From Paragordius varius (Eukaryota; Animalia; Nematomorpha): a stretch of 64,000 nucleotides of DNA. A program made the position numbers and the translations under genes. Shown here piece after piece: positions 1 through 64,000 of this stretch. The stretch's first letter is position 1, and every line of letters begins with the position of its first letter. The DNA lies in contig OZ176050.1 in assembly GCA_964247055.1 (NCBI GenBank), positions 13,392,001-13,456,000 on the forward strand, read 5' to 3'. Under the pieces are notes generated by a model. The model did no database searches and had not been told where the DNA came from. It worked only from the letters and a program-made list of their open reading frames with translations.

Positions 1-599
1 GGTGGGATAACAGTTGTTAGCCTTGATGATGAATTATAGAGTTGATGATTGAAAATTGTAAAATATAAAAACAAAAATAAATAATAAAAATATATTTTAT
101 TTTTGACTTTGTATATGTAGGGATATTTTATTCCAAAAAATAATATAAGTTTAAGGCTGAACTATTATTCCATTGTTTACTAATGAAAATGACCCGTTGA
201 TTGCGATATTTGTGCCGAGTAAGTATTTTAAGTGAATATTTAATCCAAATTATAATGATTAATCCGTGTTTGTAATATTGACCTATAGCGTTGTGCTTAT
301 ACTTGTTTTTCTAAATAGCCGAAGTCAATTCTCTACACCAGGGGCGACATTTTAACATGTAAACTTAAAATATTTTATTTTTATATTTGGTCCATTATTT
401 ATATTGGTAAATCCATATTTTTCATTATGTTGATTTTGTAAACCAGAGTGCGTTACTAACAATGAAGATTGAACATAATTTTATAAGGTGTGACTTTTTT
501 TGGTTAAAAACAGGTGATAACCACTGATTGGGTCTATATAGTAGCCATGATGCTTAAACTATAGTAAATTTGGCCTTTCTGGATAACCCATAATATCTA

Positions 600-3480
600 A
601 ATGTTATTGTTATTATTGTAGCAAAGATCGTTGTCGATTTATTGCTTTTTCGAAGGTATATTTTCTCCAGTTTATTCGATTGTAAGTGAGTGATGTTAAC
701 TGTTGTAAAGAGAGATTGGTTTTTTTGGTTAGGTTTTCGATCCAGCGCTATCTTGCAGCGTCCACGTTTCCTGGATCCTTCAACCTTGCCTGTCATTAGT
801 TGGAATTCCAAGTCATTAGCTCTGGTAATGTGACCAAAGTATGATAATTTCATTTTGAGGCACATGCCAATCAAGTGTATCTCGGGGTTTATTTTGTCAA
901 GGATTACAGTGTTTTTTATTTTGTCTTTCCAAGTGATTCGAAGTATCTTCCGCCAGCACCAGTTTTCGAAGGCGTTTATGTATTTTTCGTCTACCTTTTT
1001 TATTGTCCAGCTTTCTGATGCATATATCATGCTAGGAAATATTAGGGCTTTAACTAAACGGATTTTTGTTTTAAGTTTGATGTCGTGTGATGACCATAGT
1101 TTATTATATTTTATCATTTTTGTCTTAGCAATTTCTATTCTTCTTTTGATGTCTGGGGTGCTTATGTTTGTTGTATTTATAAGACCTCCTAGGTAAGTGT
1201 ATTGGGTCACTACTTCTATTTGTTGGTTGTGAAAAGATAAGTTGTTATAGTGGTTATGAGCGTTTATAATCATGATTTTAGTTTTTTTAAAGTTGATCGT
1301 CAATCCAAATTTTTGACATTCGTTTGAGAATTCAGTTAGGAGTTTTTTCAGGTTGTCCACTGAGTTTGACAGCAGTATAGTGTCATCAGCATAGTGAAGT
1401 GATGATATAATATTGCCGGCAATGCTTATACCATTAGTTTTATCTATGTTTCGTAATACGCTTTCTATGCAGACATTAAAAAGAGTGGGTGAAAGGACAC
1501 ATCCTTGTCTTAAACCATTGTTCATTTGTACACAATTACTTGTGCCATGTGTGATTTTTATGTTTAGTGATGAATTGGAATAGAGGGATTTAATGATGTT
1601 TAAAATGTGATCTGAAACTCCCATCTGAGATAGTGCCTTCCACAGCGTCTCGTGTTTCACGTGTCGAAGGCTTTTGTAAAATCAATGAAGCAGATGTGGG
1701 TTTCTTTCTGTAATTCAATTTGTTTTTCGAATATCCAACGTAGATTGCTGATCATTTCCCTGCATCCGCGATTGGATCTAAATCCCGCTTGGGTATTAGA
1801 AAGTTCGGCTTCAATTATGCCTTGAATACGCCTATGAATTATTTTGAGGAAAACTTTTGATGCTTGATTTAGCGCTATAGTTCTATAGTTGTTAAATGAT
1901 TCGCCTTTTTTCAAGATGGGGATGAGTATTGATTTGCACCAGTCTTGAGGGAATGAGGCGTGAAATATCTTTTGGAATAAGTCAGTTAAGATATGAATTG
2001 GGATAAAACGAATGAGTTCGGTTGGAATATCGTTGTACCCCTCAGATTTGTTGTTTGGGGAATGGTTAAGCGCTCATTCAACTTCCTCTTTGATGATCGG
2101 CGGGTCATGTTGATAGATCTTACTGTTTTTATCGGCGTTCGATGGACTGGAGCCGTATAGTTTTAATACATATTGTTCCCATTGTTCCACCAGTGTTTTT
2201 TTGTCTGTGATGATATCTCCATCTTCCTTTCTCATTGGGCCTTTGTAGATTTTAGACCTACGTGGAGCAATGTGATCTACTTCAGCAAAGTAGTTGTTGA
2301 TATGTTTAGCAGCGTTTTCTAGTTTTAAGCACAGCTGATTGTAGTGATCGTTTTTGTCTTCCCGAGCGCTTTTTGGAACTCTGCATTAAGTGATTTGTAC
2401 TCTGCCATATTATTATTGCGTTTAGCTTGGCGCCGTTTGTCCGCTAAATAACTTTTTTGTGATAGCTTAATTTTGTTAAGATGGGATTTTTGGATAGGGA
2501 TGCATTCTCTGGCTGTAGTACTAGGATATTTTGTATTGTATTCCAAAGATTTTCAGCGTCATCGTCTATTTCGAATGTTTTAAATCTGTTTTCAAGTAAC
2601 AAAGGAAACTCGGGGGAGATCGCAGAAAAATCTAATTTAGGTTTATGCAGAAATTTTGGTTTGCGTGAGAGAACTGTTTTAATTTTTAGTTTAGCTACAA
2701 GGAGATTATAATCAGAATAGCAGTCGGAACCGGGGTAGGTTTTTACGTTCATAAAGGAAGATTTATATTTTTGCATACCGAGAATAAAGTCAATTTGGTT
2801 TCTGTGCCTCTTGCAAGGTGAAATCCATGTGTATAGCCTTCGCTTAGGTTGTTGGAAAAAGGAGTTTGATATGAATAATTTGTGTTCGCTGCAAAATTCT
2901 AAGAGGCGGTCTCCTCTATCGTTTTTGTTTCCCAATCCTTTCCCACCAGTGATTTGATGTGTATTATCGTTGCCTACAATCGCGTTGAAGTCGCCCAATA
3001 CAAATATCATGTCTTTTTTGGGAACTTTCTCAATAGCTGAACTGAGATCCTCATAAAATTGTTCGGAGTCTTCTTCGTTGTTAGAGTTGGTAGGGGCATA
3101 GATTTGGAATATCGTTATTGGTTGTGGAGACGAGTTTAATCGAAGTGATATTATGCGATCGCTGTGTGGATGGTTTCAGATGCGTTGGCGATTGATTTGG
3201 TCACTATTGGGGCCACACCGTTTCGTTTAAGAGTATCATGACCTGAGTATAATAGGATATGATTTTCATATTCTATGTGGCCGTTTAACGGAATGTGGGA
3301 TTCTGCTATTCCTAATATACTTATGTTGAGTTTCACCATTTCTTTTATGATAACTTCGATTTTGTTGGTGGTGCCGCGAGAGTTCCATGTACCAATACGT
3401 AAAGACACATCACAGAAATTAGTTTTATTCTGAACAGTCATTGTCTGAATTTGGTTGGTTTAGATGTAGAGAATTAGGAA
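600..3480 (-). mobile_element. Degenerate, near full-length RTE-clade non-LTR retrotransposon (APE endonuclease + reverse transcriptase), broken by frameshifts and stops
   Basis: Collinear minus-strand ORF pieces: 3151-3441 (LRIGTWNSRG, ILGIAESH), 2444-3010 (VLGDFNA, NQIDFIL, SDYNLL), 1657-1914 (NYRTIAL, QAGFR, FIDFTKAFD), 554-1660 (GLRQGCVLSPTLFN, YADD, YTYLGG, IYASESWT, LSYFGHI). A CAATAA-like microsatellite tail lies near 603-619. A single APE-RT reading frame is typical of the RTE clade. Confidence 0.92.
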
Positions 3481-5152
3481 GGATGTGTTAACAATCGATA
3501 GGTTTGTGATGAAGGATATGAGGAAAAAATGAGTAGTATTTTGAATGATAAATGATATTTTGTGGACAATTAATTTTTAGTTTGTGTTTTCTTGAGAATG
3601 ATGATGTATGGGGATCAGATAAAAGTAGGAGAAATGGTTGATAAATTTTTGTCTAATGCATTGGATAAAGGCTTTCATTAATACTGTCGAAAAAAGAAAA
3701 AATACATCTTCAAAAATAATTGGTATTTCTTCAGGAAGGTAGGCATACCAAGCCTTTCCCACCTCCATCCTTACCGTATGTTTTCACGAAATGTTGTCTA
3801 AATGTATGTGTACTTAAATGCTGATAAACAGAGAGCTTGTTCATTACAAAATCATATGGCATTCAACAACTTATTTCATTTATGCATGATTTATCATGTT
3901 AACTTGTAAAATATAATTATAAAGAAGAGGGTCTAGCCGATAAGAATCGCCAATGTTCGCGTACATCTCTTAATTTATAGATTTTATGAAAAAACAAAAT
4001 AGACCGCTTTGTAGCAGGCTCTGATTACCGGAAGTAGAGAGGGTTAGGAACGTTTGGCACAACTTTTTACAAAAAAGAAAATTTATATTTTATAAAATAT
4101 GTATATAAATTGTGAGCTTCCTAATATAATATATCAGATAAATATGTAAACAAACAATAAATCAGTGTTAGAAAGGTTGGTCAACATATATGGTTACACC
4201 TAATAAGGTTATAAAAATGAAATAATGATTTGTCGATTTTTTGAATAATGTTGAGATTAATTTTGAATTTTTCAATCATAAATTTATAAATTTGATTTCT
4301 TAACCTATTTAAATAATTTTACCTGTAAAATTATAGGCCCTCTTTTATATATATATATATATATATGAACATAGTATGCCTTTTTAAAACTCATTCTTTT
4401 TACCCTTTTCTCATAATATATACATCAAGATTTTAAAATATCAATTTTGTTCTAATTATTTAAGGGTATACTATAAAAATTATAATCGGATTTCCACAAT
4501 ATTTAGTTCACTCATTTTTCTTTATTAATATTTTTAAAATTATCCAAATGGACAGCCAAATTAGATGTTAAACATGACGGGTAATAAATGTCTAAAAGTA
4601 ACAATTTTTGCTGAATCGTTGTATATACTTCACAACTAATGCATTTACAAAAGACTTAGAGTTTATATATAATTATTACAATAAAAATATGTTACGACCA
4701 AAATTTTAATCGGATAATTTTTTGGAATTTAACAATTTGGAATATTTAGCGGACTAATAAAGGCTACGCTTTAATTTAACCGAATATTTGGTTTGCAATT
4801 AGATCGCGCGACTAATTTCTCCTCAGACCTAATATAGTTTTAGCAAATCAAAAATTTTATTTACTATTTTTTATTTTTTGATGTTTAATTTAATATATTT
4901 CTAGTGTAATAATCCCAAATAATAATAGCTGTATGCAAACGATTTCCATCTATATTTGTCATAACGACCTACCAGTTTTTAATTGAAGCCATCGATATGA
5001 GGTTTTGGTACAAAAAAATTTATAATATTATTAAAAAAAATTTTTAGAATATTAATCCATAGATAAATGATTAATTTTATATTTCTTTTAAATCAGGAGA
5101 GTTAAAAGGCAATTTTATTATAATTATAACTTATTTTACAATCATTATATTT

Positions 5153-8100
5153 TTATTTATGAAATAAATGATAGGGAACGTAACAAGCCGAGGGCGCTAT
5201 TGAAGTTTCTAACATTCCTGGGATCGCCACCAATTGATTTGTCTGTATATCCAAACATTCGATTTCTTTAAGTTCGAGATTGCTGAGTGAGCTAACGCCC
5301 CCAATTACAAAAATTTTGGAATCTGAATTATGGATAAAATAATATTTTTTTATTTGTAAATGGCACATAAATGGCATATGGGAGCTTTATGTGTCAACCA
5401 TTTTTGGAAAACAATAATAAAGCTTACCTTATATTTATGAATACTGCTAAAAAAATTTTTTATAAAATATTACACGATGTTTAAATAAATATTATTATTT
5501 AATACTTCAATTGGGGTATGTTTAAATAAATATTATTATTTAATACTTCAATTGGGGTATCTAAATATAAATTTAATTTAATTATGAAAAACTACTGAAG
5601 AAACAGTCCCATTTAAATTCATGCTTCTATCCTAATAAAAATAAACCAGAATATCTAATAAAATTTCGTTTTGAAAAAAAGTACCCTGTGAAACTTCGAC
5701 GCCATTTTTATATTACAAAATTTTTGCAAAATATTGTGTTATATATAATTTTAAAGGTAAAAGCCTATATTATTAAATTGCAAACATTGATAGAAATAGA
5801 AAAAGTGGTTTATTTTATATTATCTATCAATTCAACCAATGCACACATGTTACAATTTTTATCTTTAGGTTTACCTTAAAATAAGTATTCTCAAGTTTTT
5901 GAATAAATTTTTTTTATAGGTTTACTAATGTTATATAAGTGCAAAATTTGACATCGTTTCAGTTCCTTCTATATTTTTAATGTATTTAATATTAAACAGG
6001 CCTGAGGTATCCAACAACCCGATTTGAATCGAAGGACTAAAATTAATGTGTTCAAGTGTTAAAATGGGACATATATTATTAAATTACCCCTAAAACAGAA
6101 AAGGGACAAATAGTGAATGAAATAAGCTGTCATACGATGCTATTATACCTTTTTTGATCAATGTACATTTTAGTTTTAAATAAAAGATCTGATCTGATAT
6201 AAGTGTGGTTCTAGAATAAAAATAAACCATAAGTTATCATTCCAAAGCGGTGTCTTGGAATTTTTAAGCTATTAACATAGCTCCATGTATCGGTAACCTC
6301 ATTGTAAACATCTATGGCTGGCATGCTCGTAATATTATAGGTATTCTGAGTTGACCCTAAAAATTAAAATAAAATAATTAATTGATTTTTGTTTGAAAGC
6401 TTTACAGATGATGCTTTTAATGCATTTTTCTTTTGAAAATATTTATATTTCTCATTGACACGTGTAATTAAATAATATGTTAAACAAATGTTACTTACCA
6501 TCACTGTTTTTATTAGTAAAAAGGGTCGCACCACCGCAAATATATAATTTGCCCAAAGCCACTCCACTCGAAGCATGACATCTGGGAAAGCGTAAATGTT
6601 TGCGTTTACTCCACCTATTTAATGCAACGAAATGTGTATAAATAACGTTATCGAACTATTTTATATCCTGTTTATTCATTAATGAGAAAAAAGTTATAAT
6701 AGTATTTCAACAGTATCTTTTTGCTTTTAGATATAGCGTATAGGATAGAATAGATATAAAATCTTAATTCACTTGCTTGCTTACCAGATGTAGTCAGAGA
6801 TGTTTGGTAAAAGACAAATAATTTTGAAGAGAAATCATTTATTTTATTTAAAATATTGTCCATCGGCTTCCATATATTTTGCCCATTTCTCACGTAATAT
6901 ATGGAATGCCATTCAGAAAAACTGATTGTGTTTTTGCAGCAAACCATTCGTCAAGCCATTTTTAACATCTTGTGAATTGTTTATTGATCTAGTGTGTGAT
7001 TATTGATGGGGGCGTAATAATCATATGGCGTCAAGTTAGGAGACTACGGATGCTATGGAATTTTCTATCTAAGCGATTATAAGGTGTCATTAAATTTGTA
7101 TGAGACAGATCAAGTAATGTAGCGAAATTATTTTGCCATATCTTCGACGGTCGTTTTTCGATCAACGCATTGTTTAATTAAATCATTTGTTGGTGGAATT
7201 GTATATTAACTGTTTCATCGGGCTTCAAAAGTTTATAATACACATAACCGCTCTGGTCTCACCAGATACAGACGATTTGGATTTGGTGTTGATATATCGG
7301 CTCCGATAAAACGCCATAATTTGATGCAAAAATGATAGCTTTTGTCACGAAACAGGATTTTAAAAGTTACATTGCGATTTGGAATTTAACGTTTATTAAA
7401 ATTGTGTTGGACACATTTACCAAGTTTATTGATCTTTGTCATTCCACGGTACCCGTCTACTGGTTGTTTTTTGCAATATATCTAATATTTCTGCCAATGG
7501 CCGTTGAACAGTTAGGTTATCATCCTTTAACTCTTGCACTTCATCTTCCCGCAGTTGTGTTGTCCACCAGAGAGACGACACTCTTTTACATTAAAATTGC
7601 AAAGTAACCATAATATGTTTTAATCAATAATGTATATACCATATGTTTCTACCAGCAAACGATGGCTTTCAACATCTCATTTCTTCTGATAGAATAAAAA
7701 CGGCAATGCTTGCGGAAAATGTTTAGGCACAAACGACAAGTTTACTGATAAAAAAAAGAAGCTAGTTTTTTGCGGGATCAACGCGAGTGTGTTTGTAGTT
7801 CAATGTTAGTGAACAATATGGCGTCAGTTTCAAATCAATTATCTGCCTACTTAACATGACTTCTTTTCTAAGTTAAATCGGTTAAGACTTAGGACTACAC
7901 CTAGTAAAGTGCATATTATATCTTCATTTAAATTTTTGTCTTAATATAGACTTAATTTTTTACCCTGATGTATTAGTGTTGTTTATAACGTTAAAGCTTT
8001 CCACTGTATCTACGATAGGATATTTGGGATTATGCTCAAAACCACCCATAACCCAAATACTCCCATTATACAGGCAAGCAGTTGCAGCTAATCTTGCAGA

Positions 8101-10439
8101 ACTTAAGGAAGCCATACGGCTGTACGCATCTATTTTTGTATCCAATCTTGTCACTGTACTCAAATGACTATTTGAAATATATAAATAAATAGATGTATAT
8201 ATGAAATACATTTCTAAAAACAAATGGATTTAGTCTTAACTTGTGTCGCTATAATTTTTTAACTTTGTAAGAAAATGGCAAAAAAGTAAGGAAATATTTA
8301 TTTCAACATGGCAACATATAACAACCCTTAATTCTTGTTCAGAAAAAATAAAATTAATTAATGATTAGATTTTGAGCCTAAATGAAATTTAGTTGTAACC
8401 ATAAAATCTAAACCCTACCAAAGGCTAATTATGTTCTTTTAAAGAGTGGATTAACATCATTGATTAATGGATAATGGAATACTTGTGGTAAGAATATCCT
8501 AAAGAATAAATTTTTTTACACACATTAAGAAGAATTATTAACACAATTATTTAAATCTATCAAAAAGAATATAAAAATTACGAAACTAAACCAAATTATA
8601 AATGATTTAAAAGTCTAGGTTTCAATATAATACTTTCCGTCAGCGTCTTGTCCGCCTATAATGTATATATCGCTTCCAGAAACGGCCAATGAGTGATAAA
8701 TACAAGCAATTGGCATATCTTTACCAATAATCCAACGCCCATCCTTTGTATACTTATAAATTTTGCATGTTGGGATCGGTTTATATTTCCCAGGTTTCAA
8801 TTTGACTTCGCTATATTCAAATCCACCTATATTATGTTGGATAAAATGGTACTCCTTATTTATATGTAATATAATTAAAACAGACATAGCAAAATAAATG
8901 GTCGGTAATCGATACCAATGCCCTTTACTATCGGTGAAAATATATTTTTTTCAAATATACCAGGTGTCGTCATAAGCTTTTCTCGGTTTAAAAAACACCT
9001 AATTTTAATAAGAACTTTATTATTTATTTATTTTCAGAATATTGTCCCTCGGCTTCTAAACATTTCGCCCATCTCTCAAGTAATCTATGCATGCCACAGA
9101 AGAACTACGCTTTGCGGCATCATCTAGCCATTTCCAACCTTTTTTAAATTATTGACGTGCTACTCTGAGAGCAGTTGTTCCATTCATGCCAGAGGTACAA
9201 CTGACACCAGGTCAGGAGAGTACGGGGCATGCGGAAGATCCCATCAAATAGATTTTGAGGTTTATTTTACTGGTTTGCTTGAGACGATGCATTGTCATGT
9301 AGCAAAATCATTTTGCCATGTCTTCTGGTCCAATCAGATCGTTTATTATTGCATGGTTTAAAAATTATTTGCGGATGATAGCGTAGTATATTAACGGTGC
9401 TTTAAAACAAAACTGCTTTTGCCGAGAGAGGCAGCCTTAGTGTTGATAAACCATGGCATCAAAAAGCCACCATTTTGGATTTAGAAAATAATTCACTTCC
9501 CATCACCCGTCAAGATTCGATACAAAATCTCCTTTTGAGACTTTTAACAGGATTTTACAAATCACTTTTCGATTTGACGTTCACAAATTGCGTAAAACCT
9601 ATTTACAGAGTTTATTGTTTTTCCATTTTTCAGACGTCTACTGATTTTTTAGTTAAATTGATACATCTAATACTTCCGCTAATAGCCGTTAAGTTTGTGT
9701 TGGGTCATCATCCAAAAACTCTTGCATTTTATCGTCTACACATTTTTGTGGCAGAGCGCATCTTTCAAATTGATATTACAACTTTTAAAAATTGAACCTA
9801 TCACACGTTTTAATCCATGAGCATGTTCACCAGTGTTTCTACCTAAAACTTTACAGTTTCCTGGAATAAGAAATGTGTGCACCAGATGTTTTTCATACAT
9901 TGATATAATTACTGATAAAAATAAGAATCTAGTCTTTAGGCGAGCTCAACTTGTTTGTTTGTAGTTTAATGACGTATGAACAAATTGGGGTGTCTAATTT
10001 ATCCGCATACTTTTCGCTGACGGCTTTTCTTAGTGAAACAATTTATATATATATATATATATATCCTTTGACAAAATATTAATACTATTCATATTGTGAA
10101 AAATATTGCCTATAACGTAAAGGGATTCTCCGGCAAACGCAATTTGATGCATGCTTCGAGAAAATGGGACTGCTTCAATTTTAGACCATTTTATATTTCT
10201 AAAGTCTAGGATTTGTAGCAAAGAAGGATTTGATCTTCCTTTACATCCACTTAATACTACACACACCGGAATATTTGCTATATTAACATCGGGTGAAACA
10301 GATTCCGTAATATTATTGTTACGACTCTCCTGCATAAATGAATCTAAATATTGATCCAATTCATCAATAGATTCTAATTCTAATATTTTTGTAGATTTGA
10401 TGGATATTGGCAATTTGTCAATCTATTGGTGTTAAATCA

Positions 10440-10483
<44 letters not shown>

Positions 10484-12672
10484 CAGGTTAGATATGGTCT
10501 TAGAAGTTAACTTTAGGAAAGTAAATATCTTTCGTCTGTATCAATCTGGTATATATATTAAGATAAGGGTGGAGGCATAATTTAAATTTAAACCTGAAAT
10601 CTTATAGACACCTTGTTAGCTAAATATTTCCTGGGGTTCATAATATGGTTTTGCTGCATGCTTGTTAAAACTTTGGGGGACATATTTAATTTGTGTAAAT
10701 TACTGACCAATAACCTATTGATTATAAATACTGATTTAATATATTCTTACGTTGACATAAATATTATATGATGTCCAAAATATATAAATCGTAAAAAAAG
10801 AGTTTTTGGTTGATTTGTAACGGAAATAAATAGTAATAATATTTCAATTAAGAATTTCATGCATTTATGATAGTGTTTCACCACTTACATATCTATTCAA
10901 AACTTATATGAGCATTTAAAAATTCTGTTTCACTTTTTTTTGAAATTGGGACTTTACATATGAGCATTAACCATAATTCTATGACAAAATGTGCCTTTTT
11001 TAAATAATTTTATCAATTTTGTCAGGAATTTCTGTTGACACTATACAGCAATTTTTGGCTAATTCTAAAACTACAACATATGTTTGCTTTGTATATTATT
11101 AAACTGGTTAAGTGCATAAAAGACTGTATTAATTTTAATCTTTATTAAAAAGCTGATCCTTAATAGAAGCTGAACCGATTTTAGATGCTTTTAAATTTTT
11201 AACATGAAAAAGTAAAAATTTTATACGGAAATCCGAGTTTAGGTTTTTTTATCATTTGCCTTAATCTATGGAATATATATTTAGATCATTTTTACATGTG
11301 TTTCGGTTAATCTAACTTAATTTGTTAATGTAAAAGCGCATGTTCATTTAACAATAGGGCGTTTGGCTACTATAAAAACGTGCTAATAAATATTTTAGGC
11401 GTTTATGACATAATTTTAATTATAATTTTTTACAAGCAAGTTAGCTATCGCAAACCCAAAAATAAAACAGCATAGCAATGAGCTACATATTTCTATAATA
11501 GTTTTCGAATTATTTAAATTTCAATATGGGCGAAATAGATATTTTACGCTTGCCTATGCTATCACGATTACTAGAAACATATGTAAGATTTCATATATAT
11601 AAAATCAATACAATTACCAATTGGCTGTAAGGAGCATATTTTCAGGGATTGGTAAATATTTTTGATTGCTTTCCTGGGAACAATATATCAAATCGTCTGT
11701 CTGCTGGAACTGCAATAATCTAATATTAGCAGCCAATTCTTTGAAACCATTTGACAAATCATTATCACTAATATTTGTTTCACATATAATTCTACTTTCT
11801 CTCAGGATATGTTTCATTTTGCACCAAAACAATAAGATATCATATAGTTCTCGTTCATCCAAACATTCAATTTCATCGCTACAACTTAAGGCCAAAATTA
11901 AATCATAATCTAATTTAACATATACAGATGGATATTTTAAAATACACGATTTTAGTTTACGGACAAGAATGTCTTTAATTGAATGTTGAAGCTTTATAAA
12001 TCCATATGAAGTAGCTAATCTCCAATATTCCACAAATATTGAGTTAATGTAATCCTTTCGTAGCAAATTATTATCTTTGTTAAAATTTGAAAGTTGTTTT
12101 ATAAATTTATCGGAATTCAGATATTCACTTAAAGGATCCAAGAATGTTTTCATTTCAAATGTGATGGCAGTATCAAATAATTTTGGTATCAATAGAAGCT
12201 CTACTAAATTTAAATCTATACTCTTCCCGGTATTTATATCGTAAAAGATGAGTCTCATAATTTGTGGGTTTATCATAAGATGCGTAAAATCTAATTCTTT
12301 TACCATTGTTGGCGACAAATTTTTCGATACAAGCAGCCATTCGAAAAAGGGACTACTCCGTATTAAGCAATCTTTCTTTACTTCAAATTGACATTGATAA
12401 GATTTTACGATTATGATTTCTTTGGCAGATGTAAGGGAGGACTTTTGAAACGTGTCCATTTTTTCTAAATCTCCAAACGGGGATATTAGGACTTCTGGAG
12501 TTTTCGATATTTGGGATTCGTTTACATCCCTATCTGGGTTTATTAATTCTACATTTTCCTTTAAAATACTGGGACTGAAAGATCTCAATTCTGTGTATCG
12601 TCTCTGCAAATTCCTTAGTATCAATCTTAGCTCCTCGTCATCATTATCGCTTTTCGATTCATTTATACTCAT
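5153..12672 (-). CDS. BTB-BACK-Kelch repeat protein (Kelch-like, divergent), multi-exon
   Basis: Exon 11618-12672 has BTB/BACK-like motifs (LIRSSPFFEWLL; LYDILLFWCK). Kelch exons follow at ~10116-10430 (FSRSMHQIAFAGESLYVIG), ~8615-8850 (HSLAVSGSDIYIIGG), ~7960-8170 (NGSIWVMGGF), ~6499-6615 (WSKRKHLRFPRCHASSGVALGKLYICGG), ~6227-6357 (IDVYNEVTDTWSYVNSLKIPRHRFG) and 5153-5322 (KIFVIGG...stop). GT-AG boundaries were checked for the exons from 6615 to 5153. Confidence 0.88.
5505..6040. mobile_element. ~550-bp MITE, family P (TTAACACCTCGATTCAAATTGGGGTAT-type TIR); left end truncated, with a 41-bp tandem duplication
   Basis: Shares its internal sequence (ctactgaagaaacagtcccatttaaattcatgcttcta) and right end (ccgatttgaatcgaaggactaa) with copies at 25.5, 59.4 and 60.4 kb. 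Confidence 0.75.
6784..7904 (-). mobile_element. Decayed Mos1-like mariner element in a Kelch intron
   Basis: TA-flanked TIRs (TA-CCAGATGTAGTC at left; reverse complement TA-CTAGGTGTAGTCCTAAG at right). The interior aligns with the other three mariner relics and retains fragments of Mos1-type transposase motifs. Confidence 0.82.
8960..10042 (-). mobile_element. Decayed Mos1-like mariner element in a Kelch intron; right TIR truncated at a (TA)n tract
   Basis: Left TIR TA-CCAGGTGTCGTCATAAGCTTTTCTCGGTTTAA. The minus strand retains the LERWAK motif and a YSPDL equivalent (tactctcctgacctggtgtc). Confidence 0.82.
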
Positions 12673-12769
12673 AAATAATAATGCAAATTAAACATCATTT
12701 ATGTATAAATAAAAATGATATGAATTTAACTGATTGTTTTAATACTTAAAATGTCATTAGTTAGGTTTG

Positions 12770-13310
12770 AGTAATATTAGTCATTAACATTGTTTTCATC
12801 GTAAGTCGGGATTCATAGGCCTAAATTGATTTTAACAATAATTCAAATGTTAGTTAGACCGTTTTTAATATTTTTAAATAATTAATGTATAAGTTAAAAA
12901 GTTGATTAAATTATGTTGTTTATTATCATTCAATGCCTTTTAAGAGTTTTAGCCACATAGCTAATTATAATATTAGTTATCAAGATAATTATTATACCAA
13001 ATTTAATGATTTCATTCTATGACGCATTGTTCTAAACAGCTAAAATATCTACTATAAAATCTTAGGCCCGAATTCTAGCTCTTTATTTTACTGGATTGGA
13101 TGGGTATTTTTAAAATTCAGATTTTACTTCAAACCTTTTTAGCTAAATATATTAAATAAGAAGATTTTTTACATCTCATTACGTTTTCTTTTGAAATATT
13201 ACATAATGAAATTTCTACTACCGCCTTAAACCTGTTAAAACGCTAACATTAATGGTTTTATTAATATCTAATTATCAATTGTACTCAGATATAAAACCGA
13301 AAAAGAAATA
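12770..13310. repeat. Segment A: non-coding region just upstream of the Kelch start codon, duplicated in inverted orientation at ~44630-45190
   Basis: For example gaattctagctcttta...ggattggatgggtatttttaaaattcagat matches the reverse complement of 44848-44890; roughly 80% identity by eye over ~540 bp. Confidence 0.85.
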
Positions 13311-13603
13311 AAGTAACTTATAAAAGACATTCCCCAAATACATTTAAAACAAACAGTGATTTCAAAATCAATATTAGCGAGATTTCATCGCTACTTGTGA
13401 ACAAAAGCACTTTTTATTTTTTAACTTTAATATCTTCTTTTGATTTTTTCAGCGCAACTGATTGCAATATCACGGGCATATTCAACGTATGAATTCCGGT
13501 ATTTGATAGAAAATTGTTCAGAAAGTTATTGGATGGTAACCCCAGGTACCTAGGATCTAAAACGGTAGATGGACGGCCTACCATATTTTAATCAAAGACT
13601 GCA

Positions 13604-14734
13604 CCAGGCGTAGTCGTAAGTTATTACCGGTTTAACTAAGAGCAAACGTCAAGAAAAAGTACGCAGACGATTAATTTGATACACACCCCACTTTGTTCAT
13701 CCGACATTAAACGATAAACACACAAAAGTTGAATTCACCAAAAATTCGCGTTATTTTTTTATTTTACCATGTATTCGTGCCTGAATAATAACATTTGCGG
13801 ATCGCATTGCCATCAGAAGAAAAACGCTGTTGAAAGTATGGTGAAGATGCTCTACGATCACCACATGTGAAGTTTCTAAATATTAATTGTGATTTTATAA
13901 GGAAGAGTGTAGGCGCTTTGGCAGATTATACAACTACGAAGTCGCTAAAGTGAAATTATTAAATGATGACCCAATTCAAACTTAAAAAGAATTGGCAGAA
14001 GCTACGTGTATCACAAATCAATAGATGTCTTCGAGCAATGGAAAAGACCAAAAAACTCGGTAAATGGATTTGATTGAACGTCCAATTGAAATTCGCAAAG
14101 TCACTTGTGAAATCTTACTTCACACGAAAATAAATTCTTTTTGCATCGAATTGAGACGGGTGATAAGAAATTATACTGTATGCAAAGCGGAAGAACGATC
14201 GTGGCTTTCTACTTGTTTCGATCCATCAACACCAATGCAGAATCGCTTCCTATTTGGTGTCTGGTAAGATCAGAGCGAATTATAATGAATTTGAAAGTCT
14301 TAACACTATCGCCAATAATAAATTAATTTAAACTATGATTCAATAAAAAACATCCCAAATTGGCCATGTGATAAGGCAAAGTGATTGTAACAATGCTCCG
14401 TCTAACACAGCAAAACTAATGAAAGGCATCTTCGTTTCGATAATTCTTTCGCATCCACTGAACTCTCCTGTCCTGACGACATTAACAAGCTTTAATGGGG
14501 GACATATCCTCGCAGAGCAGCTATCAATAATTTCGAAGACTTTATAAAATGGCTTGCGAAATGGTTATTTGCAACACACAATCAGTTTTTCTGCCACAGC
14601 ATTTATATATTACCTGAGAGATGGGCGAAAAGAAACCAATGACAATTTTTTTAATAAAATATATAATTGATTTTCCCTCAAAAATAAATTTTTATTTTAC
14701 CAAAAAATAGGCAAAAATTTATGACTAGTCCAGG
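13604..14734 (+). mobile_element. Decayed Mos1-like mariner element
   Basis: Left TIR CCAGGCGTAGTCGTAAGTTATTACCGGTTTAACTAAG and a matching right TIR near 14710-14734. Transposase remnants include E-I-L-L, F-L-H-R-I-E-T-G-D-K-K (Mos1 FLHRIVTGDEK) and L-P-E-R-W. Confidence 0.88.
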
Positions 14735-14853
14735 TATATAAACTAGCCCACGCTTTTAAATATATCATTAAGTTCGGGATCTTTATTAAAAATATCCAGA
14801 CTTATACTTTTGTATGTTGGCGCCTTATATCTTCAATTATTACTATGTTTTAG

Positions 14854-16073
14854 CCGCAATCGCCAAATTTACATTGTTGTGATTATTGTCGAAAACCTTT
14901 ACCGCGTTGTGCAATATGTTTGCAACGAATGGTTTTTACTAAACCGCTTAATAAAGAAGCTTTAAAAAATTAAAAACCAATTAATTACTCCAATATACCA
15001 ATAACATCTCATCATAGTACCAATGTTAAAGAAGCAAATTTAACTATCGCTGATAAACCCATTGGTATTGATATAAATTTTGTTTTGAATATTCTTGTGC
15101 TATTTTTGAATAAAAATATATATATAATACCTTTATGAATATAACAAAATAAAAACCTTCTGATTAACTGTTAAATAATGATTATCATAAATACCAAAGA
15201 AATTTGAGAATTTAAGAAGAAAAATTTAGTTTTTTAACAAATTTTATGATCTCATAGATATGCTTTAACAAACATAAATAAGTAATAGCAACAAACAAAC
15301 ATAAATAAGTAATAGCAACAAACATTATCATAGTCACCATGGAGGTCACATAAATCATATGGAGGAATGGTTTAAGTAAGTTTTATAAATTCCAAAAATT
15401 TACGTAAAACTGATATATGACTCCCTTTTCAATAACCCTTTAAAATGATACCCAAAAAATCTTAAATTAATTTCAAATAAACTTCTAGTTAACTTTTATT
15501 AAATAATTAAATTACATATTTGTGGAGTATAGATTTTATGAAAAATAGATTTTTGTGAATGTTTTTGTGCGATTCAATAAACAACCAATTTTTTAGCATT
15601 TTCATTATATTAATATCAGAAATATTATTAAAATGAGTTAGATTAAATATCATCTAAAAATGTGATAATCTGAATTTAGATAATCTGCACTTTAAAAATA
15701 TTCAAAAGTAGAATATACTGTGAAAAAATTCTACGAAATTTAAGCCTAAATGTCAAGTCAAGATGATATGCCTTTTTCGCTGATTTTTTTTTCTTTATTA
15801 TAAATATTTTAGCGTAGATTCAGGCAAAAAGGTATTTGCATTATTATGCCGACCAATGATATTTGGAATATTCTAAAAAAATTACTTAAAATTTTTTTGG
15901 CGCAGTGTTTTATAAAGAAGTGTAGCTGTATTTCCATTTTAGTATACCTTCAATAAATTATATATATATAAATCATTCGCTTTTATTTTTATTTCATTTT
16001 TTTGGTTATTTGTAGGGATCACGTTGAATGTCCTGTCTCGGGCTGCCTTTGTGCCTGTTATTATAATTTTTAA
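14854..16073 (+). pseudogene. MIOS: Orphan duplicate of the last three MIOS exons
   Basis: 14854-14973 reads PQSPNLHCCDYCRKPLPRCAICLQRM...KN-stop, with a premature TAA where the intact gene has GAA. ~15333-15375 reads HHGGHINHMEEWF with the exon's 5' half replaced. 16016-16073 reads DHVECPVSGCLCACYYNF-stop. All three are inverted copies of exons at ~49.7, 49.2 and 47.9 kb. Confidence 0.88.
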
Positions 16074-16723
16074 TCAATTTTAGATAGATAATAAATATTT
16101 ATTCAATGTGAATTATATGACGATGTGACATTCATTATACATATTTATTTTCACAAAAACAAAAAAATACATAAATATGACAAAGTTGTATATAAGATGT
16201 ATATATATTAAAATGTGTACCTACCTAACTAAAAATATATTGCATAAAGTGAGTGTATTTTGATGTTAAAGTTATTTGTGCAAAACTAGAGTAATATTAT
16301 ATTTATATTATAAATTTAATTATGCTTGCTTCTATATGGTTTGTGTAGTATTAATCAAAAATGTGGAATTGTGAAATTCAAATGAGATCCTTTACCATTA
16401 TTTATATATATGTGTATGAGGAAAAAATAAATACCAATATGTATAAGGAAATATCGTAAATTTTTTCAAGAAAAATGCTTAAAATTTTGTGACTCTTTTT
16501 TTGACCTGTGCTATAAAATACTAATTACAGTAAATAATCATAATTTTTTAAAGGAGTTGAACCTATATGAGCAAATATATTGTTTCTTCTTTTAGAAAAA
16601 GCCAAAAAAATTGATTTTGCTCACATACAATATTTAAATTTATGATATGACCATATAAAAACCACAATTGATTTTACCATGTTTTATTTTTTTCCCTAAA
16701 CTCGTAAGGTTTTTAAAAGTTAG

Positions 16724-19700
16724 TTAAGAATCGCCATTTTTGGATGCAGATGCGCGTGAAATCAAGGGCGATTTTCTACCCGACAATGACATTTGGGAGA
16801 GGAGTTCTTGCATGGTTCGTCCACTTTTTTGTTTAGTTTGAAGGGAGACAGAGCCAAATTTCTTGGCAAAGCCGTTTTCTTCCCCATTCAAAGACGTCGT
16901 TTTATTTATATTATTGGCGTTAGATTTTGTCCTATTTTCAAGATTATGTGCACCTTTAGCATTTAATGCATCTTTTTGTTGACCGTTTTTATTAATACTA
17001 AGTAATTTTAGGGGTTTTGTTTTATCGTTCATGTTTTTAGTGGGTGTATATGAAGGAATATTGATGTTAGGTACAGTAGAAGGAACTATATTTGGTTGAG
17101 AATTATCTTGGAAAAAGTTGAAGCATTCCAAACTTTCCACCTTTTCTATGAGCGAAAACTTTTGTTGAATGGCCGTTTTAAGCATGCTATTCAGGATTTT
17201 GTGTTCGGATTCCAGGTATTTGCACTTCTTATCCAATTCTAGCGTACGCATTTGTGCCTCTCTACATTCCTGAAAAAATTAATAATTTATTTGAAATTTT
17301 CCGTAAAAACCCCTTTTTCTTTATTAGATATTGTTTACGCTAAAACTTTTTGCTGTAATTTGAATTATGAAAATTCGTTTATTCCTAATTTTATAAAATT
17401 TAAATAAACAACATTTTTTACACCAAATGCGTATTTTTATAAGGCAACATTTTTAAAATTCACCTTTGTTTCACATGAAATGATATTATTGACTTAATTT
17501 TTAAGTAATGTTGAATAAAATTAAAATAATAAAACAATTTTAGAGTAGGATAGGTATACAATATTTCGATTCATAATAACTTACTTTCCTGCTGGCTGAT
17601 AATTGGGTAGATAATGCAACACAATCATCTTTGTACATGGAAAGCTCTTTCCTGTATTTAGCCAAAGTTTCGGAAACAACCTTCATAATTTATATAATTA
17701 TTATATAAATCTCCTAGAAGTTATATTTTACGTAATTAACTCCTTGATTGCAGTAAAAAATGAAATTATACAAAACAATACGTAAAAAGATAAAACATAT
17801 TAAAAGACCGCTGTAATTATTTATGATTTTTATTAAAAAATATATAAAGTTTAATTGTGAAATTAGTAAATTAGAGATGTAAATTGGTAAAAAAATTAAT
17901 GATATGTTTTACAGTTGTAATTAAATAATTTATATAAAAAAGGTTCAAAAAAAATTGGTCGTAAATTTGTGTCTGGATATTATCAATTATTACTATATAT
18001 TAAATATATATATATATTTCTGATTTTTAACAATTATTACTATATATATATATATTTTTACTTTTATAAAATTTATATTTTATATAATAACCTTTCTCTC
18101 CTCAGTATATTTGACTTGCATTTTGGCAAAACAGGTTTCGGCAGTCGTTTTATAGTTTTGTAGCACTTGGCGATAATTGGCATTTTTGCATCGTTTATTC
18201 ACTATGTCAGCTTTAAGCTTTTGAATTTCCCTATGTTTATATATGTCATAGTATTAGATTAATCAGTATAAAATAAACTAGGGGTGTCCAACGCAAATGG
18301 TTTCGCGGGCCGCATTTTTGAATCTCAAGAATCTGACGGTTAACATTCAAAACATATATGAAAATTAATTAAAAAAAATTAGATTTCAAACACTTTAAAA
18401 TTAATAAACAGAATCATTTATTTGAACAATTTTGCTAATTTGTTGCCAAAATTTGTTTTGAATGTAGTAAATAGCATTTTTTTAATATAAATTATATTTA
18501 CCGGTTGTTTCGTGTTTTTGTCAAAAAATTTTCAAATGTTTTTTACGTGTAAAATCGTTTTATTTCGATTCAACTTGCATCAATGTATAAATAGCCATAC
18601 TATTTTCAATAAAAACAAAAAGGCACATAATTTAATAATCCACCAAATATTAATTTCTCTAAAAACTTCAAACAATATCCATATAAAAAGCAGGGTTAAC
18701 CTTTTAAAAATTGAAAAACAGATAAGACTTAAAAAAGATTGTTCTAATTGTAATCGTCCCAAAATATAAAATATAATTTTACCTTAATAATAGTGCTTCT
18801 CTATCCGTTAAACTGTTTGTTCTTTCACCATTAATTTTGCTATTTCTAATTTTTGATTCCCCGTTTGTTTGGTTATCATTAATGTTTTCGGAAACCTAAA
18901 AATTAAAGTTTATAATAAAATTATAATAAATTATAGCATTTTTTATGCAAAAAAAGGTATATATCATATTAAAGATGCTTTTCGAATATTTAAAATGGTC
19001 GTTTTTAAAATTTGAAAAACCTTTTGGAATTTAAGTTTATAACTATATCATATATATATATACTAATAATTCATCGTTTGTCATATTAAAATCATCGGCA
19101 ATAGTTTCATTAGCATGTTGTATATTGGTTTGAGAAACACTGGTGGCAACGTATGGTAAAAATTCGTGCTTCAATACTTTGGATAAAGATTTTAGTGTTT
19201 TTTCAAAACTGTCAATCCTTTGTTCCATTTTATTGTTGCCTTTAACGAATTTAGTATCGTTATCTCCTTCAGATTCCACTGTATCAAAAACTAAAAGTAT
19301 ATAATAAGAAAATTCATTTATTAACCAATTTCAAAAAAAGGTTTTTCATTAAAAAAATTTATATACCTAAATATGAATTTATATAACATTTTATCTAATT
19401 AACCTATTAAAATTTACCCTTCAAAACATTTTTATTTGACCTTAGTTTGCAAAATTACCCTTAAACATTTTAAATTAACGCTAATATTAATTTTAGGGTA
19501 AATTTGGGGTATAGATGTTATATATTGACATGAGACAAAAAATATAAGAAAAGAGTGCAGTGAATGCATTATATGACAAAAATTTGCAAATATAAAAATA
19601 AAAAACCATTTTCAAGAGTACCATCCATGTTACAATCCATTTCTTTTTGCATTATGGTAAGCTTTTCTTTCAAATTTGTCGCTAATTTTTCAGGAATTTG

Positions 19701-22700
19701 ATTTTTATTTGTGATAACATCTATACTTTCGCATATACATTTAATTATAGCTGGCATATATCCACCTACCATTTCATCTAAACGCACACATATTTTGTTT
19801 TGAGAGGCATCGCGTTCGTCAAGGGATTTTTTCAATTCTTTCTCTGATTCTTGCTATAGTGGTAAATTTTAAATATTTCCGTTTGTAAAAATAAAATTGA
19901 TTATATAACTGAACAGCGAATATAAGCTAAAATTAAATTATTAAAAAGGATGAAGGCGCGTTAGGCAACATTAGTTTTTTTAGGTATTATTAGTGTTTAT
20001 GTATCCGTGGCTGGAAAAAGGTTAGCGGTTTTTGAAAATTTTAACAGATTCAAAAAAACATCAGTGTACTTAAATTTGGAAAATCAATCATCTCTTAAAA
20101 TTTTTAGATCGGGTTCAAAAAGCAGCATTAATTAGTAGTAGAAAAGCAATAATAAAACTTTTTTCATCAACAAGGTTTTAGCTTCTTTGTATTGATTTTC
20201 CTGAGTAGTGAATGAGCTTTGGAGTTGTGTTAAATCTTTTTGTAGCATGGCATTTTGGTCCGTTAGTTGAGCAATCGAGTTTTGTAAATAGGATAATTCT
20301 GCCTTATTCATTTCGGATAACAAATCATTCGGTGTCCCTGATTGATTTAAGGCAAAATCTTAGGAAATAAAAATTAGAGTAAAAATAAAAATAACCCCTT
20401 ACTAGCTAAATTATTTTTTAGGAACAAAATTTAGATATCAATACAATTCCTTTATTTATTTAAAGATTTAAAATGTTTACATTTATAAATTATAATTTTT
20501 TTAATGATTTGATTTCAATAAAAAATTTATTTATTTGTGCGTCAGGCAAGATTTTTATTTTTAGGGTTAAAAGAAAAATCCAAAAATATTTCAAGGATAA
20601 AAAGAATGTTTTTACTGGTGTCCTTACTGAATGGAACATGACAGGCTATATCCATTGATTCTTTGGTATCTAAAAGGCATTAAATTAGTTACAATGACAA
20701 AAAATTTGATTTTAAAAATGATCCTGCATACTGTTGCAATTATAAATTTTTATACAGAAAACTTTAAAAAATATATTAGAGTTAAAGGCCAAATTTGCAT
20801 GAAATTAATGTGAGCAAACAGTTGCTTTAAATAATAAATATTAAACACCAAATTTTTGTCAATAATAAAATATTTCTGTATTAAAAATATCTTCTTACGG
20901 TCAAACATAAGGCTCCGCAAGAGTTCCGCATTTGTTGATGCATTCAAATATTCTTCGATATCTTTTGCTAATAAACAAACAAGCATAAAAATTATAATAT
21001 AATTACTAAAATCAAAAATTTATATAAAAATTATAATATAATTACCAAAATCAAAAATTTATTGTAAAATTATAATATAATTACCAAAATCAAAAATTTA
21101 TTGAAAAATCTATAATATAATTACTAAAATCAAAAATTCTTAAAAAATTTATATAAACTATACCATGTTGAGCTGTATCAGGTAAACCAGGGTTAGTTTT
21201 CGTTTTTGTATTCCATTTCAAATGTTCAATTTCAGTTTTAGCATTTTTGTGAAGCTCTTTCTCACGCAATAATAGCTCATTTGTTTCATTAAGCTAATTA
21301 ATTATTTAAAATTTGAAATTTTGAATATATATATATATTGTAAAATTATTACTTTTTTTGGAAAATCATAAATATAATCATTATAAATAGTAATAGGTAT
21401 GGACAAATTTTATTGCGCATCGAAAATATTTTTTGGAATAATGACCTTACTTAACACTTTAATACCTTTTCACTTTTTTGTCCTATTTAGCTTTTGGGGT
21501 AGGGTAGTTTTAAATCCCAGAGCTAAATTTTGTCAATAAACTACACAGTTTGGAATGTTTTATTTTAGTTATTTAATTCAATTATAATCAAACATTGTTG
21601 CATTGTTGTGTCACACAAACAAAAGCTTATATTCTTTACGGTTTTGTGACATCTATAGTTTAAAATTGGGACAGCTCCAAAATACGATGGAAACGAACAG
21701 CTGTTATTAAAATATTTAAATATACCATTTGCACTTCAAGAGTGTCCTGGAACACTTCAAGTTGGTCCTTGAACACTTCAAGTTGGTCCTTAAAATTTTT
21801 AAATTTGGTAACCATAATTTTTGCATGTATTTTTTATTTTATTATTTTTTTACCTAATTTTCATTATTTATTATATATTTATCCATTTAAATATAATTTC
21901 ATATTCAAAAACCATTTTGAAAAATTGTAAATAATAACTCAAAAAACTTATATATTTTTTAATTAGGTGATAAAATCTTATAAATATTCAAATAATTTTA
22001 AGAAATTAATAAAGATAAACGGTTTCTCAATGATAGGAAGTTGATATTGATTTAAAATTTATGTCAAATAATAGAAAATGAAAACAATAAAATAGATGAA
22101 TGATTTACGATTTGATTAATAAAAGTTAAAAACAAAACAAAAAAGTCAAAGGATCAACTTGAAGTGTTCAAGGACCGACTTGAAATGTTCAAGGACCAAC
22201 TTGAAGTTCAAGAACCAACTTGAAGTGTTCAAGGACACTCTTGAAGTGCAAATGGTATATATCAAGTTTTTAATGGTAAAATATAGCCTAAAAGAGATTT
22301 TAAGTTGATAATTTACATTTTCTAACCATAATATACATTTATTTTCCTGTTGCTTCAGCGATTAAAAAAATTATAGAAAAAAAGGCGGCAATTATTATGA
22401 GATGAGGATTTTTTTTATTATTTTAAATTTTTTTTAAAAAAAAAATTTTTTATAAAGTGCCTAAAAAAGACTAAAGAAAGCATATTTATAAATTCGAATG
22501 AATAGCTAAAATACTTTGTAAGACATTCAATGAAATCGCCTTGGAATAAAAACTAACCCAAAAGGTAAGTAATGAATTGTTAAATGCACAGAACAAAAAA
22601 GTTTGCTTAAGAAATATATTAGAATGACTTATAAATCCATAAAATAAATTGTATATTAATAATACTAGGGGCCATGGTTTTCGTTCAAAAATAATAACCA

Positions 22701-24825
22701 GTCTTGCCGTTTATGAATGGAATTATATCTAGCATATAGACAACCATTGAATGTAAAATGTTAAAAAAGGTAAAACCTCTAGTAAAATGAAACATATCAA
22801 TACAATAACAAAAATAATTTAATGGAATATTTTGATTTTGGAAACTTTCAAGCTTTTCAGCAATTTTTCATGTTTGTTTTCTAATAATTGTCTTTTAAAC
22901 TATATATATAATTTTATTGGATATTATAAGGAATTTATAAACGCTTTTCTCATTATAAAACTCAAAAGGAAAAAACGAATTAAAATTCCATTAAAACAAA
23001 CGAACCTACCTACCTGACTCTTTAGTATGGAGGCTAAAGTTTCTGACTCTAATGCTTTGTGAGTTTGAATAAATGTTTGATCTCTTAAACTTTCCATTTC
23101 CATTTTCATGGCTTCCAACTCCATTTTATTCGTTTCAAGCATCATAATCTATACAAAGCAGAATATATGAATTATTTTAAACTTTGTGTTATAATAATTA
23201 ATCCCAAGGGGACAAAATTCTTAAATCTTCCCCATAAAGCTAATTAAAAAAAATTAAATGGTTTTTAATTGGATAATAAAAACTGGCATATAAAATCCAA
23301 AATATTGATATTAAATATATATTAACACTCAAAAAATGAAATACTATCCCATTTACACCTAAAATTCACCTATGAAATTCATGCTGGAAAGTTTGAATTC
23401 CCTTTAAAATAAATTATGTGTTTTAGAATATCAATAATTACCTATATTTTTTCATATTTTAATGATAATTCGTTTTTAGAAATAAGATAATACAGAAAAA
23501 ATTACAATATGCCATTCGGAAATTATTTCATATAAATGATTTAGATTAGCCCAAAAACACATAATTTATTTTTAGAGTGAATTTGAAATGTTCAGGGATC
23601 AATGGTAAATTTATATTGTTCAAGGGTGAAATTGAGGTGTAAATGGGTATAAATTGAATCAAAAATTCTAATATATTAAGATCATGTTAATATTAGATGG
23701 TTACCAATTTTTTGGTACAAATTTATAATGAAAATAACCTTTAATTGCCTAATTAAAACACCAAATATTTTGCGCCGTATTCACAAAAAATCAAAACGCA
23801 ATATATATTGAAATACTTGTTTCTGCAAAGATAAATTTTCGTCTTCAATAAGCTCAAGATCCGCTTGAAGTTTTCGTTCACGGGCTTCGCAGTCTTTTAG
23901 TTTGGTTAAAGCATGAATTTTTTCACAACTTTTTTTAGCAAACTCAGAATCATATCGCTCTGTGGTTCGGTTTAACTCCTCGTTTTCTTGCAGGAGTCTA
24001 TAATTTATAAAATTGTTTGGAATTATTTTCTGATTCTAAATTTCTTGGAACTTTATGTATGATTAGATATTAAACATAATTTATTCATAATTGTACATAT
24101 TGTGGTTTATAGTTTAGGAATTTAAAAGTTGAATTAAATTTACCAAAAAAATTGGCTTATTGTTTTTCAGTTAAATGGTTCCAATCATTTTCCATAATAA
24201 ATTTAAATACACCCCTGATTATAAACACAAAAAAAGTAGTTCAAATGCTTTGTCTGATCATTTCAAAATTTTACTTTATTGATAATAAAAACAATAACAG
24301 GTTGAACTTGTTAAAATTTTAACAAAAAAACACAATTTTTTGGAACCATAAACAGTGGTCGTAAAAAGGTATTAAAAATGTTTTCAGATAACAAAAAAAT
24401 AATAATTTCTTTTGTTTGTAAAAAACTGAATCCGATCATTTCTGTAAAAAAAATTAAATGTCTACCTATCTTTTTCTCTCTTCAGAGATTTTAATTGTTT
24501 TTCCAAATCCCTAATGTATTTAGTCAATTCTTTTTCAGTGGCAGATGATTCAGTTTCATCAGAAACATCTTCGGTAACCTCATTGTTAAATTGACGCAAA
24601 GCCTATGTATAACTAGATATTTTAATATACCTTTTGAGCAAACTCCAAATCAGATTGGGTTTGTTCCTGTAAAATTTGAGTTTCCCTCAAGCGTTTTTCT
24701 AGTTGCTCCTTCTCCTCTATTATACTGAGACCTAACTGAGCTGCTTTAACATTTTCACGGTTTGCGTTCTCAAGTTCTTGCTCTAAACGCTGTATTTCAT
24801 TGCGAAGAAATTCCGTTTCGTCCAT
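16724..24825 (-). CDS. BICD: Bicaudal-D dynein cargo adaptor (coiled-coil), about 13 exons
   Basis: Exon 1 reads MDETEFLRNEIQRLEQELENANRENVKAAQLGLSIIEEKEQL (BicD KIQAAEYGLAVLEEK-like). An internal exon reads LKDCEARERKLQADLELIEDENLSLQKQ. The CC3 exon 18092-18230 reads EIQKLKADIVNKRCKNANYRQVLQNYKTTAETCFAKMQVKYTEERK (cf. [32 protein letters not shown]). It is followed by 17585-17680 and a terminal exon 16724-17269. Confidence 0.9.
20986..21140. repeat. 39-bp tandem repeat, about 4 copies, in a BicD intron
   Basis: Repeated unit aaaattataatataattac(t/c)aaaatcaaaaatttatt. Confidence 0.85.
21725..22255. mobile_element. Foldback-type MITE (family F2) with inverted arrays of a 21-bp unit
   Basis: TATA|CCATTTGCACTTCAAGAGTGTCC ... 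GGACACTCTTGAAGTGCAAATGG|TATA. The unit TTGAACACTTCAAGTTGGTCC is repeated in each arm in opposite orientation. Confidence 0.9.
23348..23647. mobile_element. Diverged relative of the CCATTT foldback MITE family
   Basis: Left end cccatttacacctaaaattcacc and right end ggtgaaattgaggtgtaaatggg. The internal aaataaattatgtgtttt motif is shared with family F1. Confidence 0.65.
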
Positions 24826-25328
24826 AATAATATGTGAAAACTTTCAAAATATTGTTTGCAGTTACTCAGTTTTTATCATGTGTGATTGATGAGCGATCGT
24901 CCTATCATATGCAATTTTACAAATTTATGCCTCATTACCTTTATATATTTATGTAAACAATACATTTTAAGATAATACTAGAGCTAAAGTTTGGGATATA
25001 ATATAAAAACTAAAATGCTTTTAAAATTACCAATCATTAAACATATATTTATGCAAGATTTTACAGTTTCGCATATTTTAAATTTATGAGGCGGTTATCC
25101 GTCACAAACGGCTTGCGATCGGCATTAGCACAATATATAGGGATGAAAAATATTTTCAGTATAAAAATATGCATTCGGTTGAATTAAGCTTAAAGAATAT
25201 TAGATCTATTAAACATTAGTATAAATATAGATATAGTCGATTGGATTTATTTTACCTGTAAATGCCAAATATATCTTCAATATATTTCATACATATCTTT
25301 ATATAAACTTATCATTATATCCCTAGAA

Positions 25329-25449
25329 GTCAACTCGACCCCCGACGCAACCAGACGGCTGTCACTGAACCACCATTGACTGGTGTATGGAAGGGCAGCA
25401 AGGGACGTCTTTTGTGGACAGTGGCGACGTGGGTCTGCTACACCCTTTT
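25329..25449 (+). ncRNA. Candidate structured non-coding RNA of unknown family
   Basis: GC-rich island of ~120 nt in very AT-rich DNA, with extensive self-complementarity, an upstream TTTATATAAA (25298-25307) and a terminal TTTT (25446-25449). I could not match it by eye to U snRNAs, 5S, tRNA, Y, vault or RNase P/MRP. Confidence 0.4.
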
Positions 25450-25523
25450 CTTGATACACCTTGATTAGATATTTAAACATAAAACTGTAAAAAATACTGG
25501 AAAGATTTATTCAGATAAGTTGT

Positions 25524-26072
25524 TTAACACCTCGATTCAAATTGGGGTATCTAAATACCCCAGACAAAATTTGAGCTAGTTTTTATAAAACTACTGAAAG
25601 AAACGGTCCCAATTTAAATTTATGCTTCTATAATAAAAATTATATAAATATGCCAAAATGTCTAAGTATGTTTTTAAAAAGTTCCATGTCAAAGTACTTC
25701 AACGCCATTTTTATTTTACAAAATTTTAAAATATCATTTTTATTTAATTTTAAGGGTATAAAGCTAATTTTTTATTCAAATTACATCCAACATTAATATA
25801 TATATATATATATATATATATAAAGCTGTTAATTTTGAATTCTTTTCAATTTTACCATTGCACGCACGTCACGTTTAGTAAATTTTTACCTTTCGGTTTT
25901 AGGAAATAAGTAATATCAAGTATTTTCGAATAAAATTTTTTATATATCGGTTTATTAATGTTATAAAGGTTCAAGATTTTGCCATGGTTTTGATTCCTTC
26001 CATATTTTTTTAAGAATTTAATTTTAACAGGCCTGGGGTATTTAACTACTCCAATTTGAATCGAAGGACTAA
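25524..26072. mobile_element. ~550-bp MITE, family P (best-preserved copy)
   Basis: TTAACACCTCGATTCAAATTGGGGTAT ... ACTCCAATTTGAATCGAAGGACTAA imperfect TIRs. The TTAA-like end suggests a piggyBac-type mobiliser (inference). Confidence 0.82.
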
Positions 26073-26458
26073 AATAAATGTGTTGTATCCCAGTGATAAG
26101 AAAATTAATTTACTTAGACTTAGCAAAACTTTGTTGTGAGTTCTTGTGGGTACAGAAATATTTAGGAGAATCCTTTAAAACAAACAGATGATTTGGTTGA
26201 TTATCCATGTAAATTTATCAATATATAAAACTTTTTAGTTATTAGCTTCACTGACCATGATACATATTTATCATTTGAAATATGTAAATAGAATTTTAAA
26301 CTGATTCGTTAATCCCAGTCTTTATTAAACAAAAAATAAAATAAAACGAATAAAAGTATTTTAAAAAAACTACACAAAAGATTTTGGCGGCTGAAAAATT
26401 GAAATGAGTTTTTAAATTTTATTTCCAAAAATTATTTATGTAAGTACGTTTAAAAAGC

Positions 26459-26490
<32 letters not shown>

Positions 26491-26494
<4 letters not shown>

Positions 26495-26645
26495 GGCGTA
26501 TGGCATAAAACAATGTTGGTCCACAAAAGTAAAATTTTTTATTTAAGCAAGGGGATAATATGGATATATGGATATACAACTAGGGTTGTTTTAAAAAAAA
26601 AATTATTTTTTTTTGACTAACATTGTTTTATGCCATACGCTACTG
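26491..26645. mobile_element. 155-bp MITE with ~31-bp TIRs and TA flanks
   Basis: TA|CAGAGGCGTATGGCATAAAACAATGTTGGTC ... GACTAACATTGTTTTATGCCATACGCTACTG|TA; Tc1/pogo-like CAG terminus. Confidence 0.85.
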
Positions 26646-27038
26646 TATATATTAGAATATGGTACAATATCATAGATTCTATAAGATATAATTTAAATCG
26701 GTCTGAGTTAAACTATTCCAAATAGCAAAATATTAAGATGTTTTAAATTTTAAATAAATTTAACAGAACACGATGGACAATACTTTTTTAATTAAAAATG
26801 ATAAAAAATATTTATAGGATCTGACCATAGAAAAAACTTGAGGATATATGTCGCCATTTTACCATTTTTTTTCATTTTTGAAATAAATATGTATACCGAA
26901 CTCCCATAAATAATATGAAAAATAATAATAACACCCATAATGTTAACCTTAATTTAAAGTTATTTATAATAAACTAGATCGATATACTCTATTATGTAAA
27001 TTTATATATAATTATCAATCCATAAACGTATCAATTTA

Positions 27039-30000
27039 TTATATCGACAATAAGAAGAGAGTATTTATTTTTTCATAATTTGTGACAATTCTCGACCTCG
27101 CTGAGCTGAAGCTTGTACGGCAGACATAAGGGTAGCTCTTAAGCCACCCTTTTCCAGTTCATAAATTCCTGCAATAGTCGTTCCACCTGGAGAAGAAACT
27201 GAATCTTTTAAGGCGGCAGGATGTTTCCCAGTTGTTAACATTAATTGACTTGAACCCTATCATATACAATTATATTACAGTATGAATAAGTAAGTATACA
27301 TTGATAGAAAGTTATTAATTGCTTATTGCCAAATAGTAAATATAACAAAGGGCAGTATTAATGTGGCTAATAATAGTAAAAATCGCAAAAAACAACTATA
27401 AGCCAATAATACTGCCCTTTGTTTTCCTTACTTTTTGGCAATAATTAATAATTTTCAAGCAATGTATGTTACTCATACTGTAGTATTTTGAGATTTAAAT
27501 TTGTATACACGCCTATTTAAATTATGATATAGAAACGAATGATATATCTGGAATAAACAGCTCTATTGGTTATACGGGTTTTTTAAATCGTTAATAGGGT
27601 TAAAATTTGAAATGTTTGTGAAGAATTATTGTTTTTTTCATTTATTCTTGCTTATAATTTAAGCCGTTTAAAAATATTTAAAGATACATCCCTAGGACCA
27701 CATTTAAAGATTCATAAAAACAATATTATGGCTCTTTACTGTATATCAAAACAACGTTTTAAATTGAATAAAAAATCCATTTAGTAAAGGGTTTCTAATT
27801 TAATAGTTCTGATTAATATGTAATCATATTTTTCACTATGGAAAAATCTCAAATTTCAAAAGTAATAAAAATATAAATTAACCTTAAGAACATGAGCTGC
27901 ATACTTTAAAGCCATGTCGCGAGGTATGCCCATTTTAACAGCTCCATCAGCCAAAGCTTCAATTATGATAAATGCCTATGAGACAAAAAATATATTAATA
28001 GAAATTAATAATATTAAAATGTTAAAGTAGTTATTATAACTGAATTCTGACCAAAATATAAATAATAAAAAATATGTTATCCAAGGTTTAAACTAATACG
28101 AGTTAATTTATTTAATCACAGAATGAAAATACAGTTTAAAAGAGTTTATAGCTCCTAAAATGGAAATACCAGTTACAGTTCAAATTCACCCTTGAACAAT
28201 TTATATTCACCCATGAACAATTTCTTTAAACAATTCAGATTCACCCTAATAATAAATTATCTGTTTTCGAATATTAATATAACTCATTTATTAATATGAA
28301 ATATATCTTTATGACATAGTTTATTATTTTTTCATTATCATTTTAATTCAATACAAAATTTAATTTTTTAAAAGGATATAAAAATATAAGTAATTTTAAA
28401 TCTTTAAAAAACATATGATTTTAGATGGTTAATTTGCATTGTTCTAGGGTGAATTTGAATTGTTCAAGGGTGAATTTGAATTTTTCAAGGGTGAATTTAA
28501 ATTGTTTAAGGGTAAATTTGAATTGTTTAAGGGTGAATTTGAATTGTTCAAGGGTAAATTTGAATGTTAAAGGGTGAATTTTCTACAATCCATAAAAATA
28601 TTTAATGGCTATAAAAAAAACGGATATATACATATGCCGGACCACTTCCAATCAAGCCACCATAGGCATCCATTAATGGTTCAGGGACTGCGTCGCAAAT
28701 ACCCATTGACCCGAATAGGATTTGTACAATCTTTTCGCATTCTTGCGTTAAAGTTAACTCTATACAAAACATTTTATAATTAGTAAAATTTATGGCAAAA
28801 TATGTTGAATCACACATTGAATTAACAATATAAAAAAATCAATCATTTTATTTAAAGGGTGTAAATTTCTTGTTATATGTCAAAAAATTTGTCCATTCAG
28901 TTTTATACTTTTGTATCGTATGTTTTAAATCGATTTTCGTTTATTCTATGAAAACATTGTCATAAAATATAGCCATGACTAAATGACATGTTTTAACAAC
29001 ACATTTTCATTAAATTCAAAATTGAAAAAAATATGATAATTGATTTTGTAATATGTGTATGTATATTTTAAATTAATTTCCTTTTGATGTAAGATATTAT
29101 ACGTTATTTACTGGATTGCCAAAATTTTAATTAGTACTTAAGTTTTAAGCTAATAAACTTAAAAGAAAAGTCTTAAACATTGTACGACTTTTTTAAAATA
29201 ATTTTGCAATATATTAATCATTTAAAACTGACCTAAATTGGAAAAATGCTGGAAAAACGTTTCCAGATATATACTAAAATTTTAGCTCAAATCCAATTTT
29301 TTGTGTTTAATCAATTCTATAAAGTGGTATAATTCTAATAAATACACATACACCTCAGTTGAGAATTATATAAAATTAAAGGTCAAAAAAGGGTAATTTT
29401 GCAATGCTTATAACTTATTAATTATAAATATTCACAAATTTGATTTTGTCCAGCAAAATAAATAAAAAATCAATTTCAAAAATACTATAAAAAAAGTTAG
29501 CATTTTTGTTCCAGATTGATATTGTTTAAATTTGTAATATTTAACAGACAGAAAAATTTTTGATACGACCTATAATTTGAATTTCATTATCATTTAATTT
29601 TGGCGTTTTGTTTGACTGTTACACGCTTATAGACAAATTTTGTCGAATTTGTCAATTTTTAAATAAACGTTTTGGAAATAAAATCTCTTAAACAACTTTT
29701 TTTTATTCTTATAATAATAAATCATAATGGTAGATATTGATTGCATGTTAATAACCAAATAAAAATTCCAGTGTTACAAAATAAATATCCAATATGCGAA
29801 AATTTATTGATGACAGACCTTCGGGCATCTTTGAGTCAAAAACTTTGATGGAATAAACGCTAACCCCATTTCCCACTAAAAGAGGCGTATTTGGCATGAT
29901 TCTTGCTATACATCTATTCGTACAATGTTCTTTATGCGGTAAACACTGTTTATAACTTTAACATAAATCATACATCGTTCAATGAATCCAAACTAATGCC

Positions 30001-30317
30001 GGCTAAAATTGACAAAACAAATGGGTTGTTTGATTTACCAGGATCATAATTTATTTGATAAAGTGCATCCTTTAAATATTGCGGTTTTATGGCTAAAATG
30101 ACAACTTTACAATTATTGAATATGAAGGAATTATCTTTCGAAAAATTATTTTGGAACTCGCTTCCGAATTCCTTTGTAAATTTAGATGCTTTAGTTGGAG
30201 AACTTGCAAAAAAATTATCCATAGGCATACCTAAACATTAATTAAATTCACACTTTTGGATGCGCCTTTGAGAATAGCGATTGCCATATTACCAGCCCCA
30301 ATAAAACCAATAGACAT
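27039..30317 (-). CDS. PYCR: Pyrroline-5-carboxylate reductase, 6 exons
   Basis: Motifs [114 protein letters not shown]. Joining requires introns of 23 nt (30231-30253) and 28 nt (29946-29973). Confidence 0.96.
27278..27480. mobile_element. Hairpin MITE with ~80-bp imperfect inverted arms, in a PYCR intron
   Basis: TA|CAGTATGAATAAG...AACAAAGGGCAGTATTA versus TAATACTGCCCTTTGTT...TTACTCATACTG|TA. Confidence 0.82.
28174..28575. mobile_element. Foldback MITE family F1 copy in a PYCR intron
   Basis: Arms of the 21-bp unit TTGAACAATTCAAATTCACCC, with about six inverted copies at 28446-28572; the core is shared with copies at 37.7, 48.2 and 55.6 kb. Confidence 0.82.
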
Positions 30318-30837
30318 GATAAGAAATATATGAAAAATTGAAAGCGTGAAAACTACATATGACTAAACTGAATGCAACGAATTCGTTTCAATTTTCCCTG
30401 CTTTCTAGCAGATATAAGAATTTAAGTTATTTTCTTAGTGCTTAGCTATAAAAATAGGTCGTTCTAATGTTACGATTAAACTATAGTAATAAAAAAGAGA
30501 TAAACACTGCATTGCCTTATTCAAACTAAGTTAATAAGTGAAGAAATAGATGGCTGTTATAAAACTCAGAAACGACATAAAACTATGTGCCCAACTTAAT
30601 TTTATCTAAAAATTAGCCATAAACTTATAGCAGATTTATTGACTCATAAGCCCTAGTAATATATATATGCTATCTAGTGCAATGGTGTCGCTTGCATCCA
30701 TAAACCTCAGTGTCAATAAAATTTATTTTCGTTCATCCATTATCTTACGGATTTAACAACTGTTATTACAAAACATAATTAATCCATCATTTACCATTAC
30801 AATTGACTATATAATCTTTCGTAATATCTATCCGTTT

Positions 30838-31179
30838 GGCTGAGCGTAGTGGTGTGCGCTTGTAATCCAACGACTTTGTGGAGGCCGTTACACAGAGTGG
30901 TGGATGGTTCGAGACCAGGGTCCATACTCGGTTTGTGCTCCCTTTTCACGCAATCATCATATGATCGAATGCCCACATTAAGCCTGGCATCGACATGGGC
31001 TTACACAATCATACACGGAAGTGAGTGGGCCCAGGTCGCGTAAAGAGAGGCGAACCGGCCCAGGCTGGAAACAGAGCAGGCAAAAGTCTCCTTGCCATTC
31101 ACGGCTATGCAATGGGAGAGCATTCGTGAGTGAACCATTCCCGAGTATCCTGGTCACGTTCGGGCCAAACCCACTTTTT
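30838..31179 (+). ncRNA. 7SL: Signal recognition particle RNA (7SL), ~340 nt
   Basis: Alu domain GGCTGAGCGTAGTGGTGTGCGCTTGTAATCCAACGACT with the UGUA motif. Helix 8 GGCCCAGGCTGGAAACAGAGCAGG has the GAAA tetraloop and SRP54-binding motif. Helix 5 pairs GACCAGGGT/ATCCTGGTC and GGTTCGA/TCGGGCC. A T5 terminator ends the gene. Confidence 0.95.
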
Positions 31180-32130
31180 AGCACTTTTTTATTTAATTAA
31201 TTAGATTTCATTAATTAGATTTAAAAGGGAAATAAAAATATTTACTGGGTTTTTTTTTATAGAGTTTTCCCACTTTTTGCATTTGATTTAAAAGGGAAAT
31301 AAAAATATTTTAGATTCAATTAGATTTAAATTTGCATTTTTTTAATTAGAAAGAAAATACAAATATTTTTTGGGTTTTTTTTTATTTTTCATAAAGTTTT
31401 AATTTTTTTATAAAATCATTTTTTTATTTTTGAATTATTAATTAAGTGGATTTTCATTAATTTTTTATTTCCATATTTTTTTCTTTTTTAAAAAGTTTTT
31501 TATTTTTAAGCTATTTTTATTTTTTTATTATATATTGTTTTCTTCAATTTAATTAATAGTTTTTTTAATTTAAAAGTTTTTTATATTTTTTATTTAAAGA
31601 TTTTATTTTTAAGTTTTTTTATTTTCTTTTTTTATATTCCGTTTCCTGGTCTCGTTCAGACCAGACCCATTTTTTACATTATTTAATTTTTTATTTAATT
31701 AGATTAAATATTTTTTTATTTAATTAGATTTAAAAGGAAATAATAATATTTAATTAGAGTTTTTGGTTGTTTTTATAATTTTTTTATAAAGTTTTTTTTT
31801 AATATTTTTGAAGAATATTTTTTTATATTTCAGACTATATAATAAAAAATTTTTTAGATGAGCGTTTTTTAATAAAGTGGGTTTTTATTAATTTTATATG
31901 TAATTTATTTTGGGTATTATTTAATCCATATTTTTTTTCTTTTTTAAAAAGTTTTTTATTTTTATGCTTTCTTTTCTTTTATATTATATATATTAATTTA
32001 GTGTTTTTTTATTTTTAATATAAAGGTTTTTTATTTTTTTATTTTCTTTATATATATTTATTATATTGAGTATCCTGGTCTAGTTCGGCACTTTTTGCAC
32101 AATCTATTTAATTTTTTATATATAAATTTT
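31180..32130. repeat. T-rich degenerate tandem duplication containing two decayed copies of the 7SL 3' end and terminator
   Basis: 31639-31676 (ccgtttcctggtctcgttcagaccagacccatttttt) and 32068-32100 (gagtatcctggtctagttcggcacttttt) resemble 31143-31185. Confidence 0.75.
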
Positions 32131-33986
32131 TTTTGATTTAAATTTGCCAAATATTTGATTGTTTCATTATAGTATTTAATTTACGGATTAGTTTTGTTTT
32201 TATAAAATATAAATTTTGTTTTTACCACGTAATACAAAACTCTGACATATGATTTGTCCCGATTAGGCGTACACGGTTTATAATCCAGGTATAAAAATGT
32301 ATTCCTTATGATTAATGAAACTGAAATTCAGCACAATACAATATATATCGAACTATATGATATCACTCTTTCGAATGATGATAAATGATATATAAACTCT
32401 GAATGGTTTAAAAGTAATTTTTGTTTGCCACGATACTTCTACAAAAAAATTGAAATCAATAAATGATGTTTCATGATTAAAAATCTTTTTAAATCAGGTG
32501 TTGGTTGGTTAAAAGTATTCAAACATCTTTTATAAAACAAAACTCACTAATTGTATATAATGCAAAGGCATATTTTTTTAATTTAACAATGGTTACGAAG
32601 ACTCAATAGGTTAAAAGGGACAAAAGGCCGCAGCTTATATATGCTTTTCTTTACAAATAAAATTTCCAACCAATCAGTTAAATAGGAACGCAGCTAAAGG
32701 AGGAAAGGACTGTTTCACCGGGCGCCATAGTTGAAGAGGCGCCGGATTTTGCAAATATTTTAATTTTATTACAAAAAATAGGCATAAAAAAGTTAGTAGT
32801 TTAAACAGTACATAAAAAAATGAACCATTTATGAGTGGTCAAGACCATGGTTAAATTTGATTATTTTTTTTTGAATGCAAGAGATGGAGGGGGAAGGGGC
32901 GCCAGAAGTACAAGCTACGCCTATGCCTAAATATTCTCAAAGAGCTATAAAATACATACCAATTCGGCTACGTTTCGTCACCAGATTTCATCTTGTAGTC
33001 CAATAAATTATTTTACTTTGTTTATGGAATCGAACATATTACTTTGCATAGTCCGTGTTTCACAACTATTATGATGCCAATTAGTTCATTATTCCTATTT
33101 TTTGGAATATACATGTTGAATCGGATCAAACCACCGATTAAATCGTTTTTTTAAATTAATTTATAATGTGTGCTCCCTCGATTAAAAGTCGAAATATTGT
33201 CTCTTTAAAAAGCTTCTGCATTTAAAAAATACTTAATCAGTAAAAAAACCATTGCCATTCATAGTTAGTGTAGATGTGCAATTAAAGTTTTAGAGAGATA
33301 AAAAAACTTAACTTTTGACAAATGTGACAATATAGATTATTATATGATTTATATAATCATTAAAATATCATTCTTTCAAAACTAGTTTATGCCTGTATGT
33401 TATCTAAATGGTCAAATACTTTTTAAGCGTATTTTATAAGTTGTTAGCGTGATAATATATCATATGCCTCAGTATCTTTATATAATAATTAAGCCATACT
33501 TTTTTCAAACCGCGCATATTAGTTAAAAAATGAAATAAAGGGTTTAGCGATCACATGATGTCGCAAAATAAAACAAGGGTGTATAAAAAAACAAATAAAA
33601 TCGATTAATACATAAAGTGGTTGTTTATATATGTGCTAGCTATTATGCAATGTTTGTTTAGTATATTTTTTGTGTTTATTTCGTACATTAAAATACACAA
33701 TATAACATAAAGCCAAACTTTTCAAATTCACAGATCCTTATCAAAGTAACTTATATTTTTATCATTTTAATTAATTGATTATATAATTTGCCAATATGTT
33801 TTATTTCTAATTAACATGTCAAATTAGAATTTGTTAATTTTAAAAATAGTTTTATAAAATTAAAACCAAGGTCTCTTCAATGATGATTTAATTGTTTTTT
33901 TTCTATCATTGTCGGCATCTGTTAATTGTTTTTTCTATCTATCCTTATTTTATAATTGCGCAACATAAGGCAAAAACCATAACAAA

Positions 33987-36900
33987 ATGCAAGTTTTAAT
34001 TGAAAATAAACCCATTTTGCCTCAAAACGAACCCAATCCACAACTCAATAGCATTTTAACTGATTCACCAACAAAACATTCAAATACCTCGAACTCTAAC
34101 GGTGGTCCATTATTGTCACCTAATTCGCTAAAACCACATAGCATAGTTGTTGATCAATACGCCGAAGGTCAGATTGCAAAATTCTGGGAGGTGTACATAG
34201 GTAACACTTTAAATTTTATAAATGTACAGGTATTATGATTAATCTTTTGATCTATTTGCTTATCCAAATTGTAAAGTACCATAGTTGGCAATGATAAACT
34301 ACCCATTTTTCTACTTTTAAACACTATTATACCATCTAGCTAGGCTTTTATTAAAACTGGTATCTTTAATTTAAATTTAATCTTAAATAATTTAGTAAAT
34401 GTTAACATTAGCAAACGAATGCGTAATTTGACGGTGCTTTTGCGTGGGTTTATAACAAATTGCACTTTTATAATCGCAAAAGCTTTTAGCAAACGTTTTA
34501 AGTCGTAATATGCAATTGATTTTTTAAACTAACACTCCATTACTTTTTAGGGTAGTTTATATCCTAGAGCGATTTTTATAAAGTATTTAAGGTGTATTAA
34601 GTCGAATTTAAAAATATGCTTTCTTTAGCCGTTTAAGCGCATTATACAAAAAATTTATATAAAAAGATGAAAAATAATAAAAAAATCCTCAAACTTTTTT
34701 GCCGCTATTTTATAATTTTTATCGTTAATGCAACAAGCAAATAAATGAATATTATGGTTATGAAATGTAAATAATTAACTTTATAGGAAGTTTCAGGCTC
34801 TATTTTAGCAAAAACTTGATATGTTCTAGTTTTTATATCAGCTGTTAGTTTTAATCGTGTTTTGAGGCTGCCCTAATTTTTTCAAAAAATCACAAAAATA
34901 TAAAAATATAAGCTCTTTTATCCAATACATGAGAATTCTGTTTGATAGTTAAATTTTAACTAAAATAACTCTACAGCACTTTATTTACAAAATTGAACAT
35001 TGGACTATAAAACCACCCCAAAAGGGTAGGACAAAAAAGTGAAAAGGTAAGTGTTAAGAATTTTAAAATATATTTAGGCCTTTATTATTCTTTATTTTCA
35101 AATATATAATGGTATGATATTAGTTTACTGGGATAAATCATATCGATTATTTACAATTATACTGGGTTCCCCCAAAAAACCAAATTTTTTATTTATTAAC
35201 AAAAAACTATTGACTGAGTCATTTTGAATCAAATGAAATATTTTCAATATACGAGTAATACAGGCTTACTTTAGAAATTAAATTTGTAATATAGTTTTAA
35301 TTGTCGGAATTGTTACAAAAACTTACTTTTGAAATAAAAATTTACTGTTTTAGGTTCAAAAGCAGAACGCGTAAAAAATTATTCGGAAACTTTGGTAACT
35401 AAGCTGCGAGAAAATGGCTGCCAAAGAATCTTGGATGTAGCATGTGGAACTGGGTATCTCTAATTTTTTGTTAAATCAAAATTATTTTTTTGCATAAAAC
35501 TTTTTTTATTTTGATTTTTTTTAAATTAAATTTGGATATAAACAGATGTGTAATTTATTGTACTCAGGGACTTTATCTTTAATAATATTGAAATAAACTT
35601 AATTATAGTTGTCTAGGTTTTTATAAACTAATATTTATATCACATTAGATCGAGAAACTTTCTACATAATAATATATATTTTAGTTAATTTTTTCAACTG
35701 CTAACACATAAATTTGTTTTGAGGTGTTAAGCCTACATTAATTGCTATACCTATGCGTAATTCTTAACATAAATAAGTTTTATTGTAACGAGTGTTTTTT
35801 CTCAGTTATTATTTCCGGTATTTGGCTAATAGATTTTCAATGTCGAACTATAGAGGTTTGTTTTATGGAAATATATTAGTTATTACGTGCCAAATTTTGA
35901 TTGTAAAATAATTTTAATGGACCATGAAATACAATTTAAAAAAATTTCTTTTGTATGCATTTGTTATGAAATAAAATGGTGGACTAGTGCTACGTTAATA
36001 TGTTGTATATGATTGATTACAGATAAATTTTTTGAATTTGGAAAAGTTATCTGTAAAAATATGATTCTCGATGGTTTATATATTTCACAATCGCTATCAT
36101 TGTTTAAACCTTATTTATAATCCAAATTGTAACGTTTTCCACCTTATTATTTTATTATTTCTATCTTTTTTTGGTTTCTATCTATATCTGTCGAAACTTT
36201 ATAAGTGTATTATAGGATATTGCGGTATTTCGGTCTGTAAGTTTAAACCGTTTTTAGTATGTATTCTCAAGGATATTTTCCCATACTTATGCATATTGAA
36301 ATCGAATTAACATGATATATTGATCCGATAAACTACGTTTTTACAATTGGGAGAAATTTTCCTTGAATAAGATGCCATAATTTCAAAGTTCGTTGGATTT
36401 TGATTCTAAAGTAAATTCACCTATGTTGCTATAATAAAGTCACGGCTCTAGTACAATTAAACATTTACAGATTTTTTTGCACATTATATAATTTTTAGCT
36501 CCATATTTTCTTAGGATTGATTCAGTGATGTTATTGGAAAACGGGTTTGATGTCATGAGTATTGATGCCTCAGATAAAATGTTAAAACATGCCTATAAAA
36601 CTCGATGGGACCGTCGTAAAGAACCAGCGTTTGATAAATGGGGTAATATCGATTTTACCAAGTTTAAGAATATTTTTTGATATTCAAAAAAATTATAAAT
36701 AATGGAATTATATCTTCCGATTTTTATAAAAAAATTTACAATTTCGTCGTAGACATTGAGAAAGCAAATTGGTTAACCCTAAAAGATGATTTGGTTGAAA
36801 AGGGTTACATTTCTCAATTTGATGCAGTGATTTGTCTTGGAAACTCGTTTGCTCACCTACCGGATTCTGGGAATCACCAAGAGGATCAAGTTATTTAGGA

Positions 36901-38495
36901 TTATTTGATTTTGGATTTAGAAATAAAATTAGCACACTTTCACTTGGTGCCATAGTTTAATATTGATAAATCTAATGAAACTAAACCAATTTTTACCGTC
37001 AATCTCATGTGTTCTCAACAATTTTTATTAAATATATGAAACCGTAACTAATGGAAATGAATTATTTCATTAGATTACAATCATTAACCATCAAATTCGG
37101 ATAATAAAGCATTTATTTATATATCATTTCAGATAGATTGTTTTTAAATTCAATCATAGCACCCATTTACCTACCCCTGTTTAATTTATTTAGCGGGTCC
37201 AAAAAAATTGATAGAATTGTGTTTTTTTATTATTTGTCAAACAGTTCATTATATATTTAATAATTCTTAATAGAGAGGGCATATTTGAATTTCAAATAAT
37301 CTTGCATAAATTTACATATATACATAACATATAGCGAACAGCTCTAACCAATTTTCGAGATGTGCTCAAACCTGGTGGATCTCTCATCATAGATCATAGA
37401 AATTATGATTTTATCATTAAGAATGGGAAATGCCCCTGTCGTAACATATATTACAATGTAATAATTTTACAGAAATATAAAAAATTTATATTTAGGATAA
37501 ATTTAATGTGATTAACTTATTAATTTAAATTTGTGGTTGTAGAGTCAAAACATAAAGGACATAACGACATCTTTATTGTACGTTAATTTTGTACCGAAAA
37601 TGATTGCGTTAGATTACGACCTCGAAATTCCTAGAAAAGGCATTAATGGCGAAAATCTAATGTAAGTTTTTTTCGTATACCATTTACAGTTCAAATTGAC
37701 TTTAACAATTTAAATTCACCCTCAATTCAAATTCACTCTAAAAATAAATTGTGTTTTTCGAACTAATATAACTCATTATTAATATGACATAGATCTTTAT
37801 GGCATTGTTTATTATTATTCAGTATTATTTTAATTTAAAACAAATTTTTTTTAAAAAAAATATAGTTGATTTTTAATTTTAAAAAACATATAATTTATTT
37901 GAGGGTGAAGAATTGTAAATGGTATATTATTTTATTCCGATTTGACAAATGATTCTTTTTTAAAAAAATGAAATTATCATTAAAAATATTTACCTTTAAA
38001 TGGTTTAAAATATATGTCCTATGTTTTATACCTTAAAAATTTTTTTTTATATAATTCAATATTTTCAATTTTATTTCTCTCTATATGAATAAAAAATTTC
38101 GGGTTCAAAAAGAGATCTAACCCCATATTTGATCCTAAATAGATAAAAGTATTAAAAATTACTTGACCATAAATGACAAATTTTTAAAAAGGTTCTTACA
38201 AGTCTAGACTTTTTTGCTTTTCGTACGCCCTTACATTTTCAATTTTTACTTCAAAAAACTAACCCTTAAATTTAATTTGCTTGATAGATCATTTAGATTA
38301 ACGTATTATCCACATTTGCTCAAACAATTTACCCAACTCTTGGATGATATATTTGCGGATGAAAAAATCGCGACAAAAAATCATGCAATATATTCCGATT
38401 TCCATGACTTAGTTCCGGTTGAATCCGTCAAAGATAATGGTTATTTGGCAGCTAATCATGATACAGCCTTTTACATACACTGGATAACGAAATAA
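33987..38495 (+). CDS. GNMT: Glycine N-methyltransferase, 7 exons
   Basis: Motifs [96 protein letters not shown]. Exons at ~33987-34200, 35354-35453, 36515-36642, 36753-36889, 37334-37458, 37543-37661 and 38288-38495, with GT-AG sites. Confidence 0.97.
37680..37922. mobile_element. Short foldback MITE family F1 copy in a GNMT intron
   Basis: TATA|CCATTTACAGTTCAAAT ... AATTGTAAATGG|TATA with the shared core. Confidence 0.82.
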
Positions 38496-38841
38496 TTTTA
38501 TTACTAATTATTGAATGATATTGAATAATTGTTTTGTTCATCCAAAATCCAAAAAAATATTTAACAATGCAACAATATTTTCATATAATTCGCATATACA
38601 AGAAAAATATTATTTGGTTACCGGTTTTTTAATTGGTAGATAGTGTGAAAAAAATGAGTTTTTTGCTTCAATAATTTGAGCAAGAAAAAGTGCGTTTAGA
38701 AAAGGCAAAATATATGGGTGAAATGGTTTTAAAATAGAAAAAATTCTAAATAAATTTATAGGATAATTTATTTATTCAATATTTCTCGCTAATCACAAAA
38801 ATCATAAAAAGAGCGTGTTGTTTTAAAAGATTAGACATATT

Positions 38842-40287
38842 TTAACGTTGCATGAGTAAATAAATGTCATACAATCCACTCATGAAAGCTGAAACAACTA
38901 AAGTTGTCACAAAACCAAAAACGATTTTATCCTTCGTCCCATCCAAAAATGTTATCCAAGTGCCTTTGGCATATTCAGCCTACACGTATAAAATAAAATA
39001 TATGCAAAAATTGAATTTAAAATATTAACCAATTGACTGCTTATTTAAAAATCCACAAATGCAGATATTTTTGTTGAAATTAAAAAAATTTAATAATATT
39101 TTAAAAAAGGTTTTACATAGTTAAGTTTTAACCATTATTATAAATTTTATCTAATATCAAGGTGAGATCCCAAAATGACCGGTAAAGCTATTACAGTTTA
39201 TTGTCATGAATGTTTTATAAACATTCAAATTTCACCCTGAAGATAATACTAGTTTCCAATTTGTTGGAATGTAAAAATGATTTTCGCTATAAATAAAAGC
39301 CAGACTGACTGTAAAGTCAATAATTATGTTAACAAAACTAAAAGTTTATTGTATTCCAAAAACTAAATTTATTATTATATTTAAAATAATTTTTAATTAA
39401 AAAATAAATTTGCCGTATAATATGTTTAAATAAGATGTTATGAAAAATATTCATTATAAAATAACTTGTAAACGTTTTACATGCGGTATTCAAAACAATA
39501 AATTTTTTTAGCCCTTGATGCTCATTTATATAATTTAAATGTTGTTAAAGGGAGATATTCGCTTAATTTGCAAAAACTTTGCCTGTAATAATTAAAAAAA
39601 TTTATAATTCGGATCCTTCATTTATACAAATCCATCAATTAATAAAAATTCTAAAACAATTGTTTTATTATTGTTGACTATTTAACATAGGTACATAATT
39701 CAATATAAAACAACCTCAAAAACCAGTCGTTATCATTGGTATAAAATTTATCATATAGGGAAGCCAAATTTCTTTATTATAAAATTACAAAAAAATATTT
39801 CACAATATATGAGTTAGGTTTTAAAAACGAGTTTTACTAAAAATATCGTCTATTTTTATATCAATAATTTTAAAATCAATATTTGAAAATGTAAGAAAAA
39901 GTTAAATTTGTCTAAAAAATTAAAATATATAAAAATCTTACAGAACGTCTGGCTTGCAATGCCTTTAGCTTTGGATTGTAATACGCACCATCTTTACCCT
40001 TCACAAGCGTGTAGAAAAATGAATGGACCTCGGGGGGACCATCATAAACAATATTTCTAACTATGCCATTTTGGACAGGTAGTTCGGTTTGAACATTTTG
40101 ATTTTTCAAACTGCTTCTATCGTAAGTAATTGCTTTATAGTATTTATCATAAACATTTTTTTCGGGATCCTTCTCATAAGGATTATTATTTTGCGCCAAT
40201 CCCTAAAGTTTTAGTCAACATATTTACTCTAATTTGGTTTAGCAAAAAAAGTTGTGAATTTTTCTTTGCCAGACGAACAGATATCAT
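38842..40287 (-). CDS. Small (~152 aa) predicted mitochondrial inner-membrane protein, possibly COX7A/COX7A2L-like
   Basis: Three exons (40228-40287, 39942-40202, 38842-38979) join in frame through a 25-nt and a ~960-nt intron. The N-terminus MISVRLAKKNSQLFLLNQIRGLAQ looks like a presequence. The C-terminus NPKLKALQ...GTWITFLDGTKDKIVFGFVTTLVVSAFMSGLYDIYLL has one hydrophobic helix and loosely follows the COX7A pattern. The gene structure is more certain than the family call. Confidence 0.6.
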
Positions 40288-41079
40288 ATTTCTCACGCAG
40301 GCCTTAACATATGGAATATAAATAAAAATCGTTAGTATTGTGGCGAGATGCTTATGAAAATATAACTTGCCATATTTTTTGTAAAAAATTTTACTAAGAC
40401 GCACGCAGTACACACAAAAATATATCCTAAAAAAAATGTTTTTGTTAGAAAAATGTGTCAGCATCATGGTGCCTTTGGTTTTGGGACTTGCAGGTCATAA
40501 AAATATTTGAAGTTCTGTGTTAATTCGTCCATATCGAGGCCGTAAATTAGCCCACATTGACGAAATAATATGTCTTTCATTTGAAAAAACTTTATTTAAC
40601 AGTGGCTCAAATAAAATATGAAATATCTGTTTCGGTAAGAAAATGTATCAGGATTATAATGGTGCTTTTGTTTCGGTCCTTACGACTATCAACAGAGTTA
40701 TTTGCACTTTTTTGGTTTGACAAAATTTGCCTACATTTTGACAAATATTTTTTTTGGTGAAAGCCTAATGCTTCATTCAAATACTATCCATAAATAACAA
40801 ACTACATATAAAAATCAAAAATACTATATATTTATAAAAATGGAAAGTGGTAACTTTGTGACTCTTTCCGAAAAACCGGTAGACCCATTCAAATGCAAAT
40901 AACAAAAAAATATAATCATTATAGAATGCCCCGACAATAACTTCGCCCTTCTTTGAATTAGGTTCCCACTCAAAAGTCCACAAAAATCGTGTTTTTGAGA
41001 CAAATCTCCGGAAAACGTGTTGCATTCGATTTCCAATATGATTTTTTTTACTTATTTTCGATTGCGCCGAACATAGTCG

Positions 41080-42300
41080 GCTGGCTTTTTTAATTTCCCT
41101 TTTTTTACCCGCTCTCCCCCTATTTTTTAAATCTATTTTTCGCCCAAGGTATGAGACAGTAAAAATTCAATAAGGATTCCACGTATTCCCTGGTAAAAGG
41201 CAAAAATTTTAGTCAAGCGTTTCTTTGTAGCTGCTGGGTAGGAGATACCCGCTAAAAACTGATCCGTCATATCATTGTGCCTTTGGGGCTAAATTTCAGA
41301 AAACTTATCGGGATGTATGAGTTCAACCCGTGCTTAAAATATTACCCGTAAAAAGCCAAAAATATCGAGATTTTTTAAATTAGCGGTTAAAACTCTGGGT
41401 AGGGTAACCGCGTAAAAATGCGTCACTATATCGATACAGCATGCATTTGGAGCCAAATTTCAGAAAACCTATGAGACTATGTGAGTTCAATAAGGGCCTA
41501 AAATATTTATTACCTCTTAAAAAACAAATATTTTAGTATAGGGGGTTATTTCGATAGGTCGCTAAGAAAAGTTTTACGCCCTGAAAAATTCGCCGCCATA
41601 GAACATGTTTTTGGTTTTGAAGCAATATTTCCAATAACATATAGGAACATATGGACATTATGATTCCAGATATTCCCCATATAAAAACAAAAATTTTGCC
41701 CGACGCCTTTTACCTGCCTCTGGGTAAGAAGCTACCCGCCGAAAACTGTGTCACTCTTAGAAATTGCGTTGTTTTGGAACTAATTTAAAACTTATGCCAT
41801 ATGAGCGCATTTAAAGTTCGAAATATTACCCGTAACTAGGAAAATTAAGGTCAGGCCTTTTTTTATTAGCCATATTTGGGGCCTTTATGCCCTAAAGTAC
41901 GTCATCATATAACGATTATTTACTGTTGAGGTATTTTTTCGAATAACCCATGAGACGATGGTCTCAAAGATTATTCCAAATATTTTCCCTATATAGGCAA
42001 AAAATTTACTTAGCGCTTTTTCCATATAGGCCTACGGGTAGGGGTCTACCGGTTTAAAACTGAGAAGCCATACAAAAATGACGTGGCTTTGGAGGTAATT
42101 TTCAAAAAACTCAAGAAACCATACGAGTCCAATAAAGGCTTTAAATATTACCCATAAAAAGGTAAAAATTATAGTATAGCGGTTTTTTGCATAATTTGGG
42201 GCCTCTCACCAGCGAACAATATATTAGTATGATTGAAAATCCTATGAGATCATAGCTATTAAATAATGTTTCGAATTAATCCACATATATGGATAATTTT
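41080..42300. repeat. Old tandem array of ~160-bp monomers (7-8 copies)
   Basis: A GGGTAG...TACCC...AAAACTG-like motif recurs at ~41237, 41397, 41558, 41721, 41876, 42036 and 42196. The motifs aaatattaccc and tttgg..aatttcagaaaac recur at the same period. Confidence 0.75.
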
Positions 42301-42765
42301 ATTGTAACTTTTTTCAAATAGCCCCCCCCCCCCCCAGAATTCCGAAGGACTTCCTCCGGTTTTATAAAATTTTAATTGATGTGGATTAGTTCCAAATTAT
42401 TTGCCCTCTAGAAATGGAATAGTTTTTATACGCAAATATGTAAAGATTGCGAGATTAAAATTATATATGCTAAATTTTGGCATTAAACAATTTTTTTTCC
42501 GAAAAATGGATATTTGCTTGAAATTTAATTTATCGTAAAATTTTTGTTGAAGCGTCTTTCTTGCTTTTCTGAAGCATTATGGAAACGGTAAGAAACACTT
42601 TTTCTATATAACTAAATGCTGCTGAACATTTATCTCACCTCAGAATTTTGTTTAAATATGTGATATATATTTTGTATTTCTTTTATGATAATTCCCCAAA
42701 ATTAACAGTAAACAAATCTTCAAATTAAAATTGTGAGAGAAATGTTAGGTATCATTGAATTAAAT

Positions 42766-44400
42766 TAGTGGTGTACTGAGGGGGGGCAAGGGGGTGCATT
42801 ATGCCCCGGGCGCCGTTATTTAGGGGCGCCTAAATGATTTTTTTACTTAAATTTAAATTATGGAAAACTAATTAACTTTCAATTATTTATTTCAACAGTT
42901 GATATAATAATCCTTAAATAATATAAAAATTATATAAGTGAGATCAAGAGCAATCATTATGTAAAAGACAACTTTCATGATATTCCCTTCAACATGTGCA
43001 AATTTATTCCTTCGCTTTTTCTTTATCACGCACATATTGTTAATTCTTTTATTGCCTTTAATATAATTTTTTTAACTTCTCTCTCTGTTCAAACCTTAAC
43101 TCTTTTTTCTTACAATTTATAATTGCATTTTTATTTTAATCATATTCAATTTCAAAACCCAATTTTATTTATTTAAATCCCCAATATCATTCCATATCTA
43201 ACAAGGTAGGTTATTTTTATTATTATTATTACCTTATATTATTTAGTTATTATCATTTTCATCAGATATAATACCTAAACTCAGCGGTTAAGCAAATAGG
43301 AAATGAAAAATCCAGAAGCAGAGTAAAACAAATAAAATGCGAATGTGTATGAAAACTTATTTAACGAAAATATCTGATCGTAACATTAAAAAAAGAACGG
43401 TACCCCTTAATATTAATAACTTAATACACCTGAAACCCTAGTTATTGATTGATATAAATAGAGATAAGATAATTACAAATATAGCATTAGTAATTCCAAG
43501 GGCAATTCCTATAGAGTTTAATGATGCTCCTATTTAAACTTTACTAATAATAATGTTCCCGTAATATCTAAACAACTTCGCACAGAAATGATCATTCGTG
43601 GATATCAAGGATATCAAAATAAATGTAATCTCTTTGAAACAAAAAATCATCGTTCAATGCCCTAATCTTGGTTTTTTCTACGAGTCATTTAATAAGAAGG
43701 ATTTGAAGTTGAGAGGTCTTGGCTTTTATATTCACCAAAAAACAGATCTGTGTGTTTTTGTTGCCTACTTTTTAATCGATCTAATTCTTTACCATCCTCT
43801 TTTATTACTACGCTTGGTTTCAATAAATGGAGGAAAAAAGATAAATTTATCCATCATGAAAATAGCCTCAATCATCGGAAAGCATTTACTACTTGGAAAG
43901 AGGCAGAAGAAGATTGATAAATAAAAATGGAATTGTTTCTGAAGCTCATATACAATCGGAAAAGGATGGTTGTTGGCCTGCTTAAAAATTTTAATCACCC
44001 AAAATCTCCCTTTAGGGCATGTTGAAAGTTTAATGTATCTTGATTCAGCACCAAGTCCTGGAAACTTATTTTTAATTTACTTAACCTTATAGCTCAGTTT
44101 TGACCTAATAATGGGAGACCACATGAGAAACATTGAATCTCCTAACAATTTATCCGATGTTTAATTCAAAATCCAAAACGAGTTTATACATCTTTAGCTT
44201 CAAGAGTTAAAGCTAAATTGATCAATGACATAAAAAAATAAATATTATGGACTTATATTTGATTCAACGCCATATATAGCCCACCGAGAACAAATTTTTC
44301 AAGTTGTCAGGTATCCCACTGGATTTTATCAGACGAAAATGCTGTACGCAAAGACATTTGTGGCGAGATTTCTGGTCCTATAGGTTTGTTTAATATTTTT
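42766..44400 (+). mobile_element. hAT transposon relic (ZMYM1/TTF zinc finger-type transposase), 3' truncated
   Basis: GC-rich left end TAGTGGTGTACTGAGGGGGGGCAAGGGG...GCCCCGGGCGCC. Frameshifted remnants read HENSLNHRKAFTTWKE, QNLPL-GH, SPGN-F, IAQF and YYGLIFDSTPYIAHREQIFQVVRY (hAT first catalytic-Asp region). Confidence 0.8.
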
Positions 44401-44629
44401 ACAATGATTAAACTGTAAAATAAATTCTCCACCTTTTTAGCACACTAATTTTATCTTTTGATTTTTTTGTTGAATTGCCGAAAACATGGCAAATTAAAAA
44501 AAGATAATATGGTTAGAAAATATACAGTGCTTTTGTTCACATGTTGTAAATGAAACTTCTATAATATTAATTTCGAAATCAGCTGTTTGTTTTAAATGCA
44601 TTGGGGGAATGTATTTTAGAAATTACTAA

Positions 44630-45190
44630 ACTTAAAAATTATATCTTTTTCGGTCTAATATCTAAGTACAATGTTTGATAATTATATATTATTAAAACCA
44701 TTAATTTTAGAGTTTAACAGGTTTAATGCGGTAGTAGAAAACCTCAAAATGTAATATCAAAAAAGAAAAAGTAATGAGATGTAAAAAATTATTCTTGTTA
44801 AAAATGATATTAATCAATATATTTATGTAAAAATGTATCAAGTAATATCTGAATTTTAAAAATAGCCATCCGATCCAATAAATCAAGAGCTAGAATTTGG
44901 GTCTCATATTCTATAGTAAATTATTTAGCTTTTTTGAACAATGCATCATAGAATGACATCATTAAATTTGGTATAATAATTATCTCGGTAACTAATATTA
45001 AAAATAGCTCGGTGGCTGAAACTCTTAAAAGGTATGAAGTGATGAGATAAAAGATATATTATAAACTTTTTAACTTATTATACAGTAATTATTCAAAAAA
45101 ACAAAGACGGTCTAACTAAATACGATTGACCCATGTGAATTATTGTTAAAATCAATTCAGTGCTATGAATATTGACTTACGATCAAAAAA
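44630..45190. repeat. Segment A' (inverted copy of 12770-13310)
   Basis: Collinear reverse-complement similarity to segment A with scattered indels. Confidence 0.85.
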
Positions 45191-45886
45191 TGTTAGTATA
45201 ATGATAATTGAACAGAAACTAATTGTTTGACAAACACAAAGAACCGGAACCAAAAACCCGGTTTTATATTAGGGTTTGGTTTTAACCGGTTTAAAAGCAT
45301 TCAAGCTCATAAGCACTCATTCATAAATTTTATATATGTTGATTCAATAAAACCAATTATGTGTTTTAAGCGTTGAAAAAATTTGATAAAATTCTATTTT
45401 ATGACCATTAAATATAAGTAATTTTAACCATTATTTTATATTATATATGTGTAAAAGTTTTTAAATAGTTATTCTTATTAGCTGTTGCTCACTCTATCTA
45501 CTCATTACCAGTCAATTCAATTCTAGCTCCTAAATCTTTATAGATAGTTCTCAAATAGACATATTCCAAAGGTTTCCAACACGCGGCTTACCGAAATATT
45601 TTTGAAGCCCTGGAGAAATTTAAAAAATACCTAATATAAAATCTAATTATTAAAAAATGTTATTTACAACATTTAAAACAAATTTTGGCAATAAATTATC
45701 AAAATTGTTCAAATAAATGGTAGTTATTTTTAAATCCAATAAATTTTTTTCAATTAATGCTCATATATGTCTATGTCCCGTCAGATTCTTGAGATTCAAA
45801 AATGCGGCCTTTTAAGCCATTTGCGTTGGACACCCCTAGTTTTTTGTATACTGATTAATCTAATAAAATGACATATATAAACATAG

Positions 45887-47407
45887 GGAAATTCAAAAGC
45901 TTAAAGCTGCCATAGTGAATAAACGATGCAAAAATGCCAATTATCGCCAAGTGCTACAAAACTATAAAACGACTGCCGAAACATGTTTTGCTAAAATGCA
46001 AGTTAAATATACGGAGGAAAGAAAGGTTGATTATATAAAATATAATTTTTATAAAAGTAAAAATATTTAAACTTATATCAAAATAAATAAATATATATGT
46101 ATATATATATATATATATATAGTAATAATTGATAATATCCAGACACAAATTTACGACCAATTTTTTTTGAACCTTTTTTATATAAATTATTTAATTACAA
46201 CTGTAAAACATATAATTAATTTTTTTACCAATTTATATCATTAGACTTTATTTAAAACATTGAGTTATATTAAAAAAAATCAGTTTAAGTAGTTACAGCA
46301 CTCTTATGAAAAAAATATTTCTTTATCTTTTTACGTATTGTTATGTATAATTTCATTTTTACTGCAATCAAGGAGAATTATGTAAAATATAACTTCTATG
46401 AGATTTATATAATAATTAATATATTATAAAGGTTGTCTCCGAAACTTTGGCTAAATACAGGAAAGAGCTTTCAATGTACAAAGATGATTGTATTGCATTG
46501 TCCACCCAATTATCAGCCAGCAGAAAAGTAAGTCATAATGAATCGAAATATTGATATATCTATCCTACTCTGTAATTTTTTTCTTTATTTCATTTTTATT
46601 CAACATTACTCAAAAATTAAGTCAATAATATCTTTACATTTTGAAACAAAGCTGTAAAATAAGCATTATATTTTAATGTTGCCATGAAAATAATTTGGTT
46701 TAAAAAATGTTGTTTTATAATGAAATGGGGCTTCATTTATATTTTGTAAAATTAGCAATAATCGCATAATTCCAATTAAAGCAAAAAGTTTCACGTAAAC
46801 AATATCCATTAAGTAAAAAGGGGTATAGTGCGAAAAGTTTCATATAAATTATAATTTTCAGGAATTTAGAGAGGCACAAATGCGTACGCTAGAATTGGAT
46901 AAAAAGTGCAAATACCTGGAATCCGAACACAAAATCCTGAATAGAATGCTTAAAACGGCCATTCAACAAAAGTTTTCGCTCATAGAAAAGGTGGAAAGTT
47001 TGGAATGCTTCAACTTTTTCCAAGATAATTCTCAACCAAATATAGTTCCTTACACTGTACCTAATATCAATATTCCTTCACATAAACCCGCTAAAAACAT
47101 GAACGATAAAACAAAACCCCTAAAATTACTTAGTATTAATAAAAACGCTCAACAAAAAGTGGCATTAAATATTAAAGGTGCACATAATCTTGAAAATTCC
47201 ACAAAATCAAACGCCAATGATATAAATAAAACGTCGTCTTTAAATGGGGAAGAAAACGGCTTTGTCAAGAAATTTGGATCCGTTTCCCTTCAAACTAAAC
47301 AAAAAAGTGGACGAACCATGCAAGAACTCCTCTCCCAAATGTCATTAACGGGTAGAAAATCGCCCTTGATTTCACGCGCATCTGCATCCAGAAATGGCGA
47401 TTCATAA
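45887..47407 (+). CDS. BICD: Orphan inverted duplicate of the last three BicD exons; ORF and splice sites intact (possible minigene or young pseudogene)
   Basis: Exons 45887-46025, 46432-46527 and 46862-47407 match 18092-18230, 17585-17680 and 16724-17269 with no indels or stops. The first in-frame ATG at 45996 gives 223 aa. No upstream BicD exons were found on this strand. Confidence 0.7.
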
Positions 47408-47891
47408 CTATAAAAACCTTACGAGTTTACGAATAAAAATAAAACATGGTAAAATCAAGTGTCATTTTATTAATATGGTAATTGTGGTTTTTATATGGTC
47501 ATAAATTTACATATTGTATGTGAGCAAAGTCGATTTTTTTGGCTTTTTCTAAAGTGTACATTGTTTAATTAAAGATAAAACAATATATAGTTGCTCATAT
47601 AGATTAAACAACACCTTTAAAAAATTATATTCTTTATTGTAATTAGTATTTTATAGCACAGGGTAAAAATGAGTCACAAAAGTTCTAATTTTTTTGAAAA
47701 AATTTACGGTATTTCTATATACATATTGGTATTTATTTTTTTCTCATATTCATATATAACTTATATATAACTTTGTCATATTTATATCTTTTTTGTTTTT
47801 GTGAAAATAAATAATGTCACACCATCATAAAATTCTCATTGAATATATATATATATATATATATTTACTATCTATCTGGAATTGTTTTTGA

Positions 47892-50800
47892 TTAAAAATT
47901 ATAATAACAGGCACAAAGGCAACCCGAGACAGGACATTCAACGTGATCTCTAAATAAATAACCAAAAAAACCAATAAAAATAAAAGCAAATGATTTATAT
48001 GTAAATAATGTATTAAGGAAGGAGGTAGATTAAAATAGAAAAACAGCGTAACTTGTTTGTGTGAAAAAACTGCACATAAAAAATTTTAATTACTAAATTC
48101 ATTGGTCGGTATAATATTGCAAAAACATTTTTGCCTGAATCTACGCTAAAATTTCATTATATACCATTTACAGTTCATATTCACCCTTAAACAATTCAAA
48201 TTCACCCTTGAACAATTCAAATTCACCCTTGAACAATTCAAATTCACCTTTGAACAATTCAAATTCACCCTAAAAATAAATTATGTGTTTTCGAACTAAT
48301 ATAACTCATTATTAATATGAAATATAAATTTATGGTGTAGTTAATTATTTTTTCAGTATTAATTTAATTTAAAACAAAATTTTTATTTTTTAAAAAATAT
48401 ATAAAATATAGGTATTTTTTGATCTTAAAAAACATATATTTTATTTGAGGGTGAATTTAAATTGTTCGAGGGTGAATTTGAATTGTTCAAAGGTGAATTT
48501 GAATTGTTCAAGGGTGAATTTGAATTGTTCAAGGGTGAATTTGAATTGTTAATGGTATATAAAAAAAATTGACGATAAAGATATATCTTGACGTTAAAAA
48601 ACATTAAGGAATTATATTTTTAATAGATTGCATTATTGAAATTATAGTGGGATTATCCAAATTCAGATTATAAAATTATAGGATTTTAAACTGGTTATAG
48701 CACGCAAAAAAATTAATTTCATAAACAGAGAAGGTACAGTAAAAATTGAAATATGGACAAAACGTAAAAATATAAAGACAAATATTTTTCTCTAAAAGAC
48801 AACCATACTTTTTAAATCGTAATTTTCTTAAATGTAATGATTGTTTTAAATTCCAAAGAATAATTATAGATGTTAATTGGTAAAACAATTAATATATATT
48901 TTAGGCATGTTAATAAATGTATAAGTAAGATTAAGGTTTAAAAAACTATGGTTGTATTTTAGAAAAAGATATTTGTCTTTATATTTTTACGTTTTGTCCG
49001 TATAATTTTAATTTTTACTGTGCACAAAAAGAGGTTTGATTGTATTCTATTATATAATATGCATTAATATGTGTTTGATTCTACGGATTATTTTGAAAAT
49101 TTTAGGTATATATAAAGGTTATTCGAAATTAATTTAAAATTTTTCTGAGGGTTACTTAAAAGGGATTGCAATATCAAGTTTTAAGTAAATTTTTGAAATT
49201 TATAAAACTTACTCAAACCATTCCTCCAGATGATTTATGTGACCTCCATGGTGACAACTCAGACACCAGCAAAACCATTTGTTCAAATTATCCAAATCTA
49301 TTACATTTTTTTAAAATATTATACATTGACATTCAAGAAAAATGTTAGTAATGTTTGTTAAAGCATATCTATGAAATCATAAAATTTGTTTAAAAAAACG
49401 AAATTTTGCATCTTAAATACTAATTTGGCATATATTAATTATAATTTTGTCATCTTATAATAGTCATTATTTATCAGTTAATCAGAAAATTTTTAATTTG
49501 TTATATACATAAAATTATATATAACCTTTATATAAATACTTTTATTCAGGGAAATTTTAAAACGCAAATATCAATACCAATGAGTTTATCAGCGATAGTT
49601 AAATTTGCTTTGACATTGCTACTATGATGAGATGTTATAGGTATATTAGTGTAATTAGTTGGTTTTTCATTTTTTAAAGCTGCTTTATTAAGCGGTTTAG
49701 TAAAAACCATTCGTTGCAAACATATTGCACAACGCGGTAAAGGCTTTCGACAATAATCACAACAATATAAATTTGGCGATTGCAGCTAATATACAAGGAA
49801 AATTGAAGATAAGGCACTACATATAAAGTTTAAGTCTAGGTATTTTATAAAGATCTCAACCCTAATAATATATTTCTGAAGCATGAATTGAAATGCTAGT
49901 ATTAGGTGTACTCAAAAGTTTTTATTGTTTTTTCGGCAAAATCATGTAAGTTTGAATGATAGCTTATTCTTTTATTTAAAATTTTATATCGATTTCTACA
50001 TATTTCGCCCATCTCTCAAGTAAGATTTATGCCGTGGCAAATTGATTGTCTTTTGCAGACCGTTTGCAACCTATTTCGATTCGACATTATCAATAGGTTG
50101 CTCTGCAAGGATGTGTGCCATTAATACAAAATCGTATTAGTCAAATGGCAACATTAGGTGAGTTCAGTGGATGTGAAAGAATTTTCTATCGAAACGATTT
50201 CAAGATACCTTTAGTTTTACTGTGTTAGACGAAACATTGTTATGTAGCAAAATCACTTGGACATGCCTTCTGGCCAATATCAATCGTTTTTCGATTAAAT
50301 GGCGACGTTTAAAGGTTTTCTCGGGTTTCAAAATTCATTATACAATAACTGATTCGCACCAGGTATAAAGCACGGTCTTCCTGCCGAAGCTATTTAACAT
50401 TGGCGTTGATGGACCAGGGCAAGGTGAAAGCCACGATTTTTCATTGGATTTACATAATAAAGCTATTTCTCATCACCCGTCTTCATTCGATGCAAAAATG
50501 ATTTCTTTTTGAGATTCAAAGAGTGTGGAACCCATTTACCAAGTTTATTTGTCTTCCTCTTGCTCGTGAACATCTATTAATTGTTTTTTGTAATACATGT
50601 AGCTTGTGCCAATTGTTATTAGTTTATATTGGGCATCCAATAACTCTTGCACTTTAGCGACTTCGCAGTGTATTACAGAGCGCCCACACTCTTTCACCTA
50701 AAATTACAAATTTTAATATTTCGAAACTTAACATGTGGTGATAGATAGAGCATGTTCACCATATATTTCTGCCAGCAAGAGATACCTTTCAACAACCTTT

Positions 50801-53800
50801 TTCCTCTGATGATGTCCCAAAAATGTTATTATTTAGCACAAATTTGACTTGATCATTGAATAAAAAATAACGCGAGTTTTTGGTGATTTCAACTTGCTTA
50901 TGTTTTTCGCTTAATGTTTGAACAAAGTGGGGTATGTATCAAATTAATCGTCTGCGTATCGATTGCTAACGCTTTGATTTAGTTAAACGGGTAAAAACTT
51001 CTGAATTCTCCTATTACAGTCTTTGATTAAAAATATGGTAGTTTACTACCTATCATCTAGATAAAAAATTAAAACCTCTTTTATAGCGCCCGGTTTTGTA
51101 TTGATAGTGGGAACAGGTTTTTTGCCACCACCCCGATTCCAGCTTGTGGCGAAAAGGGATTGATTTAGATCCTCATCTTTGGAGTCATTAGAAATTTTTG
51201 AAATTTCTTTTTTATTTTTTGACTCAGCACTATAAACTAAAGGTATGTCAGAGATTTTGTCAGTTTTATCCACATTGTTATCAATAGGGCTGTTTGACTG
51301 CTCAAATATCGGTTTATTAGTGGCGTTAGTAAATATATTTGTAATTTCAAGATCATTTTTTGTTTCAGAAGCTAATCCAAATTTTTGTGGTTGCTCCTCT
51401 TTATCTAACACAAGAAAAAAATAAATATTAGTTATAAAAATTTTGTTAATAAATAATTTATTTTAAGAGGGTATCAAGATTATTCCATTGACGGTTTCTT
51501 TTAAGCCCAGGATTGACCCTTTACTTTAATATTTCATAAAAGTTCCAACTTCTTACAAAATACCGTTATTACATTAAAAGATAAATGCACAAAAAAATTC
51601 ATTGCGCCTTGCATTTTTATCAGTACGATGCTATTTATTCATTACCTATTGCTAAATGGTGTTTTGATAAAGTGTTGTTTTTAAAAATGGTTCCAATTTT
51701 ATTAGTAAAAACGCTAATTTATGGCCTTTTATATACCATCTTTGGTATGATTATCGATTTCTACAGGAAGGGAATCTTGGTTTGTATCGGTAATAATGTT
51801 AATCGTGGTGGCAATTTCTTTTTGTTTTAGATTGCTGGCAGATTTATCATTGGGTGAAATTTTGTCTGAACATTCATCCAAAATCTTTTTTCTTAAGGGA
51901 CGTCCGCAAAACGGACAGGAAACAAAGGGCTACACACAAAATTTGAGTTAAAAACTTAGTTATCTTATTTAAAAAAGTGGAATTAGATAAATGCATAATA
52001 TAATTGTAATGTGGAAAACAATAAATTTAAGATTCTTACTGATGGATATGGTGCTTTAAAATTAAAGGGAAACTGATTATTGATGTAGGAATCCAGCTTG
52101 ATTCTAAAAGTATTTATGTAAAATCAAAATTAAGTTTATAGAGATACATTTATTAACTTTACATGTTTAGTGTTTAATTTAAATACAGTTGCACATTAAT
52201 GTTGATACTCACATTATTTGTCAATTGGCAATACACTAGCGTCAGGATAAAAACAACAATTGTTGAATTAAAATTTTTTCCTATCTTACAACATTAATTT
52301 TATTTAATTATGTACTAATTGTGTTTCATAACGCTACTGTATTACCAATTGGCCAACAATATTGTGAATTGAGCAACATTAAAATGAATACTACCATTTA
52401 TATATTAAATTCACCCTTGAACATTTTAAATTGCTATAAACCATTTTAAATTCACCATTAAACATTTCAGATTCACCTTAAAGGTTTTAACCTCACACCT
52501 GATTTAAAATTAACCCTTAAACATTTCAAATTTATTCTCAAACATTCAAATTTTACCTTTGACCATTTCCATTTCATGCTTTGGAACATTTTTCACTTTC
52601 AAAAATTTTATATTCCCCAAAAAACATTCCAAATTGATCCTAAACGTTTAATAAATTATCAACATTTGAAATTCACCATCGAACATTTTGAATTTACTCT
52701 CTAATTTTGAAAATTCGCACGCTATATTTCAATTTCCTGAGGATTTAAACATCCTAAAATATTTTAAATTAACTGTTAAACATTTAATTACCCTTAAAAA
52801 TATCGAATTGACCCTTAATTTCAAATTTGCACTCAAATATTTTACTCTCAAACATTTGCAATCCACCCTATGCGATACCCTCAACATTCACCCTTGTTAT
52901 ACCCTAAATATTTCAAAATCCTGGAAATTTTTATTTCACCCCTGAAAATCTATATTAACCTCGCGTTTTAAATTCAGCTTAAAAATTAATTTTGTAGGGT
53001 TGGACTAAATTTTAACTGATATTTGATATTGAGTATTTGTTTGGTATTATTTATATTTTTTCTGTTTTAATACTCTATTTTGTTAATTTTCACAAAAATC
53101 AAAAACATAATTCTCATTTTTTATCAAAATGATGTAATAAAACAGAAAAAACAAATATTTAATATCCTGAATAAATTAATTTAGCGCCAAAACACATAAT
53201 TTGTTTTTAGTGGTCATTTGAAGTTTTATAGGGTAAATTTAAGGCGTAAATCGTAAGTTTATTTTTCTTAAACTTATTACAAATCAAAGAGCTGTATTTT
53301 TTAATTATTGGGTATCTTAATATATTATACAAATAGGTCACAATAAAAAGCTATAGGCGCATACCTACAACCGCAAAACATGAAAAAAAATAACACACAC
53401 TCATTTTTGAGCACTGATCAAGGTACTAATAAAATTGGCAAAACGTTATAAACATATTGATAATGAAAAGCAAATTAAAAAAAGCAACAAATAAACCAAT
53501 GATTAATTTCTGGCAGAATTTTAATTCAAAAATTCTCAAACCTTACCTTGTTTCAAATTCCTGACATTGATTGAGCCAACTTCGATAACTATATAAAATA
53601 AATAAAATTAATCTGAGATATTATTAAAAATATGATGGTAATATTGATTCATAATAAGCAGTTTTAAGATTATTTTATAATAAACCAATGTATCAGATGT
53701 ATAAAACGTGGATGTGTGCGTATATTGGAGCCTACTTCGGATATAATATCTTTATTTGGTCCACTTACTTTGTTGTTAAATTTGGATCCAGTATATTGAT

Positions 53801-56800
53801 CATGTTTGGAATCTCCTATTTATCAAAAATGCTTAACATTAAAAAAATGTTATAAATTTATTTCAAAAGAAATAGATATTTTTTGTTTTGTTATTATACC
53901 GTTATTTCCCAGAAATGTTTTTGAGTAGTTTATATTTTTCCCATCATCAATTCCGTTTTCGTTTGTCCTATTTTCTTGTTTTTGTCCTGCACACTTATTC
54001 TTTAGCAGGTAATTAGGAAAAATGACGGTTTCAATATTTAACCCAATAATCATTGCAGATAACAATGTATTAATATTTTCAGCTTCGTTGGAATATTTGC
54101 TAAGTAATTGAATAATGGCATTGCTATAAAGTTCAATATCTACCACTGATGAATGGGATAATTGATAATCTGTATTAATATAAAAGATTTTGATTAAACC
54201 TAATAAATGAATAGGATGTATCCATTAGATTGATATGCAAAAAGGGTATTGCAAACATTATATGCAGTACTAAAGTAAAAAAACAACCATTTTCAGATAT
54301 AAAATACAGAATAATTATATAAACCTTAAATGTAAAAAAATATTCCCGTTAAAAAAAGATATATGTATATATAATGAAAATATTATTATAATTATAGAAT
54401 CATTTCAACAAAATTGTAAACGTACATAAAATAACAAGATTAAAAAAAGTAATTACTAATAAAACATATTTATAAAGATAAAAAAATGTTTAATAAATAT
54501 TTTACCCAACATGATTCGAATGAGAGCTATACCGGGTTTTAGGGCACCCAGCGATATAGATTTACATAAATATTGGGTATAAATATCCCAAACGGTTTTA
54601 TCATTTCCCTTTGGGTAAATTGATGCCAAAATTAGCATAATACTAACTTCATCAATAAAATGTATATTTTGATTCTGGCTTTGTAATAAAGCTATCTATA
54701 AATATATTAAAATGAATTTAAAATTCATGTTTACTATTAAGTTATTTATAAATTATTCAAAAAAAACTCAAATCAGAGATAATATAAAGATACAAACATA
54801 AAAATAACGCCATATTTATGTTATGTTTGTCTAATTTTAAACTTTATCATAAAACTCACGGTAATGTTTTAAGTTTTGATAAAAATATTCTAAACTATTG
54901 GTTACCAAATCATATATCAAGTTAGGCGTGCCAGAGGTGTTTGATTCTGATAATTCCAAATATTTCGCCCAAAATTCAACCATAAAAGCAAACAAAGAAA
55001 TGCTAGATATAACATTTAGGCATTTACTTATATGCTAATATCATTGATGATGTTTTATCTTTGTAATCTGATTCCGATAAATTTAATTTCCAATGTTGGC
55101 CAGTTTTATTTAAATCATTAATAAATTGTTTCATAACGTATTTTTGAGAAGCTTTAAGATTTTGTAAGGTGTGCACTCTCGAATTACACATTAAAAGGAC
55201 ATTTTGCAATGTAATGGGGAAATGAGGGAAATTAAGTAGGGCCCCAAATAATTTTGTAATCAATGTTTCATTCTTTTTCTGGCCGAAAATTTGATCAAAA
55301 TATGTTTGTGTGCACATTCTATTGCTGTTTTGTTGCAAATCTTTATTAGAATTTTTTTCCCTTAAATTATTGCATAAATCCCGAAAGAGTGTCAAGGAAA
55401 ATGACATAAATATGGTTGAAAGAATTGAGATTTCATTACTATCCTCACAAAGTTGTTGTTCTTTGTTTGATTCAAATTCGCAAACCAAAAGATCGGATCT
55501 ATTTTTATGGTTATATTAGTAAAATTCTAAAAACTGATAAAAGCGTCAATTTTTAATATAAATATATAATATATATACCATTTACAATTCGAATTCACCC
55601 TTGAACAATTCAAATTCACCCTAAATAAAATATGTATTTTCGAACTAATATAACTCATTATTAATATGAAATATATATTTATGGCATAGTTTATTATTTT
55701 TTCAGTATTATTTTAATTCAAAACAAAATTTTTATTTTATAAAAATATATAAAATATAAGTAATTAAAAAAAATAAATTTTATTTGAGGGTGATTTGAAT
55801 TGTTTAAGGGTAAATTTGTATGGTTTAAGGGTGAATTTGTATTAATTAAAGGTGAATTTGAATTGTTTGAGGGTGAATTTAAATTGTTCAAGGGTGAATT
55901 TGAATTGTTCAAGGGTAAATTTAAATTATAAATGGTATATTAAAATGATAAAATTTACCCTATAATCAAGTTTTCTACAAACAGGTCATTATTGCTTTCA
56001 TTCCATAAATTCCATCCAAGCAATTTTAAGACGTTGCTTAAACAATCATTTGACCTATTATAAGATATACACTAAAAATTGAAATTATATGGACAAAACG
56101 TTATAAAGACATTTTTTTTCTAAAAGACAACCATACTTTTTCATACCTTAATTTATTCTAAAAATAAGTTAATATATGTAATTGATTATGTTTTCAATAA
56201 ACATCTCTGATTTATGCTTTGCATTATAAAACATCAGTCAAGATTAAAAAAGTATGGTTGTCTTTTAAAAAAATATAATTGTCTTTAAATTTTTATTTAT
56301 CCGTATTTTTTACTGTGGATACATTTTGGGAAAATATAAGTTTAGTCTTCTTTAAAATTAAAACTGTCTTCTTATAATTATTACTAATTTTTAAAACTAT
56401 ATCCTTTATTATAAACTACAAACATATTAGTGTGAAAATTTCTGTTCTGAAAAAAACCTTTCGTCTTCAATATTGTTTTTCGTTTCCATATCCTTTGTTC
56501 TAGTTTGATTAATTGTATCGCTAAATATCCATATATCTTTAAACGATGCAAGCATCTAAATTTTAAAAATATATAGGTTTCAAAAGTAGATAAGAACTAA
56601 TTTTAAGTGATGATAGATATGCAAAAACTAATTTTTGTTTAAATAAGATAATTGGACAACATAAAGTACGCGGAAAATGTTTTATAATAAACGGTGCTAA
56701 TTATAACAATTTGTATACCTCTTGACAAAGTTCCTCGCTAAATAATAGATTTGGTTTCAATGTTAATCTTTCAACGTTTTGTAATTTTAGGACATGTTCA

Positions 56801-59406
56801 ACGTTGTTTGAATCTTTGTTAATAGACAATGATTTTATCACATACTTTTCATGCATATCCTATATATTTTAAATATAATTTATGGTAAATTTTTTAAAAA
56901 GTGATATATACTGAAATGATAGAGAAATTTAAAATTGTTTATTGTTTCCAACTAAATTAGGATTTCATCAAAAAATTTATGCCAGATAACTCCTATTCTT
57001 TATAGTCAAAGGTGAATGATATCCAAGTAATAAGCATTTTCATTTTTTTAGATTAAATATGTGTAGTAAGATAAACTTATTTTATGTCAAAACAATGTAA
57101 GAATATCCATATTTTACAAAAAAATCTACCAAAGGTGTATATGGTCCTTGGTAAAAGATACTGACTATATTAGGCGACTTTTCTGTATGGGTTTTCCTGT
57201 CATCATCATCAAATAAAACCAATAATTTTGTTGGTGAATATGGATTTTCTTCTTTATTTTGCCGCATATTTAATGTGGGCCACCATGCAAAATCTCTTAT
57301 CGATTGATCTAAAATGAGTTTAATAAATGTAATCTAACTTTTTTTGGAAAAATATTTTATTTATCATTGCCATAAATTTAACATAATAATTTTAAAGTAA
57401 ATTATCCTATGGAATTAAAGTCGAAATATATTTGAAATTAATAAAAGTTCAGGAATAAAATAAATTTGTACCGTTGCATAATAATGTAATAAAAAACCTC
57501 CAGAAAAATATCTTTCATGCATTACACGGGTTACATGGATTGTTGTTCCTTCATCATTTGAAACTAAAATATGTCGGATAAAAAACTCATATTTTTAGTT
57601 TCTAATTCTTAAAAAAAGTAGTAATAATTTGGATTAACATCAAAAATCAGTCAAAAAATATGGAAGAAAATGGATATAAATCGATTTTTAAATCCAATTA
57701 ATCTACCTGATGATGAATTAACAATAAAGAGGTAATTATATTTTTCGTCGCTAGAACCAATCATGATTGAACAAAGCATCGCCAGTAAATTAGGCCTAAT
57801 TATGAATATAAAAATTTTAAATAGAGAATTAATACAAAAAATAAATTTTCACGAATTAAAATATCGGTGTAAATGTAAAAAAAATTTACTCTATCAAAAT
57901 AATCTAAATAGGCAAAAATATATAGAATATTTATAAAATAAACTGTCCAAAATGGTAAATTATAATTCATAACCTTTGATCGTTCCATTTAACACGACAA
58001 ATGTCACATTTAATATTTTTCGAAGTCGAATTAGAAGAAGATTGCAATTTTAGACTATTTATTCCATTTGTGGTAAAAACGTGAGAAAAAGAGTATTTTC
58101 CGATTAGAGTAAGTTGAGGTTTTCCATCTTTTTGGCCCAAATCATCAGTGGTACTAAGAAATCCGACATTCCATAAACAAAAGCAACACTATTAAAAACG
58201 TTTTAATTATTTTTTTAAAATGAAATTAACTATGCGATTTTGACAACGTAATTTTTTTCTATGTTAGCTTTTTTTTATATCTCCGAAGAAATAAAATCAA
58301 TTATAAATTTGAGTCATACCTTTATGTACATAATTTTTTAATATTTAACTGATGGATCAATCATAGAAAAGATCTTATATAAAATATATATAATATATTC
58401 ATTTTTGATTTTTTTTTAAAAATGAGCAATTTTGGTGCATAAAATAGAATTATAATCAAATAAATTTTCTACACTTATTCTGAAGGAATTGTAATTTATC
58501 AAAAATAAATTCAAAAAAACCTTATTTGTGGAGATTAAACGAGTGTTAAGAGGATCAATTGATATGTTATAGATATAATTGGTTGGTATGGTTAATTCAA
58601 CAACTTTGTCGTTTTTCCCATAAATTAAACCTAAAATTTTAATATATATAATATAATATTTATTTATTTTTATATAAACAAGGGTCTTAAAAAAAGATTG
58701 ACAAAAGTGAACTGGCTCACTTCGAAATATTTATTCCAAAAGTATAAAAAAATTATCGTTTTTTATATAATTGTACAAAAATTTAAGATGTAAATGGAAA
58801 TAACTTTTCACATTGACTACTCTTAATTCGGAAGTTTGGTCGGACAATCGAATCCCTGCAATCAAAATTCCCGTAATATTAATCCAAACAAAACTAAGGA
58901 TGTTTTCATTAATTCCTATGATATAAAAATATTATTTTACCGTATTTGGCAATGGGTAGGCAATTACTATTTTCTCCATTTAGTACCTGGTTCATATCCC
59001 ACAAATAAAAACTGTAATCGGTTTTAGATTTTTCGTAAAGGACGGTTATCTAAATTAAAATTTTTTGTTAACTGTATAATCATTGGTGCATATTTGTCTA
59101 ATAGGTCTGACTCGTTTACCGACTTATTTTTAGAAGCAATAACATACCTAAATCGACGACATGGCTTAAAGTAGAGCCATCAAATCTAAAACAAGTTGTC
59201 AAACCATTTTCCCTTCCCAAAACAATTACGTCTGCCGCAATCGATATCACCTAATTTTAAAAACTCGTGCAACTTTGATCTTCAAATCATCCTTTACTGC
59301 AATTATTTCAAAATCTAAATTTATTATTTAAAATTTAACCATTATTTATTATTTTTAAATTGTGATTGAATATAATAATATTTGAATATTGTGGTATTAT
59401 TTCCAT
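47892..59406 (-). CDS. MIOS: GATOR2 complex subunit MIOS (Mio/Sea4): N-terminal WD40, C-terminal zinc finger/RING
   Basis: WD40 exons: VIVLGRENG, KSKTDYSFYLWD, INENILSFVW..ILIAG, NISIDP, VKWNDQRPNLLAML, IRDFAWWP. C-terminal exons: PFVSCPFCGRPL (~51.9 kb), CDYCRKPLPRCAICL (~49.75 kb), NKWFCWCLSCHHGGHINHLEEWF (~49.25 kb) and DHVECPVSGCLCAC-stop (47892-47949). These match MIOS CRKPLPRCALCL / NNWFTWCHNCRHGGH / ECPVSACTC. The start at 59406 is tentative. Confidence 0.92.
48163..48555. mobile_element. Foldback MITE family F1, best-preserved copy, in the last MIOS intron
   Basis: TATA|CCATTTACAG...(TTGAACAATTCAAATTCACCC)x4...core...inverted x5...AATGG|TATA. It is absent from the paralogous site at ~15810. 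Confidence 0.92.
48737..49020. mobile_element. CAGTA-terminated MITE with long imperfect TIRs
   Basis: CAGTAAAAATTGAAATATGGACAAAACGTAAAAATATAAAGACAAATA ... inverted copy ending ATTTTTACTG. A second copy lies at 56070-56315. Confidence 0.82.
49990..51013 (-). mobile_element. Decayed Mos1-like mariner in a MIOS intron, sister copy of 13604-14734
   Basis: TIR remnant ttagttaaacgggtaaaaacttctgaattctccta. It shares derived features with the 13.6 kb copy (caccacatgt-aagtttc-aaatattaa; cgaagtcgctaaagtg). Confidence 0.82.
52395..52985. repeat. Degenerate array of F1-like ~21-bp units (old foldback arm)
   Basis: Repeated ttaaacattt(c)aaattcaccc-like units in one orientation. Confidence 0.65.
55578..55935. 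mobile_element. Foldback MITE family F1 copy in a MIOS intron
   Basis: TATA|CCATTTACAATTCG ... AATTATAAATGG|TATA with asymmetric numbers of 21-bp units in the two arms. Confidence 0.88.
56070..56315. mobile_element. Second copy of the CAGTA-terminated MITE
   Basis: Homologous to 48737-49020 (ggacaaaacg...aaagacaaccatactttt, plus the inverted arm). Confidence 0.75.
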
Positions 59407-59415
59407 ACATAATAT

Positions 59416-59950
59416 GGTTTATCATTTGATTCAACTATATCTAAATACCCCAAACTAAATTTGAGTTAATATTTTAAAACCTACTGAAAAAAACGGTCCT
59501 AATTTAAATTTATGCTTCTATCCTAATAAAAATTATATAAATATGCCAAAATATCTAAATTAAATTTTGTTTAAAAAAATTCCATGTCAAACTACTTCGA
59601 CGCCTTTTTTATTTTACTAAATTTTTTCAAAATATCATCCTCATTAAATTTTAAGGGTAAATTAAAGCTAATTTTTTATTTAAATTACATCAACGTTGAT
59701 AGAAATGGAAAAAGCGGTTTATTTTCAATTTTACCAATGTACACGTGTCATGTTAACTAGATCATTACCTTTCGATTTTAGCTTAAAATAAGTAATATCA
59801 AGTATTTTTAAATAAAACTTTTTATATACTTCGGTTTTTTAATGCTATATAAGTGCAAATGCTATGGTTTTGATTCCTTTTATATATTTAAAGTATTTAA
59901 ATTTAAAGAGGCATGGGGTATTTAACTACCCCAATTTGAATCGAAGGACT
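59416..59950. mobile_element. MITE family P copy immediately upstream of the predicted MIOS start
   Basis: Internal and right-end sequence is shared with the 25.5 kb copy; the left TIR is degenerate. Confidence 0.8.
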
Positions 59951-60416
59951 ATTATGAATGTCTTGTATCCAAGTAAATAAGACTGAAATGAATGTGTTGT
60001 ACCCAAGTTTTAATATATCTCTTTTTATATAAATAAATAATTCAATGGCGTTTTCAATTTACAAATCTTCATTTCAAAGATTTAGCAGCAAATTTATTGT
60101 TTTATAGTTGTTAGCAATTTTATACAACACATTGATGTCTGTCCTAGGATAATTTGGGTCTTTAATACCTTAAGCCTGTTTAAAATTAATACTCTAAAAA
60201 ATATGGAAGGAATCGAAACCATAAAAGTTTGCACTTATAACATTAATAACCGAATAAACAAAAATTTATTCAAAAATAATTGATTGTACTTGTTAGGTAA
60301 AACCCAATATAAAAATTTAGCCAACTTGAAAGAGATAACTTTATAAATAATAACTAAATCACTTTTTATGTTTCAATAGACGAAATTTAATTAAAACTCT
60401 TTATTTTATATTTTAA

Positions 60417-60975
60417 ATTAACACCTCGATTCAAATTGAGATACACAAATACCCCACACTAAATTTAAATTAAAATGTTTAAAAAACTACTGAAGGAAAC
60501 GGTCCCAATTTAAATTTATGCTTCTATCCTGATAAATTTATATAAATATGCCAAAATATCTAAATAAAATTTTGCTTTGAAAAAAAAGTTTCATCTCAAA
60601 CTAGTTCGACGCCATTTTTATTTTACAAATATTTGCAAAATATCGTCTTCATTTAATTTTAAGGATAATAAAGCTTATTTTTTATATAAATTACCTCTAA
60701 CATTGATAGAAATAGGAAAAGCGGTTTATTTTGTATTATTTTTGAATTTTACAATTTGACACATGTCATGTTGACTAAATTTTTACCTTTCAGTTTTAGC
60801 TCAAAATAAGGAATATCAAGTATTTTTGAATAAAATTTTTTATATATTTCGGTTTATTAATGTTATGTAAGTGCAGAATTTTGCCATGGTTTCGATTGCT
60901 TCCATACTTTTTAAAGTATTTGATTTTAAACAGGCCTGGGGTATCCAACTACCCCAATATGAATCGAAGGACTAA
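60417..60975. mobile_element. MITE family P copy
   Basis: ttaaacacctcgattcaaattgag ... ccccaatatgaatcgaaggactaa. Confidence 0.82.
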
Positions 60976-61843
60976 AATGAGTGTGTTGTATCGTCCAAGT
61001 GTTAAATAAACGATATTTTGCACAATACTAAATTTTATTTAGATATTTTTACTTATTATAATTTTTATTAGGCGAGACGCATAAATAAAAATGGAAGCCG
61101 TTTAATCTAGTGGTTTTTAATAATAAACTTAAATATAGTCTGGGGTGTGTAGATATCCCAATTTGAATCTAAATGTTAAAAATGAAGTCTTTGACAGCAA
61201 GTTTAATAATTTTTTAATTTAATTCAGCTGTTACTAAATTAATTTGAGTGCGCTCCATATTTTATATTACAATGTATAAATTATGTGAAATCATGTATTT
61301 TAAAATATAGACACACACAAAATAATATCCTGTATATATGTGTGGATAAATGTATAATCACTTTCATGGTTCTTTTTGTTTTGGGCCTTACGAGATAAAA
61401 ATTTGACACGCTTGTTTGAATCGGTTTTTATAAAACTTAAACGTTTTTATACCGTTCTTGTCATGCCTCATATAAGCACGCTTCAACAAAATTTTGTTAT
61501 AAATAAAATTTCTTAGCAAAATATCCATTCTTCGCAAAAAATATTTGACAAAATTTAGCATATATTTAAATTTGTTATTTCGCAATCCTAGTATTTTTAG
61601 TTTTATGAGAACTACCTGTAGTTTAATATATAATTTATTGATATTTGGTATGTATAAGGTTTCACCAAAATCTTTTTAACAAAGTGTGCCTAATTTTCCA
61701 ATTTTCTGATCCTAAACATTCAAATCCAAAATACCACGTCTGAGCTATCTAAAATAAATAATAAATTTATATGCTGTGCCAATATTGGAGTGATATTGAT
61801 TAAATCAATCGTTATTTGTAATTATTTTGGATATAACTTTAGG

Positions 61844-61890
61844 ATCAGTGATACCCAAATTGCAGCACACGGGCCGCATGTGGCCCTAAG
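61844..61890 (+). mobile_element. hAT (Charlie-like) terminal fragment
   Basis: CAGTGATACCCAAATTGCAGCACACGGGCCGCATGTGGCCC resembles CAG..CCCAA..CGGCCCGCGGGCCGCA hAT ends. A related end lies at ~18279-18320 and is duplicated at ~45800-45840. Confidence 0.5.
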
Positions 61891-62685
61891 AGTGCTTTTT
61901 TTATCGCCATGAATTATTTATTAATAGGAGTATAAATATCTGCAAAGGCAAACAGTAGTGAAATTTTTATCTTTATTATAGAAAAATATTTTTTTCGTTT
62001 AAAACATTTAGGTTAGAAGAATACATTTTACCAAAACTTTTGATGGTATAAAATAATATCTATAATCATTTTTATATATTCTTAAAAAGGATCAGCATTA
62101 TTACATTTAAATGTTCGACGATTTTTTTACCAAAATGGCCCGCTGTCCACATAGGTTCACAACTGTTTTCGACGCTTTACTTTTTAATATGCAACAGTAT
62201 AATAATTTATGTAATCCCTATTATCCAATGATGAACAAACCTTTTGATCATTTTCATCAACAGCTGACTGCTTAGATTCAGTTTTTTAGTATTCTCTTAT
62301 GTGCACGGAAATACCCAATTCTGTCGGATTTATAAAGCTGGGTTGCCTCCTAACCAAAATAAAAAAGCATAGCTTTCAAAACCCAATTAATTCTGTATAT
62401 AAATTGTTTTAGCGCATCAGGATTAACGATTATGCTTGTTGTCATGAGAAAATACATTAGCTTATGGTAGAAAATTCCAAATAGTTGCCCATTAAACAAT
62501 TTTTTTCTGTATTTTAATATTAATTTTGTCAGATAACTAATAAAATTATATTTACACCATACGCTATTGTAATTTGCATTGACATTAGAACACAAAAAGA
62601 TTATGCATAAGTTGACTAATTGATTTTGATAGGACAAAGATCCTTGATTAAACCAAAATGTAATTATCATTAATAAGCTAAAATA

Positions 62686-62720
<35 letters not shown>

Positions 62721-64000
62721 CACCTTTTCTCATTATTTATTTATAGTGTAATGTGTTTTAATTAGGATAGCTTAGGAAATAATTATGCTGAATAATAAGG
62801 GTAAAGGAACTTCATTTAACTTTAATGATTTTTTTGTTTAATTTTAAAGGAGGAACGTAAATAAACTTGTGATGCAACCACCTCGTTAGATAGTTAGTAT
62901 TGGAAGAAAGATAATCAATTTTAATTAATTCCGTTTACATTCCTATCGGTTTTTAGAACTTATTCCAAATATTTTTTTAGATATTCGAGGGAGCTTTTGG
63001 GTATATTTTTTTATCATAGGAAATTTAATGTGGCTCAATTTTTTTTAATAAAAGTTAGCTTTACTTTGATAATGCAATCTCAACGAAAGAAATAAATTGT
63101 TTCAAAATCCATAAGTCGTCGTATAAAATAAGGATAAGTGAAATTCAGCACATAGAACCAGAAAATTAATGATATATATATTTTTCGATAAAAAACAATC
63201 AATTAAAGATTTATATCTGAACTATGCCTTTTAAAACCTATTAAAAAGCTAACATGGATTTTATAAACGTGGAATTACTATTACTGATGTTACCGCTTAA
63301 GTTTAAAGATTTTGATTATAAAACTTTGAATAAAACCGGTCTAATCATAAATATTTGCGATGATTGCTTCCTTTAATTTTCATATGATAAAAATTTGCAT
63401 AAGTAATTTATTATTTTATCATGGCCTTTCATCTATTTTCAGTTGTACTTTCAAAAACATTTTTTCATATAATTTTTGTTGATTTTACCATGACACATTG
63501 ACGAATATATTTTATGATAAAAAAATATCAAGATTCTCATAGCGCTTTTGATTTTGGGTCTTATAAGTAACTTAAGAAATTTAATACCACTTTTGTGGTT
63601 ATTGCTCCTCGAAAAATCGCAAAATTGCGCACAAAATGCTAACTAAATTTTACCTGAAAGCTATGCCTTATTCCAAAAAATATCCAAATACATCTTATGC
63701 TATATATATATAAAGATCAAAATAATATTTATATTAAATTTATGTGGGCTCCTAAAACCTCATGTTTTCGGACTCCTCTAAAACAGACAAGTTTTCTTAT
63801 GATAAACGCAAAAATGCCAAGGTCGCCCGATTAATATATGCTAGATTCTGAAAAAATATTATATGAAACATATGATATTTTACTCAAATAATAATTTTAA
63901 GCTTTGTTTTAGGATGTTTTATGGTATAAGTGTGCTGGAAATGTAAAAAGGCTTTAACATAAGACTTTTCTATCTAATTCAATTATGGTAAATCTAACAC

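Follow-up and report, generated by a model that had tools for sequence, protein, structure and literature searches.

A 64-kb window of the Paragordius varius (Nematomorpha) genome [assembly GCA_964247055.1, contig OZ176050.1, positions 13,392,001-13,456,000 of the forward strand] carries two pairs of inverted duplications in the order Kelch-A-D'-interior-A'-D-MIOS. The arrangement is most readily read as the product of one old rearrangement, a single inversion with staggered-break duplication of the segments A and D, to which we assign a probability of about 0.6. The two inverted pairs are swapped, and the locus is not the simple inverted copy of one block. Rearrangements of this type are already known from fruit flies, and the one described here is presumably fixed. 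All positions given below are within the window.

Segment A is the upstream region of a Kelch-repeat gene. Its Kelch-side copy (12757/12785-13446, +), as delimited in a three-way alignment of A, A' and a further copy, A'', is repeated in inverted orientation as A' (44491-45195/45222, -), and 12785-13446 and 45195-44491 share 79% identity over 710 columns (590 bits). Segment D (45639-51041, +; 5403 bp) is contiguous with the body of the MIOS gene, and its inverted copy D' (13579-18499, -; 4921 bp) with the body of the BicD gene. D' matches 51041-45639 in three collinear pieces with identities of 70%, 76% and 85% (855, 326 and 2415 bits, respectively), and the similarity of both pairs is far beyond chance. 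D' and A' enclose an inverted single-copy interior (18500-44490, -; 25,991 bp), the last 175 bp of which (44316-44490) are designated x. An earlier note on this DNA had described swapped inverted duplications at both ends; both pairs are found where it placed them, and its coordinates are off by at most about 150 bp from the edges, which are now refined to near base level. In a genome-wide count A is present in three copies, all local, and not as the common dispersed repeat that the same note had considered as an objection, while D, its embedded mariner and small repeats aside, is present in two copies. Prior to their duplication, both segments were unique and non-repetitive.

The edges of these segments define four breaks. 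Break 1 (~12757-12790) and break 2 (between 13446 and 13447) are on the two sides of A, and 13446 is precisely the position at which A ceases to match A' and A'' in the three-way alignment. Break 3 (~45639-45652) is at the inner edge of D, in a BicD intron, and break 4 (between 51041 and 51042) falls inside a MIOS intron with an AG|GTAGTA donor, 8 nt from the start of the intron. D' keeps the BicD body and D keeps the MIOS body, each via an intact intron, and reading continues across both boundaries.

The left outer neighbour of the rearrangement is a copy of the Kelch-repeat gene, K2, with its first coding exon at 11617-12672 (-), a 352-aa ORF from the ATG at 12672, and Kelch motifs in its downstream exons. 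The interior includes the upstream exons of BicD (19046-24843, -), PYCR (27068-30237, -; exons supported), the metazoan SRP RNA (30839-31179, +) and GNMT (36492-38492, +; supported). The BicD gene uses three exons in D', namely e1 (18092-18230, -; Pfam BicD positions 592-637), e2 (17585-17680, -) and the last coding exon e3 (16724-17269, -), which encodes the CC3 cargo-binding coil and the tail and includes the stop codon. The functional 3' coding exons of MIOS are in D (49209-49785, -), with the zinc-motif exon at 49549-49785 and the last exon at 49209-49256, and the MIOS exon that forms the right outer neighbour (51049-51462, -) lies just outside it. Exons were searched singly and joined only to establish the reading phase. 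The identity of MIOS is suggested by its C-terminal zinc motif, a weak match (E 0.005-0.01), and there were no other MIOS matches among six exons searched against Pfam, four against PDB and one against the Atlas, or in a genome-wide search with Pfam MIOS_a-sol. The gene content previously read from the window thus stands for BicD, PYCR, Kelch, the SRP RNA and GNMT and more weakly for MIOS, and the labels "COX7A-like" and "hAT relic" received no support in the searches.

The ancestral order would have been Kelch - A - x - (GNMT, SRP RNA, PYCR) - BicD -> <- MIOS, with BicD and MIOS arranged tail to tail. Four cuts would have been made. Those around A would lie ~100 bp from the Kelch start codon on its upstream side and a further 690 bp away, and those around D in an intron of BicD and at 8 nt inside an intron of MIOS. 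A stretch of ~32 kb, bounded by the outermost of these cuts, would have been rejoined upside down. With each pair of cuts staggered, A and D would have been copied in the process, so that one copy of each would come to lie at either end, the two in opposite orientations. The new junctions would then have been sealed by end joining, with a piece of LINE copy DNA as a patch on the left; the right junction holds ~420 bp of filler. As both D cuts fall inside genes, only the duplicating outcome would have left BicD and MIOS whole, BicD now using the D' tail and MIOS the D tail.

The left junction, J1 (13447-13578, +; 132 bp), consists of a 3' end, 5'-truncated and with an internal deletion, from a dispersed LINE-like (non-LTR) element; it is 82-89% identical to other copies of the family (L008-L013, L022 and L023). 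This fragment, absent from the earlier note, is the element that is actually in a junction. It leaves no more than 1 nt of the gap on the left and 5 nt on the right unfilled, its tail abuts D', and no target-site duplication is visible at it. Assignment of the J1 filler to a MITE was rejected, as family copies have a terminal GGATGG tail and, further upstream, sequence resembling reverse transcriptase. Endonuclease-independent LINE insertion occurs at DNA breaks, and the J1 fragment may have been captured at the moment of joining. The right junction, J2 (45223-45638), holds ~420 bp of filler with two short repeat-like pieces, and comparison with the J1 LINE and with local DNA gave no match to either.

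Because both junctions carry filler, the original joints are unreadable, and staggered nicks and template switching are inseparable. The staggered break that had been proposed fits the product, but exactly this product can arise by at least one other mechanism. The same single event could have proceeded via replication, by fork stalling or microhomology-mediated break-induced replication with two template switches, in which the fork copies A, switches strand at the outer end of D, copies D, the interior and A backwards, and switches to the inner end of D. We regard this route as possible but rather unlikely. Two such switches give a product identical to that observed, inserted sequence of the kind present at both junctions is common at replicative joints, and unwinding between two nicks accounts less readily for duplications of ~5 kb; in addition, a class of rearrangement with this topology, dupINVdup, has already been described (PMC5338099). 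However, the J1 insert is the 3' end of a LINE with its own tail and resembles captured reverse-transcript DNA rather than a local template, the J2 filler matches nothing nearby, and any microhomology would be unreadable after about 15% divergence.

The ancestral order from which the staggered-break inversion would start is polarised by internal evidence, with the paralogue A'' serving as a partial surrogate for an outgroup. Word searches with the first exon of Kelch and the last exon of the orphan BicD tail gave no proteins, the queries themselves included. A'' is ~6 kb upstream of the window, where it is part of an older tandem Kelch copy, K1 (-15037 to -6301 relative to the window start), and it runs directly into sequence matching x (87.5% identity), so that Kelch, A'' and x are in one piece. 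Kelch-A and x-A' are each matched by this paralogue, and each copy retains one ancestral neighbour. Since A'' is still joined to x, which now adjoins A', A and x were formerly contiguous in the Kelch orientation, x being the ancestral right neighbour of A, and the pre-inversion junction is preserved. A and A' form the closest pair (identity 0.846, versus 0.803 and 0.811 for the pairs with A''). Private changes are equal in A and A' (25 and 22) and number 37 in A'' (chi-square P about 0.1), and the substitutions lend modest support to the relationship ((A,A'),A''). The ancestor Kelch-A-[...BicD]-D-MIOS set out in the earlier note is backed by the A''-x contiguity, the restriction of A to three local copies and the equal ages of the duplicates, and on this sequence evidence it is supported as the most economical source of the present order. 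The retention of the pre-inversion junction by an older paralogue in the same genome allows polarity to be argued without an outgroup, which is an uncommon asset.

The A and D duplications are of the same age. The p distance of A and A' is 0.154, the pooled non-coding K2P distance of D and D' is 0.155 (n=1477) and the synonymous dS of BicD is 0.143, equal values that fit one old event. Divergence along D is uneven, at 0.05-0.10 in exon blocks, about 0.15 in introns and 0.28 in the mariner, and the excess in the last is tentatively put down to C-to-T and G-to-A changes in a decaying element that is richer in GC (35% vs 19-24%). A succession of steps is improbable, whereby D was first duplicated in inverted orientation next to A, the interior was then turned round by recombination of D with D', and A' arose through an inverted duplication of its own. 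Multi-kb inverted repeats are able to flip the intervening DNA time and again, and both the uneven divergence along D and the duplication-prone nature of the region, seen in the tandem Kelch duplication, are in keeping with such a history. However, it requires at least three independent events at exactly complementary positions, A/A' and D/D' are of equal age, and A lost contact with x while A' kept it, which the mere addition of a copy of A would not bring about.

The element in D' (13603-14736) is of the Tc1/mariner type, with termini CCAGGTGTA...TACACCTGG and a TA target site, and is the same insertion as that at 49900-51014 in D. It was identified by its termini, target site and many genomic copies, and not by a transposase domain. 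Homology between D and D' runs 24 nt past the outer terminus of the element and also past the inner terminus, and the two copies have 38 shared-derived substitutions. Two independent insertions were rejected on account of these shared flanks and common derived changes, and the copies therefore represent one insertion that was duplicated with D, which indicates that the mariner was inside D and is older than the rearrangement. A transposase cut placing break 4 at the mariner terminus was also rejected, given the 24 nt of homology beyond that terminus. TE relics had been reported beside both junctions; the mariner does end 24 nt from a break, but the supposed hAT relic is away from the junctions.

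Ectopic recombination between two opposite copies of one element, or their aberrant transposition, is very unlikely. The proximity of the mariner end to break 4, the LINE in J1 and the repeat-like pieces in J2 are what such a process might leave, but the mariner copies were duplicated with D and the break falls beyond their terminus, J1 alone has the LINE and J2 has no match to it, and recombination of repeats would leave unique flanking DNA such as A in single copy. At the two junctions there are no chimeric copies of one element with exchanged target-site duplications. An assembly artefact, whether from merged haplotypes (the objection anticipated in the earlier note), a collapsed repeat or a mis-oriented contig, is hardly conceivable, because divergence of 14-26% between the copies, with many indels, is far above allelic variation and rules out merged haplotypes or collapsed assembly, BicD and MIOS are each correctly continuous across the old joints, the two orphan tails had different fates, and the locus sits within a 15-Mb contig.

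The layout is nearly identical to that of inversion 2q of Drosophila mojavensis, in which inverted duplications of unique DNA, of ~1 kb and 4.3 kb, are present at both breakpoints, with insertions of unidentified TEs separating the duplicated blocks (Guillen and Ruiz 2012, PMC3355041). The duplications in P. varius are ~0.7 kb and ~5 kb. Inversion 2q is young (about 1.4 Myr) and its ancestral state is visible in D. virilis, whereas the P. varius event, with copies ~15% diverged, is much older, belongs to a different phylum, is polarised without an outgroup and has one junction filled by a LINE. In the D. melanogaster group, both regions are duplicated at both ends in 6 of 29 inversions (Ranz et al. 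2007, PMC1885836), where a general staggered-break model is given. There, most of the duplicated gene pieces decay, and the duplications, which have a median of 321 bp and are never longer than about 1.9 kb, give polarity, with outgroup species used to polarise them (PMC1885836). In P. varius as in the D. melanogaster group, sequence that was ancestrally single-copy is found in inverted duplicate at co-occurring breakpoints, and the D of P. varius, at ~5 kb, is longer. A stagger of 5 kb is long for the version of the staggered-break model that involves single-strand nicks.

Human dupINVdup variants have the same topology, with duplicates of the two break regions flanking an inversion (PMC5338099), but they are recent or de novo and generally attributed to template switching, whereas the P. 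varius event is ancient and its junctions are no longer readable. Likeness at J1 extends to LINE-associated repair junctions (bioRxiv 10.1101/2024.12.14.628481), which are also 5'-truncated, have the 3' tail against a broken end and no target-site duplication, and bridge two distant break ends as the J1 LINE does. However, those cases involve mammalian L1 in cell lines or tumours, while in P. varius an unrelated LINE family with a GGATGG-type tail is found at one junction, where its capture during the event is putative. The P. varius locus is thus a base-resolved inversion with both break regions duplicated, outside the insects and vertebrates in which the class was described. It leaves existing knowledge of how inversions arise unchanged. 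It is an example of how two convergent genes can come through a break within them, and of the supply of raw material for new genes by such events.

Orphan tails had been noted beside each intact gene, and both are present, but the BicD orphan is not decaying. The orphan MIOS zinc-motif exon (14854-15075, +) is a pseudo-exon with an in-frame TAA at 14971-14973 and a 3-nt insertion, and its substitutions (Sd 4, Nd 8) give a dN/dS of about 0.55. In the orphan last MIOS coding exon (15332-15379, +), the first Cys is replaced by Ser and there are two more amino-acid changes. These changes mark the orphan MIOS tail as decayed.

The orphan BicD tail (45887-47407, +) retains an open frame and intact splice sites in its three exons, e1 (45887-46025), e2 (46432-46527) and e3 (46862-47407). 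Over the 781 nt of these exons there are no indels versus 9 expected (P 1e-4). The dN/dS ratio is 0.23 for the whole and falls to 0.09 for the coiled-coil part, and 4 replacements are seen versus at least 22 expected under neutrality. Replacement changes in the BicD tail number 20, and codons specific to the D copy include those at 45909-45911 and 46865-46867. This pattern indicates that the orphan BicD tail has been kept by purifying selection since the duplication. Recent gene conversion as the source of the conservation was rejected for e1, e2 and the tail of e3 because their synonymous sites are as diverged as introns. Conversion may have acted on codons 1-52 of e3 (pS 0.035) and on an intronic block of 99 nt that is a perfect match; a search of this block for structured RNA gave no Rfam match and no stable fold. 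Two gene tails were thus duplicated simultaneously, one of which decayed while the other was held by selection, and this built-in contrast is a further uncommon asset of the locus.

The orphan encodes only the C-terminal coiled coil, which binds cargo in BicD proteins. A' points towards the orphan exons, and only one start-exon candidate, a weak one, was found. It is conceivable, though the odds are somewhat against it, that the inversion created a new gene in which the orphan BicD tail forms a stand-alone cargo-binding coil, perhaps expressed from A'. If so, a module without the dynein-activating part could compete with or regulate full-length BicD. A parallel is found in D. mojavensis, where a partial gene duplicate without either its first exon or its upstream region became the new gene Dmoj\GI22075 (PMC3355041). 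In the P. varius orphan the frame and splice sites are kept and the amino-acid sites have been protected since the duplication.

The locus reads Kelch, A, D′, interior, A′, D, MIOS along the chromosome. Segment A, upstream of the Kelch gene, matches A′ in inverted orientation (12785–13446 versus 45195–44491, 79% identity over 710 columns). D′ (13578–18499), joined to the body of BicD, matches D (51041–45639), joined to the body of MIOS, also in inverted orientation and in three collinear pieces of 70%, 76% and 85% identity. Both inverted pairs, described around BicD and MIOS in an earlier note, were confirmed when the window was compared with itself by a seeded repeat search and by gapped BLAST. 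As the A and D pairs are interleaved, they are not a single block copied in reverse. The window has a G+C content of ~27%, and genome-wide searches covered the 110.6-Mb assembly (44 contigs).

BicD is encoded on the minus strand by exons between 24843 and 16724, and the final three are inside D′, where they match Pfam BicD positions 592–637 and 671–717 (of 718) as well as C-terminal coiled coils from solved BicD structures. A whole-genome scan with the BicD profile gave matches at this locus only. A further minus-strand gene extends from ~58.7 kb down to 49.2 kb, with its 3′-end inside D. Its exon 49549–49785 bears a CRKPLPRCAxCL motif, and the top matches to solved structures are all MIOS, then yeast Sea4, at E values of only 0.005–0.01. 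As searches with the other exons gave no match, the identity as MIOS is probable, not proven. The PYCR exons, Kelch repeats and GNMT previously named here were borne out at the exon level and a metazoan SRP RNA is present in the window, while no support was found for the COX7A-like and hAT relic calls.

Segment A is not a dispersed repeat, as it has three copies in the genome, all within 52 kb. The third, A′′, is 6.0–6.7 kb upstream of the window, where the Kelch gene and A have been tandemly duplicated in full (−15037 to −6301 versus 4676–13012 in window coordinates, 83–86% identity). The whole tandem copy spans G000:C1 ~13376960–13386000 (−15037 to −5999; loci L005 and L006) against window 4676–13449. 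The spacer of ~10.7 kb between the Kelch copies contains tandem repeats and a non-LTR retrotransposon with reverse transcriptase and endonuclease ORFs (557–3175, minus strand). Around the two Kelch genes and the interior are four local copies of a GC-richer repeat (~34% G+C; 40817–42290, −19133 to −18273, −14299 to −13793 and 66234–67526).

In a three-way alignment, A and A′′ run on together to the left into a Kelch exon while A′ diverges at ~45208–45222. On the right, A departs exactly after 13446 and A′ and A′′ stay homologous for 168–190 nt more, with 87.5% identity between 44490–44316 (x, the ancestral right neighbour of A) and −6164 to −5999. The flanks of A′′ thus match the Kelch side of A and the x side of A′, and the paralogue keeps Kelch-A-x intact. 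The x sequence of the main copy no longer adjoins Kelch-A but is 31 kb away, inverted and joined to a second copy of A, as an inversion duplicating A would predict. This alignment places the tandem Kelch duplication before the inversion. Over the 350 columns common to all three copies, A and A′ are more similar to each other than either is to A′′ (identity 0.846 versus 0.803 and 0.811). Their private changes are nearly equal (25 and 22), and the A′′ branch has 37. The direction, ((A,A′),A′′), is as expected, although substitutions alone are not significant (P ~0.1).

The outer edge of D homology (D′ 13579 = D 51041) is 8 nt inside a MIOS intron, immediately after the AG|GTAGTA donor that closes exon 51049–51462, and the inner edge (D′ ~18485–18499 = D ~45652–45639) is within a BicD intron. 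A Tc1/mariner-type element makes up the outer 1.13 kb of D; it has termini CCAGGTGTA...TACACCTGG, a TA target site and many genomic copies. The earlier note placed it next to the junction, and the break is indeed near the mariner end, but not at it, as homology continues for 24 nt past the outer terminus and also beyond the inner one. As the copies in D and D′ also have 38 derived substitutions in common relative to the family majority, the element was in the MIOS intron before the event and was copied along with D. A MITE-like family of short palindromic repeats, with units encoding 'NSNSPLN'-like frames, is found at 48136–48570, 28166–28581, 37676–37928, 55581–55968, 23375–23659 and 52387–52551. 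The copy in D (48.1–48.6 kb) is missing from D′, so it was inserted after the duplication and forms part of the extra length of D. A dispersed repeat of ~550 bp has direct and inverted copies at 5550–6063, 25523–26101 and 59418–61180, the last a cluster of three or four (59.4–61.2 kb).

Divergence between A and A′ (ungapped p 0.154), between D and D′ at non-exonic, non-mariner columns (n = 1477; p 0.140, K2P 0.155) and at BicD synonymous sites (dS 0.143) agrees, as joint duplication of A and D would predict. The event is old, with ~0.075 substitutions per site in each lineage, and merged haplotypes are excluded by 14–26% divergence and many indels. The mariner segment is higher (K2P 0.28). Polarised against other family copies, private changes per site are 0.087 in the D′ copy, about half of 0.155–0.17, and 0.132 in the D copy. 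They are mostly C-to-T and G-to-A, and the element has 35% G+C versus 19–24% for A and introns. Faster decay of GC-richer DNA under AT-biased mutation is a candidate explanation that would suffice for this excess.

The left junction, J1 (13447–13578), is occupied by the 3′-terminal part of a dispersed non-LTR element, which leaves no more than 1 nt of the gap uncovered at its left edge and 5 nt at its right edge. The fragment is 5′-truncated, has an internal deletion of ~120 nt and abuts D′ directly with a GGATGG-type tail, and no target-site duplication is visible. Since a later insertion would need an exact hit on the joint, we infer that the fragment was captured during end joining, whether to patch the break or because a nick made by the element itself was the break at the outer edge of D. 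Copies of this LINE family at G000:C8:4592400–4599400 (L022) and G000:C1:9014000–9021350 (L023) are 98% identical over the last 840 bp, and activity of the family seems to be recent, far later than the J1 fragment (82–89% identical to them). The right filler, J2 (45223–45638), has no match to the J1 LINE or nearby DNA, and only two short pieces of it match elsewhere in the genome.

Staggered breaks at both regions, followed by fill-in and end joining, would give the present structure, and the inversion proposed earlier is supported. The same product has been drawn for Drosophila staggered breaks (PMC1885836), and inversion 2q of D. mojavensis is a near replica, in which the duplications measure ~1 kb and 4.3 kb, TE insertions lie between the blocks and a partial duplicate gave rise to a new gene (PMC3355041). 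The rearrangement thus belongs to a known class, to which it adds an internal paralogue recording the old junction, a LINE-filled joint and contrasting fates of two tails. While the structure is exactly that expected from staggered breaks, two replicative template switches would yield an identical product ('dupINVdup'), and the two routes are inseparable given the filler in each joint and how old the event is. A history of several steps would also be possible, but it would take a number of coincidences and gives no reason to expect equal ages. The shared mariner insertion and the junction tests rule out recombination between copies of a transposon. The suggestion that both genes survived thanks to the duplication holds insofar as the breaks at the edges of D are in BicD and MIOS introns, where a plain cut would truncate a gene. 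The stop codons are ~1.8 kb apart (47407 and 49209), and a plain cut between them would have been harmless, too.

The orphan MIOS tail in D′ has an in-frame TAA (14971–14973), a 3-nt insertion and, in the last exon, a change of the first Cys to Ser. The ratio between its copies (Sd 4, Nd 8, 0.55) is that expected for one constrained and one free copy. The orphan BicD tail in D retains length, frame and splice sites in all three exons. Overall, its copies differ with Sd 21 and Nd 20 (dS 0.143, dN 0.033, ratio 0.23), and in the coiled-coil part (the first two of these exons and the first 52 codons of the third) with Sd 11 and Nd 4 (ratio 0.09), where at least 22 replacements would be expected from a free orphan alone (P ~1e-6; conditional binomial P 0.0015). 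Indels number 29 in 1255 non-coding columns and 0 in 781 coding columns, with 9 expected were the orphan free (P 1e-4). As synonymous sites have diverged like introns, gene conversion does not explain this conservation, except perhaps in the first 52 codons of the third exon (pS 0.035). Together, these features show that purifying selection has acted on the orphan BicD tail, which probably belongs to a transcription unit. A′ is oriented toward it, and the only candidate for a start exon between A′ and the first tail exon, a mini-exon opening with ATG (45401–45417, 5 codons, compatible phase, near-consensus donor GTAATT), is too weak to call. An intronic AT-rich block of 99 nt (46115–46213, 18001–17902 in D′) is identical in both BicD tails while the surrounding non-coding sequence is ~14% different (P ~7e-5). 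Neither an Rfam match nor a stable fold was found for this block, which may reflect gene conversion over a short tract or conservation of an intronic element.

Follow-up and report, generated by a model that had tools for sequence, protein, structure and literature searches.

The window analysed here is a 64,000-nt stretch of the genome of the nematomorph Paragordius varius (contig OZ176050.1, positions 13,392,001 to 13,456,000). It carries a Kelch-type ORF (ATG at 12672, − strand), a working BicD gene on the − strand, a gene termed Z, and on the + strand a second copy of the last three BicD exons, referred to below as the orphan exons.

Inversion layout and breakpoint duplications

blastn self-comparison of the window revealed two inverted pairs, 13578-18499/51041-45639 and 12785-13446/45195-44491, in the reciprocal order Kelch-Y-X'...Y'-X-geneZ. 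Y (12785-13446, − strand) is the original Kelch-upstream stretch and adjoins the Kelch ORF. Y' (44491-45195, + strand; blastn and MAFFT) is its inverted copy. X_left (13578-18499) contains the working last three exons of BicD and an orphan copy of the last exon of gene Z. Its inverted partner X_right (45639-51041), the full duplicated block at the right breakpoint, contains the orphan BicD exons, intergenic DNA, the functional last exon of gene Z and part of the last gene Z intron. Y' and X_right meet at a new junction, J2, formed by the spacer 45196-45638, which gave no self-match and has no copy elsewhere in the window; the other new junction, J1, is at 13446-13578. The 5' exons of BicD are present on the left only, ending with the phase-2 donor exon 18783-18895, and the upstream ORFs of gene Z on the right only. 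The duplicated X block is genic (BicD and gene Z exons), not repetitive; a mariner-like remnant lies in the gene Z intron.

This layout is the footprint of an old inversion of ~26 kb that arose by staggered breaks at both ends, and it bears out the original prediction that a single rearrangement created the new adjacency. Judged by sequence divergence, both inverted pairs are of the same age, because identity over aligned non-coding bases is similar in the two (84.9% for Y/Y', with 13 gap events by MAFFT, vs 83-86% for X). The ancestral order would have been Kelch - Y - M - X - geneZ(5' part), with the 3' ends of BicD and gene Z lying tail to tail within X. Filling in and rejoining of both staggered stretches would have produced Kelch - Y - X_left(inverted) - M(inverted, 18500-44490) - Y' - X_right - geneZ(5' part). 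BicD now uses the exons in X_left and gene Z the exon in X_right, so that X_left retains one surplus exon of gene Z, and X_right three of BicD. By its sequence, the three-exon copy is thus a spare BicD 3' end left by the inversion.

The same pattern, with both stretches duplicated, has been described for six Drosophila inversions (Ranz et al. 2007, PMC1885836). There as here, genic DNA that had been single-copy at both breakpoints is found duplicated and inverted at the two ends (A-Y-X'...Y'-X-D), gene fragments remain, and divergence between copies consists of substitutions and small indels (identity ~88% in Drosophila and 83-86% in P. varius). The block is larger in P. varius, 5.4 kb as against at most ~1.9 kb of aligned sequence in the Drosophila cases. 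In a synteny comparison, the Gordionus BicD locus with 10 kb of flanks contained none of the neighbouring genes of the window.

Structure and CC3 identity of the orphan BicD exons

The orphan exons A (45887-46025), B (46432-46527) and C (46862-47407) have the limits, AG/GT sites and frames originally proposed. All splice sites are intact, and there are no indels and no stops in 259 codons. Exon A consists of one base and 46 codons, exon B of 32 codons, and exon C of 181 codons and a TAA. As claimed, an in-frame ATG at 45996 in exon A opens 223 codons (10+32+181). A duplicated remnant of a BicD intron (45639-45886, + strand) precedes exon A; it aligns to 18499-18231 and supplies the AG acceptor at 45885-45886. 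The parent exons are 18230-18092, 17680-17585 and 17269-16724 (16724-18230, − strand). Directly upstream of the parent of exon A lies 18783-18895 (− strand), which ends in ...LLL followed by AG|GT, a phase-2 donor. The orphan has no copy of this exon, because the exon lies outside the duplicated block. The frame of exon A begins at 45888; the single base before it finishes a split codon, and the donor of 18783-18895 completes an Arg codon with this first G. Phase and junction are identical in Gordionus BicD. A frame clash considered between parent exon 19046-19279 and exon A proved only apparent, since the small exon 18783-18895 with its AG|GT donor matches the Gordionus junction.

Identity between orphan and parent is 95.7%, 93.8% and 94.7% for exons A, B and C. 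The 781 exon bases align without a gap, vs 29 gap events in ~1400 non-coding columns, and 41 exon sites differ (e.g. 45910, C in the orphan and A in the parent). Introns and flanks show 83-91% identity over aligned bases and 73-81% with gaps counted, so the earlier description of introns at roughly 80% with many indels was fair. One intron stretch of 125 nt (46115-46239) is 98% identical between the copies. A conserved GC-rich element at 45778-45845, found in the two copies only, was considered as part of a MITE with inverted ends and rejected; the local alignment score was no better than that of shuffles.

Pfam PF09730 (718 positions) matched exon A at positions 592-636 (E = 2e-4) and exon C at positions 685-717 (E = 4e-3); these per-exon matches fall under the curated whole-protein cut-off because the pieces are short. 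tblastn with Gordionus BicD gave 71% identity for exon A and 67% for exon B (Gordionus residues 548-626), and phmmer matched the solved CC3 structures 4YTD, 4BL6 and 6OFP (E = 0.007-0.02). Residues 10-49 of exon C align to Drosophila BicD 703-743, and the rest of the exon is a low-complexity tail. Residue 37 of exon C (K in AIQQKF, the same in parent and orphan) aligns to Drosophila K730, which we take to be a conserved cargo-binding lysine. By these sequence comparisons, the three orphan exons match the C-terminal (CC3) region of BicD, and they span the full CC3 region as delimited by the solved structures; the module is intact, as had been suggested.

CC3 binds cargo and autoinhibits BicD (PMC6056235, PMC6056234). 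Like CC3 of BicD/BICD2 (PDB 4BL6, 4YTD, 6OFP), exons A-C align to Drosophila BicD ~617 to 743 and Gordionus BicD 548-813, with the lysine at K730 present. Unlike known BicD and BICD2, the orphan lacks CC1/CC2 in cis, its long C-terminal tail is lineage-specific, and its protein is a predicted one. In a tblastn search of the window, Gordionus BicD residues 6-388 matched only the − strand exons 24819-20162, with no + strand match upstream of 45887.

The nearest BicD to that of the window is from Gordionus. Protein collections contained no product identical or similar to the orphan, and orphan exon C had no match in its length class. Neither the orphan nor the parent exon C ORF was on record in an exact look-up. 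An exhaustive protein search with orphan exon C returned Gordionus BicD only, at 33% identity; no other relatives came from protein searches with the Gordionus CC3 region or the Kelch ORF. The atlas look-up of the Kelch ORF gave only 'arthropod-like BTB/BACK'; that of gene Z gave nothing usable.

Signature of selection on the orphan exons and decay of the gene Z exon

Codon comparison with the parent reproduced the counts made earlier by eye: 5 synonymous and 1 non-synonymous differences in each of exons A and B, and 9 and 15 in exon C. Over the whole copy, dS was 0.14, dN 0.033 and omega 0.23. The CC3 part had 11 synonymous and 4 non-synonymous differences (omega 0.08). The tail is weakly constrained at best, because its omega is 0.42.

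We simulated a neutral orphan beside a fully constrained parent, with the substitution spectrum taken from the non-coding alignment (4000 runs). Neutrality predicted 21 amino-acid differences in CC3, 43 in total and 4.3 stops; 4, 17 and 0 were observed, and none of the 4000 runs gave counts as low. Synonymous differences were as expected (10.3 in CC3 and 21.0 in total expected, 11 and 19 observed). The purifying selection originally proposed thus has a strong signature under this simple model, which presumes that the copies were identical at the time of the inversion. At the differing site in exon A, the orphan has kept Ala, as in Gordionus, and the derived residue is that of the parent; with Gordionus as a single distant outgroup, three of the four CC3 differences are left unpolarised. 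The 36 exon A codons before ATG 45996 show 2 synonymous differences and no orphan-derived amino-acid change, where ~6 would be expected under neutrality, and these codons also look constrained.

Gene conversion, one of the alternatives originally listed, is rejected as the reason why the exons are conserved. It would have removed synonymous differences along with non-synonymous ones, and synonymous divergence equals non-coding divergence (19 differences vs 21 expected from non-coding DNA).

The gene Z exon orphaned by the same event provides an internal control for decay. The functional copy (49550-49782, − strand) encodes a Cys-rich, zinc-ribbon or RING-like C-terminus with a weak PF17034 match (E = 0.032). 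The orphan copy (14857-15090, + strand) has a TAA where the right copy has GAA; of its differences over 57 codons, 3 are synonymous and 6, the stop included, are non-synonymous, and indels follow. The inversion-breakpoint duplicates described in Drosophila are mostly non-functional (PMC1885836). Unlike those mostly degraded leftovers, the BicD leftover here has a clean 259-codon frame and low dN/dS. With far too few amino-acid changes and no stops, the orphan would have been under protein-level selection through most of its history, unless it was orphaned recently.

Alternative explanations and possible use of the orphan exons

Whether this spare BicD 3' end has been kept as coding sequence by selection on the CC3 coiled coil is, in our judgement, an evenly balanced question. 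Such purifying selection suggests that the copy is probably still translated or used. Somewhat more tentatively, we propose that the headless three-exon copy has long been retained, over ~0.07 substitutions/site on its branch, in the role of a working CC3 module, which would be either a free CC3 protein tuning dynein-cargo coupling or an opposite-strand, trans-spliced BicD C-terminus. The likeliest route would be entry of the terminal exon set through the preserved exon A acceptor from a putative upstream exon acting in cis or in trans. Less likely would be a CC3-only protein of 223 residues that begins at ATG 45996. As isolated C-terminal BicD fragments do, a CC3 that is free or alternative would either compete for the cargo partners of BicD or bind its dynein-activating N-terminus. 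The orphan is thus a candidate gene of interest that is still to be demonstrated.

The chief alternative, which we consider possible though doubtful, is a non-functional relic that only seems constrained. Most of the divergence would then have accumulated in a working BicD allele, and orphaning would be recent. This could have come about if the inversion joined already diverged haplotypes via breaks on non-sister chromatids, or if a segregating un-inverted arrangement keeps refreshing X_right by exchange. The simulation stops rejecting neutrality if the orphan was unconstrained for no more than ~15% of the pairwise divergence. Sample S3, which bears the same species label, contains 5-7% of the sampled 31-mers of the stretch. 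Its contigs, among those listed, look intermediate or mosaic between the copies, and gaps aside they differ from the window at ~3-9% of aligned bases; one has a 19-nt stretch near 47530 found only in the orphan, followed by parent-like letters. The low word share and the 3-9% difference indicate that deeply diverged haplotypes exist, and these could have supplied pre-diverged copies. The mostly dead state of known breakpoint duplicates (PMC1885836) also fits a relic. So does a scan of the + strand over 38.5-45.9 kb, in which no upstream exon was found to combine an ATG with a good phase-2 donor. Among the runs searched for the locus, none on record as RNA contains the stretch, and the runs examined at the locus are DNA-like, without intron-removing joints.

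Several observations argue against a relic. Standard staggered-break models involve one chromatid or sister chromatids, so that the copies are identical at birth (PMC1885836). At 15%, the divergence of the non-coding DNA of Y/Y' and X exceeds the 3-9% by which S3 differs from the window. The gene Z orphan exon already carries a stop and indels, and the combination of a tight CC3 and a loose tail mirrors working BicD.

Within the functional reading, the original prediction was of promoter capture, with Y' driving the CC3-only protein from ATG 45996. We regard this specific form as unlikely. Y' does face the exons, as claimed at ~700 bp, and ends 692 bp before exon A. The ORF from 45996 begins at about Drosophila residue 652 and covers the whole solved CC3 segment, the part that binds cargo and autoinhibits BicD (PMC6056235, PMC6056234). 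However, the copied stretch stops 85-113 nt short of the Kelch ATG. Between the end of Y' and ATG 45996 there are 15 ATG triplets, three of them out of frame within exon A, and an unspliced transcript starting in Y' would bear all 15 upstream. The 36 codons without an orphan-derived change also count against a start at 45996, and fit translation entering via the preserved acceptor better.

Still less likely is the other form of the functional reading, in which a + strand orphan transcript is trans-spliced to the donor of 18783-18895 and yields a BicD of full length in which CC3 and tail are variant. At 45886/45887, acceptor and phase do not differ from those of the parent and fit that phase-2 donor, and all of exon A is constrained, including the codons before the first ATG. 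On the other side, a literature search on Nematomorpha and 'spliced leader' found no documentation, and the two CC3 versions differ at 4 residues only, leaving little evident benefit. Drosophila mod(mdg4), whose alternative 3' exons we take to be encoded on the opposite strand and trans-spliced, offers a presumed parallel. There, as we understand it, and here, the acceptor of the 3' exons is intact, and these exons are found tens of kb from the 5' exons and on the other strand. Unlike mod(mdg4), the present locus has a single alternative module, which derives from a breakpoint duplication, and any chimeric transcript of it is hypothetical.

An assembly or haplotype artefact, in which the right copy would reflect an alternative haplotype or chimeric joining and not a second locus, is very improbable: the arms are near-symmetric about the window centre (coordinate sums near 64100) and the best-matching runs X1 and X2 are probably source data of the assembly, but the copies are 15% diverged in non-coding DNA, ordered differently (Y-X vs Y'-X) and set in different unique flanks, runs from two other studies contain contigs that match Y', the spacer and the 3' flank exactly, a 160-nt contig in the independent run X3 is identical to 45456-45615 in the spacer, and X3 depth is equal for orphan and parent letters at 47065.

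Staggered-break breakpoints routinely leave partial gene copies, which are usually dismissed as debris. Here one fragment has a clean frame and a strong synonymous excess; the fragment left alongside it by that event contains indels and, when set against the functional copy, a stop. If the orphan BicD exons are not expressed, the pattern speaks instead for old haplotypes joined by the inversion, or for exchange with a standard arrangement, and would bear on the evolution of inversion polymorphism in a poorly studied lineage. If they are expressed, they would represent a dated and mechanistically explained birth of a gene that encodes no more of a dynein adaptor than its cargo-binding, autoinhibitory end. 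Such a gene would be a natural counterpart of the dominant-negative fragments used in the laboratory, and may be a case of opposite-strand exon use.

Structural origin of the orphan BicD exons

Self-comparison of the window revealed two inverted pairs: the X pair (13578-18499 versus 51041-45639; X_left and X_right) and the Y pair (12785-13446 versus 45195-44491; Y and Y'). X contains the last three exons of BicD and, on the opposite strand, the terminal exon of another gene, here called gene Z, which has a Cys-rich, zinc-ribbon-like C-terminus and a weak match to PF17034. The remaining BicD exons were found only to the right of 18499, and the remaining ORFs of gene Z only to the right of 51041, in both cases on the − strand. 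This placement gives the order Kelch-Y-X_left-[18500-44490]-Y'-spacer-X_right-geneZ. When two pairs of staggered breaks produce an inversion, fill-in duplicates each staggered stretch, and one copy comes to lie inverted at the opposite end; six Drosophila inversions with both stretches duplicated have been reported (Ranz et al. 2007, PMC1885836), and the arrangement derived for such inversions is exactly the order in the window. Y and Y' were 84.9% identical and non-coding X 83-86%; this equal divergence indicates one shared event. The reciprocal inverted pairs, the layout and the equal divergence bear out the original prediction of a single rearrangement behind the new adjacency. The new adjacency, which puts Kelch-upstream DNA ahead of the BicD tail, corresponds to the inversion's non-homologous junction J2, between Y' and X_right. 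On this sequence comparison, we regard a staggered-break inversion as the settled structural origin, with high confidence.

The window is AT-rich (24-36% GC) and has eukaryotic introns of GT-AG type. Its left part carries, on the − strand, a BTB/BACK/Kelch-type ORF (ATG at 12672), the complete BicD gene (24825 to 16724; the parent) and a pyrroline-5-carboxylate reductase gene. A full-length metazoan SRP RNA gene (30839-31179, + strand; Rfam RF00017, 144.5 bits) lies within the inverted segment. A high-copy repeat (43000-44300) abuts Y'; its summed contig depth was ~20 to 170× that of adjoining single-copy DNA in all four runs examined, and one short ORF within it weakly matches a zinc finger (PF25431, E = 0.04). 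A 21-bp repeat (unit AGGGTGAATTTGAATTGTTCA) forms arrays at 28385-28643, 48149-48624 and 55746-55983; those at 48170-48550 form a near-perfect palindrome inserted in X_right only. By-eye reading of ORF translations identified mariner-type transposase-like remnants at 49900-50760, 6838-6947 and 9024-9832, one of which sits in the last intron of gene Z, within the duplicated block.

Protein-level constraint on the orphan exons

The orphan, a headless + strand copy, comprises exons A (45887-46025; one base plus 46 codons), B (46432-46527) and C (46862-47407). As predicted, these matched the last three exons of the parent (18230-18092, 17680-17585 and 17269-16724) base for base with no gaps, at 94-96% identity. 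The predicted drift of introns was also found: introns and flanks showed 83-91% identity at aligned bases and 29 gap events across ~1400 columns. No indel was present in 781 exon bases, whereas the non-coding rate would predict ~8 for the orphan branch; this rate is probably inflated by low-complexity introns. Two intronic stretches were both conserved far above their surroundings: 46115-46239 (125 nt, 98% identical between copies) and a GC-rich 68-nt element at 45778-45845, ~40 nt upstream of exon A (92%). Neither had a further copy in the window, and no function was found for them.

Synonymous/non-synonymous codon counts by eye were reproduced exactly (exon A 5/1, exon B 5/1, exon C 9/15). 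Nei-Gojobori counts, taken exon by exon and then summed, gave a pairwise dS of 0.14, dN of 0.033 and omega of 0.23. Omega was 0.08 in the 126 codons of CC3, the cargo-binding, autoinhibitory coiled coil (11 synonymous, 4 non-synonymous), and 0.42 in the 133 codons of the tail; a dead copy paired with a constrained parent is expected to give 0.5 or more. Within 47051-47200, 4 of the 13 amino-acid-changing tail codons had two or three base changes (TCT/TAC, GAT/GTG, GCT/ATT, AGG/TCC), more clustered than single hits would produce.

We simulated a neutral orphan and a constrained parent in 4000 runs, using the spectrum of the non-coding alignment (13.7% mismatches, AT-biased). Simulated versus observed amino-acid differences were 21 versus 4 in CC3 and 43 versus 17 in total; 4.3 stop codons were expected and none was observed. 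No run reached counts as low as those observed. Gene conversion, suggested originally as an alternative source of the exon similarity, is ruled out because synonymous differences were at the expected non-coding level (CC3 10.3 expected, 11 observed; total 21.0 expected, 19 observed). An internal control from the same event is the orphan last exon of gene Z (14857-15090, + strand, in X_left; working copy 49550-49782, − strand, in X_right), which over 57 codons differed from the working copy by 3 synonymous and 6 non-synonymous changes. One of these differences is TAA against GAA in the working copy, either of which may be ancestral; in-frame and other indels follow. The nematomorph Gordionus sp. 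was the sole usable outgroup (BicD locus GC 27%), and its BicD was the sole convincing library protein match for exon C in protein searches with single exons. With it, the amino-acid difference in exon A was polarised: the orphan retains the ancestral Ala, and the parent has a derived Asp; the remaining three differences in CC3 were not polarisable. Given the standard model of how the inversion arose, the protein-level constraint on the orphan is real.

Sequencing runs and the age of the copies

An assembly artefact or a half-depth alternate haplotype is disfavoured, because runs of two other studies yielded contigs that match Y' without a difference at 44515-44665, 44648-44875 and 44963-45184, and likewise the spacer at 45456-45615 and the 3' flank at 47404-47554, and because orphan and parent letters at 47065 were equal in depth in X3, a run of another study. 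These contigs stop short of the junctions. Among the runs on record, none classed as RNA contained this stretch. All four runs examined were DNA-like, with intron and intergenic contig depths near exon depths and no intron-removing joints.

The proposed purifying selection stands under the standard model, but the simulation ceased to reject neutrality once the unconstrained phase of the orphan was limited to ~15% of the pairwise divergence. This case would apply if the X copies had already diverged at the inversion, through breaks on homologues with old haplotypes, or if the un-inverted arrangement still segregated and exchanged with X_right. A hint of deep haplotypes came from X4 and X6, runs of a further sample that shares the species label and the study, which had 5-7% of the sampled 31-mers of the locus; orphan and parent exons have 6.3% of 31-mers in common, about the same level. 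X4/X6 contigs on 43000-47950 were neither copy but a mosaic of orphan-only and parent-like features, at about half the parent's distance from the orphan (46462-46883: 33 mismatches and 27 gap columns versus 58 and 39). This sample may represent a strongly diverged haplotype, a cryptic lineage or another arrangement.

Translation and possible function of the orphan

A six-frame scan revealed a small parent exon (18783-18895, − strand) of 38 codons ending ...DREALLL, then AG|GT, with the junction and phase of Gordionus BicD. It is easily overlooked, and without it the parent exon ending at 19064 appears out of phase with exon A. This exon pairs naturally with the acceptor of exon A; because it lies outside X, the orphan has no copy.

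As predicted, Y' (44491-45195) duplicates, in inverted orientation, the 0.7 kb that precedes the Kelch ORF and is aimed at exon A from 692 bp away, and ATG 45996 opens 223 codons. Y' ends 85-113 nt short of the Kelch ATG. Fifteen ATG triplets separate ATG 45996 from the end of Y'; three of these, within exon A, are out of frame. A search of the + strand from 38.5 to 45.9 kb for an exon combining an ATG with a good phase-2 donor gave none. The 36 codons of exon A before ATG 45996 had two synonymous changes and no orphan-derived amino-acid change, versus ~six expected if neutral; because of this, translation entering via the preserved exon A acceptor is favoured over a start at 45996. The originally proposed captured Kelch promoter with a start at 45996 would be a possible route among several, but others fit better.

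On their own, C-terminal fragments of BicD have dominant-negative effects. The ORF from 45996 would span all of the CC3 segment for which structures are solved: alignment to Drosophila BicD places exon A at 617-660 and residues 10-49 of exon C at 703-743, with the Lys aligned to Drosophila K730 present. CC3 engages cargo adaptors and inhibits BicD by folding back (PMC6056235, PMC6056234). That the orphan has a current function is about an even bet.
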